Program-made: the position numbers and the translations under genes
IMG/VR virus record: IMGVR_UViG_3300045988_159706
DNA length: 64,000 nucleotides
Strand: one strand, 5' to 3'
DNA from: a virus
In this document: positions 1 to 64,000 of the stretch, piece by piece
Position numbering within the stretch: position 1 is the stretch's first letter
Layout of the letters: each line of letters starts with the position of its first letter
Notes under the pieces: model-generated
Told to the model about the DNA's origin: nothing
The model's input: only the letters and a program-made list of their open reading frames with translations
The model's database searches: none

Positions 1-314
1 TTCCGATTTTGCATAAACCTTGTTTCGAAGTAGATTATTATATAACTGCTCGGAATATTCCAGTTGAATGGATTGAAGAAAGTTTACAAAAGAATGGCCT
101 TCCATGTGCTCCAGTTCATGTTGTTCCTTGGGATCAAAGTAAATTGGCACATTTACGTGATTTAAAAATTGATATATTTATCGACGATAAATATGAAAAT
201 TATAAGGAAGCAACTGATGCTGGAATCTTTTGCTACTTAATGGATGCTCCTCATAATCAATATTATAATGTTGGTCATAGGAGAATTTATAACCTTGATA
301 TACCAATTAAATAG
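1..314 (+). CDS. 5'(3')-deoxyribonucleotidase-like HAD phosphatase, C-terminal part (5' end outside window)
   Basis: The frame is open to the window start. IFIDDKYENY and LMDAPHNQ resemble the C-terminal half of NT5C-type HAD nucleotidases. TAG stop at 312-314. Confidence 0.55.
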   Translation, partial: PILHKPCFEVDYYITARNIPVEWIEESLQKNGLPCAPVHVVPWDQSKLAHLRDLKIDIFIDDKYENYKEATDAGIFCYLMDAPHNQYYNVGHRRIYNLDIPIK

Positions 315-812
315 ATGGAAGAATTTTTATTAGACATCCTTGGGTGGGATCACTCTGAAGCAACCTGGTTGCTTAGGTTATTTACTAGATTTAATTCCAA
401 TGGGGATAGTTTTCCTCTTATGTGTGAAGCAGCTGAATTAGATCCTTCTGATTGTATTTGTAATGATCGAGTTGAACCAGAGACTCTAGAAACGATATTC
501 TTACGGAATTTATTTGCAAGGAAATTAGATAGAGAGGATTTTAGACTTTCTGATAACATTTTTACTGTTAAGGATATTATAGTAAAAACGAATCATGGTG
601 AGAATGTAGAAAATATATATGATGACTATTATTGTACATTGTCATTTACAGAACTTACTGTGATAAAGCCACTTATTTTAGAACTTGAAGAGTTTTATAC
701 TAAGGAACATTCAGAGATTACACATAAACAGACCAGTATTCCTGAAAGTTCTACTCCTATTGCAAAATCTATATTTGAAAGAATCTATGGAAGTAAGACT
801 AGCCGACGTTAA
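315..812 (+). CDS. hypothetical protein
   Basis: 165-aa ORF starting at an ATG directly after the upstream stop. TAA stop. No motif recognised. Confidence 0.5.
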   Translation: MEEFLLDILGWDHSEATWLLRLFTRFNSNGDSFPLMCEAAELDPSDCICNDRVEPETLETIFLRNLFARKLDREDFRLSDNIFTVKDIIVKTNHGENVENIYDDYYCTLSFTELTVIKPLILELEEFYTKEHSEITHKQTSIPESSTPIAKSIFERIYGSKTSRR

Positions 813-1824
813 ACTTACTCCATTACTACATACTGTTCAGAGATTAAAGATTTCTGACGAGGAGTATTTTTCAAGTAAATATAGAGAGTACATCTCTAAC
901 TCTAGGTTAAAATACATCAACCCTGACCAGGATGGTAGTCCTTCGAAGTATAAAAATGGTATACAACAAGAAACTACACGGTCATTGCAGTTAGGTTCAG
1001 CTATTCATGAGGTCTTTTTACAACCAGAATCCTTCTCATTAGAGGAGGATCTGGGAAGGCCTTCTGCTAAACTTGGTGATGTATGTGATTATATAATGAA
1101 GCAAAGAGCTGAAGGAAAGGGTATATATGACTCAATAATTTTAGCTTGTAATGAAGTTGGTTACTATGCAAATAGTTTAACAGCCAACAGAATCAAACAA
1201 ATTATCTCTAAAGGACTGTCATACTATATAAAAAGTAAGACAGTTGAAAATACAGATAAGATTATTTTATCAAGTAAGGATAGAGAAGTTTGCGTTAATT
1301 GTTTAAACTCTTTGAACTCACATAGTGGAGCAATGAAACTTATACGTCCAACTGATATATTTGGTGATGCTATTGCTTCTTATAATGAAGATGCAATTTT
1401 TATGGATGTCAAGTGTGAATATAATGGGAAGAGTACAATTCTCAAATTAAAGATGAAAGCAGACAACTGGACTATCGATGAGGATTCCAAAAAATTGGTT
1501 TTGAACGATCTCAAAACTACAGGAAAGCCAATAGGATTTTTCATGCAAGAGTATGGTTCATTTGTGCATTATCATTATGCTCGTCAGATGGGAATGTATA
1601 TGTGGATGCTGTTTCATCTATGTAAAAAGGAGTTTAACGTGGACAAAACCTGGAATATTTCGTCTAATATCATTGCTGTAGAAACAGTGGGTGAAAATAG
1701 AGCTGGAGTATTTAGAGTGTCCAAAAGTCAGCTTACTGCTGGCAAAAAAGAATTCCAACGTCTATTAAAGATGGTTGGTGTCTGCCAGATTGAAGGATTC
1801 GATGATAATATAAAATTTAGTTAA
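787..1824 (+). CDS. PD-(D/E)XK recombination exonuclease (RecE/YqaJ/Cas4-like fold)
   Basis: First ATG at 787; the track ORF from 685 uses an upstream alternative start. Motifs SNSRLKYI, SAIHE and MKADNW...LNDLKTTGK (D...D/E-x-K) are typical of phage PD-(D/E)XK exonucleases. All Trp codons are TGG. Confidence 0.6.
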   Translation: MEVRLADVKLTPLLHTVQRLKISDEEYFSSKYREYISNSRLKYINPDQDGSPSKYKNGIQQETTRSLQLGSAIHEVFLQPESFSLEEDLGRPSAKLGDVCDYIMKQRAEGKGIYDSIILACNEVGYYANSLTANRIKQIISKGLSYYIKSKTVENTDKIILSSKDREVCVNCLNSLNSHSGAMKLIRPTDIFGDAIASYNEDAIFMDVKCEYNGKSTILKLKMKADNWTIDEDSKKLVLNDLKTTGKPIGFFMQEYGSFVHYHYARQMGMYMWMLFHLCKKEFNVDKTWNISSNIIAVETVGENRAGVFRVSKSQLTAGKKEFQRLLKMVGVCQIEGFDDNIKFS

Positions 1825-1882
1825 TCTGCAAATATTTTTAAGAGTAAATTTAGAATTTATTTTCTTAAAATTTTATAGAGAA

Positions 1883-1914
1883 TTTGCAGATTCATAATTT
1901 TAGTATTATCTTTG
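1883..1914 (+). promoter_or_regulatory. Bacteroidota-type promoter (-33 TTTG / -7 TAnnTTTG)
   Basis: TTTG (1883-1886), a 20-nt spacer, then TAtcTTTG (1907-1914), about 43 nt upstream of the ATG at 1957. Confidence 0.55.
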
Positions 1915-1956
1915 TATCACAATCGGAAGAATAATATGAACTAATGTTTAATTTTA

Positions 1957-2499
1957 ATGTTTTTTAAAATGAAGAAATTTGAAGTTTCGGCTTATAGCCT
2001 TGAGGAAGCAAAAGCAACTGCACTGAGTGAGTATGGTCTCAAAGTAACGCAGAATGTATCACAGTCGTGGAAGAATGCAGGTTCGCCTGTTTCAGGTAAA
2101 GAATTTGAAGGATTCTGCATTGATATGCTGGATAAGAAACGTCTAACTGGCGTAGAGGGTGTTGGTCTGGTAATTGCAATTACCCCAGGTTCGAAAGACA
2201 CTCGTGAACGTCCTTACAAGTACAAGAATGTAACCAATGAGGGTAAACGTCAGATGGAGCGTGTTGTTGAGATTCGTCTGAAGGCAACTGATGAAGTAGT
2301 TGGTACTGCTAAGAACAAGGGTGAAGCTGAGAAGCTTGCTAAGAAACTTATGCTTACCTACAAGCAGGATATGGTAGCAGTTATTGTTTACCATGTTAAG
2401 GATGGTAAGGAAACAGCCTTCGAGCTGGATTATGCACCTTCGCAGTCAGCACAGAAGGGTCGTTACATTGTCTTTGGTAACGAGAAGAGTGGTTTTTAA
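1957..2499 (+). CDS. hypothetical protein in a stand-alone promoter-to-terminator cassette
   Basis: 180-aa ORF with a promoter-like element upstream and a strong hairpin terminator downstream. It is visibly richer in ctg/cgt/ggt/aag codons than its neighbours. No in-frame TGA and no recognisable motif. Confidence 0.7.
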   Translation: MFFKMKKFEVSAYSLEEAKATALSEYGLKVTQNVSQSWKNAGSPVSGKEFEGFCIDMLDKKRLTGVEGVGLVIAITPGSKDTRERPYKYKNVTNEGKRQMERVVEIRLKATDEVVGTAKNKGEAEKLAKKLMLTYKQDMVAVIVYHVKDGKETAFELDYAPSQSAQKGRYIVFGNEKSGF

Positions 2500-2518
2500 T
2501 TAAACTATATTTAGAGAA

Positions 2519-2557
2519 AGCAGGGTTGGATTAAATTCCAATCCTGCTTATTTTTAA
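2519..2557 (+). terminator. rho-independent terminator
   Basis: 13-bp stem aagcagggttgga / tccaatcctgctt (one G-U pair), 6-nt loop, followed by atttttaag. Confidence 0.75.
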
Positions 2558-2562
2558 GATTT

Positions 2563-3060
2563 ATGACAGTAGATATATTCAAACATCCACTATTCACATC
2601 TTGTGGATTCTTAGGAGTATGACCAGGAGATAGTTCCTCTTTTATTAATCAATTTCATTTAGGAGGAGAATATTGTGTTTATGTATTACTAGATTCATGA
2701 TGTAAACATGATACAACCCTTTGTGGATGATCCTTTCCCTACGCTATTAAATATATAGGAATGGGCCCTTACCCAGTAGGGTGAAGAAAAACAGGTAAGC
2801 GTCCACTAAATCATAAAAATGACTTATTTAGTGACCATCTTAAATTAGACCCAAATCGTTATATATTGACCTTTCCATCAACATGCCTAGACAAACAGTC
2901 TGCCTTTGATTTAGAATCAATATTAATAGATGCTGCATTGAAGGATTCCTATACATTGTCTCCTAGAGGTTTGAGAAATGTTAGAACTCCAGATTTTCAG
3001 TTAATAAACAAAATAAGGGGTCATAAGATTAATGGAAGTTACCTTAGACAAGCTGCTTAG
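2563..3060 (+). CDS. GIY-YIG domain nuclease-like protein (needs 4 TGA read as sense)
   Basis: From ATG 2563, four in-frame TGA codons join the reading frame to track ORF 2866-3060. EYCVYVLLDSW...PYAIKYIGMG...RKTGKRPLNH fits the GIY...YIG signature plus the downstream Arg/His. TAG stop. Confidence 0.55.
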
Positions 3061-3790
3061 TGGCAAATCAACACGAATTAATTCAAAAGATTTTCTTTCA
3101 ACAGAAGACTATGTAAAGCCTTTTATTGAAGAAATGAGTAAATTCACTTCTACTTATAGAATAGAAGCTATCCCTCCCTCTCAAGTTACTACAGATAAAG
3201 AAGGAGAGGATATTACCTATAACAGGGTATTAGTGCAGGCAATCATGCCTACTCAAATAGATGAGTATAATGAAATATATACTTTGGCATATTCTTTAGA
3301 CATAAGAAGGCCTATTTATAAAGTATATAAAGCGATGTTTAATAATACTACTAATTCAATAATTGCATTTGATCCAAATTGATTGGTAGTTAATGAAATT
3401 AAACCAGCAGAGACTTTTACACTTCCAATTCAAAACTTAATGAGTTTTACAAGTGACTTTGAAGTTAAACTCAAGAAATATAAAAACGATACTTTATCTA
3501 CCAAAGAAAACGATCGTTATGTAAGACTGGGTTCTTGGATTGAAAAATGTCAATTTGCAGTATGGCAAAATGACTTTGGAGGAAAGGTTAAATGGTCTCC
3601 AACAAATGTTGTTAAGGCTTATAATAACATTTATATAAATACATCAAGTGATTATTATGTTGGTGATAAGGACTCATCTGTAATTAATACATATAATTCA
3701 TTTGCACAGCTAATTGCAGATGATAAAAAAGATATTTGCAATAAGTTTGAGAAAACTATGCTAATTAATTCATTATTAGGATTAAAATAA
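3032..3790 (+). CDS. hypothetical protein (track ORFs 3032-3382 and 3383-3790 joined by TGA 3380-3382)
   Basis: Both fragments are in the same frame and directly adjacent (AFDPN-W-LVVNEIK). No motif recognised. Confidence 0.6.
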
Positions 3791-6033
3791 TGACAGTTGA
3801 ACAATGGTTAAATAATGACGAATTAGCTATTACTATCTGGAAGAATAAATATAGGTTTGAAGATGAATCACTAGACGATTGGTTCAAAAGAGTTTCTGGA
3901 GGTAATGAAATTGTAGAAGAACAGATCAGAGCTAAAAAATTTATTTTTGGAGGTAGAATCCTTGCTAATAGAGGGTTATCTGATAAAAATAGAAAAATAA
4001 CATATTCAAACTGTTATGTAGTTGCTCCTCCTGAAGATAATCTTGAATCTATTTTTGAGTGTGGGGCAAAGTTAGCAAGAACATTCAGCTACGGGGGAGG
4101 TTGTGGAATTGATATTTCTAATTTGAGACCTTCTGGAGCAAAAGTTAATAATGCTGCAAAAACTACTTCTGGAGCTGTAAGCTTTATGGATTTCTATTCA
4201 TATATTACTGGACTGATTGGTCAGAGTGGTCGTAGGGGAGCACTAATGATTTCTATTTCTTGTGATCATCCAGATCTTGAAGAGTTTATTGAGATTAAGT
4301 CTGACTTAGATAAAGTTACAAAAGCTAATATCTCTGTTAGAGTTAGTGACAAATTTATGGAAGCAGTTGTTAAAGGTGAAACTTTAATATTGAAATTCGT
4401 AACTGATACTGGTGAAACAATTACTAAAGAGGTAGAAGCATATCCTATTTTTAGAAAGCTTGCTCAAATGAATTGGGATTATGCCGAACCTGGTATATTG
4501 TTTTGGGATAGAATAACTAGCTGGAATTTATTATCAAATAATAAGGAATTTTCTTATGCAGGAGTAAATCCCTGTGCTGAAGAACCTCTGCCAGCTGGAG
4601 GGAGTTGTCTTCTTGGAAGCATAAACCTTGCAGAATTTGTTACAAAAGAAAGAAAACTTGACCTTAGTTCCTTAAGAGAAACTATTCAAGTTGCAGTTAT
4701 TGCTTTGAATGAAGTTCTTGATGAGGGTCTTCCTTTACATCCTTTACAAGAACAAAGGGATTCTGTAGCAGAGTGAAGGCAAATTGGCCTTGGTGTTATG
4801 GGTCTGGCTGACATGCTTATTAAATTAAGAGTTAAATATGGTAGTACTACTTCTAGATCCATTTTAGAGTCAATTGGACATGAATTAATTATGACTGCTC
4901 TAGAGACTTCTTCTATTTTAGCTGTCAACTGTGGACCATATCCTAAATTTAATCGTGATTACGTTATACGAACTCCTTTCTTTAAGAATTTAGATTCTGG
5001 GGATATGAATGACTTACGTTTCCAAAGTTTGCATGATGATATATGTAAGTATGGTTTACGCAATTCTCAATTACTTACTTGTGCCCCAACTGGCAGTATT
5101 GCAACTATGTTAGGAGTATCCACAGGTTGCGAACCAATTTTTGCAACTTCATATACACGTAAAACTGAATCATTGGTAAATGAGGAAAAGTATTATAAAG
5201 TATATACCCCAATTATAAAGAAGCTTATTGATGAAGGGTTTTCTGAAGAAACTTTACCCGAGTATGTAGTTACATCAGAACAGATTCCATATAGAGAAAG
5301 AATTAAAGTTCAAGCAACTTTACAGAAGTTTATTGATGCTTCTATTTCTTCTACCATAAATCTTCCAGAGTCAGCTACTATTGATGATGTAGAAACTATT
5401 TATAGATTAGCTTGGGAGGAAGGTTTAAAGGGTGTTACAGTTTATCGTTCTGGATGCAAAAGGGGTGCAGTCTTATCAAAGAATCCCGTAATTAAAGAAT
5501 GCCTAAAACGTCCTGAATCTGTTGAAGCTAAACTAATTAGATTTAAGAATGGTTCTGAAAATTGGATTGCATTTGTAGGTCTCATTGACGGAAGGCCTTA
5601 TGAAATCTTTACTGGAATTAATAACATTGAAGATTTCCCGATTCCTACCTCAATAACTGAAGGTGAAATTATCAAAGTAAAAGACTCATTAGGAAAGCGT
5701 TATGATTTTCAATATACTGATAAGTATGGATATACTAATCGTTTAGGAGGACTTTCTCGCATCTTTAATCAAGAATACTGGAATTATGCTAAATTAATAT
5801 CTGCTTTATTAAGAGGTGGTATTGAATTAGATAAGGTAGTTAAGATTATTGATGGAATGCATTTTGAGTCAGATACTCTAAATACTTGGAAGAATGGTGT
5901 AAAGCGTGCTATTAAAACTTTTATAGTTGATGGAGTTACTTCACATGAAGTTTGCCCAGATTGTGGTGAGCATTTGATATACGAAGGGGGATGTACTATA
6001 TGTAAAAATTGTGGGTTTAGTAAATGTGGATAG
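3790..6033 (+). CDS. nrdJ: class II (adenosylcobalamin-type) ribonucleotide reductase
   Basis: Track ORFs 3790-4776 and 4798-6033 share a frame, joined at TGA 4774-4776 (SVAE-W-RQIGLGVMGLADML). Motifs YSNCYV, GGGCGIDISNLRP, NPCAEEPLP and TCAPTGS. C-terminal zinc ribbon CPDCG...CTICKNCG. Confidence 0.85.
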
Positions 6034-6374
6034 ATCCGTACTTTAGACAACAGGGTATTGCCAAGTATAAAGAATTAAAAGATGATGGCAAGTTTGAAGG
6101 GCTAACCAGAGTACAAATTATTAAATTACTACGTAGTGAAACTGGACTTGGTTTAGCAGAATGTTCATCTATCTATAGAGAATTAAATACTATGACTATT
6201 CTATTAGATAAACTAACTGATGATAAAACTGTTATAGGTAATATTCTCACTGGGCTTAAAAAGAAAGGCGGCTATTGCCCATGTAAAATTGGGAAAGAAG
6301 ACGAAAATCTCTGCCCTTGTAAAGAATATCGTGATACAGGACATTGTCATTGTACATTATACAAGAATGCCTAA
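6024..6374 (+). CDS. ferredoxin-thioredoxin-reductase catalytic-subunit-like Fe-S protein with an L7/L12-CTD-like N-terminal segment
   Basis: The C-terminus GYCPCKIGKEDENLCPCKEYRDTGHCHCTLY reproduces the CPC...CPC...CHC signature of the FTR catalytic chain. The N-terminal RVQIIKLLRSETGLGLAECSSIYRE resembles the L7/L12 C-terminal segment [23 protein letters not shown]. Confidence 0.6.
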   Translation: MWIDPYFRQQGIAKYKELKDDGKFEGLTRVQIIKLLRSETGLGLAECSSIYRELNTMTILLDKLTDDKTVIGNILTGLKKKGGYCPCKIGKEDENLCPCKEYRDTGHCHCTLYKNA

Positions 6375-6558
6375 ATATACATTACACGTTCCTGTTTATG
6401 GATCGTTAGATCTTGTGATTACAGCAGAGAACGAACAAGAAGTACTAGAGAGGTACTTAGAAGAAAGAGATAACTTATTAAAGTTTAATGATGGAAAACT
6501 GCAAGATGACTTAGATATATCATATGTAGTTCAAATTAATGATAAGACACAATGTTAA
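6367..6558 (+). CDS. hypothetical small protein
   Basis: ATG 6367 overlaps the upstream stop. The track ORF from 6289 is an out-of-frame upstream extension into the previous gene. Confidence 0.45.
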   Translation: MPKYTLHVPVYGSLDLVITAENEQEVLERYLEERDNLLKFNDGKLQDDLDISYVVQINDKTQC

Positions 6559-6749
6559 AAATTATTATCCTTATCTTTTTAGGGTTAGAAATTCTTTCAC
6601 GTGTAATAGCGTTAGGAAATGATGACCTTAGAAATAAAATGGCAATGATGCTGGAAGATACTGTAAAAGATTTCAGACTAAATGGTTCTAAAACTAAAAT
6701 GAACCTTGCAGTATGGATATTATTCTTTATTGCAGTTCTTTTATGCTAG
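6552..6749 (+). CDS. small membrane protein (two hydrophobic helices)
   Basis: The hydrophobic stretches IIILIFLGLEILSRVIAL and LAVWILFFIAVLL flank a polar loop. TAG stop. Confidence 0.45.
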   Translation: MLKIIILIFLGLEILSRVIALGNDDLRNKMAMMLEDTVKDFRLNGSKTKMNLAVWILFFIAVLLC

Positions 6750-7252
6750 TAAATATAAAGAAATTAGTTCCTGAAGCAGTAATACCTACCTATGCTAAGG
6801 AGGGTGATGCTGGAATGGATTTAGTTGCTACTTCAGTTGATCATAGTAATGAGCATTACATTGAATATGGAACTGGGTTAGCTGTTGAAATCCCTGAAGG
6901 CTATGTTGGTTTAATCTTTCCTAGAAGTTCTAATAGTAAAAAAGATTTGCAGCTTTGTAATTCAGTAGGTGTAATAGACTCTGGATATAGAGGAGAAATC
7001 AAATTACGTTATCGAAGAATTATTAACCCTACTCCCAAAAGAAATTTTGTAGTAACTGATGTAGAATTTCAAGAGGAATTAGAGAGTAAGGTACCTATAT
7101 TACGTATAAAGGCTGATTTTTCTTGCTATGGTGTTGGAGATAAAGTAGGACAAATTATAATTATGCCAATTCCATTAATTAGTTTTAATGAGGTTCAGAA
7201 ATTGTCTGAGACTGTTAGAGGCGATGGTGGATTTGGTTCAACAGGAAAATAA
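6743..7252 (+). CDS. dut: dUTP diphosphatase
   Basis: ATG 6743 lies within track ORF 6713-7252. Motifs AGMDL, PRSS, GVIDSGYRGEI, GDKVGQIII and C-terminal RGDGGFGSTG. There is an insertion between motifs 3 and 4. Confidence 0.8.
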   Translation: MLVNIKKLVPEAVIPTYAKEGDAGMDLVATSVDHSNEHYIEYGTGLAVEIPEGYVGLIFPRSSNSKKDLQLCNSVGVIDSGYRGEIKLRYRRIINPTPKRNFVVTDVEFQEELESKVPILRIKADFSCYGVGDKVGQIIIMPIPLISFNEVQKLSETVRGDGGFGSTGK

Positions 7253-8700
7253 TGACTACAAAAGAAATAACACAAACTCTACGAGATGATTTATTGCAAA
7301 CTATCTATAATCTACAGGATAAATTTCTTAATTTTGAACTTGGAGATGAACAAGCAGATGTATTAGTTTCAATCTTTACCTTTTTACGTAAGAAAGGGTT
7401 TGATGAGTTAGTTCTTTCTGGCCCTGGAGGAAGTGGAAAATCTGCTATAACCAAACTAATCGTTCTGTATCTTGAAAAACAATGTGTTCCTTACATTTTA
7501 GCAACTCCAACAAATAAAGCTTGTGGAGTACTTCATAATTATACAGAGCGTGACGTTATAACACTTCATAAACTTCTAACTTTAAAACCTACTATTGACA
7601 TAATTAATCTTGACTTTAAAGACCTTCAATGAAGTACTGATTCGATCTCTTCAGGCATTCCATTGAATGGGGTTTTGATTATTGATGAGTGTTCTATGAT
7701 TAACTCTGATTTATACGAGTTTATCAAAGAGAAAGCTAAGATTAGGCAATGTAAAGTAATTTATACTGGAGATGATAAACAGTTATATCCAGTTAAAGAA
7801 AAGAAACTATCTAAACCTTTTCAATGCAATCATCAATATTATTTAAGTAAAGTTTATAGACAACAGGAGAATAATCCTCTATTGGATATTTTAAACACAC
7901 TTAGAGATCATTCAATTAAACAATTTTATGAAATTCGTTCTCCTGAAGGTAATCTTGTAATATTCCATCATTGGAGAAAGTTTGTATCTTCTGCCTCACA
8001 CCTATTTAAAAAATCAGTAGATTTAGGTAATCCAGGGATTGTGAAATTACTTGCTTATACAAATAAGCGAGTAGAAGCCTTTAATCATATTCTTCGAGAT
8101 GCCATATTTCAGAATGAATCTGAATATAATGTTGGAGAAATTTTAATGGGTTATGATACTTGTAGTTACAAAGACAAACGAGTATTCAAATCTATGGAAT
8201 TTGAGATTATAAACTCTGCAGAATACATCGTGACGAATATAGTTCCTGGGCATTGTCAATTGGGGTATATTACATATAAAGGATATTATTTGACCCTTCG
8301 TCCAATTAACACAGAATATTCAGAGGATGAAATATTTATTATTTCAAGAGATACTAATGAGAAAGACTTAACTGCTTTAGCTGCATATATAGAACTAATG
8401 CGTTTAGATGCAATTCAAGCGCGTTCAAAAATAGTAGCATCAAAATTGTGGAAAGAGTATTTTCGAGTTATGGAATCTTTTACTACTCCTGTTGATTTGG
8501 TTTATGGAAATAGAACTGTAAGAAAGAAGACTCTTGATTATGGTTATTGTTTATCTGTTCATAAATCTCAGGGATCAAACTATGATAACATATTAATAGA
8601 TATGGGTAACTTGTTTACTTGTAAGAATAAAGAAGAGTTAAGACAGTTACAATATGTAGCTTTGTCACGAACTCGTAATAATATTAGTATGCTTATTTAA
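7252..8700 (+). CDS. SF1 DNA helicase (Dda/RecD/Pif1-like)
   Basis: Track ORFs 7252-7632 and 7663-8700 share a frame, joined by TGA 7630-7632. Walker A GPGGSGKS, Walker B LIIDECSM, then YTGDDKQL, SVHKSQGS and ALSRTR. Confidence 0.8.
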
Positions 8701-9867
8701 ATGCATGATATATTAATTTCTAGAGATTCTAGAGGAAAAATTAGAGTTGTAGATATTTCATATGAATGAAATGATACAACCCATAGTTTTTTAATTATTA
8801 GAAAAACATCTCAATGAGGAGGTAAAGTAACTAACCAACCAATCATTGAAGTTAAAAGAGGGAAGGCGCAACGTACAGCTGCAGAACAAGTTAAATTGGA
8901 GTATAACAGTAATGTTAAGAAATACCTTGATAAAGGTTATAAGAACATTCGTGATTTTAAAATAGAGTCATTAGATGATGTGGATGATCCAGGCAAATTA
9001 CTTGGGGATATAACTACTGATCAATCTGGTGCACCTAAGCCAATGTTAGCTAAAAGTTTTGATGGTGTAGCTACCTCAACATTTGAACATGAGTTTTATG
9101 GCTCAACAAAAATTGACGGAACACGATGCCTTATGCATTGAAATGGTTCCGAAGTAACTACATCCTCAAGAGGAGGAAACAACTATGATGTTGCTGCTAA
9201 TTATATTAGGAAAGATCCTAAAGTAATGAAGTGGCTTAAAGAACATCCTGACATATGACTGGATGGAGAATTATACGTACATGGATTACCTTTGTCTTAT
9301 ATCTCTGGTATTGTTAGACTTCAAACTTTGGATGAAAAACATAAACAGTTAAAGTATTATGTTTATGATTTAGCTATCCCTGATGTAAAATTTAAGGATA
9401 GATTAAAGATTTTAAAGGATTTTGAGAAAGCTGTTTCTGATTCTGACAAAATTGTAATGGTTAAACATGTAAAAGTATCTGGATGGCTAAATATGAAAGC
9501 TCTTCATGATCAATATGTTAATGATGGTTGGGAAGGTTTAGTAATTAGAAATCCTGATAAAGAATATAAGTTTGGAACACGAGACAATCGTATGATCAAA
9601 CTTAAAATGTTTGAAGATCATGAATATAAAATTCTAGATCTAGTAGATGGCCTCAGAGATGAGGATTTATGTTTCTTAATGGAAACTAAAGAAGGATATC
9701 AATTCAAGGCTAAGCCTATGGGAGATAGAGCTTTAAAACAATGATATCGTGATCACATTGAAGAATTAAAAGGTCAAATGGGTACTGTAAAACATTTTGG
9801 AATGACTAAAACAAATACTCCAGTACCTAATCTCCCTGTATTTAAAGCAGTTCGAAATTATGAATAA
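8701..9867 (+). CDS. ATP-dependent DNA ligase
   Basis: From ATG 8701, five in-frame TGA codons (8767, 8815, 9139, 9256, 9742) link three same-frame pieces. Motif I STKIDGTRC, motif III LDGELY, motif IV EGLVIR, motif V MIKLK. TAA at 9865-9867. Confidence 0.85.
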
Positions 9868-10432
9868 AAATTTAGAAAATATTATTAATCAACTAATTGA
9901 TTATTACAAGGAAGTAAATGATCTAAAAGAATCAGGAATAGATATATCTAAATTAGCTGCTCACAAAGTATTATATAATTTATATACTCAAATGCTAATT
10001 GATTCTGTTGGATTAAGTAGAGCTTTAGCAATTCAAAGATATGCAGAATATCCTACATGTTCTATAGAAGACTTTAATATTTATCTTAATGATCAATATC
10101 CAGAAAGGAAAATAGTAGATCGTCCTGATGTAAAAGAGTTTGAAGAGGATGCTAAAGAAAAGTTTGTCAGAGAACGAATTGAATCTGGAGATTATATACG
10201 TGAATCAGGCTCGGGACAGGTTGTTAATTCCGTTACAGGAAATATCATGGAGTCTGATATACTGGAGAAACTATCTGAAGCAACAAAGGATGAGAAAGTT
10301 GTTAAAGATGTATGTCAAAAACTTCCTGAATATTATATAAATGGGAAGAAAGTAGCTAAAGAAGCATATGATGAAGCTATGCTTAAAGTAGATAAAATTA
10401 TTGAAAAATTATTTAAAATAATCGATGAATAA
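9860..10432 (+). CDS. hypothetical protein
   Basis: 190-aa ORF whose ATG overlaps the ligase stop. No motif recognised. Confidence 0.6.
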   Translation: MNKNLENIINQLIDYYKEVNDLKESGIDISKLAAHKVLYNLYTQMLIDSVGLSRALAIQRYAEYPTCSIEDFNIYLNDQYPERKIVDRPDVKEFEEDAKEKFVRERIESGDYIRESGSGQVVNSVTGNIMESDILEKLSEATKDEKVVKDVCQKLPEYYINGKKVAKEAYDEAMLKVDKIIEKLFKIIDE

Positions 10433-10841
10433 CATTTCTTTTATTGATTTTGTAAATTCAAATATTGAAAAGTATATGAAAGAACAAAATCACAAAATGC
10501 TTATTGCATTTAGAAACATCAAATCTGAGTATGTTTATATGAAAGAGAAATCTGGAGAAACTGATACTGAGATTATTAAAAAGATGTTTAATAAACGAAA
10601 GGAAACTTGTGAGATTTACAAGAATAAGAACCTGGAACTCTTTGAAGCTGAAAATCGAGAGATGGTTATTCTTCATCCCTTCCTTCCTGTAAGTGTTCCC
10701 AAGAATGTCATTCTACAATACCTTAATAGGCTTTCTATTACAAAAGACAAGAAAAACTTTAAAGCTTTTCAAGATGCTTGTATGGAAGAATTTGGGGAAA
10801 AAGTTGAGTCTTCGATTATCTTAGAACACATAAATTCGTAA
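10425..10841 (+). CDS. GatB/YqeY-domain protein
   Basis: The pattern IEKYMKEQNHKMLIAFRNIKSE...KKMFNKRKETCEIY...AENREMVILHPFLP follows the YqeY pattern (MK..d...l...R..ks ... KqRk.s.e.y ... E...l..yLP). Confidence 0.55.
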   Translation: MNNISFIDFVNSNIEKYMKEQNHKMLIAFRNIKSEYVYMKEKSGETDTEIIKKMFNKRKETCEIYKNKNLELFEAENREMVILHPFLPVSVPKNVILQYLNRLSITKDKKNFKAFQDACMEEFGEKVESSIILEHINS

Positions 10842-10849
10842 TTTTCATA

Positions 10850-10918
10850 CCTCAAATTTTGATTAAATTATTATTTTGAAGGGGTAGTTCCAATTAAAAT
10901 TATAATCGAAATTTGAGG
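10850..10918 (+). other. long imperfect intergenic hairpin
   Basis: Perfect 10-bp arms cctcaaattt (10850-10859) and aaatttgagg (10909-10918), with further partial pairing inside (gattaaatta... / ...aattataatc). Confidence 0.4.
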
Positions 10919-10933
10919 CTTATTTTTAATATT

Positions 10934-11539
10934 ATGTCACTATACACAGATTTACAAAGTTGTAAGGTAGAATCAGATGTAGCTATCGTTTACAATAATT
11001 TATTCAAGTCACAGTTTGGAATTACTCCTGAACAGAAAAATAACTGTGATTCATACTTCTATTTGGGGGGGGGAATCCCTGTTTTAGTGGAATTCAAATA
11101 TAATGAAAACTTTAATAATAGAGTTAGCTTAGTTAAGGTTTTTATTCAAGTTTTATTTTACTTAAAATCTTTTAAGGAACCACCTTTGGTTACAATTATT
11201 GCTGATTTAAATGAATTTATTATAATTAATAATTCAGTATTGTTTGACTATCTAGAAGAAGATCTAGATTGGAGCGTAAATCCCTCTATTGCTCCTAAAT
11301 GTAATCAGGGTTTAATAGATAAGATGCTATTAGATTCTAATCTAATGAAAACGATTGTATACCCAATTAAAGAGACTACTGCTGATGAAGAGCTTTCCTC
11401 TTTAATTTTGGCAAAAAGTAAGGAATCAATTATCTATTATATTTATGATTGTGTAAACAAATTTAAAAGTTCTAAAGCTAAAGGGCTCGATAAACAGATC
11501 TCAAAGCTATTTAAGAATCTAAGTATATATTGTAAGTAA
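10934..11539 (+). CDS. hypothetical protein
   Basis: First ATG at 10934 within track ORF 10913-11539. No motif recognised. Confidence 0.55.
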   Translation: MSLYTDLQSCKVESDVAIVYNNLFKSQFGITPEQKNNCDSYFYLGGGIPVLVEFKYNENFNNRVSLVKVFIQVLFYLKSFKEPPLVTIIADLNEFIIINNSVLFDYLEEDLDWSVNPSIAPKCNQGLIDKMLLDSNLMKTIVYPIKETTADEELSSLILAKSKESIIYYIYDCVNKFKSSKAKGLDKQISKLFKNLSIYCK

Positions 11540-11542
11540 ATT

Positions 11543-12191
11543 ATGTTAAAAATAATATTTAATAAGGAGGATTTAGGGTGTCGCAAGGTGTTTTTCACCA
11601 GCGACACTCATTAGCTACTTTCGTCATGGTAACATAATTAAGTATTGTGATCGTCCATTTAATAGTATTCAAGAAATGGATCATGCATTGATTCAAAACT
11701 GGAATAAAGTGGTTAGTGAGGATGATATAGTTTTTCATTTGGGTGATTTTGCTTTTGCAGATAAAAGTAAATGGCGCCAAATAGCTAATTCTCTTAATGG
11801 GACAAAATATCTCGTTCAAGGTAATCATGATAGGACAGATGATATTCCAACTGAATGTTTTAAAATGATTCGAGACATGTTGCAAATTGCTATTTATGAT
11901 GAGGAGTTAGAAGATTATTCCACCTTCATTATGAGTCACTATCCACTGGCTACATGGGCAGGAATTAGTCGAAGTATATGCAACTTACATGGGCACATTC
12001 ATAGCACGCCTGATTTAAATGGAACTGGATTTGACATTGTAATTGCTAAAAACGCACCATGGAATCAGTACGATGTAGGAGTAGACAGAAATAATTTTAC
12101 TCCAGTTAGCTATGAAGATTTGAAAACTATCTTTACAAAACGAATGCTTTATGGAAATAAATCAATTAAGGGTTCACGAAAGAGTGATTAA
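11543..12191 (+). CDS. calcineurin-like metallophosphoesterase, reading frame interrupted after motif I
   Basis: ATG 11543 (AGGAGG upstream) encodes ...KVFFTSDTH and then hits TAG at 11612. The remainder, FRHGNIIKYCDRPF...HLGDF...GNHD...GHIH, is in another frame (track ORF 11676-12191). Deleting the 7 nt tagctac (11612-11618) gives the canonical SDTHFRHGNII. Confidence 0.6.
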
Positions 12192-12330
12192 CTTTCTTTA
12201 TAGAAATTTTGAACAAGGGGTGTTCAGAGTTGATGAAGAAGGGTACGAATATGTGGATAAAAAATATATTAATTTATATGATTCATTGGTATCTAAAATT
12301 TGGGCAACCGAATCTCTAATATGGATTTAG
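12151..12330 (+). CDS. possible small protein (59 aa)
   Basis: ATG 12151 to TAG 12328-12330. It fills an otherwise uncalled gap and its stop overlaps the next ATG. Below the track length cutoff. Confidence 0.3.
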   Translation: MEINQLRVHERVINFLYRNFEQGVFRVDEEGYEYVDKKYINLYDSLVSKIWATESLIWI

Positions 12331-12746
12331 ATATTTATGTAGAGAAATTGTATCAGGCTTGAATTAAATATAAAGGAGTTAGAATTCTTGTAGACTATGA
12401 TGATACAATTAAACCGTATAATACAGCTTCTGAAGCTCTTTGTAAAGACATAATTAATACTTTAATTGAAGCCCAAGAACTAGGAGCTACGGTAGTTCTA
12501 TGGACCTGTAGATCTGGGACCCGTTTAAAGGAAGCTGTAAATTATTGTAAATCTGTAGGATTAGAATTTACTGATGTCAATCCTGTAGAACCTTTCTTAC
12601 CAGGGTATTCTATGAAAGCCTATGGTAATATACTACTTGATGATAAAGCTGGATTAGAACAAGCTTTAACTACATTAAAATTAGCATTATACAAATATAA
12701 AAAGTTCGTTTATGAAATTAACGAGAAGCAAAGATTGCAATCCTAA
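12321..12746 (+). CDS. small HAD-like protein (one in-frame TGA)
   Basis: The ORF runs from ATG 12321 to TAA 12744-12746 and needs one in-frame TGA read as sense (YQA-W-IKYKGV). ILVDYDDTI resembles HAD motif I (DxDxT). Confidence 0.5.
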
Positions 12747-14091
12747 CTACCTTGCTAAGATTGTACAAATTGATTCATTTAGACCTCACCCTAATGCTGA
12801 GCGTCTAAAGTTAGCAACTGTTGATGGATATATAATTTCCACATCAATTGATTCTGCAGAGGGAATCTATGTATATTTTCCTGTTGAATGTGTTATCAAT
12901 TCCGACTTTTTGAAGGTTAATAATCTTTACAGAAAAGCAGACCTTAATCTTGATCCTACTAAACAAGGATTTTTTGAAGAGTCTGGTCGAGTAAAATGTA
13001 TTAAACTAAGAGGACTTGCCTCAGAAGGGCTTATCATGCCTATCTATGAGTTGTGTAAATTTTCTGGAGAAGGAATTGCAGAACCTATAGATTCTGTTGA
13101 AATGTCAAAATTAGTAGGAACAGAATTTGATACTGTAAATGATAAATTGTTTGTCTGGAAATATGTGATTCCTACTAAAGCTTCTAGTGGAGGAATTAAT
13201 GGCTCAGCTAAAGAAAAGAAGAAAATTCTTAATATAGTTGATGATCAATTCCATTTTCACATCGATACAGAACAGTTACAGAAAAATATTCATAAGGTTC
13301 AGCCAACTGATATTATTAATATCTCTTGGAAAGAGCATGGAACAAGTTTGATTCTATGTAACCTACTTACTAAGAAAAATCTCTCTTTAAAGGAAAAGAT
13401 TGCCAAATTCTTTGGAATTCCTGTATCTGAAAATGAATATAAGAAATTCTGTTCATCTAGAAAAGTTATCAAAAATCCTGAACTAAATCCTAGCATGACC
13501 AAGGGATATTACGATTGTGATATTTGGAATCTTGCCTTCGAAGTATTAAAGGATTACTTATCTAAGGGGCTTTCTATCTACGCAGAAATTGTAGGATATA
13601 TGCCTACAGGATCTATGATTCAATCTGGATATGATTATCAATGTATCTATGATCCTAAAACTTATGAGTATTCAAAAATGACTCCTAAACAAATGTATGA
13701 TGCAAAACTGTTTGACATTATTGTTTACAGAATTACATATACTAATGTAGAAGGAAGAGTTTTTGAATTCTCTACTCAACAAATGAAGACCTTTTGTGAA
13801 AAGTATGGAATTCATTGTATTAAAGAGCTCTACTATGGAACAGCACAACAGCTATTTCCTGAGTTGAATCCCGATGAGCATTGGCATGAAAATTTCTTGC
13901 AAGCATTGAGAGATAAATACTTAGAGAGAGAGTCTGTTCTTTGTAACAATAAAGTTCCCGAAGAAGGAATTGTTCTTCGTAGAGAAGTAAGTGAAATTGA
14001 TGTTTATAAACTTAAGTCAGTAGCATTCCTTGAGAGAGAAACTAAGATGCTTGATAAGGGAGAAGCTGACATTGAATCAGGACAAGAATAA
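12712..14091 (+). CDS. ATP-dependent RNA ligase-family nucleotidyltransferase
   Basis: Motif I-like ISWKEHGTS, motif IV EGIVLRRE and motif V VYKLKS, with an N-terminal OB-like region. It sits next to Pnkp. All 4 Trp codons are TGG and there is no TGA. Confidence 0.6.
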   Translation: MKLTRSKDCNPNYLAKIVQIDSFRPHPNAERLKLATVDGYIISTSIDSAEGIYVYFPVECVINSDFLKVNNLYRKADLNLDPTKQGFFEESGRVKCIKLRGLASEGLIMPIYELCKFSGEGIAEPIDSVEMSKLVGTEFDTVNDKLFVWKYVIPTKASSGGINGSAKEKKKILNIVDDQFHFHIDTEQLQKNIHKVQPTDIINISWKEHGTSLILCNLLTKKNLSLKEKIAKFFGIPVSENEYKKFCSSRKVIKNPELNPSMTKGYYDCDIWNLAFEVLKDYLSKGLSIYAEIVGYMPTGSMIQSGYDYQCIYDPKTYEYSKMTPKQMYDAKLFDIIVYRITYTNVEGRVFEFSTQQMKTFCEKYGIHCIKELYYGTAQQLFPELNPDEHWHENFLQALRDKYLERESVLCNNKVPEEGIVLRREVSEIDVYKLKSVAFLERETKMLDKGEADIESGQE

Positions 14092-14606
14092 TGAAGTCAT
14101 TTTCTAAAGAAGAAATTCAGACACTCAAAGAAAACAAGGAAGTTTTATATTTTTATAAGCTTCCTTGTTCTTTATTTGATTCTGGATTTCAATATATTAT
14201 TGTTACTGATGCTCCAGAACCTTCTGAAAAATATGATAATGTAAAATATCTTTCTTCTCAGTGTTGGTTTCAAAGAATGCAAAATGGGAGTTTACTCCCA
14301 ATAGTTTGCACATCACTTGGAAAATCCTATAAGATAAAAGAATATGTATCTGTCTATGTAAAGCCAGATATTATAAAGCTTAGAAAATTATTAGAAAACA
14401 GTTTATTAGGAGCTTGTAAATATTCTTGAAGTTTATCTGATGATGAAATTATACAAGAATCTTTATGGGGAATCCAAGTAATTAAAGAGGGAAGAGTGAA
14501 TAGAATTGATGTATTTAAATTAATTTATAAGGTGACTGAAGCTTTTAGTGAATTTTTAGAAGTATCTGCGCCGATGTATCGAATGTGGAGGGAGAATAAT
14601 GAGTAA
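14091..14606 (+). CDS. hypothetical protein (extended through TGA 14427-14429)
   Basis: Track ORF 14091-14429 continues in frame (KYS-W-SLSDDEI...) to TAA 14604-14606, overlapping the pnkp start. Confidence 0.6.
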
Positions 14607-15498
14607 GATGATCGTACTTCAAGGCTGTCCTGCTTCAGGTAAAAGTACCTGGGCTAAAGAGTTTATAAAGGATAAGCCTAACTGGGTAATTGTATCCAGA
14701 GATGAAATTAGAGAGGGAACTGGTAAATATTGGGTCCCATCTCGTGAAAATTATATTTCTGATATTGAAGAATTTTCTATTAGAGCAGCTATTAATCGTA
14801 ACTTAAATGTTATTGTAGATGCCACTAATCTTAATCAGAAAACTATTGATAAGTTAACTAAACTCGCTACTGAACTAAAGGTAGACATAGAGTTTAAAAA
14901 GTTTGTTATTTCATTCAATGAAGCTTACTGGCGTGATACGAAAAGGACTCGTAAAGTAGGACTGGCAGTATTACGTAGGTTCTTTAATACATATTTTCCT
15001 GATATGTCTCAGGAAATTGTAAACCAAGAAAAGGAATCTCCAGCTAAAGAAAGATTTATTCTTAAACAAGATGAAACTCTTCCTCATGCTATTATTTGCG
15101 ATATTGATGGAACTTTATCATTAATGAATGGAAGAGGTCCGTTTGAGTATCATCGAGTAAATGAGGATCTTCCAAATAATCCTGTCATTGATTTAGTTAA
15201 CTCTTTATCAAAGATGTATCAAATTATTATTGTTACAGGTCGTGAAGATACCGAAGTATGTAGGAAAGAAACTCTTAAATGGCTGAATAGATATTTAACA
15301 TGTAGCGATTTTTTATTCTATATGAGAAAAGAAAAAGATTATAGAAAGGATGCTATTGTTAAGACTGAAATTTATAATGAACATATTAAAGATAAATATT
15401 GTGTAGCTGCGGTATTCGACGACCGAGACCAGGTTGTGAACGATTGTTGGAGAAAGCTAGGATTACTATGTAATCAGGTTTGGAAAGGAGATTTTTAA
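14599..15498 (+). CDS. polynucleotide 5'-kinase / 3'-phosphatase (T4 Pnkp-like)
   Basis: N-terminal P-loop kinase VLQGCPASGKST. C-terminal HAD phosphatase ICDIDGTL...VTGR...FDDRD. This is the same domain order as T4 Pnkp. All 7 Trp codons are TGG. Confidence 0.8.
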   Translation: MSKMIVLQGCPASGKSTWAKEFIKDKPNWVIVSRDEIREGTGKYWVPSRENYISDIEEFSIRAAINRNLNVIVDATNLNQKTIDKLTKLATELKVDIEFKKFVISFNEAYWRDTKRTRKVGLAVLRRFFNTYFPDMSQEIVNQEKESPAKERFILKQDETLPHAIICDIDGTLSLMNGRGPFEYHRVNEDLPNNPVIDLVNSLSKMYQIIIVTGREDTEVCRKETLKWLNRYLTCSDFLFYMRKEKDYRKDAIVKTEIYNEHIKDKYCVAAVFDDRDQVVNDCWRKLGLLCNQVWKGDF

Positions 15499-15499
15499 T

Positions 15500-15763
15500 A
15501 TGACTGTTGATGAATTTAATGATAAATGGAAGAACCATTTAGAAGAAGGATTTGAAGGATTGGAGTTTAGTGATGCTGAAGGGAAGGTTGTGGATTGGTT
15601 AGATAAACATTTTGTTTTATTTGAATTAATAAATCCAGAGTTTACTTATGCGCAAATTAAACTCAAATTTGGAATGGCCAGAGTATATCTTCAAGGGCTT
15701 CCTAGTACATGTGCACAAATAGCAGAAGATGCAATAAATAAAATTATGAAATGCAAACTTTAA
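15500..15763 (+). CDS. hypothetical protein
   Basis: 87-aa ORF, tightly packed against the upstream gene. No motif recognised. Confidence 0.5.
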   Translation: MTVDEFNDKWKNHLEEGFEGLEFSDAEGKVVDWLDKHFVLFELINPEFTYAQIKLKFGMARVYLQGLPSTCAQIAEDAINKIMKCKL

Positions 15764-15784
15764 TTAAATTATATCAGATGCTTT

Positions 15785-15826
15785 ATATAGGAGTATGTAG
15801 GATGAATTACTACATTACTCCTATAT
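15785..15826 (+). other. intergenic hairpin (possible terminator or regulatory stem)
   Basis: Arms atataggagta / tactcctatat (11 bp) plus tgtag / ctaca (5 bp, one bulged T), with a 9-nt loop. No clear T-run follows. Confidence 0.4.
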
Positions 15827-15856
15827 ATGAGCCTATTCTATTATTTATTAGTTCTT

Positions 15857-16144
15857 ATGTCTAAGAATATTCCTGATAGCTGTTGAGATAATGATCCTTC
15901 AGCACCTTGGAATGATATACAAGTAACTTATAATTATAGGTTATATGTAAATCTCGATGGTATTCTATTTGCTTCCAAAATTATAAGAGAAGTAACTACA
16001 TTTAGTCACTTTGAAATCAAATCTCCAGATGATTGGACTTTTCTTGAAAATGATATTTATCAAGTTATAGAAGATAATCTTGGGGATGAAATTAAGGAAT
16101 GTAACTACAAGATTGACTTACTAAACTGAAGCTATAATGAATAA
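15857..16144 (+). CDS. hypothetical small protein (2 in-frame TGA)
   Basis: ATG 15857 to TAA 16142-16144, readable only if TGA is sense (DSC-W-DNDPSAPW..., LLN-W-SYNE). Confidence 0.45.
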
Positions 16145-16307
16145 ATATGTAATTGTAGAATGACCAGATATTCAATTTTTAATGACTGAATCTGGTTTTA
16201 ACGAACATGCCTGTCTTATTAATGATGATGAATGAGTGTCTAAATATGGTTCTTCTGCATACTTTGTTGAAGAAGAATGATTAAATAGAATATCATATGA
16301 AAGCTAA
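16137..16307 (+). CDS. hypothetical small protein (3 in-frame TGA)
   Basis: ATG 16137 to TAA 16305-16307 (VE-W-PDIQF, DDE-W-VSKYG, EEE-W-LNRI). Its start overlaps the previous stop. Confidence 0.4.
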
Positions 16308-16491
16308 AGTTAAAGGATTTGATCTTGAAGTTGAACCAATGACAAAATATGATTATAATAATTGTATTTTGAAACTTCAAGTACAACATAGAGAAAATAA
16401 GAGAATCAATGGATTCTATTGCAACTGGAATGGTTATAAGTTCTGAATAGATGAAATTGACTTTAACAAGATATATACCATTGAAGAGTAA
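16297..16491 (+). CDS. hypothetical small protein (1 in-frame TGA)
   Basis: ATG 16297 to TAA 16489-16491, which overlaps the Pol A ATG (TAATG). Confidence 0.4.
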
Positions 16492-18482
16492 TGATATATT
16501 TAGTTACTAACGCTCCAGCTTTAATTCAATCTACTAAGTATACATGCATTTCTGTCAAGGAAGCTTTAGGTATGCTGGAGAAATTAAAGATTGTTGGTGT
16601 AGATACTGAAACTGAAGGTTTTGATGTCTATACTAAAAAACTATTATCTCTTCAATTAGGATGTTTTGATTTCCAAGTAGTTATTGATTGTACTACAGTT
16701 AATGTTTTACTATTTAAGGATTATTTGGAGTCGGAACGACTATTTCTTTTTTGAAATGCAAAGTTTGACTTAAAATTCTTATATTATTATGGAATTATTC
16801 CAAGATATGTTTGGGATGGCTATCTTGCAGAAAAATTAATGTGGCTAGGATATCCTTCTGGTATGCATGGAATGAGTCTTAAAGATGCAGGAATAAATTA
16901 TCTTGGAGTAGAACTGGATAAGACTGTTCGAGGTCAAATTATAAATAAGGGTTTAACAGAAGATGTTATAGTTTATGCTGGAACTGATGTTAAATACCTA
17001 GAATCTATAATGGAGAAGCAAAAAGAAAAACTTAAAGAACAGGGTCTTCTTGATGCTATCCGTGTTGAAAACGCATTTGTTAGATGTTTAGCTTATATAG
17101 AATTTTGTGGAGCTAAAATTGATCCAGAGAAATGGAAAAAGAAACTGGAGAATGATTCTAACTTATGTGAAGATTTAATCTGTCAACTCAATAAATGAGT
17201 TGAAGATAATATGGGAGGTAAGTATACAACTGTAAATAGACAAGGTGATCTATTCGATGGATTTGATACTCGTCCCAGATGTCATATTAATTGAAAGAGT
17301 GCACAACAAGTAATTCCTCTTTTTGAAGATCTTGGTTTAAATCTTTCAGTAATTGATCCTAAGACCAAACGTCCAAAAAAGTCTACTGATATTAAAGTTA
17401 TAGGACCACAAGCTTCTAAAAGTCCATTAATTCCTATATTTATGGAGTATAAGAAAGCTGCGATTTTAGTAGATACCTTTGGTGAAAAGTTTTTAGATCT
17501 TATAAACCCAAAAACTGGACGCATTCATGCTAATTTTAACCAGTTAGGCACTGATACAGGCCGATTGAGTTCAACTGATCCGAATCTCCAGAATCTTCCA
17601 AGTGATGCTTTGACTCGCTCCTGCTTTATAGCAGAGCCAGGAAACAAGTGGATCTCAGCTGACTATTCTGGGCAGGAAAGTTTCCTAATGGCTTCTATTG
17701 CTAATGATAAAGCTATGCTTGACGAATTAGTGAATGGTTCAGGAGACTTACATAGCCTAACTGCTAAAATGGTATTCCTTGAAATTCCAAGAGACACTCC
17801 ACTTAAAGCAATTAAAACAAAGTATCATCATCTGAGAAAAGAAGCAAAGGGCTATGAATTCTGTTTTAATTATGGAGGAATGGATAATACTCTTGTTAGA
17901 AATTATGGAATTTCTGAAGAGCGGGCCAAAGAAATCTATACTAACTACATGGAGGGTTTCTCAGGACTGAGAGACTATCAAAAGTTTAGAAGAAAGGATG
18001 TAATGGAAAAAGGATATATACTTTTAAGTCCAATTACTGGGCATAAAGCATATATCTATGACTTTGCTGAACTTAAACGCCTCTGGAAAAAACAATGTGA
18101 GAAAGGATTCTGGGAGTATTATAGAGAAATGAAACGAGATGCCCCAGACTGTGAAACTGTACAAAATGTTAGAAAATTAGCAAAAAGACGTGCAGAATCT
18201 GAAAAGCAAAGTATTAATTATCCAATACAAGCTGCAGGAGCATTGTGTTTTAAGTATGCATCTGTCTTTTTATTCAAATATCTACAAGAGCATGACCTGC
18301 TGTTTAAAGTAAAATATTGTATACCTGTACATGATGAGATTAATCTTGAGGCTCCTGCGGAGATTGCAGAAGAGATAGGAAAAGTTCTTGTACAATGTAT
18401 GGAGAAGGCTGGTGCAGTATTTTGTAAAAGAGCTAAGCTTAGTGCTGATTTAACTATTGGAGATTATTGGATACATGAATAA
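16491..18482 (+). CDS. family A DNA polymerase with 3'-5' exonuclease domain
   Basis: Track ORFs 16491-16754, 16839-17198 and 17442-18482 share one frame, and the gaps hold only sense codons plus TGA (16752, 17196, about 17292). Exo I VGVDTETEG, Exo II NAKFDLKFL, Exo III YAGTDVKYL. Pol motif A ISADYSGQES, motif B RKEAKGYEFCFNYGG, motif C IPVHDEI. Confidence 0.9.
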
Positions 18483-18735
18483 AATATATGAACTAGTCTT
18501 CTATTGGGAAGATATATACAATGGTTGTGAAATTACTGAAACTATATTAACAACTAGTCGTGAACGTGTTGAAGCGGAAATAGAAGGTTTTAGAAACCGC
18601 AATTTAAAAAATAGAGGTGAGGAAATTAAGCCTTCGCACAATCATTACATCTATGCGTATAAAAACAACAATGTTAAAACATTTATAGACGGTTGGTCAA
18701 ATCTTAAAATATTTGAGCATGATAAAATTAATTAA
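18475..18735 (+). CDS. hypothetical protein
   Basis: First ATG at 18475 within track ORF 18457-18735, overlapping the Pol A stop. Confidence 0.5.
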   Translation: MNKIYELVFYWEDIYNGCEITETILTTSRERVEAEIEGFRNRNLKNRGEEIKPSHNHYIYAYKNNNVKTFIDGWSNLKIFEHDKIN

Positions 18736-18979
18736 ATTTGGGGCTTCATATTGTGCGCCCTGTCGCGCTATGATGCCTATTCTTGAAGAACTCAAAAATA
18801 AGATAGAAATAGAAGATATCGATGTGGATGAAGTAGATCCTATTGTGTTAACTAATTATAAAATTAGAAACATTCCTGTACTTGTTTTAGTTCAGGATAA
18901 TAAGGAAGTTTGGAGGCACGTAGGAAGTATTTCTAAAGTAGAATTAGAAGAGAAAATTAAAGAATATGAGGCTAATTAA
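18719..18979 (+). CDS. thioredoxin-fold protein (CxxC)
   Basis: FGASYCAPCRAM is a Trx-type CxxC redox motif in a protein of about 86 aa, and IPVLVLV matches the cis-Pro region. Confidence 0.7.
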   Translation: MIKLIKFGASYCAPCRAMMPILEELKNKIEIEDIDVDEVDPIVLTNYKIRNIPVLVLVQDNKEVWRHVGSISKVELEEKIKEYEAN

Positions 18980-19418
18980 ACCATCTTTTGAAATACTTGA
19001 GCAGGAACCAGGTATTCAAGGAATATATAAGCAAATTGAGAGAGCAGGGAGAACATGCTATAAATCAGAGGATCATATTACAGAAGACTCAGCAGAGAAA
19101 TTTGTTAATATGATTAAGGATAGACAGCATACTGCTATGCTTGAACATGGCACTGTATATCTTTATATTCATAAGGATCATGCTTACAATGTAATAGGTG
19201 ATAATTGGGTAACTGAACAATACCTTTCTAATTCTTACTCAGTTATTAATACAGATTCTTATGGTAATTATCATATCACAACTAATTACAGAGTTTTATA
19301 TGAAAATGACTGGCTTGACGATTTAAAATATCTCTGTGAACCTACTGAATATCATGAAAAACGAATTACAGTAAAGTTTATTTGTGATCGTGGTGTGTCT
19401 CATGAGTTTGTAAGGCAT
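18966..19418 (+). CDS. thyX: flavin-dependent thymidylate synthase, exon 1
   Basis: Ends at ...SHEFVRH (cat 19416-19418), after 151 complete codons. The standard-code ORF runs on into the intron and stops at 19439. Confidence 0.8.
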
Positions 19419-19812
19419 AAAATACTTTGTGTCGCATAATAGTAATATTATGAAAAATAAACTCCGTGAATTGCTGGAAAGCTAAACATAAAATGCATGC
19501 TAATCAGCAGCCAAGCACACCTTTAACAAAGTGTGAAGGTTCAGAGACTAACTAATGAAACTATGATAAAATATATTTTTAATTATATATGGTATTTAAT
19601 CCAATTACCTATTTATTTTATACTAATGTGTTGTGTATTTACAATACCATTGGCAGCTATGCTATGGGGATTTGAATTAAAAGGACCAGATAAACCTCAT
19701 AGAATATAATTTAGACACGAGTGCGGAGCATCCAGAAATGGATGATGATATAGTCCGATACTCCTCTGAAAAGAGGAGAGTATAAGATAAAGAGCTTATA
19801 CATAACAAATTG
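19419..19812 (+). mobile_element. group I intron (no endonuclease ORF) interrupting thyX
   Basis: The exon ends in U and the intron ends in G (19812). P1 pairs exon ggcat (19414-19418) with gtgtc (19429-19433), with U-G at the splice site. It shares tccgtgaat, cacgagtgcgga, gatatagtc and gataaagagc...ataacaa blocks with the second intron. Confidence 0.7.
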
Positions 19813-30744: not shown

Positions 30745-32123
30745 TATAATACACAATAAATAGTTAAGTTACCATCTTCCATTAATTTCTTAATAATATC
30801 ATTAGATACCTGACTTGCAGTTTTTGAAATCTCAGAATCTTCATTATTTAAAACCTCTATACCTGAATTATCTAAGACAGTATTTATATTATCCATTATT
30901 CATTGAATATCTTCAACATTATCATATCCACTTAGTGAAGAATCGTCTGCATTAACATAAAAATCTAAAAGTGCATTTAGTAGTGTATTAATAGACTCTT
31001 GATTTCCGTTATTAGTTAGCTCCAATAAATGTTTGTCACTAACCAAAGAATTTAATATGATGGGTATTGCCACTTCTGCAAATGTAGTATTAGTTGGATA
31101 TTCGCTTTTTAAATATACCTTTCCATTTTCTATATAAGGATTATTCGAATCTGTGAATAGTATAGTATCTTCAGATATAAACTCTGAAAGTGTATTGTCT
31201 AAAATAAATCTTAGTTTACTATAACTCAATGGCTCTCGTTTCTGTAGCTCCCTCTCTATAAGCCCCTGATCTCTAATTGTATTCATTCTTACAATTATGG
31301 TATCATCGGATACGATTTCGCCTAAAGAATTTTCAAAATTTTCTCCGTTATAAGTTAATTTTTGATTTGACTTAGTATATACTACATCTCCCTCATCTAA
31401 TTTAAATTCTTTTAGATCACTAATGGAAATAGGAGAAATTTCTCTTGAGCCTGGCTTCATAAAATATACATCTCAAAGTTTAGCGGAATCCTTTACAGTC
31501 TCCCCTTTCAAAGTTTTCCATACTCCTTTAACTAACATATAGTGATCTTTCCCTACAGTTAATAACTCTTCATTATATTTACTTGGCACTCTTTTAATTA
31601 CTTCTTGAAGACTATCATAATCACTATTGACTATCTGGGAAAACTTATCAAATATATCTAAAGAATCATCTTTAACTAGTTCATCCACTAAAGTGATAAA
31701 AGCTAGGTTATCGTTTTTTAACTGATTATAAACAAACATTACTTTTTCTACTATATCAAGATTAGCTTCGGAAGATATAGCCACAATCCTATTAGGACTA
31801 ACAAAAAAGTTTTGAGTAATAAAAGAATTATTTTTTACTTTCAAAATATTGTAATCCGTTCCTTCTAATTCTGGATAAGTATCTGTAAGTTTATAATTTC
31901 CTATTAATGTATCTGCTAGATTGCCTGAATTTAATGTAGTATTATTTCCTAAATTATCCGCAATAAATTCATATAAATTTCCAGTTACTCTTTCCCCATT
32001 TACTATATAATCCAATTCTGAATTATTCTTCAAGTAATTAATAACTGAATTAGTAGATAACGAGATATCGGCATCAAATGACACCGATATCCCATTACTT
32101 AAATTTAATTCAACACATGCCAT
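30744..32123 (-). CDS. virion-module protein (about 459 aa)
   Basis: ATG 32123. Track ORFs 31473-32123 and 30900-31460 share a frame, joined by TGA 31473 and TGA 30900. TAA at 30744-30746. Confidence 0.7.
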
Positions 32124-32127
32124 ATTA

Positions 32128-35100
32128 TTAGCAACTTTTTATAATTAATAATCCCCTAGTTAATGCCACATTCAGCTTTCTTTCAGATGTTAATTGTTTA
32201 GCTGCACCTCTATTTAAAGCTTTGAATCGTTCATTATTTAGCGGGAATACATTTTGAGGTTTTGCTGTTGGCCCTTCATCAAAATCTTCTATATAAGAAT
32301 CGTCCATAAATTCATCATCATAGTTTGATTTTCTAACTTGATAAAGTGTTTCAAAATCAGTAGCTAAGGTTTTATCTAACACAAAGTTACGATCATAAGT
32401 ATCACCTATAAAATTGAAATATGAATTAATTAATGTATTATTCTTAATTACCTCAGTAAATAATTTACTAAAACTATCTCCTAGGATTTGATTTTTATTT
32501 ACAATTAAATTATATAAAAACATATAATCTGCAACTGTATTATTAGGCCAATTATCATCATTTATATTCACAAAGGTCTCTCCAAGATCCTGAGATGTTA
32601 CTATATCGTTTGCTATAAGATTAAAGTCTATAAGCATTTTCTCATAATAATCTTGATTGGTTTTTTCAATTAAATTAAACATAGGTTTATAATATCTTAC
32701 AAAACCATCACCAGATGCGCTGTATTTTCTATCTGCAATAAGATTATTTAAGAAAAAATTTGTTGGATATTTTAATCTCAAGCTTGGAATTAATGTTTCA
32801 TTTACAAAGATAACAAAATTTTTCAAACCTATTGGGCTATTAATAGAACGTAAAATTACATCATTTAAAGGATGTGTTTCTCCCATTCTATCTACTTCCA
32901 CATTTGAAGGATATTTAAAATCCAAGGATTTTATAGCTTGCACAATCATATCATCCGTCGCTATACTTCTCAATCTACTTGAAAGGGTACTTTTTGGAAT
33001 AACTAATTGTTTATTAGTCATTAGTTTAGTTCTATTCATTTGCTCAATAATAGCTCTATATTTTCCAGATAAATTACCAATAGCTTTTTCTGCATTAATT
33101 GATAAAAAGTCCATTTCATAAAAATGAGGAGAAGTTTTTAATACATCAAGAACATTTATTGTGGTAGCACACTGTTGAAAAATTTTAATCATATCCTTTG
33201 CATATGATTCGTTAGAAAAGAATTTCAACTTATCAAATATAAATCTTCTTCCGATTATATATTTTCTAACAGTTGGATTACCTCCAAATATTTGATCCTC
33301 TCTAATTTTAGCATTTATTATCCGTTCAATTCCTTGCTCGAAGTTAATACGCTTTGCAACAATAGCTCCAAACTCTGTAGATAATCCCTGATTGACTGAA
33401 AGCTCCCTAGCTAATAATGTTAATTCTCCAGCTCCTTTAAATACTTCTTGATAAAATAATAACTTTTGGTAGGCTTCACTCTTTTTATCTGTAACCTTTA
33501 GTAGTTGATCAATTGCTGTAGTAATACTTACGGAGTCAATATTTTCAAACATATTACCTTTTACCATACTAATAATATTAGTCATAATATCATCAGTAAA
33601 AATCTTAACAATATCATTTAAGTCTGCACCAGTCATAATCATTCAGATAATACCTGGAGCAGTTTCTGAAGTACAGTTAATATTATTAAGAATTGGGTTT
33701 TTAGCATTATCGGTTGCCTGAGATAGTAAACTTGATAAAGTAATTGCTACTGTTCCTGAGTTTGTAAAAAATTCAGAATGGGTTGTACTAAATTCCTTGT
33801 TAATTCCAGGTCATATAATAGTCTTACCGATACGTCTGGCGTTTCCACTACTTATCCAATACTCAATTGCATATTCAGCTTTAATCGCAGATGCTACTAT
33901 ACCAATCACTTCTTTACCCACCTTATTATTACTATTCATCTTTATTTGACTTGTAGAAACAAAAGGAGAGAAATTATCACTTGATTTTGGCGATACTGCT
34001 GCAGCCTTTTCAATAGGTTCTACTGTTGTAGGTAATGTAGCATATCCTATAGTTGAGATATTATGATAGGTATTAAACATATTATTCACCAGATTATTCA
34101 TAAAAACTTTGTCCAAAGTTCTTTTAGGAATTCTGTGTGAGTTATGTCTATTTATTTGAGTTGCCAATTGTCCTCCTAAAGCTTGTAATGCTGCCACTGT
34201 ATAAGTATCCCAAATATATACATCATTAAAAAGATCATTTGAAGATTTTGATTGAACTGGGAACTTAGAAATGTCAATAACAATGTTTTTATTTCTTACT
34301 TTAGCTATTAACCTTCTTAGTCTTGGAGAATTTACTGTTAACTTATCTTCTGCTATATATGCTTCTAATAAATCACTAGTTAAATCAACAAAGTCAGTTA
34401 CTTTATTTGTTCAGCCATTAGGATTATTATCTCCCTCTGCTCCATAATATGGGGTATTCCCAGTATATTGAGCTACAAATACTCCTCTGTTTTCTCCATA
34501 AATTATTTCTGGATCTGGAAGTGGCAACTTTTTCGAAGTTTCTAAATCATTATAGTCCCAGAATAAGGACCACGCTGGGTATACCCCGTCATCAGTTAGC
34601 GCTACACCAAGGTTGTTATTTTTATCCACATCATAATCAGAACCTTGCTCATAAGTTTGATATTTATTTACTAGGCTCACGTTATATGGACTTTGAAATA
34701 TATCTACAATTTCACAAGGCATTGCAAACTGCTCACTTTGCGCTGGAATACGAGCTACAATATATTTTAAGGTTTCCCAAAAAGAATTATACTGTTTATT
34801 AGCTAAATCATTAATAAACTCTTCATTAACTTTAAAGATTTTATTTCTTTTCATTAGCTTATTAACCTCTGGGTTAACATTACCATCATAGCCAGAATAA
34901 AGGCCAGATTGCAAAATATTATCCAAGACTTGTATTGGATTATTTTGGTCCACAATAACTGCAACTTCTGTTCCATTTACCTTGTAAAACTCTATGCCAT
35001 CAATTTTATAAAGGTCTTCACCTCTATCATTAATTCTATAGATGCCTGTATCATCTGTTGGAACTGTAATTTTAGTCTCTTCAGTTAAAAAGTTTTCAAC

Positions 35101-38100
35101 AAAATCTTTATTAAAATAAATAGGTAAATGTGCTCCAGTATTTGACTTTAACACAAACTCTGAAGGTATCATTCCGTCTGGAAATATTACCTTTCTGTTG
35201 ATTAATATGCGCTCTTTAAATCATTCTGGACCTCCTTGCCTGATTTCATCAATACTTACTCCTGCTGGAATATTTAGTACAGATGAATATTTATAAGATG
35301 TACTAATTTCTGAATTAACATAATCAGTACCTAAGATTTCTATTACAGGTAGTTGTTTTCAATCCCCTAAAGGATCATATGCAATAAAACCTCCATTTTT
35401 ATTCAAGACATCAACTCTACCTTCACTAATAGCTTTATATAGCACATTATTCATGAAGGTTCTTGTTGCTTCAGGATCTTTAACTGTATCATACTCTAAA
35501 GCATACCGCAATCCTAATGAGAAAACATTAATTTTTCTATCATAGATCTCTCCATCTTCTCCTTGAATACGAACATTCACAAATACATTACGTCCTTTTA
35601 AATTTCTTGGCTTAACATAGCATTTAGTAACAGTATATAATCCTTCCTGAATTCTTAAGTACTCTTCATATGAATTTAACTCCACAGGGATGGGAACAGA
35701 ACTTGAGATTCCTTCTAAATTATGATACACTCCATCTGCTCCTTTTAGGTAATAAATATTTCCAAATTCTAGAGCCAATGGATCTACAACTTCTTTGTTG
35801 TCAATTTCCTGCAAATGTGTTAAAATTTCTGGTCTTGTAATTAAATCAAGACTATTATATTTTCTCCCAGACTCGTCTTCAAAGATCATAAGAATATCAT
35901 AAGAAGGAACCATAACATCTGCAGAACCAGCATATTTACGTTTGATAAATCCATTAGTATAAATAACTACATCGGATGCAATCTTTCCCATTAAGTTTTC
36001 ATCACTAAATGGAATTGCAATCCCAAGATCATCTAAACTAACTCCAGGATTAGCTTGAATCTTTTCATTAATCTGCTCCATTAATGCTTGAGCTAACCCA
36101 AGAACGTCCACATTATCCTTTAAGAAGGTCTTTACTAAACCTTTTCCAAAAATATCTACAAGTTTACTACGATTATCTATATTATTTACAAATTGCGCAG
36201 ATGTAGATTTGATAAGATTAGCTAAAGAGGTATAAATTTCCTTAGTGATATTCTGTACTAAACCTTTCTGAGCCATAAAGGAAATTAGCTGGGTAGGTTC
36301 ACTAACTTCAGCATCATCAACTGCGTGATCAGCATCAAGCTGGACAGCAGTATTGGAAATATCTAATCCTATAACATGTAATGGTAAAGATTTACCCCTA
36401 AATACACTATTACTTGTAATAGGTAACTGAGCTGATTTATTTGTAGATTCTGTTGGAAAATAATGAATCATTTTCTTCTTTAGAAATTGATCTACATCAG
36501 ATTGGGATAATACAGAACCATCCACACTAGTTTTCACACCAATAGAATTTAACAGATTTAGAACTTGATGTTGAGAAGCTTCTGAGTAAACAAAGGTATC
36601 TCCTCCATATTCATCAGTAACAATTTCCCCAGAAAACTCTGCACCTAATAAGTTATAAACATCCCATAGATTGCTTAATACAACTGGTATATCTATTGTA
36701 GTTGTACCTTCGGCGAGATTTTCTAAATTATAAGTATAATTGTTATCTCCTTGTCATTTTAAGTTAGACACTTTAAATACTTGTAATCCCTTTCCTGGCT
36801 CATTAATTTGATAATATCCCATAATATTTGTTCTCTTACCATTAAAATTTTTGGTAATATCAAACCAACGTCCCCCATAAAAGAAATCAGCTAGAGTATA
36901 AGACTGTCTAAGCATTTCCTTTAACTTAAATCTTCCATGAATATTTTTTAATAGAAATGCATTAGAAATACCAAATGTTGCAGATTTATTTAAAGTGGCG
37001 ACCCCCTTACCTTCAATCATAGAGTGTCCTAATGTTTTTCTAACAATACCTTCTACTTTATAGTCAACTGTAGAATTATCAGATAATCATAAAGTAGTAA
37101 TAGGTGCAAATACAGCTCCATCCCATACATTCATTTCTTGCCCTGCAGATTTATTTAAATCCGCTACTGGGGAGTTGTAATCACTAATTGTTGCATAATT
37201 GGCCGTATTTGGCAAACCTGTTAGAATTCCTCTTTGGTATGCATGTCCTGTTGCACTTAAAGCAACCATACGTTTAGTTGAAGTAACATAAGACTGTTCG
37301 GTATTTTTTGTAAAATCATCAACAGTTAATTCTCCTATTGGTTTACTATATACAGCTAGATTTTTATACTTATGTGCAATAGTACTTCCTACAGTTAGCA
37401 AAATATAATTATAGGATAATAGAGCGTGTGTATAAAAATATTTTTTAACATCATCCTGAGTCATTCCAAATCTATTCTTGAATGCTTCCATGATGTCACC
37501 TGTTCTAAAAATTTCTCTACAGTCTTTTAAAAATAAATTATACTCATTTTCAAAGAAAGAATCTGAGTTTGAAAAAGCTAAATAATATCCATATAGTAGT
37601 CTATTAAACTTAATACCAGAACCTTTAACTTTTTTATAATCAAATTCATTAGAAATTACATAGTTAGTATAATTTTTTGCATTATATTCATCAACTAAAT
37701 TGTTTAAATCATCTTCAGTTACTCCTTTCAATGCAAAATCAATATTGTTTATTCTATCTATATAATTATCAGAAGGAGTTATCTTAAGAATCCTTTCAAA
37801 CAAACTTAAAGAATTCTCTAAGTATTTTGTTTGAATTTCTAGACCTCCAGTTCTAAAGAAATCTGCAATCTCTTTTCAAGAAGCTTGTGCAATACTTTTA
37901 TTCCTACCTTCTCCTAACCCTTCAATAGCTTTAGTAGTATCAAATACTTGATACATAATAGATTTCTTATCAGAAGGAGTAATTCCCTCAATAAGAATCT
38001 CTCCATTATCCTTCATAGATCTATTATAATCCCAACCAATTGCAACTTGCAACTGTTCAGCATCAGTAAAATCCTCTGCTAATCTAAATTTCTTCTTAAT

Positions 38101-39786
38101 TTTAGAAAAAGCATCTAGATGAAGTCGACTTTCTTTATATAAAGTTGGGTTTTTATATAAGAAAGATAGCATTAATGGTGATTCAGAACCAGTTGGGGAA
38201 TTTTCTATTCTATTTTGCAGATTTGCTAAATGTTGATAGAATGTATTGGATAAATTAGCTAAACGATAATTAGGAACTTTATTTCCATCACTTCGGGAAG
38301 TAATACTTTTTATAACCTCAGGATTCTTATCCAGATAATATTTAGCTAAAGCCACTAAATTTGCATCATCTCCATTAATTTTGGCCCCTGTAGTTATTCT
38401 AGTAATTAAAGTAATAATGTCGTTTAATGGTAGATCCTGATTTTTAAATTGAAGAAAATCAAATCCTGTTAAATTTTTAAAATGATATAAAAGGGCTTCT
38501 GTTGTTAATTTTCCAATATCCTGTGGAAGTAATTTTTTACCATTTACTTTTGGAATGCCTTGTTTACTTATAACATAGTCAATGTTATTGGCCATTTGTA
38601 AAGAGACAACACCTTTATTTAGTACATCAGTGCTTGTCGTTCTATTTTCGTCCCAATTATATCTTTGATACGTTTGTTTAACATACTTTAGCATTCCTGC
38701 TAACATTGTATCAAGATAATTTATGCCATCAGATTTGATTATTTTAGAAAAGGATTTTTTATAGGCTTCCACTAAATTAATACTAACCTTTCCACTCTCT
38801 GCCCCAGTTGAATCAAAATATCTAGTTCTTATACTATAAAGAATTTTATCAACATTAGAGTTGATAGTTTCTAATGAATCTGTATAACTAATAATTTCAT
38901 CAACCAATAATCTGGGATTTTCAATAATTTTTCTAAATCTAGTTCAATCACTCCTGGCAATATTATTTAATAGAGTATTAGAAGCCTCATAAAACATTGC
39001 CGCTGTCAGATTCTTTTTAGTTTGTCTGGCAGTTCTTCTTCCATTTTTTGATTGAAATACATCATATAAAGGAGTGCTTTCTATAAGTAATTTTAAAGAG
39101 CCTGAGGTATCATCATATGCAGATCTATCATCTTTTCTTTCTCATCCTGCGACATGATGGTGTCCATCATTAATCTCAAAATTTTCTTCAGTATAATTGT
39201 ACCTAATATAATGATTACTAATTTCAGGGATTAATTCTCTATTATGTAATAACAGAATATACTGATAGTACTCCCTTTTATCAATATTATTTAAATTCTC
39301 TTTAAATGCATCATTAATCCTATTACCATACGTTGCAAAGGTATCCCCAAAGGTATCACTTAAATCACATAAGAGTACTTCTAATGATTTTTGTAATTTT
39401 TCTTTACTATCAATTACTTCATACTCTCCAGTAGCATCATTAAAAATATTTAAGATTAATGAATCACCTACTCTTCTTGCAGCATACTGCATAAAGTCTC
39501 TATATGAAGTAAAATCAAATTGAATTTTTCCATCAGGTGTATTATATGTAAAGTATCCCTTTATAGTTTTATTAATACTTCCTGCATCAACTAGATTTTT
39601 TAAACAATATCTTTTTACATGTTCGGACAATGCTTGTACGAAATCTGGTTCTACACTCATGCCATTCTCAGACAGCTGAGTTAATAATTTAGAATAGATA
39701 TCTGAGTCGTTAAAAAACGACCCAGATGTATCTATATCTAAACTTTTTGCAACGTCAACGATTATTGATTTAATTGTGCAATCCAT
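32128..39786 (-). CDS. giant protein (about 2552 aa), candidate virion RNA polymerase (DxDxD motif)
   Basis: ATG 39786. Eight track ORFs from 39142-39786 down to 32128-33642 are all in one frame. All seven gaps were translated and contain no TAA or TAG. TAA at 32128-32130. YEQGSDYDVDKNN (DYDVD at 34624-34638) resembles the Asp triad described for the crAss-like virion RNAP. Confidence 0.8.
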
Positions 39787-39789
39787 AAA

Positions 39790-42700
39790 TTAACATTCTT
39801 CTCCTGCAGTTAATATATCTAAAAGTTCTTTAACACTACTTACTAATTGGTATTTGTTTTTCATCTTTTCAAAGATTGCAACATTTTTTCCATTATTCAT
39901 GTAAGCATCCAGTTTTTCTGCAACATCCCTACTAAAAGTAAACGATTTTACTTGATTTCCAAGTTGAAGTTTATATGTTACAGGATTTCCTGATTCTATA
40001 TTTTGTCGTGTTACAAAGATACCATTATTTTCCTGTCTTACAAAATGAACAAACGAATGAACATAATCATTATATTCATCTAATAAATCCATACACTCTT
40101 CAGTAAGGATATCCTCTTCTGGGTTAGATGGTTCCATTACTAAATTTTCTGCAGTATTATTAACCTGTTCCTTTACAGTTTCTACTGCCTCTTGTATTGG
40201 TTCAACTTTGGCTTCTTCAGTAACTTCTGTAAATACTGAGTTTAATCCTTGTTCATAGTCATAATATGACATTACGGACCATCCTCTTTCATATACAAAA
40301 TTATTATCTGCAGTATAATTTAAATTAGTAGGAACATTATTAGTTCTATAAGTTTTATCAAAATCTGTTTGATGATAATTGGCAAAGATCTTAGAATACA
40401 ATTTGAACATTGGCTCTGTATTTATACCCTCCAATAAACTTACAAAACCATCATAATCAGAATATATAGATTTATAAATATCCCAAACTTGATTAACTCT
40501 TAACTCAGTAATAGGGTCATTTCCTGCAAAGATTATTTCTGCAGATTTATCCTCATTTGAAAAATCTACTCTATTCGCAATATCTTGTAAATCTGAAATT
40601 GCAAGCTTAGAAATTCACTCTGGAAGAGGTTTTCCAGACTGTTTTAAAGCTATTAATCTTTGAGTCCATGCAGCAATATTTTTATAGAGCTTATTATGGG
40701 ATTCCTTCGTTCCTATAATTCTAACATCCTCTTTGAATTTATCCTCCCAGTCAGCAGTTGGAGCATAGTTATAATATAGCTGAATTGGTTGTACAGAGAT
40801 TCTAATTCGAGCTTTTCTTATAAATTGTTCCATAATAGCAGGAGACCATTCAGAATACTTTTTCATGTCTCTCACTAATTCTGTTAAAATTCTATAAGTT
40901 TGCTTTAAATCATTTATATATTGATTTATAGAATTATCCAAGGAGACTGCCTTATCGGTATAATTAGACCGCAGTTTAGCAAAAATAGTTACAGCACTTG
41001 CTGTAATCTTTGATACTTCTCTAACCTTTTCATTTCTCTGCTTAAAAGGATTTCCTTCAGAAGTATGAGAATCTCATATATCAGAAGCTACTTTGTACAA
41101 AGCATCTATTTCTGTATATAATTCAGAAATAGAATATTCTCCTCTTTTATCAGTTAATCATTCATCATTAACTCTAATAGGTTTAGTAGATTCAAAGAAT
41201 GAGTATTCAAAATCTGGTGTCCCAGAGCTATAACGATAAGGAGTTCAATACCTTTGATTATCAAATTCCTTATTCATTGGATCAAAGAAAATAGGTGAGT
41301 CTGGAGTGTAAAAATTAAGCTTTTCTGAATCAAATCTATAGTAAGTTGTTTGATTCTGTTTTGCATCCAATTCTTGAATTGCATCCAGTAATTTAGTATC
41401 TCCAGCAACATTTATGCCTTTACCTACTGTTTCTGCATTAGGAAAGATTGCCAAAGTTACTTCCTTATCCCCATCTTTATAAACTAATCTTCTAAAGATT
41501 TTAGCTTTAGATAAATCTTTATTTGGATCAAAATTACCTACTCCCCAAGCATTATCAATACTAGAATCATAAGGAGATACTTTTATTAAAAATTCTCCTG
41601 TATCTTCTACACCGTAAAGATTATAATTTTCTGCTCCAGTTAACTTTAAATATAAATTATTTCTCAAGGCATTTAATTGAGTGGCTGCTATTTTGAAGGC
41701 CTCACTTCGAATATCGGCATCCTCAGTTAAAAATAAATTTATATCCTCAGTATCATTGCCTCTATGATATACTTGTTCTGAATCAACCATTCCTCCTAAA
41801 CGATTAAAGAACGTATGTACTCTAAGCATAGATCTGATTAATGGGACTTCATTAACAGTTAACTGTTTTGTTGGTGCTATATCTTCATTTGGAGCTTCTG
41901 TTGGATTCTCAGTAGCGATATTTAATTCAGGAATTGATAATTTGCTTAGGCTTTCTTTTCTATATTCCTGATAAGTTTTAATAGACTCTTCGTTTATACC
42001 TATACTATAGACATCTTTCCACTCTTTTTGGGTTGTGGTAAATACAGATTGCTTTGAGCTCTTTAATAATCCATGAATTATAGTGGCATTTTTACCTCTA
42101 GTTAAAATTGTATAAACATCCTTTCTACTTGGAATCCCTAAAGGTCCATCCTGGAAATTTAAGTCTCCATTGATTAAGACATAATCAAACTCTTGACCCT
42201 GTACTGCTACTACTTCTGTTTTTAATACAACATTTTTTGGAGGAATTAACCCATTCTTCTTTATGTCATATAAAAGAATTGTACTGTCAGGATGAGCCTT
42301 TGCAAACTCATTTAATGCTTCTTGAGTTAATACTCCAGCATTATTCTTAATGCCAACAACATCAGACTCATTTTCTGCATATTGAAGTTCAAATGTAGTA
42401 CTGTCTAAGTTATATGGGAATTTAATTAATCTTCCTGAGTTCCACTTTCCAATGTTTGTAGTAACTCTTTTAGATTCATATAGACTACTGCCAATAAAAG
42501 TTAGACATCGATCAAAAGAGTCTAGCTCTCCTTTTTCATTACTATATCCAGATTGTAAAATGTCTCCAGTAGTGACAATTTTAAAATTAAGTTGTTTGGC
42601 TAATTCATCCAATAGTAGATACTGTTCACGAGATACATAGGTTCCCTCATCAATAATAATTGTTAAAAAATTATTTTGGAGTATTCCTCTTAAATCATCT

Positions 42701-45700
42701 GATACAGCTAGTCCGTAATCCTTACTATTAAACTTAACTTCAGCACCTTCAATGGTTGTATATTTCTTAAAGTCCTCTATAGTATAGTTAATTTGCTCTT
42801 GAGCATTATTATCTATAATTTTAACGCCATCTTCAAATAACTTGAACAAATTAGCTATTGTATATTTACTTGCTCTATCTGCATTTAGTTTTTCTAAGTT
42901 TGCCTCAGTAGGAGCAGAAAATAAATATTGAGAATTTTCTATTTTATTTTGAACTAATTGAATTAGTGGAAGTATAGCAACTGATTTACCAACTCCAGAA
43001 CCCGCACAGAACCTAAACATATTCTCTAATACAGAATAAGATTGTGAATCCTTTGCTTTCTGCTGAACAACAGAAATAATTCTGCGAATTTCTACCTTAT
43101 CTCCATTAAGATATTGAATAGCTTGTTTTACTAGAAACTCCTGAGAATAATAAGGGGCCTTTTCAAATTGTCCCTCTTCAATAACTTCTTTGTAAGGCTT
43201 GTAAAAAGTTGCAGGCTCGCTAATTAAGTTTGACATTAAATACCAGAAGTTTAATGCATCCATTGTATGAATATGATCAACATTCTGTTCTTTATTTAAA
43301 CTTAAGTAAGCAGGTTCAGCAGAAAACTCAGGGAATAAATCACACAGTAAACCTATGAACGTATCCTTTTGTTCTGGAGTTAATCCTCTATAATAAGTAA
43401 TTAAAGCAGCTTCATTATTAATTAGTGCCTGTTCAAATTTAATATCAGCTTCACTAATTGCATCCTTATCTAAATCATCAAGAACAATGTTATCTATGAA
43501 TTCAAAGGTAGGTAGTTCTGGTAAAGAATTCTTTGTAAATATAGAATCCTTCTCATTTAATTGTTTATAAATATCAATCCTATCTTGTTTAATACTAACA
43601 CTTAATTTTTGCTCTTTGATATTTTCGTTGTTGGCGTTAGCATCACTAATAGCCTCAAGCCCTGCAATTTGAGATTGAACTAAACTGATTCTATTAGTTA
43701 GAGCTCGTTTAACTTTGTCACTAATAATTGGAAGTTCAAAAACTGGATTTTTATGACTTTTATTAAAATCATTAATAACCTCATTAATACTGGTTAAGTT
43801 ATCAACACTTCTTGTAACTGAAGTTGCCCCTCTTAACAATGCCTCAACTTGGAATAATTGAGTATTTAGGTTATCTAGCTGCTGTCTAACTGGAGTTTCA
43901 AGAATATAAGTTTGCTTTCCACTTTCATACTTAATTAGTTCCTCATCAACTAATTTAGTGGAATTTAATCCAAGTTGTTTTAGTATATCTTCGATATTAT
44001 CATTTCCAATATCTCTATATACATTATTAACAACATTATAGACATCTTTAGCCTTTTCTAAAGCTTCCTGCCAACGTTTTACATCTGGAGCAAGATCTTG
44101 ATGTTCAGTTGCGTTAGTATCAATAAGGCCATTTATAAAGTCTGACACCATTCCAACTATTTTTGAAGATACACTTTCATTAGGATCCTCTGGAAGAAGA
44201 GAATTAACCCTTTCTTCAGTTGGCTGACCTTCATCATCAAGAATTACAACAGGATTGCCCTTTTCATCTAAATCATAAGCAGATTCTACAGCCTCTTCAA
44301 ACTCAAATACATCGAATAAATTATAACTCTCTGGAATAACATTATCTCCATTATAAACACTATAAAGATAATTAGCAAGACTTTTAATAATAGGGAGATT
44401 ATTTCTTAGAGAAGAATGTCCCACTAAGCCATGGATAATTCCAACTAACTCATTATAGGACATAAATCCATTATTCCTATCTTTATAAATAAGCCTTCCA
44501 GATGAGGGATCCATTTCTAATTTATCTGCTAAATTTGCAAGCTTTTCATCAAGAATTTCCCCCTCTCTATTTTTAAGATTATCTGCTATTAATTCAGACA
44601 TCCTTCTATATAATTGGTATGAAGTGAATGAATCTATTTCTGACTGTTTAGATTCGACGTAATTAGCATATTTTTCGTCGACATAAGCTTTAAGAGTATC
44701 ATTTAACTTAGAATAGTCATAATTAAATACCTGTTTAGCATAGTTTTCTACATTAGGTGAATAAAAAAGCCCAAACACACTTGGAGTATAAGACGCCATC
44801 ATTCTTCCAAAGTAGATTTCATTTCCTCCGCTTACTAGTTGATGAATTTGATCTTTATAATAATCAAATTGAGCTTGCGCTGCTTTTATAATTTGAGGAT
44901 CCGTTTTTTCATCCTTTTGTAATCTGAATAACTCCGAGGAAACATCATTCAATTGTAATTGAAGTTTTGTCAGATCATCTGCCATTAGATCAAGAAGCTT
45001 TCCATCATCCCCCGCCTGCTGAGAAATTTGTAATGCAGTTAAACTTCTATAAATTGGCACATTAGCTAAATCATCTTTAGAATATTTAATACCCTCTTGT
45101 TCCAAGAATAGATCTAACGTATTTATGTGATTTATAAAGGAATCTATTAAATACGAATTTTGTGTCTTTGACTTATCCGAAGCTGGGAGATATGAACCGT
45201 CTTCTGCTCTTTCATCATATGATAATGTATTACTTCCTAGAGCCTTTCCTTTAAAAGATTGTGCTATTTTTATTATTTCATCTTTCTGACCAGCATTAAC
45301 TTTTTGAAGAATTGCCCTTGCCATTTCTGGACGTTTTGATAGAGCTGAGCTTCAGTCTGCACTTCCACCTCTAGTTCTCCACCAATTTTCTAATCCAAAA
45401 ACAGTACCACCAATACCACCACCAATAAAACTAACTAAATATCGCTGAATAGGATCAGAGGCGGCATAATCAAAGTGACCTTGAGTTTCATAGCCCAGTT
45501 CCTTTCTAATAGCATTTAATCCATTACCAAGAACTCCTTGAGCAAAGTCTGTCATTAGTTCTTCCATAACTTCTTCAGTTGCTTCAGATACAGTACTGGT
45601 TAAAATTCCCCTTCTTCCACCATATACAACTGAGGTTCAAAGATCATTTATAGTTTTTGTGAAAGATTTAAACTTTCCTACAAAACCTCCTTTTACTCCT

Positions 45701-47262
45701 GCCTGAGTAAGTTCAGTCTTACCTCTATCTTTAAGATAGTTGTAGACTAGCTCTCTCAGTGCCATCCTTTCTTCATTTAGATCAACTCCAGTTAATAAGT
45801 AATGTTTAAAGTAATCAAACTGAAACAAAGTATGGAACCCAGTATATACAGCAGTTGAAATTACAGAAGCAGTTTGTCTATCAAACCCGTTTTGAATTGC
45901 GTCTCCATAAGTTTGGGCGGCTGCAGTAGTTACTAAGTAAGCTCTTGCAATTGCAGTACTAGCTTTTTGATATTTATTATAAGCATCATAAGCAGCTTTA
46001 TATTCAGGCATGGATTCAATAATAGTTTTTACTTTAGCAGGAATCTGCCCTTTTTTAAGCATTTCTTTAGTAAAAACCAGTTCCCCTTTTGAAATAAGCC
46101 CTTTTTCAACAGCTTTGTCAAGAACAGTTCCTTGTAGAGCTGCAACACCTGCTTCTAATCTTCTATCCATTCCTAGCATTTTAGGAATATTTGCAACTCA
46201 TCGTTGCTGGAATAGCTGTTGTGCAGAAGTAGAAGCAAATTGACATATGTTATCAAAGGAGAAAGAATGTACTTGGTTATATTCAGAAGGGGTACTATTA
46301 AATTTTTGCATAAACCCTTCAAATTTATTTAAAGCAGAAGAAGGGCGATATTCTGAATCTAATAATCCTCCAAATGTTTTAATAAGAGCAGGCATAGATT
46401 CACTTAAGTACATGGCTGCAGTCATTCCCGCTCAGTACTCTCCTACTCCAGGAATTAAATAAGGGGCCATTACAGCCAATGTTCTTGCTACTGACCTAAC
46501 TGGATTAACCTCTATGCTATCAGTATCAAAAATATCTACTTTATTCCATACACTTCCATCTGTTGTTAATACATCCAGAACACCTAGAACTTGCTTTCCA
46601 TAATATTCCCTTCCATTTAAAGTTTCATAATAAAACTTTCCATCAGAATCATATTTGTAATCACCTTTTGAATGCTTAACAATGTTTCCATCAATATCTG
46701 TATGCTCTCCATCCTCATCTCATTGGGCTAATACTAAAGTATCACTAGTCAAAACTCCTAATGCACCAAGATCATTTGGGGTTTTATCCGACCAAGTTCC
46801 ACTTTCAGTATCAAAGTATTTATTTTTTTGTGCAAGTTCTGCAATACTTAAAGCTCTTGGTCCCTCAGTTCCCTCATGGAAATATGAAGTAGTTTCAAAA
46901 GGATTGGATACCTTTTTAATTTCAAAAGTAGGCCCCTTTTTGATATTACTTTTGGCATCTCTGTTTATGTCAAAAGCATCATATTCATAACTATCTTTTA
47001 ACCACTTTTCTGTGTCTAAAGTTGAAAAACTAGTATAATCCTGTAGTGCTTTTGCATAAAATTGATCAAATAAAGCTTCATTAAATTTTCCACTATCATC
47101 TTTGAAAAACTCTTTTACCTTATCGGATTGAAGATAGTCCTCTTTTGGACGAATACTTGTATTTAAAGAGTTTATACCGTCTGCTGCTAATTTGTCAATT
47201 GTAACATCTGTATTTAACAGATTTATAGCAACCCAATCATTTTGTTTAATGTTATTATCCAT
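39790..47262 (-). CDS. giant protein (about 2490 aa) with an embedded SF1 helicase-like P-loop core
   Basis: ATG 47262. Seven track ORFs from 46720-47262 down to 39790-40434 are all in one frame. All gaps were translated and contain no TAA or TAG. TAA at 39790-39792. Motifs GSGVGKS, IIIDEGTY, TTGDILQSG and YTILTRGKNATII. Confidence 0.8.
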
Positions 47263-47267
47263 ACTTT

Positions 47268-49142
47268 TTATAAATCTCCAAATGAGGTTTGTAGCTTAGT
47301 TTGCCTTGGATTATATGCCCCATTATTATATCGTGGATCAACATAAGCTTCCTGCATCATTTGATACTCCGAACCAGTTCTTTTATCAGTTCTAGCTCGT
47401 TCATCAGATACTGCTTGAGAGGCTTGATTAACATATAAAGGAATAAATACAGTTCCGCTTAAAATTCCTCTATTCCAAATCCAACCATAATTAATCTTAA
47501 CCTTATTTTTCTTTTCTCTGCCTTGATTAGCATAATTTACATCATTCATAAACTTATCCCTACCTTGACCTGTAAGCCTATCAATAGTAGGGTTATCAGA
47601 TGAATATCCTGCAACTGCTCCTTCATCTTCTGACATTTTAGCATGTACAGCAAGGAATCGTCCAGTCATTAAATTTCCATCTTGATCTAGATTATTATCC
47701 AGAGCATATTTCTTATAAATTTCAAAAATTTCTCTAGGATCAGTTACTTTATTTTTGGCTATTTCATCAACTGCCATTTGGTAACGATTTATAGCTCCAA
47801 AATCAGGCTTTCCATTATAGTCAACTGGAACATCTATAGTTTCGACACCATCAGAAGCATCAACTAAGACTTCTCTAGCTTTGTTAGGATCTATATATAA
47901 AGTATCTTGACTATCTCCAACAACACTTCCATTAGTTCCCTTTGCATTATACATACCTCCAAAGTATAATTTATCTCTATCCATAGCTACTCCATTTTTC
48001 GCAAGGTCATTAAAGACCTCATCTAATGTAGCTATACCAGTTACTATTTCATTATCTTTATCTCTTAGAGGATTGTGCTTAACTTCTACTATAAAATCTG
48101 CAATTCCATCCCGAGTTCTAACTCTACGAGTTCTACTAGCACCAAAGCCACTAATAAGACTTTGTCCATAACCTTCTTTATCTCCTGGACCTGAACCTTC
48201 TCCTGAACCACTTTTACTACCTTTTCCTAGTGGATCTTTAACATATCCTACTTTTCTTGAAGTGTCTGTATGTTCAAATAGTGCAGCTTTTAGAATACTT
48301 GTAACATCTTCCATACTCTCTGGGTTTAGCCCCTCAGCAGCTGTAGTTGCACGTAATACATGTTTAGCATTATTATTTAAATTCTTATAAAGGTATATAA
48401 TAGCTGCATTTATATCCTGAGCAGCTTTTGAATCTGAACCCTCTATTTCATAAAGTCCATCAGGACCTAAACTCATCAACGCTTCTAACCCCCTTTGAAC
48501 TTGGCCTCCAGCTTTAATGGTATAACCTTTTTGGGAAGTGGTTCCAAATTTCTTAATAGTACCTATTACTTGGTCCATAATAGTTTTCATTCCTATTGAA
48601 TTTGATAAATCATGTAGGATAGATTCATCAAATTTTAAATTAGGATCTCTTTCCCTTAGATGTATTAGTTCTGCGTTAGTTAAAACTTGATATTCTTCTG
48701 GATTCTTACTATAATCTGTTGGAGTTACCTTTTTTACTGATTCCCCATCATATACATATAAATTTCCATCATTGGAAATAGCAACATCAGAACCAGTATT
48801 TTCTACTTTAATTCTATCTGTTGCATTTTTATATAGTGCATTATTATGTTGTAATCTATTTGCTAATGATCTGAGTCTGATTAATTGACTCATTGTATTT
48901 GTCTTTTTTCCAGAGAAGATATTAGTTGAATCTTGCAAGAAAGATTGTGCTTGGCTTAGAAAATAATCAACATCAGTAGGAATTCCATTCTCTTCTAATA
49001 CTTTAATGATCTCTTGTTCTATTAGTTTATCGTCTTTCTTTTCAGAAGAAGGAGAAGTCGCAGGTTCTCCCTGCGACTGTCCCATTACTTCTCTTGAAAT
49101 TGGAGTATATGAAGCTCCATATTGATATTTTTGAATTTTCAT
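47268..49142 (-). CDS. virion-module protein (624 aa)
   Basis: Uninterrupted ORF. Its ATG overlaps the upstream TAA by 1 nt. TAA stop. No TGA. Function unknown. Confidence 0.75.
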   Translation of the reverse strand: MKIQKYQYGASYTPISREVMGQSQGEPATSPSSEKKDDKLIEQEIIKVLEENGIPTDVDYFLSQAQSFLQDSTNIFSGKKTNTMSQLIRLRSLANRLQHNNALYKNATDRIKVENTGSDVAISNDGNLYVYDGESVKKVTPTDYSKNPEEYQVLTNAELIHLRERDPNLKFDESILHDLSNSIGMKTIMDQVIGTIKKFGTTSQKGYTIKAGGQVQRGLEALMSLGPDGLYEIEGSDSKAAQDINAAIIYLYKNLNNNAKHVLRATTAAEGLNPESMEDVTSILKAALFEHTDTSRKVGYVKDPLGKGSKSGSGEGSGPGDKEGYGQSLISGFGASRTRRVRTRDGIADFIVEVKHNPLRDKDNEIVTGIATLDEVFNDLAKNGVAMDRDKLYFGGMYNAKGTNGSVVGDSQDTLYIDPNKAREVLVDASDGVETIDVPVDYNGKPDFGAINRYQMAVDEIAKNKVTDPREIFEIYKKYALDNNLDQDGNLMTGRFLAVHAKMSEDEGAVAGYSSDNPTIDRLTGQGRDKFMNDVNYANQGREKKNKVKINYGWIWNRGILSGTVFIPLYVNQASQAVSDERARTDKRTGSEYQMMQEAYVDPRYNNGAYNPRQTKLQTSFGDL

Positions 49143-52100
49143 TACGAAAGCATTTTTAATAATAACTTTATTAAATTATCATCCATTTTCTGAACAGCTT
49201 TTCTATAATCCTTTGCTTTATCTAAGATTGTCTGCTCATCAAAATCACGATATCGCTGAGTTTTAGTTATAGTTCCTCCTTTTTTCTTAATTACAGGAAT
49301 TGTTCTATAAAAAGAAGGATTTCTATAGTAATTTCCTATTGTACTTTGAGGCATGTCAATAGTTCTACGTCTTCCAGTGAATCTACTACGACTATTCAAA
49401 TAACTATTTAACTGAGATCTCATCATTATGTCATTTTGAAGATTTTGAATAGAGCCAGAGTAATAGTTCTCTAAGAATTTTTGACGTCCTGCCTCAGAGT
49501 CACCATAATCAGACTTCCAGTTTGGATTGGTAAGTTGCTCATTCTCCCAAGCCTTTTGAGCTTCTGCAGAATTAAATAACTCTAAATACGTTTTTTGAGC
49601 ATTCTGCTGTAAAGCAATGTTATCCCTAACTGTAGCAGCCAATTGTTCATCCTGCTGGTCTCTTACTAAATCCATTCTCTTTTGATCAATGAAAGGATTT
49701 ATAATCTGGTTCCAAGCTGTAAATTGTTTAGCTGCTTTGTTTTGAGCTAACATATTTTCCATTTGGCCAAGAACTGCCTTATTGTAATCTGCTATTTGAG
49801 TACGTTGATTAGCATATTCTCTTCTTGCAGCAAGGTCCTTATCATTAAATTCACTAATAGTTTGAGATAATCTAGTATCCCTTTCATTAGCCAATTGATC
49901 AGCTTGTTGATCTCTCATAAGTCTTTCAGCCATTACCTGATTAGGATCGCTTGTGACAGTTTTAAACTGACGAATATCCTTTATTCTATCTCCATACATA
50001 CGAGCAATTCCCATATCTGTATATGGAGCATAAAGTTCTGTAGGCATAGATTTTAATTGACCTTGAGCTGCAGCTCTGATTCCTCTTGCTAATTCACGTC
50101 TTTGACGAGCATTTGAAATTAATCCTCCTGCTAATGAACCTAAATCTAATAAATTTTTAGGATTAAACGAAAAGCCTCTTCCATCAGAAGCACTTCCAGT
50201 AGAAACTACGTTATTAGATGCAGTGTTATTAGAAGATTCATGCTTTGATACCTCCTCTTTAAGACTGGAGGTACTAATATTTCTATATGGATTTTTTAAA
50301 TCTAAATAGGCATTTTCTCTCTGAGTCCTATTATACTGAACATTAAGAGGGACTTGATTTTCTATTGGCTTGAACTGATTCCTTCCTAAGAAAAGTTGAG
50401 GAGATGAAGAAGCTTTAAACATCGTTTTTGGATCAATTCCTGTTATTTTCTCTGCCATTAATCTCTGTCTTGCCTCTTTTTGTGCTTGCCATGGTGTGAT
50501 TACTCCTGTTTCCCATGCTGATACTATAACAGGCTCTGCATCAAAAGAACCATAAACCCCTTGATTATCCATAGATTTACCAAAGAATTTTGATCCACCT
50601 TGAGCTTTAAGAATTTTGCCCCCTTTTTTATATAAACTCTGAGGTCTATAAACCATTCCTCCATCATTAGGTAATTGTACTCAAGAACCTGCAGTTTTTG
50701 GTAACATTAATCTAGGTTTGGCGGTGCGAATTTTAATAGGCTTAGCTGGAATAGGATTAGGAAACCAGTAGGGATTAAAGTAAGCTTGATCTCCATTAAT
50801 AAGTTCTCCTGTAGTTCTATAACCTCTTTCAAAGATATTAAGACCCCTAACACTAGGAGCATCAAATTCTTTTCTAAAATCAGCTCTATTTTCTAATCTT
50901 TCAACTACATTTCCAAATTCTCTATTTTGAGCTCCTCTCATCCAACTACGACCAAATCTGTTTTGTAAGAACCAAGGAAGTTCATCTTCAGTTCTGGCTC
51001 TTAATTCTTTTCTATCCCCCGTTAATCTATCAGTAATAGAAGAGTTTAGATTCTTTGTTGCCGTCTTAATCTTAGACAGTCCTTCCTGATAAAGCTTGTT
51101 CTTTGGTAGATTAGATAGTACATCAGCATCCTTTAAAGCATCTTCATAATTAATATTACCAGTTTTTGCATCATACCAAGCCTTTCCCTTAAATTGACCT
51201 GGATTTTGTGAAACAGCATCATTTAATGCTCTTTTTTGAATATCTATTAATTTTTCAGGAGTGGCTTTTCCAGAAATATCTGCTGTTCTTCCAGTTTTCT
51301 TATATCCTACTGTTCTATCTAAAGCTCTCTTTCCACCTATTAATCCTTGAACTCCCATTAATATATTTCTATAATCATCAAGAGTCCATTCTCCTTCTTT
51401 ATTAATAGAATTTAGAGCTGCTGATAGACCTAAAGCAGAGAATCCTGCTGTTAGTAGTGGTTTAATTCGTTTAATTATCCTAGCGGTTTTAGCTGCTTTT
51501 CCAGCTATTCCAACACCTGGTAGGAATGAAACAACATCTAGTCCAAGCCCCAAAGCTGCATTTCCTAAATCACCTAAATCAAAACCATCTCTTTTAACAT
51601 CAGAAATAAACTGAGTTGCAGTAGAGCCTACTCCCAAAGCTGCTGCTACAGGATTTCCTCCAGTTGGTATAGCAGCTACTAGTGCTCCTAAATCAGCTGC
51701 TAATGCTCCAAGTTGTCATTTATCAGCAGCAGTTAAATCTCCACTTTTTATTTGAGATGTAGTCGCAGCCTTTTTTTCATCACGAGTCTCTACCTTTGGG
51801 GTTGTTTTCTCAGTATCCTTAGAAATCCAATTAATTAATCCTCCAGTTTGTTGTTTTGGAACTTGACGATTGTAATGAATGGCTGGAACTCTTTTCCCAG
51901 CGTATTCATCATTAAAAAATCCTGTATTCAACCATCTGCTAAATCTAGACCATTCTCTATGCTTAATAGCATTTATTTCATCCGCACTTAAATAATTATC
52001 ATTAAGTAGAGATTTGAATCAGTTTCTATTAAATGGATGTAATTTCTTACTTTCAGTATCATAAAAGAATCCTTGATTCTCATCCTCTGGATTATACGCA

Positions 52101-53599
52101 AAACTATATCTTCCAGAAGGATCAAAATCATCCCAAATATAACCACCTAAAATTTTATCTGTTGGATCAATTCTTGAATAAAAAGCATTCCCTGTAGCTT
52201 CTCCATTATATCCTGCAGCCCTAATATATTTAGAAATATCAACAACATTCCCATTCTCATCTAACCCTATAGAAGAGATAGAAGTAGGTACTCCGAACTC
52301 ATTTCTAGGAGTATTATTATCAATAATATCCATTACTGTAACTCCTTGAGGAAGATTCTCATATAAAGGTGATGTGTAAGTATATAATACATTATCATCA
52401 TTTTTATATGTTTTATTGAAGTAGGGATTATATTGAAGTTGTGAATTATATCTCTTAAAAGGATTATTCGTTCACAATACTTGCCACTGTCCATTCTTAA
52501 CAGGATCAAATAAATTTTGACGCATCTTATTAAAAATGTCAACATTCGGAGAATTTAAAATTTGATTAATTTCTGATTCTGGATTAGCTCACTCATTTTT
52601 ACTATATAACCTGCCATTATAAAGGATATAGTCTTTGAATCTTTTTAATTCTGGGTGAATATTAACAAAGTTTTCTCCGAAATATGCATTTCTTCAATCC
52701 TTTCCGTAACCTTCTAGTCCAAATCCTTCAGTTAATAGTTCTCCTTTTGGCCCATAGGAAATTTTAAATTGATTTCTAAAATCAGTAGTAAAGTTATTAT
52801 CTTTATCCCATTTATCCTGATTTGACTGAGCACCGCCTTCTTCAGAGGTTTTTGAAGTATTAGTTTTATCAAGAATACCTAATTTAGATAATGTATTAAT
52901 ATCACTATCTGTAATACTTCCATCTTTAATTCTCTGATATAAACCATCCCAATCTGTGTATTCTTTAACGAACCTTGAATACACATCTTTAGTTTGATTA
53001 TTATACCCTTTCCAGTCTACAATATTTTCCTCTTTTTCAAGATTTCTTAAAAAGTCTAATCTATCAAAAATGCTTGTATTATCAGTGTCAGTATTATATA
53101 TTCTTCTCCCGTTATCATCAAGTACTAAGTTTCCATCCTTATCTCTTTTATATGAAAGAAATAATTTTCTAGAAACATCGACACTTTTATTTTTATTCGC
53201 TTGTGGAGTAACTTGGTTATAATTAAACCCACGTAAAGCGTTTGTTGCACTTTTAACTTGATTTACTCTTCCATTAAAAGTACTATCTAATGCTTCTCCA
53301 GTTTTTGAGGTACGTCTTGCAGCACGTCTTCTTTGGCGGGCATTCATGTTGTCAAACGTTACATCTCCTCTTAACTCGTTAGTATTAGAATCATATGATA
53401 AATCGGCACCAGATCTAAGAGCATTAACAATAGCTCCATAATCAGCTCTAGCTCTATCATCTGTGATTGAACTACCGTGTGCCGCCATAGCCTGTAGAAA
53501 GTCGTCGTCAACTTGATATGTCACACCATCCTTAGTAAAGTTGCCGTATTTTTTTACAGCTCCTCCACCCTGGAGTTTTTGTATATTTACCTGTGCCAT
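49142..53599 (-). CDS. large virion-module protein (about 1485 aa) with glycine-zipper/hydrophobic and Q-rich coiled-coil segments
   Basis: ATG 53599. Track ORFs 52694-53599, 52019-52333, 51716-51931, 50681-51637 and 49142-50656 are all in one frame. Gaps were translated and are open apart from TGA. TAA at 49142-49144. Confidence 0.7.
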
Positions 53600-53618
53600 T
53601 TTATCAATGTATTATACT

Positions 53619-53652
53619 TAAAAAGGGAGATTGACTACTTACAATCTCCCTT
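53619..53652 (-). terminator. rho-independent terminator after the 113-aa gene
   Basis: On the minus strand: gggagattg, 8-nt loop, caatctccc, then ttttt. Confidence 0.7.
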
Positions 53653-53678
53653 CTATCTCTATTAATCATTAGTTAGAT

Positions 53679-54020
53679 TTATTTCTTCTTAATGATATTT
53701 AAGTCTCCGCCTTTCTCTTTCTTTCCACATTTCTTACGTCCAGCGATTTTTCCGCCTTTCTTAAAGACGGGTTCTCCTTCTGGAGCTTGTCCTACTGGAG
53801 CTTGTCCTACTGGAGCTTGTCCGCCTCCCATAGCTTGCTGAATTAAGGCAACAAAGCCTTCACATACTTGCATAGCCATCTGGCAGTCCTGCCCCTGTAA
53901 AGCTTGCATAGCCATTTCTGCTAACATCTGAATAGGATCTTGCTCACTACCTGCAGGAGCACCAGCGGGAGCAGCTGTAGGAGCGGCTCCACCTTCTTGG
54001 AATTTCTTAATATAAGCCAT
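53679..54020 (-). CDS. small Ala/Gly/Pro/Lys-rich protein (113 aa) in a promoter-to-terminator cassette
   Basis: The ORF has its own promoter-like element and terminator. It is richer in GC than its surroundings. It contains GQAPV-GQAPV-GQAPE repeats and a basic C-terminal tail. Confidence 0.7.
   Translation of the reverse strand: MAYIKKFQEGGAAPTAAPAGAPAGSEQDPIQMLAEMAMQALQGQDCQMAMQVCEGFVALIQQAMGGGQAPVGQAPVGQAPEGEPVFKKGGKIAGRKKCGKKEKGGDLNIIKKK
53781..53825 (-). repeat. 3 x 15-nt tandem repeat inside the 113-aa gene
   Basis: tggagcttgtcctac appears twice, then tggagcttgtccgcc (plus strand). Together they encode GQAPV GQAPV GQAPE. Confidence 0.85.
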
Positions 54021-54099
54021 ATTACTTATTGTTATTTTATTAATATAATTTAGTTTTTACTCTTTATAAGACATATTGTCATATACTCTTTTTACTTCC

Positions 54100-54131
54100 C
54101 AAAATTACATATATTATTTAAATAATCCAAA
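54100..54131 (-). promoter_or_regulatory. Bacteroidota-type promoter (-33 TTTG / -7 TAnnTTTG)
   Basis: On the minus strand: TTTG (54131-54128), a 20-nt spacer, then TAatTTTG (54107-54100), about 80 nt upstream of ATG 54020. Confidence 0.5.
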
Positions 54132-54152
54132 TAATTTAAATTATAGTTCGCT

Positions 54153-54932
54153 TTACCTATACTTTCATATATAATTTTTATAGGGTTTCTGATTATGAAT
54201 TGCATGACAAATAGTTCCTGAATTATAATTATATTTTCTTGTTATATCCATTAAACAATCAAAACTTTCAATTAAAATTCCATCCAGACTGTATTTGTCT
54301 ACAATTTTTGATCTTTTATTTTCTTTGCCATATTTCCTTGAAATCTTTTTCTTTGAAGGGCAATACTTGCCAGGGTAGGTATCTTTAGCTCTTCACTGAA
54401 AGCCTTTAGAAGTTCCTTTATTGTTTATTACACAATAAATTATTTGGGATGCATCACATCCAGTTTCTCGTTCTGCTTGAGCAGCACTGGAATATTCTTT
54501 AATAAAATTTCCTTCTAAGTCAAATTGCCATACAGTTCTAGATACACTTTGTTTTAATTTAAGTTTATGCCTCTCTGATAACTTTCTGCCATAAGAAGGA
54601 TGAGTGGATCCACTTCCTGGTGTAGACCCTCCTATTGTACAATTATACCCTTCATAATAACTATTATATTGCCCAATATAGTATATTTCCATGTTGTCAA
54701 GAATCTTATGTACTTCATTAACATCATCAGAAATGATTGTATATAAAATTTCATAGTTGAAACTATCAAATCCATACTTTCGTATAGCTACGTAAAACGG
54801 CAAATAATAATATTTACTATTTATATGACTACTATTATACTTATGTTGAAGCTTCCTTTTATGCTCATTTATTGTTTGTCCAATATAAGACTTGCCTGAT
54901 GGGGAAGTGTATTTATAAATTACACCTTTCAT
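54153..54932 (-). CDS. free-standing GIY-YIG homing-endonuclease-like protein
   Basis: GVIYKYT...SYIGQT...RKLQH. The frame continues through TGA 54393 (GFQ-W-RAKD) and TGA 54165 (NYI-W-KYR) to TAA 54153-54155. Confidence 0.75.
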
Positions 54933-54935
54933 ATA

Positions 54936-55553
54936 TTAGTCTTTATCTGGCAAAGAAGTATATTCAGGTTCGCGGGTATCTTGTTTAGATAGTACTCCAA
55001 ACATATACTTACCTAATTTTTTGTAATCACTATCTTTTTTAGATTTACTAGCTTTCTTAGCTTTACGGATTAGTTCTCGTGTCTCTTTTCTACTAACAAT
55101 TCGTTCTCCCCCAACTAAATCCATTTGAGGTTTTCCATCAGATCCAAGAATATACATTTTATCAATATCCTCTTCACTAATATCCTCTTCATCATCCTCA
55201 AAATCTAAGTCATCTCCAATCTGAATACCAGAATTAGCATTAACTTCAAGTACATACTTAGTTCTCCCATCTTCTTCATCAGGAGTAGAGGTAATTAAGT
55301 CAGAACTGTGAGCTTTACCTAATACAACATTATAAACTTCATCATCTTGATCTATGAAGACTAGATCAATATCGAATTCCATTTCCTCTGTATTAAATAC
55401 AACCTGACCCTGATCTTCAGGCATAACAAATAGCATACCTTCATCATCATCCATAGATTCTACATTAGATAGACCTTGAGTTCTTTCCTCTTCTGTTTCT
55501 GCAACTAAGACTTTATATTTCTTATCTGCTATTTCAATTATTATCTCTTTCAT
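54936..55553 (-). CDS. DUF192-like domain protein with acidic linker and basic tail
   Basis: VLVAETEEERTQGLSNVESMDDDEGMLFVMPE...FNTEEMEFDIDLVFID follows the DUF192 pattern (A.T..er..GLm....l....GMLF ... pLDi.F.d). Confidence 0.5.
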   Translation of the reverse strand: MKEIIIEIADKKYKVLVAETEEERTQGLSNVESMDDDEGMLFVMPEDQGQVVFNTEEMEFDIDLVFIDQDDEVYNVVLGKAHSSDLITSTPDEEDGRTKYVLEVNANSGIQIGDDLDFEDDEEDISEEDIDKMYILGSDGKPQMDLVGGERIVSRKETRELIRKAKKASKSKKDSDYKKLGKYMFGVLSKQDTREPEYTSLPDKD

Positions 55554-56996
55554 TATTTTGCTGCTTTGTTAAAAATTTCAATAATATCTAAATTTGGTTG
55601 CATACCTCCAAATAAATTTTCTTTGCTACGATTTGAAGTTAATCGATCTAAAAGAATATTAGTTGCTTCTTTAGCTCTTTCTTCTAATTTAGGATATAGT
55701 GCTTTTTGCTCAAATTTAGGAAGGCTGCTAAATTTTTCGAATCCATGAGATAATGTTGGAGAACTACTTCAATGCCGTTCATGTACATTTGGATCAATTC
55801 TAAATTGTATATCTGGACTTAATTTGAATAAGTTATTTCTTGATTTTAACACAAAGTTAGGATCATAATATATATTACTAGAATTTTTAGTTAACTCTTG
55901 CAATTCAGCAATATTAGAAGTATCATCAATAATCTGAGGATTTATATGAGTTTTAATTTTATTTCCTCTAAGTCTTTGTATTCTTTCTAATCATTTATAC
56001 CCGTTCTTAGTAGGTAATACTGCCTCCTTACTGATTATATTATCTCATTCTAATGCAGGATTTTTTGAATTATTTATAGAAATTAATTTTGCCTGTAACC
56101 CATTTTTTAAGCTATTTTCATAAATATTAGAATCTGTAGTAATAACTTTAGCTGTTCTTGGTAATTTAAATTTACCATCTAAAGATAGAAAAAACGTATC
56201 CATTGGTTCTATTGAACTAGGATATATATTAGCTTTTTCTGCATCTTTAAATGGCAAGATAACTGTAGTAGTATTATCAGTTCAGTCTCCTCATGAATGC
56301 GGTCTAACACTGACTCCTGTTGTAAAGTGTGTTGTATTAGGTATACTAGAAGTTGTAGGTAAATTTGGTCCATCATTAAAATCAATATAATTTGTTCTAT
56401 GTATCAAGCTCATGTTTCTTGCATTATTTATTGCTTTAGCTGTATTAATAGATCTTCTCACTAAATTAATTCCACCTCCAATATCTAACATATCTCCGAT
56501 TCCTGATAAAATCGCTTTTCTATAATTTCCCGCCTTAGCTTCTCTATAAGTTTTCTGCACACCGTTATTACTAATTGAGTTTCTAACCCCATCAGCAGTT
56601 AATCCAACATCAACTCCTGTTCGAATTCATTTAGGTAATTGACTATATAATCAAGATGCACCTTTTCCTGCTGCTGAAATAGATGGAGCAGCTAAAGCAC
56701 CTGCTCCTATCACTGCAGGAATATACATAGCCTTATTTAATCCTTCATATCCTCGTCTCTGCCTAGCCGCATCCTCTCCTACTTTTCCTAACAACTCTCT
56801 AGCTTCTTCATTTCCCCTATTTGCAGAAGATGTTAATGTAGAAATGTGTTCTCTATATTTACTAGGATTAGTTTCTTTTAAATCGTTAATTCTTGTCTCT
56901 AAAGATGTAGTTGGCTTTGGAGGAGTATACAGCTCTGGATTTTTTATTGATATTATCCAGAGCTGTAACAACTTGTGATCTTATATCTAATGGCAT
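55553..56996 (-). CDS. virion-module protein (about 470 aa), start or frame unresolved
   Basis: Track ORFs 56651-56971, 56291-56560 and 56045-56257 plus the tail to TAA 55553-55555 are in one frame, joined by TGA. That frame has only a TTG (56971) as a start. The well-placed ATG 56996 is in a different frame. Confidence 0.6.
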
Positions 56997-56997
56997 A

Positions 56998-58206
56998 TTA
57001 CTCTATACTTTTAATTAAACCACTTCTATCATCAGTATTTTTCAATAATTCATAACAGATAAGTTTACCAGCCTCTATAGCAACATCATCAGACGAATCT
57101 TCTTGATATTGTTTATATAGACTCTCTAATTTATCGGTAAACTCTTTACGAAAGATAACTTCTTCCTTTTCAATTTCTGCTTGCTGAATTACTCCTCCTT
57201 CTCCCTGAGCAACAACTGGAATACCTTTGCTGGTAATTTGTCCTTCTAATTCAGGATTTACTTTTTCTAGATTGTGTTTCCTAGCATGTAAAGCTCCTTC
57301 TGGTATTAGATTCATTTTTCCTCCAAGTTGAAACTTCTGAGGATCTTCTGTAGGTTTAACTTTTCAGGAATTAATAAGACTTCTAGCCGTATCTAATTCT
57401 GGAAATTTCATTCCTTTTTTAGATAATAGTAATTGTGGAGTGTATCCAGCATATTTATTTTGATTTTGTGATAAATAAGTATCACCAGCACTATTAGATT
57501 TTCTAAGTTTACTTTCTAAACTAATATCAGTTATTAGATTATTAACTCTATTTTGCTCTCTAATAAACTTATTAGCTTTACCAGTTCCTAACATTCTCTT
57601 ACCACTTAATGCTTGAGCGGCATTAATATCTGCAACTGATCCTCCATAGGCATTTGTCATTTGATCAATTTCTGCAGATTTATAAGACTTCGCAGTTCTA
57701 CCTCCAAACATACCCACAAGCATGGATACACCAGGAAGACTATTAATAAAACCTTGAGTGGCAGCTTTACCACCAATACCTGCTCTTTTTGCAGCGTCTG
57801 CATCAATATTATCTAAATTTAATCCTGTTGCAGAACCGATTGCATCTACTACTCCTGAAGCAGCTCCAATAATAGCTCCAATAGGGCCCACAGAGCTGAT
57901 TGCACTGCGGATGCCCTCTCTTGTTGAAGCTTGTTCTTGAGTTAGTCCTGAAGTAGATAATCCTCCAAGCATGGAACTTGCTGCCCCTAAACCTGCTTGT
58001 AATCCTCCAGACATTCCCATTTTATTACCAGTAGATGCAACATTAGCTGCACTCTTGGCACTTTTTTGAACTGCTTTAGTAGATTCTTTAGATGGTCCAG
58101 AAGCCGCTAGTTTCATTTTATCTAAAGGGCTTTTTAAAGTTCCAGAAGGGTTAAATCCTGTAGGTATACTTGAGCCTGATGACGCTTTTACTATTTTATT
58201 ATGCAT
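56998..58206 (-). CDS. virion-module protein (about 402 aa) with a glycine-zipper region
   Basis: Track ORFs 57364-58206 and 56998-57315 share a frame, joined by TGA 57364 (LINS-W-KVKPTEDPQKFQLGGKM). TAA at 56998-57000. Confidence 0.7.
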
Positions 58207-61200
58207 AACTTAACCGTAATAATAATTGAATAGCATTAATTACTACTAGTTTCTCACCAGTATATTTAATTCTAATTTTAATCCATTTGTCTCTGATTCT
58301 TGTACTTTTTAATTCAGTAGAATTGTCAGTACCTACAATTCTATCTTTATAATATATAGGAGTAATTGTAGTAAACCATCGATCTTCTTTGTATTCAATA
58401 TTACCAAGTCTTCTGCCATAAGTTTTTATATTTTTAATTGGCTGTTTAACTTTTAGTATATACTGATTCAGAACATGGTCTTTCTCAATTTCTACCTGTT
58501 GCTTATCAAAAATTTGAGAGTATTTACCGTCCTTTGCAGTTGCCTTTTCTAAATCTAATTTCTTCTTAGCATACCCTACACTATCGAAATTTCCATCAAT
58601 ATCCCAAAATTTATCTGAATTAGCATGCTCTGATTTATAAAGACCTGCTTTATTAAAATCATACACATCTCCGATAATTTCAAATTCCAAAGTTTCTGGT
58701 TCTACATTATTAGAAATCATAACAAGATTATCAAAGATCTTATGAACTCCAGCTGGAGTATTTACAACAAATTCAAACTCAAAAGGCTCTTGTTTATTGT
58801 ACCATTTAGTTGGAAGGATTTCATTATCAGGATTTCCATCAAAGTAATTAATCTCATTAAAGATGCCTGCTCTGCCATGAACATAAAAACCATTTCTTAA
58901 AAGCTTTTCATAAGCTTCTTGAGATTCCTTAGGAAGTTCAGTAATATCTCGTATTAGTACTATAGATTCCTCTATTGTATTACTTAGAGCTTTAACTTTA
59001 TTTTCCCCATCCTGTTCTGAAATATTTTCCTCATTTACATAAGGATTATCAGTATTTTCTAGTTCTGTATTAATAAATGGAGTAACCTCAAAATTAATTT
59101 TTAAATATAATAATTTATCAACTTCTTCAAAACTATTTACTATAAGCTTAAGATTTTTTCCATCCTGAGTTATTCCTATTTTCTTCTGACTGAAATCCTG
59201 GTCATAATCTCCAACTAAATACTGTGAGAAACTTAAATCCTGAGCATTACTAATTTTGCATTTAATGTCATATTTAGGGTCTTCTGGTTTATCTGTGAAT
59301 CTAACTGTATGTTCCACATCGTTTTCATCTAAAACAGATGAAGTAATAGATGTAATTCTAACATTAAATTTATCAAAGAATTCATAACCTTTCATTACAA
59401 TAGTTCTTGTAATGTCACCATACTCCCAAAGATTTCCACAAGTTCTATTAAAGCCCGCTCTATCTTCAATATGAGGGCCAGATTCAGTATTTATGTTATC
59501 ATAAATAATACCATAAATAGAAGCCCTTTTTCTATCTAAAGATAAGAAGATATTATTAATATTCTCAGAAGCAAGAGGAGTTCAACTATACTTAGTTATC
59601 CATTTTTCAAGTCTCTCATTGTAGCATAAATTCCAAACTTTATCCCCATTATAGAAAGTAAACATAACATCACCTTTATAATTGTTAAAGTGTGTTTTTA
59701 CATTCTTTAAAGAGATAATAGGATACTTATCGCTTTCTTGTAAAATAATATTGTCATGTAAGAATCTTTGAACAGACATATCAGAAATTATCTGAAATCC
59801 ATTTGCATTATATCTCCAAATCTTTTTAGCATAGGTATCTACACCATAAATTCCATTTGGAGTACGTATAATAGATTCTTGCCAAATACTTCCATAGTCT
59901 GGAGATATAGGAGTTACTTGATTTTGCAGTACTCCAGATCCATACATATGAATAGCTTGACCTGTACTTGTTGCAATTAATGCTTTTTCATTAATAGGAA
60001 TAATAGCACAACCATGTTCAAATACACAGAAAAGATTTGCACCTAATGAAAGTAATTTAACAATTGCTCCATATTGACGTTCAATATCCTTATATGATAA
60101 TCCTTGGAATATTCTATATGCATTTCTAAAGTCATCTTCAATCTGTACATTACTAAACATAACTCTAGTATCAAAGATGTCTTTTACATAAGGAACATTT
60201 GGCTGAGTAAAGTATTTCTTAAATGGTAATGAAGTTGAGTATCCTGCATTTAGCAATTGTGATTCAGGAATCTTATTTACTGGAGCAACAGTCATTCCTT
60301 GTAAAGGATAAAAGCTTCTTGCATTTCCCATCAAAGCCATTTCCTCTACATTTTGTCTATTTTCTGAACGCAATCCAAGATTATAATTAGAAAGACATTT
60401 ATATGTAAACCACTGCCCCATAGGAACAGTATTAATATCAGCTCTATTGATATCCTTCCAATCTTCAGTAGATGTTTGACTATATCCCTTATAGCCATCT
60501 TTCCATGTATTTGGATTAACAATCATATCATTAGTAGGAACCTCAGAATCAATAAAGTTAGTGTTGATTCTGATTGTTACTGTAGCTGTGAAACAATCCC
60601 CTCTGAATACTGTTGGAACTACTTGGGCAAATAGTTTGTCAGTAATGTTATACGAAGTTACAGTTTTTATATCATCAACTATTTCTTCTTTAGTAGAATA
60701 ATCATCATCAATATGTTCTTCACAGTATTCTGTAATTTTAGATTTTTCTACCCATTTATTTTCTTCAAGTTGATAAGTTGTTATATACTTTTCTACTCAA
60801 TGTATTTCTACTACTTCTTTAGTTTCAGAATCTAATACTGTTTTTGGTTTTAGCTCTTTATCACTAATCTCATATCTTGGACTAATTGCCATAAATGGGG
60901 ATAAATCGTTTCCTCTAATCTTGAAATACTGCGTTTCATATGCTTGAGAGTAATTATTTACTCGTATTGTGTAAATAGTATTATCCTTTAAATCCTGATT
61001 AGTTCCTACAAAAGGACAGTAAACCCCTCTAACAATGTTATTATTGTTTTTCTCATAGTTTTTGCTTGAGAAGAATCTAAAATCCTTTGCGTCCTCTGAG
61101 GAACCCGCTCGTGTAGAAAAACCATAATCATCTACATATTTTAGAGGAATATCAGTTGGAATATAAATTAATTTACTTTGGGTATTAAGTATAGTTTTAT

Positions 61201-63010
61201 TCCAGTTAGATTCTCCTTCAGGAACCCCTATTTGATAAGTTCTTTCAAATGAAGATGTATGGGCTAATTCAAAATCAAATTCTTTAGTAAGTAAGAATTC
61301 TGAGTTATCTAACATTGACTGAATTTGAGGATTAACCATAGCATCAACACAAAGTAACCCTGAAGATTGTTTAGAACCTGTTTTAATTATTCTATCTTTA
61401 TAAGAAGTGGAAAGTACTCTTTTACTATTAATAAAAGACTCTGTAAAATACATTCCATCTTGATATTTTTCATCATTTAGTTTCTGATCAAATAACATTG
61501 GAATATATGATACTTTATCAACTCCTATAGAATACCCTTGAGCAATAACATTAGGAATTCTCTTTTGTCTAACAAAGAAAAATCCTTTTACTTTATATTT
61601 AGATAATTCTGTAATTAAATCAGAATTTAATGTGAACTTAAGACCAATAGGTTCTGTAGCTTCTTTACCCTTTTCATGATTCTGAATATTAATTCTTGGA
61701 AATTTAAATACTCCTTTAGTATTAGCTAAAAAACTACTTCCTGCTAAGAAAAAATCTTCTTTACTAATAACATTAACTTCTCCCGTTTCCCTATCTTTAT
61801 ATAACTCTGTAAAGCTATTGTTAGCATTTTCAGAAGTTCCATATTTAAAATTAGTTAAGTGATTCCTATCAGTGTCAAATGGAATGTCGTAGTCTTCAAT
61901 AGTAAATTTGCAGCCCCTTAAATTATAAACAGGGGAAATGGAATCATCTAAAAAAATATAAACAATTCCGATTCTATATAATTCCTCTGGCCAATATCCT
62001 AAAGAATAGTATATAGAAACTGGATTATAGTATTCAATTTTTCCTACATTATCTAAATTAGTCTTTCTGGTATAAGAATCAGGTCTAACATACCCAATAT
62101 CTTTACCTTTGGTGCATTCAGCTTCTATGAAGTAGGAGATATTTTGCAAATCATCATTAGCTACTACTGTCTGTTGAACATTTCCAAAGAAGAGCATATT
62201 TTGTACTTGAGCTTGAGTTTTTACTCCAGTACAAATATTATATTTTATATTTAACTCTTCTTCATTTATTGCTAATGTTTCTTCAAACCCATCTAAGGTT
62301 AGCAGTAGAGAAGAGCCCACAATTTTGTAAGGCTCTTTTACTTGAAAAGTCTCAGTTTTTAATATTCCATTTAAATCAGAATATTCTCGTCTTACATAAA
62401 CAAATACTTTAGCAAATGAGGTATCAATATTATTAATCTGCAGATTAATAGCTTTATCTGTCCTTTCATCCTCTAATGTTCCAGATATAGAATATATTTT
62501 TTCTAAAGTCCCTTTAAATACACTAATTATTCCTGATTCAGCAACGACATCTGTTTTATTATAATCATTATCAGCTAACTTTAAATAAATAGTATAATTT
62601 CCTCCTTTTAATTGCCCATGATGCGCAATATTTAAAAGTTCTATTTTAGGAATTTTGTTTATATTTCTAAATAATCTGGTCTGAGCATCCATCAAACCTT
62701 CTTTGTATAAGTTTGTTTGCTCAGTTTGGTTTCTAAGTATTCGTCTATACTTATTATCCTCAATCACAGAATATGTTGTGTTTATAATTCTGGGGGGATT
62801 CAAATCATCGTTAATAATTAAATTAACGGTACCATCATAAGAGGGCTGGCACTCTATATCCACTGGTTTATTTAAATCAAACTGAAGTTCATCAGTTTCG
62901 AAGTCTTCTATAACTCCTCCTTTAGTTAATTTATTATGTAGTGGATTATATTCATGTGCCAGATCCCCTTCTGATTTATATTTTTTAACGGTTAGTTTTA
63001 TTTTCCCCAT
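58199..63010 (-). CDS. large virion/tail-associated protein (about 1603 aa)
   Basis: ATG 63010. Track ORFs 60797-63010, 59582-60526 and 58199-59395 share one frame. Both gaps were translated and are open apart from TGA. TAA at 58199-58201. Confidence 0.75.
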
Positions 63011-64000
63011 TATTTGTTATATTTAATTCACGTTTTTTAAATTCTGGCGAAGGTACTAATATACTACTAACATTATTTCATATAATGGCATTTCCCCAAT
63101 CAATTCCTCTAACAAATCCACTTCTAGTTTCATTATTTTTTCTGCTAAACCAAACTGCTTCTGGAAAATTAGCATAATAGAAATTTCCTCTATCATTATT
63201 GTATTCAAACCTTAATGAGTTTCCTATAAATTTTACAAAATCAATATTTACTGTTGTGGATTCTAAATCACAATAAACTTTATTTTCTGAATAGTTTCGA
63301 GTTGCTAATCAATTATTTATCTCTTTTTGTAATAAAGCATTTAATTGTGAAATAAATGATGTAAAAGTTGTAGAGTACATTGGTGCATTAACTGCATCTA
63401 TATATTGATAATTATTTGTTTTTGAAGAAATAGTAACATGTGCAAAAGTTCCATTACTCAAGTTTGTAGTACTATAAAACTTAGGATTTATATTTATACT
63501 AGAAAATAATTGATCTAAATTAAGATTAGAAAGATCCTTTTTAATATTTATCCCTTTATAAAAAATAGAATTCAAAGTATCTGTTCTTTTATAATTTACG
63601 GTAAACAAATTTTCAGAATATACCCTTATGTTTGAATCTGTGTGTTTTAGAAAATTCTTATAATCTATATGTAAATCATAAACACCGTATAATTGTATTC
63701 CTAATCCAAATAATAATGCACCAACACATTGATGCATATATTGATTTCCTGTATACTCATCATTAACTTTAAAAATATCTGCTGCGGATATTTTATTTGA
63801 AGCTACTAACCATTTAGATTCCTTATTAACTTTATTGTTTACTCCAAATCTATCGTTTATTCCAGTAAATGCTCCTTTAAAAGAAGTTAACTCAACTGGC
63901 ATAAAATTTATTACAGCTACAGTTTTAGAACCTCCTACAGAAGCTTTACAAATAATTCCAATTCCACTACAAAAATTTCCTTTTCCAGAAGTACAATCTG
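62985..64000 (-). CDS. virion-module protein, partial (5' end probably outside window)
   Basis: The frame of track ORF 63309-63902 is open upstream to the window edge. It continues downstream through two TGA codons for about 105 more codons to TAA 62985-62987. Confidence 0.6.

Follow-up and report, generated by a model that had tools for sequence, protein, structure and literature searches.

TGA as a predicted tryptophan codon in a Zeta crAss-like phage of the human gut, and a candidate UCA tRNA-like gene in its closest relatives

Under the standard code, many genes in the viral DNA analysed here (IMG/VR record IMGVR_UViG_3300045988_159706; the window, 64,000 nucleotides in full) are broken by TGA, which raises the question of whether TGA terminates translation in this phage and, if it does not, which amino acid it specifies and how it is decoded. 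A sequence-only reading had proposed that TGA is a sense codon, best fitted by Trp, with TAA and TAG remaining as stops. With TGA as a stop (table 11), the longest stop-to-stop ORF in the 64-kb window was 1,368 aa; reading TGA as sense gave ORFs of up to 2,553 aa, followed by others of 2,501, 1,614, 1,605 and 1,489 aa, and reading TAG as sense brought no gain. Greedy gene calling bore out the coding-density comparison suggested earlier: 85 ORFs at 79.4% density with a mean of 200 aa under table 11, and 85 ORFs at 80.2% with TAG as sense, versus 50 genes at 96.1% density, averaging 412 aa and reaching 2,552 aa, with TGA as sense. Tables 25 and 4 gave identical ORF structures. As had been described, fragments always resume in the same frame, uninterrupted by TAA or TAG, for up to 2,552 codons at the window's GC content of 31.6%. 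When TAA and TAG alone terminate genes, 83 in-frame TGA codons fall in 25 of the 50 genes, beside 157 TGG codons, in agreement with the view that TGG also serves Trp. TAA (45 genes) and TAG (5 genes) terminate every gene in the window, and no gene needs TGA as a stop. Seven one-base TAATG overlaps, a feature already remarked upon, and no ATGA overlaps occurred among the calls. Trp content was normal (1.0–1.4%) only when TGA was counted as Trp. The base following TGA showed no bias relative to that following TGG. The tightly packed genes that carry these codons are arranged as follows.

1–64000, whole window: 50 genes with only TAA/TAG stops, 83 in-frame TGA
1–25872, plus strand: replication and nucleotide-metabolism module
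2563–3060, plus: g05, 165 aa, function not assigned; 4 TGA (2620, 2698, 2728, 2782), no TGG
3032–3790, plus: g06, 252 aa; 1 TGA (3380)
3790–6033, plus: g07, class II (B12-dependent) ribonucleotide reductase NrdJ; 1 TGA (4774)
7252–8700, plus: g12, SF1 helicase (AAA_30, UvrD_C_2); 1 TGA (7630)
8701–9867, plus: g13, ATP-dependent DNA ligase; 5 TGA (8767, 8815, 9139, 9256, 9742)
12321–12746, plus: g18, 141 aa; 1 TGA (12360)
14091–14606, plus: g20, 171 aa; 1 TGA (14427)
15827–16491, plus: g23, g24 and g25, three small genes; 6 TGA (15884, 16127, 16161, 16233, 16278, 16444)
16491–18482, plus: g26, family A DNA polymerase (PolA) with 3'-5' exonuclease; 3 TGA (16752, 17196, 17292)
20566–21687, plus: g32, metallopeptidase/VWA-like protein (DUF2201); 3 TGA (20671, 20722, 21007)
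22172–22918, plus: g33, GIY-YIG homing endonuclease; 2 TGA (22436, 22673)
23965–25017, plus: g35, 350 aa; 1 TGA (24040)
25007–25723, plus: g36, dNMP kinase (DNMK); 2 TGA (25103, 25382)
25924–63998, minus strand: giant virion/late genes
25924–30744, minus: g38, 1,606 aa; 11 TGA, four of them W in MT835470
30744–32123, minus: g39, 459 aa; 2 TGA (31473, 30900)
32128–39786, minus: g40, 2,552 aa, DYDVD motif at 34624–34638; 10 TGA
39790–47262, minus: g41, 2,490 aa; 9 TGA
49142–53599, minus: g43, 1,485 aa; 6 TGA
54153–54932, minus: g45, GIY-YIG-like endonuclease with NUMOD1 domain; 2 TGA (54393, 54165)
55553–56728, minus: g47, 391 aa; 7 TGA, no TGG
56998–58206, minus: g48, 402 aa; 1 TGA (57364)
58199–63010, minus: g49, 1,603 aa; 2 TGA (60797, 59582), 59582 being W in MT835470
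62985–63998, minus: g50, C-terminal 337 aa of a 1,238-aa protein; 2 TGA (63309, 63078)

The interrupted proteins named by the sequence-only reading proved to be what it had taken them for. The ligase carries KIDGTRCLMH-TGA-NGSEV and PDI-TGA-LDGELY and is an ATP-dependent enzyme; NrdJ carries SVAE-TGA-RQIGLGVMG and is a class II reductase; and the SF1 helicase, VWA-like DUF2201 protein and DNMK were likewise confirmed. PolA was correctly identified, although its three TGAs divide it into four pieces and not the three reported. The GIY-YIG motifs REKY-TGA-IDKLNP, GYQ-TGA-SY and NYI-TGA-KY are present. A group I intron core match spans 22897–23137, with g33 directly upstream and overlapping its 5' end. 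Among the late genes, the DYDVD motif makes g40 a candidate crAss-type virion RNA polymerase. A public contig that encodes the exact g46 protein also has, at the position of g49, a 1,603-aa gene flagged as crAss_MUZ (Pfam, crAss muzzle protein). The full-length orthologue of g50 contains 16 TGA and 8 TGG codons.

The window is part of a Zeta crAss-like phage genome of ~165–175 kb, subgroup zeta_14, from the human gut. Its nearest relative, contig 158902, is ~97.8% identical to it, and the early region of that contig is ~96% identical over 7.4 kb to OHFV01000001; TerL of the standard-code relative matches Crassvirales TerLs. For OHFV01000001, Yutin et al. 2021 (Nat Commun, PMC7886860) give "TGA|w, zeta_14" and record no Sup tRNA. 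Because a cluster member is already listed as "TGA|w", the recoding, while correct, is ordinary and already published for this very phage cluster.

Four independent comparisons identify the amino acid. Opposite window TGA codons, the standard-code relative MT835470 has W at 9 of 33 positions (binomial p = 3e-10 against a background of ~1.3%), Y at 4 and F at 3; opposite window TGG it has W at 26 of 69, a profile indistinguishable from that of TGA (Fisher p = 0.37). These W residues include ligase site 8767 and PolA sites 16752 and 17292. By BLOSUM62 log-likelihood W was the best residue at TGA sites, leading Y by 12.6, C by 39 and G by 45.6 nats. Recoded relatives have TGG at 26 of 66 covered window TGA sites, and TGA at 48 window TGG sites; every TGA change among g38 orthologues of nine relatives was an exchange with TGG, setting aside L002, where alignment columns are shifted by one. 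W also stands opposite a TGA in the other two comparisons, T4 I-TevI against the GIY-YIG endonuclease (g33 site 22436) and Psychromonas ligase (PDB 4d05) against ligase TGA-147 (g13 site 9139). From these alignments we conclude with very high confidence that TGA is a Trp codon alongside TGG, with TAA and TAG as stops, as originally proposed.

How TGA might be decoded was sought among tRNA genes. The window itself contains none. A search for a UCA tRNA in the rest of the genome had been suggested earlier; the closest relatives carry a 91-nt tRNA-like gene (61.5% GC) with a UCA anticodon ~24 kb upstream of the window. The element was present in 13 contigs of the group among IMG/VR relatives, in 16 metagenome contigs and in OHFV01000001 (L201). 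UCA sits in a CUUCAAA loop, the discriminator is G73, the mini D-arm has 4 bp and 3 nt, the variable arm is long and the T-loop is non-canonical. Folding by minimum free energy gives a cloverleaf with the long variable arm, of an energy no better than that of shuffled sequences (z = -0.73). Across the 91-nt variants, all 26 pairs were 100% paired, with three compensatory changes and none disrupted. In L177 the orthologue at the corresponding position is a genuine tRNA by the Rfam model (57 bits); it has A1-U72, G73 and an anticodon arm resembling that of tRNA-Trp, and its inclusion in the alignment revealed compensatory change in 7 of 19 shared pairs. Because the D-stem and anticodon stem show compensatory changes and the element is conserved in a genome of only ~74% identity over ~1 kb, we regard it as a folded RNA under selection that bears a UCA anticodon. 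This non-canonical gene, unrecorded as a suppressor in OHFV01000001, is what is new here, and could be the suppressor listed as "not detected" in this cluster. The long variable arm together with G73 would favour SerRS over TrpRS by textbook identity rules. Whether the 91-nt RNA is the opal suppressor is, in our judgement, an even question.

Readings in which TGA is not Trp fare poorly. That the TGAs are true stops, whether from pseudogene decay, misassembly or regulatory read-through at a low level, might be argued from the numerous ORFs of 100 aa or more that persist under table 11, but TGA recurs in relatives from other samples at 61 of 66 covered sites, homology continues past the TGAs, and essential genes (PolA, ligase, helicase) would be hit; this conservation, with the continuity of frame, refutes the reading. 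Glycine, as in table 25 of Absconditabacteria, Gracilibacteria and their phages, would be indistinguishable from table 4 in ORF structure, and human-associated phages of this type exist (PMC10746230). The alignments refute it just as firmly: Gly occurs at 0 of 33 positions opposite TGA in MT835470, and a GGN codon exchanges with TGA at one site in each direction among recoded relatives, that is, at 1 of 66 sites against 26 with TGG. Sec, Cys or Ser is scarcely more credible. ARAGORN labels the UCA element "tRNA-SeC(tca)", and the long variable arm and G73 resemble Ser/Sec-type tRNAs, yet the Rfam tRNA-Sec model does not match the element, MT835470 has Cys at 0 and Ser at 1 of 33 positions, the log-likelihood of these residues lies 37–39 nats below that of W, TGA never exchanges with TGY among recoded relatives, and 83 sites across 25 unrelated genes are unlike a SECIS-type pattern.

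The agent of decoding is a separate matter, on which the distribution of TGA bears. The claim that the reassignment extends "across the whole window" holds insofar as TGA occurs on both strands and in both modules, but half of the 50 genes lack it and use varies among genes (chi-square p = 2.5e-4). As a share of Trp codons, TGA makes up 0.14 in the early region, against 0.26 for the replication module and 0.40 for the late module. In relatives, the early region and the block of capsid genes are almost TGA-free; a few TGAs are present even in early genes. A host that itself uses code 4, Mollicutes-like or otherwise, with the phage mirroring it and no suppression involved, would account for TGA in replication and late genes alike, the AT-rich genome and the lack of a tRNA in the window, and low-GC Firmicutes MAGs, Faecalibacillus among them, include clade members. 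We consider such a host unlikely: the MAG into which a 154-kb low-GC phage contig is binned is weak evidence of its host, phages of recoded hosts have in-frame TGA in ~90% of genes, against half here, sister phages of the same family are either standard-code or TAG-recoded, relatives have their own tRNA(UCA), and a strong Shine-Dalgarno motif precedes only 3 of 48 genes. The host probably uses the standard code and, given this scarcity of Shine-Dalgarno sequences, is probably of Bacteroidales type. The recoded clade is indeed AT-richer than standard-code relatives (28–33% versus 36–39% GC), as an "AT-driven code-4-type reassignment" would have it, but the uneven TGA use fits, and with the published context points to, suppression driven by the phage within a host of standard code and not a lineage-wide code of the Mollicutes kind. 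Trp could still be inserted without the 91-nt RNA, by a canonical suppressor tRNA elsewhere, by host tRNA-Trp with phage modification of tRNA or RF2, or by another factor. We think this somewhat less likely than not. The element was not found in the available regions of ~7 of 20 related contigs with equal TGA use, the Rfam tRNA model fails to detect it even at E <= 1, genes for tRNA-Trp(CCA) occur in some relatives, and TGA suppressor tRNAs were detected in only 35% of code-4 phages (10.1101/2021.08.26.457843); against this stand the signs of selection on the UCA RNA and the absence of any other UCA tRNA among the 200+ loci surveyed. Taken whole, a Zeta crAss-like phage that reads UGA as Trp in a standard-code host through suppression it supplies itself is the explanation we favour with good confidence. 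The largely TGA-free early region would be translated first; the phage would then supply an opal-suppressor tRNA-Trp(UCA), for which the upstream 91-nt gene is the candidate, and this tRNA would permit read-through of replication and late genes.

Among known systems, zeta_14 (OHFV01000001, QRFC01000022; Yutin et al. 2021, PMC7886860) is the same cluster and does not differ in code. Shared with it are the "TGA|w" assignment, 165–175 kb genomes, the human gut, the lack of a recorded Sup tRNA, group I introns, homing endonucleases and variable tRNA arrays. For Lera phage/"Echekvirus" (PMC12386605, 2025), TGA=Trp was likewise deduced from homologues, with TGA mainly in structural genes, whereas here many replication genes also contain it. 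Lera has a canonical tRNA-Sup-TCA by tRNAscan-SE; here the UCA tRNA-like gene is divergent and found in relatives only. Some Lera/Zeta relatives, as here, also have a CUA tRNA without amber recoding, and the Zeta table of that study lists ~176 kb "opal" members with polA, 30–33% GC and no detectable suppressor tRNA. The Jade, Sapphire and Agate code 4 gut phages (Borges et al., 10.1101/2021.08.26.457843) are different lineages with similarly partial recoding, alternative in structural and lysis genes and variable in replication genes, with close relatives of standard code and a suppressor tRNA in only ~1/3 of genomes. Jade has a tRNA-Sup/TrpRS/RF1 module; a non-systematic look at the regions examined here brought none to notice. 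Late-gene recoding is shared with the TAG->Gln (code 15) crAss-like and Lak phages (Peters et al. 2022, PMC9523058), the sole phage recoding with metaproteomic validation, although codon and amino acid differ. Table 4 of Mollicutes and some endosymbionts likewise combines UGA=Trp, UAA/UAG stops, AT-richness and a UCA tRNA, but that code is cellular and genome-wide with RF2 lost, whereas here it is viral, with module-dependent TGA and most likely a standard-code host.

Read under table 4, with TAA and TAG as its only stops, the window is a normal, dense phage genome. The choice of code has practical weight for annotation: table 11 yields 85 fragments, at the cost of PolA, the ligase, the giant virion proteins and others, which are lost. 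Genes were called by a simple greedy procedure that was identical for each of three codes. Consistent with the sequence-only reading, which had taken TGA as a sense codon throughout, coding density rose from 79% to 96% and mean protein length doubled when TGA was read through. Reading TAG as sense brought no gain in the ORFs of the window.

Gene calls in the window under three codes
Table 11: 85 ORFs; coding density 79.4%; mean 200 aa
TGA as sense: 50 genes; coding density 96.1%; mean 412 aa
TAG as sense: 85 ORFs; coding density 80.2%; mean 202 aa

The longest stop-to-stop ORF under table 11 has 1,368 codons. Once TAA and TAG are the sole stops, the largest ORFs reach 2,553, 2,501, 1,614, 1,605 and 1,489 codons, and in a sequence so AT-rich (31.6% GC) 2,552 consecutive codons without a TAA or TAG cannot be chance. 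The genes hold 83 in-frame TGA and 157 TGG codons, with TGA present in 25 of 50. Retention of TAA and TAG as stops, also proposed from the sequence, is borne out by the gene ends (TAA in 45 genes, TAG in five), by the nil gain with TAG as sense and by one-base TAATG overlaps at seven junctions; ATGA overlaps number zero. Pfam and PDB identities extend across TGA sites. All motifs quoted in the sequence-only reading were located, and its gene identities hold for the SF1 helicase, PolA with exonuclease, VWA-like DUF2201 protein, DNMK, NUMOD1 endonuclease, ATP-dependent ligase and class II RNR. PolA is indeed broken by TGA, into four pieces by three TGAs rather than into the three pieces described.

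To identify the encoded amino acid, TGA was masked as X in searches, which removes bias toward any residue. One comparison was with MT835470.1, a distant relative in GenBank (117 kb, 36% GC, human faeces). Its use of TGA as the stop of 26 of 114 genes indicates a standard code, and its giant ORFs of 2,970 and 2,281 codons are unbroken under table 11.

Residues of MT835470 opposite window TGA and TGG codons
Window TGA: 33 sites aligned; W 9, Y 4, F 3, G 0, C 0
Window TGG: 75 sites, 6 opposite gaps; W 26, Y 10, F 7, G 0, C 1

Trp at 9 of 33 TGA sites greatly exceeds the 1.3% background (p = 3e-10) and does not differ from the 26 of 69 found for TGG (Fisher p = 0.37). In a BLOSUM62-based likelihood Trp was the best residue, ahead of Tyr by 12.6 nats and of Phe by 17. 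Relatives within the recoded clade agree. Among orthologues of the window gene g38 in nine IMG/VR contigs, a comparison that omits one relative misaligned by one column (L002), TGA swaps solely with TGG, in seven columns. Across all loci, the alternatives at 66 covered window TGA sites were TGG (26), Tyr or Phe codons (8), GGN (1) and Cys codons (0); at the TGA sites of relatives, the window has TGG in 48 cases and some other codon in 15. Two sites were informative among solved-structure homologues: the TGA of the GIY-YIG motif REKY-TGA-IDKLNP faces Trp in T4 I-TevI, and ligase TGA-147 faces Trp in the Psychromonas ligase 4d05. At the remaining sites compared with distant solved structures (NrdJ, PolA and most ligase sites), TGA falls at non-conserved positions (S/F, Q/V, V/A) that are uninformative. 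Trp content is normal, at 1.0–1.4%, when TGA is counted as Trp.

Other readings of TGA fared poorly on the same data. A Gly reading (table 25) was rejected on Gly at 0 of 33 sites opposite TGA, a GGN alternative at 1 of 66 sites, and a likelihood 45.6 nats behind Trp. Selenocysteine, Cys or Ser was likewise rejected: Cys stands opposite TGA at 0 of 33 sites, exchange with TGY is nil among relatives, and Ser and Cys trail Trp by 37.5 and 39 nats, respectively. Collectively, alignment, likelihood and codon exchange support the assignment of TGA to Trp, with TAA and TAG as stops, in the window.

Megablast of window positions 1–25000 against GenBank phages revealed no close annotated phage; the only matches were short and fell in cr111_1 thyX or in group I introns from phages of Staphylococcus and Lactococcus. 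IMG/VR holds many relatives, with 82–100% protein identity and mostly from one human-associated dataset. The nearest, contig 3300045988_158902 (154 kb), is ~97.8% identical to both window ends, and its early region is ~96% identical to OHFV01000001.1, a metagenome contig of 165,097 bp. The entry for the latter reads "TGA|w, zeta, zeta_14" and gives 18 tRNAs, none of them with a suppressor anticodon (Yutin et al. 2021, Supplementary Data 1, PMC7886860). Through this two-step link, from the window to contig 158902 to OHFV01000001, sequence similarity places the window in a cluster of Zeta crAss-like phages with published TGA-to-Trp recoding.

Other features accord with this placement. In a public assembly collection, 513 blocks contain an exact match to the window's PNK protein, on contigs of up to ~173 kb, and contigs with exact window proteins reach 169–173 kb, within the genome size of zeta_14 (145–192 kb). 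Two group I introns and GIY-YIG genes in the 64-kb window match the many introns and homing endonucleases of that subgroup. A public contig with the exact protein of window gene g46 carries, in the position of g49, a 1,603-aa gene flagged as a crAss muzzle protein (Pfam crAss_MUZ), and TerL of the standard-code MT835470 matches Crassvirales TerLs at 23–33% identity. Public gene calls on PNK-bearing contigs already read through TGA, giving for example a PolA of 663 aa. Exact look-up of the g02 protein returned no match, and neither TerL nor portal was met along the ~45 kb walked beyond the window in relatives of the recoded clade. Whole or partial clade genomes are also binned in metagenome-assembled genomes, L181 (CAVAGP010000001.1, 154,249 bp) and L178–L180, labeled Faecalibacillus, Lactobacillus johnsonii, Oscillospiraceae and Ca. 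Scybalousia. These four inconsistent taxa were regarded as binning artefacts and rejected as a guide to host; such binning may lie behind published Firmicutes host predictions for opal-recoded Zeta phages.

TGA is used unevenly among window genes (chi-square p = 2.5e-4), and its share of Trp codons varies between regions.

TGA share of Trp codons by region
Nearest relative, early region with tRNA and auxiliary genes: 0.14, homing-endonuclease genes contributing much of it
Replication module of the window: 0.26
Late module: 0.40

Individual genes and blocks with extreme or contrasting TGA use
Window 2563-3060, g05: 4 TGA, 0 TGG
Window 16137-16307, g24: 3 TGA, 0 TGG
Window 55553-56728, g47: 7 TGA, 0 TGG
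Window gene g21: 0 TGA, 7 TGG
Window gene g49: 2 TGA, 15 TGG
L010:256-5617, relative, right of the window end: capsid block of major capsid protein and four neighbors, 0 TGA, 11 TGG
L010:7301-11014, beside the capsid block: full-length orthologue of g50, 16 TGA, 8 TGG
L164:1-10300, early region of the nearest relative: block almost without TGA

By eye, the L164 block contains putative NAMPT-like (495 aa) and NAD-synthetase-like (265 aa) genes suggestive of NAD salvage, a putative vWA/TROVE-like gene (564 aa) and others, with a tRNA set that is scattered among the genes and differs between relatives.

Strong Shine-Dalgarno motifs precede 3 of 48 genes and are thus essentially absent, as is expected in phages of Bacteroidota. 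GC content is 36–39% in standard-code sisters versus 28–33% in recoded genomes. Between a host with native code 4, which we consider unlikely, and suppression enabled by the phage, the heterogeneous TGA use, TGA-poor early region, absence of Shine-Dalgarno motifs and GC contrast fit the latter, published model. Under phage-enabled suppression, a standard-code host would translate a mostly TGA-free early gene set first, and the phage would then enable UGA read-through. The base following TGA shows no difference from that following TGG (p = 0.83), a result silent on RF2 competition, and no release-factor gene was noticed in flanks read by eye.

The 64-kb window contains no tRNA. An outward walk in relatives revealed, upstream of the replication module, tRNA arrays that vary between relatives and, in a fixed place adjoining an HNH endonuclease gene, a tRNA-like element of 91 nt and 61.5% GC with a UCA anticodon.

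UCA element in relatives, ~24 kb upstream of the window start
L162:15833-15923
L160:13376-13466
L177:17620-17713, the most divergent relative, with a positional orthologue of 94 nt
Also in L198 and L201 (OHFV01000001)

Standard tRNA detectors miss or mislabel this element: the Rfam tRNA (RF00005) and tRNA-Sec models do not match the 91-nt form even at E <= 1, and ARAGORN labels it tRNA-SeC(tca). The 94-nt orthologue, at 57.3 bits, is a genuine tRNA by the Rfam model. The minimum-free-energy fold of the 91-nt form is a cloverleaf with a 7-bp acceptor stem, a 4-bp D-stem with a 3-nt loop lacking G18-G19, a 6-bp anticodon stem with the loop CUUCAAA, a long variable arm (~20 nt), a 5-bp T-stem with the non-canonical loop AUCGUUA, and G73. 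By energy the fold does not outdo shuffled sequences (z = -0.73); therefore, support for the fold rests on covariation. Four sequence variants carry compensatory changes. One converts an anticodon-stem G-C to A-U, and another, from a genome only ~74% related over ~1 kb, shows two compensatory D-stem changes along with an altered T-loop. Across the 91-nt forms all 26 pairs are 100% paired, with three compensatory changes and none disrupted. The 94-nt form has A1-U72, G73, a canonical T-loop, tRNA-Trp-like D- and anticodon arms and the same long variable arm; with it added, the 19 shared pairs are 100% paired with seven compensatory changes, versus 46–54% pairing in slid controls. The element is present in 16 human-gut metagenome contigs of 165–175 kb, OHFV01000001 among them. 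Exact search of its 3' part in 185,579 GTDB genomes gave no match, and exact search of its anticodon arm in IMG/VR recovered the clade and three chance matches in unrelated GC-rich contigs.

Fold-supporting variants, presence in gut contigs and absence from GTDB make the UCA element a credible candidate for the "undetected" suppressor of the cluster. That a structurally aberrant RNA derived from tRNA-Trp acts as the "missing" opal suppressor in zeta_14 and in related Zeta crAss-like phages seems to us a real possibility, although one held tentatively. Against a suppressor role, the parts sampled in ~7 of 20 relatives did not contain the element, and by textbook rules the combination of a long variable arm with G73 would suit SerRS. 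If functional, the UCA element would account for the apparent lack of suppressor tRNAs in many TGA-recoded phages, and its architecture would be unusual for a tRNA in bacterial translation.

Several mobile elements and other features also lie in the window.

Introns, endonucleases and related features of the window
~18966-19408: thyX exon 1
19409-19778 (+): group I intron interrupting thyX (Rfam RF00028, 74 bits)
~19786-20265: thyX exon 2
19711-19938 (-): g30, an ORF rejected as spurious, inside thyX exon 2
21611-22102: exon 1 ORF of an AAA-ATPase gene split by the second group I intron
22172-22918: GIY-YIG ORF preceding the second intron core
22897-23137: second group I intron core (62 bits), within 21611-23963 (+), seen only in a short-region scan
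23172-23963: exon 2 of the AAA-ATPase gene
34624-34638 (-): DYDVD (DxDxD) motif, found by eye, in the 2,552-aa g40 (32128-39786)
54153-54932 (-): second GIY-YIG-like homing endonuclease, with NUMOD1 domain, free-standing with virion genes g44 and g46 on either side

The second intron shares 86–96% identity at its 3' end with introns from phages of Staphylococcus and Clostridium. By its motif, g40 may be a candidate crAss-type virion RNA polymerase.

Some relatives carry a further tRNA-like gene, of 81 nt and with a CUA (amber) anticodon (L169:307-387, L172:655-735 and L173:588-668), which ARAGORN labels "tRNA-Pyl"; TGA-recoded relatives bearing it show no sign of TAG read-through. The same CUA tRNA oddity has been reported in Lera and other Zeta phages. 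Recoding of TGA or TAG, mainly in late genes, and code switches across short phylogenetic distances have been described (Yutin 2021, PMC7886860; Zeta paper 2025, PMC12386605; Borges preprint, 10.1101/2021.08.26.457843). As recoding is already described for this cluster by Yutin 2021 and for gut phages generally by Borges et al., the window adds one more confirmed instance and no new phenomenon. What novelty is left is found beyond the window: the non-canonical, covariation-supported UCA tRNA-like gene of the closest relatives, alone among the results, could extend what is published, as a concrete, testable candidate for a suppressor recorded as undetected in earlier surveys.

Follow-up and report, generated by a model that had tools for sequence, protein, structure and literature searches.

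The 64-kb stretch of DNA analysed here (the window) belongs to the genome of an uncultured gut phage, one of the large crAss-like phages of the "Zeta" type, in which stop codons are recoded. It carries a conserved late operon in the order muzzle, DUF192, two cargo-like genes, a helicase-bearing giant and a DFDxD-type virion RNA polymerase, and this order is repeated in five divergent genomes. The region has been named the "transcription gene block" (Yutin 2021). The genes of the block discussed below are as follows:

58199..63010, minus strand: crassvirus muzzle protein, 1603 aa (Pfam crAss_MUZ 90.3 bits, gathering score 27; phrog_15100)
49142..53599, minus strand: 1485-aa gene with a Gly/Ala-rich hydrophobic centre, by synteny at the position of crAss001 cargo protein C1 (gp45)
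47268..49142, minus strand: 624-aa gene upstream of the giant, by synteny at the position of crAss001 cargo protein C2 (gp46)
47262..39790, minus strand: giant gene, 2490 aa under TGA=Trp (ATG 47262, TAA 39790-39792)
32128..39786, minus strand: crass-type virion RNA polymerase homologue, 2552 aa, ending in Cys and starting 3 nt after the stop of the giant
34624-34638, minus strand: catalytic motif DYDVD within the polymerase gene
25924..30744, minus strand: last gene of the block, 1606 aa, with a weak PD-(D/E)XK nuclease signature at aa 193-375 (PDDEXK_1 18.3 bits, below gathering score)

The muzzle protein anchors the block as one of the crass tail/cargo type, and the giant, placed in a virion module by the original prediction, does sit in the crassvirus muzzle/cargo/RNAP block. 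Family searches with the 1485-aa and the 624-aa genes gave no match. The intergenic gaps around the giant are 5 nt upstream (from the neighbour's stop to the ATG) and 3 nt downstream. The adjoining downstream gene, proposed earlier as an RNAP candidate, is by its sequence a homologue of virion-type RNA polymerases; the motif QGSD[FY]DID is kept in 11 of 13 homologues, 12 of which have a Cys at the very end. In relatives the polymerase ORFs are split within GSDY|D.D, and an ORF break inside this motif has been described for the Zeta group (Yutin 2021).

The full 2490-aa gene is real only if TGA is read as Trp. Under translation table 4 a single ORF spans the gene, with nine in-frame TGA codons (first base, plus-strand coordinates: 46720, 46432, 46198, 45637, 45352, 41245, 41158, 41074, and 40615), and a protein of 2490 aa identical to the giant is already on record (P0001). 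Table 11 gives only a 1359-aa ORF at 41245-45324 that includes the helicase module. On one rival reading the gene model is an artefact: TGA would be a genuine stop, and the helicase a protein of its own, 1359 aa long. The 64-kb window, searched for a suppressor tRNA, yielded none. However, the nine TGA codons share one frame, and at the five that are checkable W, Y or F rank among the most frequent residues of the aligned columns in relatives. In a TAG-recoded relative the full-length architecture recurs and the gene has no TGA at all, and reading TGA as sense joins ORFs throughout the whole window. The artefact is already contradicted by these data.

The giant consists of three parts: a helical N-terminal module of ~900 aa, an SF1 helicase core and a variable C-terminal region of ~700 aa. 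The features of the helicase core and of the two flanking parts are:

44563..47262, minus strand: N-terminal family-defining module, aa 1-900, in 120/120 homologues
41893..43245, minus strand: SF1 helicase module as modelled, aa 1340-1790 (AF2, Foldseek, profile vs PDB)
43141..43143, minus strand: candidate Q-motif, Gln1374 (APYYSQE), 49 residues upstream of Walker A, invariant in the alignment
42982..43008, minus strand: motif I / Walker A, CAGSGVGKS, aa 1419-1427 (G1423, G1425, K1426, S1427)
42637..42663, minus strand: motif II / Walker B, TIIIDEGTY, aa 1534-1542 (D1538, E1539)
42547..42579, minus strand: motif III, IVTTGDILQSG, aa 1562-1572 (D1567, Q1570)
42172..42210, minus strand: motif V, VAVQGQEFDYVLI, aa 1685-1697 (G1689, E1691)
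42070..42117, minus strand: motif VI, VYTILTRGKNATIIHG, aa 1716-1731 (T1718, R1722)
39793..39795, minus strand: C-terminal cysteine codon TGT, last residue C2490, a family-wide signature

A complete SF1 motif set had been claimed for this protein, and the five motifs are indeed found in the predicted order in a single minus-strand reading frame. Together they cover 313 residues (about 310 had been estimated), and the earlier positions of Walker A (42982-43002), Walker B (42641-42664) and motif VI (42061-42120) were a few bases off. The role of Gln1374 as a Q-motif is a candidate one, suggested by the alignment. Conservation was examined in 277 relatives, most pairs of which are <50% identical. 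Two G and the K of Walker A, its T/S, the DE of Walker B, the Q of motif III and the R of motifs IV and VI are each kept in 277/277, and the D of motif III in 275/277. The Walker residues in relatives had been named as a check, and their retention throughout does not count against a helicase. An inactive relic is excluded because the catalytic residues are invariant in the 277 relatives; we give this reading and the artefact together hardly any credence. The helicase is thus catalytically intact by its residues, every one of them kept, and is under strong selection. Among close relatives only one other region of the giant is more conserved than the helicase core, and the module is constant across about 490 clusters of proteins of 2.4-3.6 kaa.

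Profile and structure comparisons, with matches well outside what chance would give, identify aa ~1340-1790 as a genuine SF1 helicase/translocase core of the Upf1/RecD (SF1B-like) kind. Profile searches had also been suggested as a check: Pfam AAA_19 scores 29.6 bits for the domain and 25.1 bits for the whole giant (gathering score 25.1), and among 38 diverse family members AAA_19 is found in 34, AAA_30 in 32 and Viral_helicase1 in 20. Against the PDB, the family profile matches Upf1 (E 3e-13, both RecA domains) and RecD (E 1.4e-9), and further IGHMBP2, Sen1 and nsp13. The AlphaFold (AF2) model of aa 1340-1790 (pLDDT 89.4, pTM 0.88) comprises N-terminal helices, a RecA-like domain 1A with a beta-rich insertion, and a RecA-like domain 2A with an insertion; its top Foldseek matches in the PDB are exclusively SF1 helicases (probability 1.0). 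The giant shares with SF1B helicases (Upf1-like, RecD/Dda/Pif1-like) all of motifs I, Ia, II, III, IV, V and VI and two RecA-like domains with insertions, and these helicases are its best profile and fold matches. It differs in that the module sits at residue ~1400 of a 2.5-3.5 kaa protein, has an additional helix between the candidate Q-motif and Walker A, and is only 10-15% identical to any solved helicase (TM-scores 0.33-0.36).

The phage also encodes a separate helicase:

7252..8700, plus strand: standalone SF1B helicase (Dda/RecD/Pif1-like), 482 aa (AAA_30 65 bits, UvrD_C_2 38 bits)

Since this gene lies in the replication block, the phage already owns a replication helicase, and the helicase of the giant, to judge from sequence comparison, is not simply that enzyme. 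The two are only distant kin (hhalign probability 94%, domain 1A only).

The original prediction spoke of flanks of more than 1000 residues around the motifs; this holds for the N-terminal side (1418 aa) and not for the C-terminal one (759 aa). It also mentioned glycine-rich hydrophobic segments near the N-terminus. A conserved glycine-rich segment, FIGGGIGGTVFG, does occur at aa 612-623, and no hydrophobic stretch is flagged there; in the whole giant only the Walker A strand is flagged (Kyte-Doolittle, 19-residue window, threshold 1.2). The N-terminal module is modelled as mainly alpha-helical, apart from a short beta region at aa 176-214 (AF2 pLDDT 78.9, pTM 0.56). Within it lie an invariant acidic helix (E560, E563, E564, E567, E568, D572) and the motif Y608/G614 G615/G618 G619/F622, and its model gave no fold match against the PDB. 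The C-terminal Cys is present in 95% of 253 family members, against a chance expectation of about 0.9%.

We infer packaging and ejection of the giant only from gene position and synteny and from the shared C-terminal Cys, since the crassvirus giants verified by mass spectrometry have no helicase and no detectable homology to it. In crAss001, gp45, gp46, gp47, gp49 and gp50 are virion proteins by mass spectrometry (PMC10172136), and phi14:2 virions contain the polymerase together with the giants on either side of it. The "RNA-polymerase-associated" cargo giants crAss001 gp47, phi14:2 gp078 (gp67 in the Yutin numbering) and crAss002 gp32 occupy the same gene position as the helicase giant, following the muzzle and cargo genes and directly ahead of or beside the DFDxD polymerase gene. 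Like it, they are late-operon products of similar size (1800-2350 aa), extremely Cys-poor, with a Cys at the C-terminus, and predicted to be mostly helical beyond enzymatic modules; in these three cargo giants the C-terminal Cys is the sole one. In contrast to it, their virion location is measured, they carry no P-loop helicase, and neither the N-terminal module nor the helicase of the giant has sequence or profile similarity detectable in them; crAss001 gp47 instead has PD-(D/E)XK-like and HExxH motifs, spotted by eye.

This want of homology to verified cargo would suit a giant that is made late and stays unpackaged, as an intracellular transcription/RNA-processing or recombination factor; for example, it could resemble Sen1, Upf1 or HelD and serve in termination by the phage polymerase, in recycling of that polymerase or in clearing R-loops. 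Upf1, Sen1, nsp13 and RNAP-bound HelD are among the best fold and profile matches, and the "transcription gene block" label (Yutin 2021) agrees with such a role. We nevertheless regard it as unlikely: all tested products of the equivalent block in cultured crassviruses are virion proteins, the giant shares their C-terminal Cys signature, and a mere 3-5 nt separate its gene from the cargo-like genes on one side and from the virion polymerase gene on the other.

The nuclease signature in the last gene raises another reading, in which the giant and that 1606-aa protein form a RecBCD/AddAB/Dna2-like helicase-nuclease machine. Once ejected, it would break down host DNA or process the ends of the phage genome. 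The fold and profile matches of the giant include Dna2 and RecD, PDDEXK domains recur in giants of the crass transcription block (Yutin 2021), and crAss001 gp47 has the PD-(D/E)XK-like motif mentioned above. Yet the PDDEXK_1 score is under the gathering score, the nuclease is a separate protein two genes away, and no helicase-nuclease fusion is seen within the family, which makes this machine quite improbable.

The best explanation, which we hold tentatively and at a little short of even confidence, is that the giant is a co-ejected SF1 motor, which opens incoming DNA or translocates it for a virion polymerase in need of single strands. The giant is a late product of the tightly packed operon that also encodes the muzzle, the cargo-like proteins and the virion RNA polymerase. 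It would be packaged in the capsid alongside the polymerase and would leave it before the DNA or together with it. After refolding in the host cytoplasm it would use ATP to move along the phage DNA as this enters and to unwind it, and the resulting single-stranded template would let the crass-type virion polymerase start early transcription; it may additionally help to reel the genome in. We likewise infer the nucleic-acid substrate of the helicase, its polarity and its coupling to the polymerase. The phi14:2 polymerase gp66 works well on single-stranded or denatured DNA and poorly on a double-stranded template, and promoter exposure for N4 vRNAP depends on host gyrase. Crass-type polymerases are not in general need of such a helicase, because cultured crassviruses manage without one. 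It also counts against the co-ejected motor that a folded two-RecA-domain protein would have to unfold for tail passage and then refold, that its presumed equivalence to verified cargo giants is drawn from position and the C-terminal Cys, and that Upf1, Sen1 and nsp13, its best sequence matches, are RNA or RNA/DNA helicases, so that its substrate could be RNA.

Operon context and the Cys signature fit equally well an ejected counter-defence or DNA-entry protein that acts independently of the virion polymerase, where the helicase would travel along the incoming DNA and shield it from restriction, strip host proteins or be a pure import motor. Helicase modules in giants delivered with DNA are established: P1 DarB combines a methyltransferase with an SF2 helicase, and some polyvalent proteins have UvrD-like SF1 helicases (Iyer et al. 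2017, PMC5512222). The N-terminal module shows a weak, non-significant Foldseek resemblance to polyvalent and tape-measure-like proteins. However, methyltransferase, Zincin, ART, MuF and LPD domains were searched for in the giant and none was detected, so the polyvalent signature is absent; its helicase is SF1 and not SWI2/SNF2; and a role of this sort gives no reason why the gene lies strictly next to the polymerase gene in five genomes. It therefore seems rather unlikely.

Among known systems, P1 DarB and the polyvalent proteins of phages and conjugative elements resemble the giant as large multidomain proteins that enter the cell with DNA, many with an ATP-dependent helicase or translocase working on it. 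They differ in that their motor is of the SWI2/SNF2-type SF2 fused to an adenine methyltransferase, SF1 being rare there, UvrD-like and in actinomycete plasmids, and in the signature domains missing from the giant. N4 vRNAP with host gyrase/SSB, phi14:2 gp66, and Neurospora QDE-1 (to which the crass polymerase is structurally related) with QDE-3 helicase/RPA are alike in pairing an ssDNA-preferring polymerase with a separate DNA-opening activity. In N4, however, a host enzyme does the opening, QDE-3 belongs to the RecQ (SF2) helicases, and the literature examined on these three systems describes no phage-encoded co-delivered helicase. Poxvirus virions package the helicases/ATPases NPH-I, NPH-II and A18 with the viral RNA polymerase for early transcription, and thus hold helicases together with the virus's own polymerase; in contrast, these are separate small SF2 proteins of a eukaryotic virus that act inside the viral core and are not ejected via a tail. 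Given DarB and the polyvalent proteins (PMC5512222), the original view that a helicase in an ejected giant has no place in known descriptions was overstated. Both the poxvirus helicases and the automatic UniProt names of the giant's homologues ("RecD-like protein" or "Helicase") also speak against it.

The 2490-aa protein encoded between 47262 and 39790 on the minus strand (hereafter the helicase giant) carries an SF1 helicase module at residues 1340–1790. Its P-loop NTPase domain has Walker A (AGSGVGKS) and Walker B (IIDE), and motifs Ia, III (GDxxQ), IV (Arg), V (QGxE), and VI (YTxxxR) are present in canonical SF1 order. The original prediction had listed five motifs in this order, and they are indeed found so over 313 residues, within a few bases of where it had put them. 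It had also treated degraded Walker residues in relatives as evidence against a helicase; G-x-GK[T/S], DE, the Gln of motif III, and the Args of motifs IV and VI are kept in 277 of 277 relatives. In an alignment of the module from 38 diverse relatives (17–48% identity to the window protein), the invariant residues are Q1374; G1423, G1425, and K1426 of Walker A; D1538 and E1539 of Walker B; D1567 and Q1570 of motif III; R1599 of motif IV; G1689 of motif V; and T1718 and R1722 of motif VI. Because the catalytic residues are invariant in the 277 relatives, the reading of the module as an inactive relic is rejected.

Profile and fold searches lead to the same family of enzymes. The curated Pfam profile AAA_19 matches at 25.1 bits for the whole giant, which equals the gathering score, and at 29.6 bits for the excised domain; AAA_30, UvrD_C_2, ResIII, and DEAD match under their gathering scores. 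Among the 38 aligned relatives, AAA_19 matches 34 and AAA_30 matches 32. When the alignment profile was searched against PDB sequences, Upf1/NAM7 came first (E 3e-13, covering both RecA domains), then RecD (1.4e-9), followed by GajB, IGHMBP2, Sen1, and coronavirus nsp13; phmmer with the whole giant as a query against PDB returned nothing. AlphaFold2 applied to the alignment (aa 1340–1790) predicts two tandem RecA-like domains with a pLDDT of 89.4 and a pTM of 0.88, with β-rich insertions between motifs Ia and II and inside domain 2A. Foldseek matches of this model in PDB are almost exclusively SF1 helicases (DSH9, Upf1, alphavirus nsP2 helicase, GajB, nsp13, RecD, Dna2, RecD2, and Dda) at probability 1.0 and modest TM-scores of 0.33–0.36. 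The module may belong to the SF1B subgroup (Upf1-like and RecD-like, 5'-to-3'): SF1B enzymes top both the profile and the fold matches, with UvrD-like GajB and HelD scoring too and the TM-scores only in this low range. There can be hardly any doubt that the helicase is real, and it is highly probable that it is active.

The extent of the gene depends on the genetic code. Under the standard code the module lies in a 1359-aa ORF (41245–45324, minus strand). Coding-looking sequence runs past in-frame stops at both ends of this ORF, and every such stop is TGA. When TGA is read as sense, ORFs fuse throughout the window and those of at least 150 codons increase from 15,476 to 21,932 codons in total. 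The giant then runs from an ATG at 47262 to a TAA at 39790–39792, with 9 TGA and 17 TGG codons, and is identical to a 2490-aa protein already on record. Five TGA codons of the N-terminal module could be compared with relatives, whose commonest residues in those alignment columns include W, Y, or F. Relatives in the family use TGA or TAG reassignment, TAG being the recoded stop in one of the related genomes (L006). A stand-alone 1359-aa gene is rejected on the basis of the ORF merging, the TAG-recoded full-length relative, and the W/Y/F columns at TGA. Sense TGA occurs on both strands of the window, early and replication genes included, for example ribonucleotide reductase (3790–6033) and PolA (16491–18482). 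No tRNA genes, suppressor or other, were found in the 64 kb window.

The helicase giant belongs to a large family: a word-indexed search yields 589 relatives, the best 120 of which are almost all 2400–3500 aa long. The N-terminal ~900 aa are common to all of the best 120 and the helicase module to 119, and the final ~700 aa are variable among them. When 1.84 billion cluster representatives were searched exhaustively with a profile, 493 clusters were retrieved at E ≤ 1e-30, nearly all of them proteins of 2.4–3.6 kaa with the module at about residues 1350–2100. The lineage that carries the giant is abundant, with 5534 sequences in a single 90%-identity cluster. The source records name the family only as "hypothetical protein". 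BFVD lists UniProt homologues from metagenome-assembled viruses as "RecD-like protein [Siphoviridae sp. gcode 4]" and "Helicase [Podoviridae sp.]", so automatic annotation has already caught the helicase domain; fragments also appear there under "CrAss-like virus sp." With the giant and a relative as queries, tblastn against INPHARED found only MT835470 and MT835492, both unannotated human-faecal scaffolds. The giant and its three large neighbours have no match in PHROGs.

In close relatives the helicase core is second in conservation, behind the N-terminal module. The latter has a largely helical predicted structure (pLDDT 78.9). It has no fold match in PDB at E < 0.3, and in BFVD it matches family members and, weakly and non-significantly, tape-measure or polyvalent-like proteins. 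The most sharply conserved feature of the family outside the helicase lies in this module (aa 555–625, window ~45390–45600). It consists of an invariant acidic helix (E560, E563, E564, E567, E568, and D572) followed by Y-x5-GG-xx-GG-xx-F, with invariant Y608, GG 614–615, GG 618–619, and F622. The original prediction also described hydrophobic glycine-rich segments near the N-terminus; a Kyte-Doolittle scan (19-residue window, threshold 1.2) flags the Walker A strand only, and a transmembrane reading of these segments is rejected on that account.

The phage of the window is crAss-like. Its minus-strand operon encodes, in order of transcription:

58199–63010, minus strand, 1603-aa ORF matching the Pfam crassvirus muzzle family crAss_MUZ (90 bits)
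402-aa ORF, then 391-aa ORF, minus strand
54936–55553, minus strand, DUF192 protein (65 bits), conserved in this lineage within the muzzle-to-cargo block (2839–3426 in the related genome L002 and 1682–2281 in L007)
54153–54932, minus strand, GIY-YIG homing endonuclease (phrog_314, 1e-18)
113-aa ORF, 1485-aa ORF, and 624-aa ORF, minus strand
39790–47262, minus strand, helicase giant
32128–39786, minus strand, 2552-aa ORF
30744–32123, minus strand, 459-aa ORF
1606-aa ORF, minus strand, at the end of the operon, with a weak PD-(D/E)XK match

The gene of the giant lies 5 nt from its upstream and 3 nt from its downstream neighbour. The same gene order is found in four further divergent genomes (L001, which is MT835470, L002, L006, and L007); no GIY-YIG ORF was called between the DUF192 and cargo-like genes in L002 or L007. 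The gene of the giant thus lies in the block running from the muzzle to the virion polymerase, the position of cargo proteins. The Zeta group, as described in the text of Yutin et al. 2021, combines crass structural hallmarks with genomes of 145–192 kb, TGA or TAG reassignment, a polymerase gene broken inside DxDxD, and many homing endonucleases. Traits matched here are crAss_MUZ, TGA/TAG recoding, the polymerase break in relatives, and the LAGLIDADG and GIY-YIG ORFs; contigs that carry the giant or a member of its 90% cluster reach 130–178 kb, and contigs of the lineage overall 130–188 kb. The TerL, MCP, and portal genes, on which the phylogeny of the group is built, lie beyond the 64 kb of the window.

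The 2552-aa ORF directly downstream of the giant is, judged by its catalytic motif, the virion-type RNA polymerase. Its DYDVD (34624–34638) lies inside QGSD[FY]DID, a motif kept in 11 of 13 homologues that are 21–27% identical overall and one that agrees with DFDxD, the catalytic motif of crass polymerases. A phmmer search of this ORF against PDB gave nothing meaningful. The polymerase gene is unbroken in the window and in L006. In three relatives the ORF is broken exactly at GSDY|D.D (L001 20889–27734, L007 18353–24430, and L002 18033–23744), and in L002 a LAGLIDADG ORF (23866–24603) follows the break, an arrangement suggestive of an intron or intein in the polymerase active site.

Giants at this position are virion components in the cultured crassviruses crAss001 and phi14:2, the two for which there are mass-spectrometry data. 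Mass spectrometry of crAss001 virions detected gp45 (C1), gp46 (C2), gp47, gp49, and gp50 (PMC10172136), and the 2341-aa gp47 directly follows gp46. In phi14:2 the polymerase and its two flanking giants are virion proteins. The helicase giant occupies the position of crAss001 gp47, phi14:2 gp078, and crAss002 gp32. Neither hmmsearch --max with the helicase and N-terminal HMMs nor hhalign revealed significant similarity to crAss001 gp47 or gp50, phi14:2 gp076 or gp078, or crAss002 gp32, and Pfam finds no domain in the cultured cargo giants. On these comparisons the giant is therefore a lineage-specific variant at the cargo position without detectable orthology. In a homologue search with crAss001 gp47, each of the 120 matches listed is at least 90% identical, too similar to show how widely the C-terminal Cys described below occurs.

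A further likeness lies at the C-terminus. The helicase giants are poor in Cys (0.155% of their residues), yet in 240 of 253 full-length giants (95%, against ~0.9% by chance) it is found among the last six residues, and in 119 of these it is the terminal one. We first remark on this signature here, and it is not an established cargo criterion; no mention of it was found in the crassvirus literature examined. Loci with a C-terminal Cys are:

39793–39795, minus strand, helicase giant
32131–32133, minus strand, polymerase-like ORF (ends in ...IIKSC)
30744–32123, minus strand, 459-aa ORF
crAss001 gp47, whose lone Cys is third from the end
phi14:2 gp077
phi14:2 gp078, whose lone Cys is the last residue
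crAss002 gp32, whose lone Cys is the penultimate residue

The phi14:2 polymerase ends in ...QECK, and 12 of 13 polymerase homologues of the lineage, that of the window among them, have Cys as the terminal residue or within the last three. Many disulfides stabilise crAss001 virions. The shared Cys lends independent, indirect support to placing the helicase giant in the functional class of the verified cargo giants. It may serve as a signal for packaging, tethering, or processing, possibly as a general one for packaging or tethering in helicase giants, polymerase homologues, and verified cargo giants. By analogy with the cultured phages, the helicase giant is probably packaged in the virion. A rival reading takes it as an unpackaged transcription factor resembling Sen1, Upf1, or HelD, all of which score in the searches with the module; its cargo position and C-terminal Cys favour packaging.

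The window encodes a second helicase in the plus-strand block of early and replication genes, which includes:

7252–8700, plus strand, standalone SF1B helicase of 482 aa (AAA_30 65 bits, UvrD_C_2 38 bits, weak PIF1)
8701–9867, plus strand, ATP-dependent DNA ligase
12712–14091, plus strand, RNA-ligase-like protein with OB fold
14599–15498, plus strand, polynucleotide kinase-phosphatase (HAD_PNKP 155 bits)
20566–21687, plus strand, DUF2201_N metallopeptidase and VWA-like domain protein

The ligase, RNA-ligase-like, and kinase-phosphatase genes form a nucleic-acid repair set like the T4 Pnkp/Rnl tRNA-repair counter-defence. The sign of the GC skew flips at ~26 kb (window ~25700–25950), precisely where the plus-strand replication genes give way to the minus-strand cargo and structural genes. 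The two SF1 helicases of this phage look unrelated. They show only a distant relationship, restricted to domain 1A, and the module of the giant is thus rejected as a recent duplicate of the replication helicase. A separate, distantly related replication helicase argues that the module does another job.

That job may be connected with the polymerase. The phi14:2 virion polymerase, the only characterised crass polymerase, is efficient on single-stranded or denatured DNA and poor on double-stranded DNA. The helicase, strictly conserved and encoded just before the polymerase gene, is a concrete candidate for the DNA-opening or import activity that would supply template to the virion polymerase in this lineage. 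In the best-supported model, the giant would be co-packaged and co-ejected as a motor, and would open the entering DNA, or translocate it, for the virion polymerase. In N4, host gyrase is needed to expose the hairpin promoters used by vRNAP, and vRNAP is believed to draw the genome into the cell. Coupling of the helicase to the polymerase is a tentative proposal that we hold somewhat less probable than its opposite. A function in counter-defence or import like that of DarB and polyvalent proteins would also suit a giant delivered with DNA; the signature of those proteins (MTase-SF2 dyad, LPD, Zincin, ART, MuF) is absent, and the SF1 module is the only Pfam domain in the giant. Another rival pairs it with the PD-(D/E)XK giant as a helicase-nuclease; the partner would be the 1606-aa ORF of the same operon, whose nuclease match is weak.

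The original prediction could not place a helicase inside a giant virion protein among known descriptions, and in this it was overstated. One precedent is provided by poxvirus virions, in which helicases are packaged. Another is provided by DarB and polyvalent proteins, in which a helicase forms part of a giant protein delivered with DNA (PMC5512222). Multidomain giants of the crass transcription block are described in the text of Yutin et al. 2021, and neither that text nor the preprint text mentions a helicase in the block, Fig. 3 and Supplementary Fig. 13, which may depict one, being apart from it. The "SF1" gene in the legend of their Fig. 1c is, we infer, most simply the standalone helicase at 7252–8700. 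What is new is the combination: an SF1(B) module is fixed in a giant directly upstream of the virion polymerase, has spread through a crass lineage that is uncultured, abundant, and very large, and is undiscussed in the literature text examined. The helicase giant also poses the question of what substitutes for the DNA-opening or import activity in crassviruses that lack the helicase.

QDE-1, a eukaryotic structural relative of the phi14:2 polymerase, acts together with RPA and the QDE-3 helicase. A bolder proposal, which we consider unlikely, is that the giant is the first phage-encoded, virion-delivered SF1B helicase and the obligate partner of a QDE-1-like virion polymerase, co-packaged and co-ejected with it. 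The two proteins might then be tethered through the C-terminal Cys to disulfide-rich parts of the virion and be released in the reducing cytoplasm, where the helicase would melt the entering genome and the polymerase would initiate. If true, this would give prokaryotic viruses a counterpart to the QDE-3/QDE-1 pairing and to the virion helicases of poxviruses.
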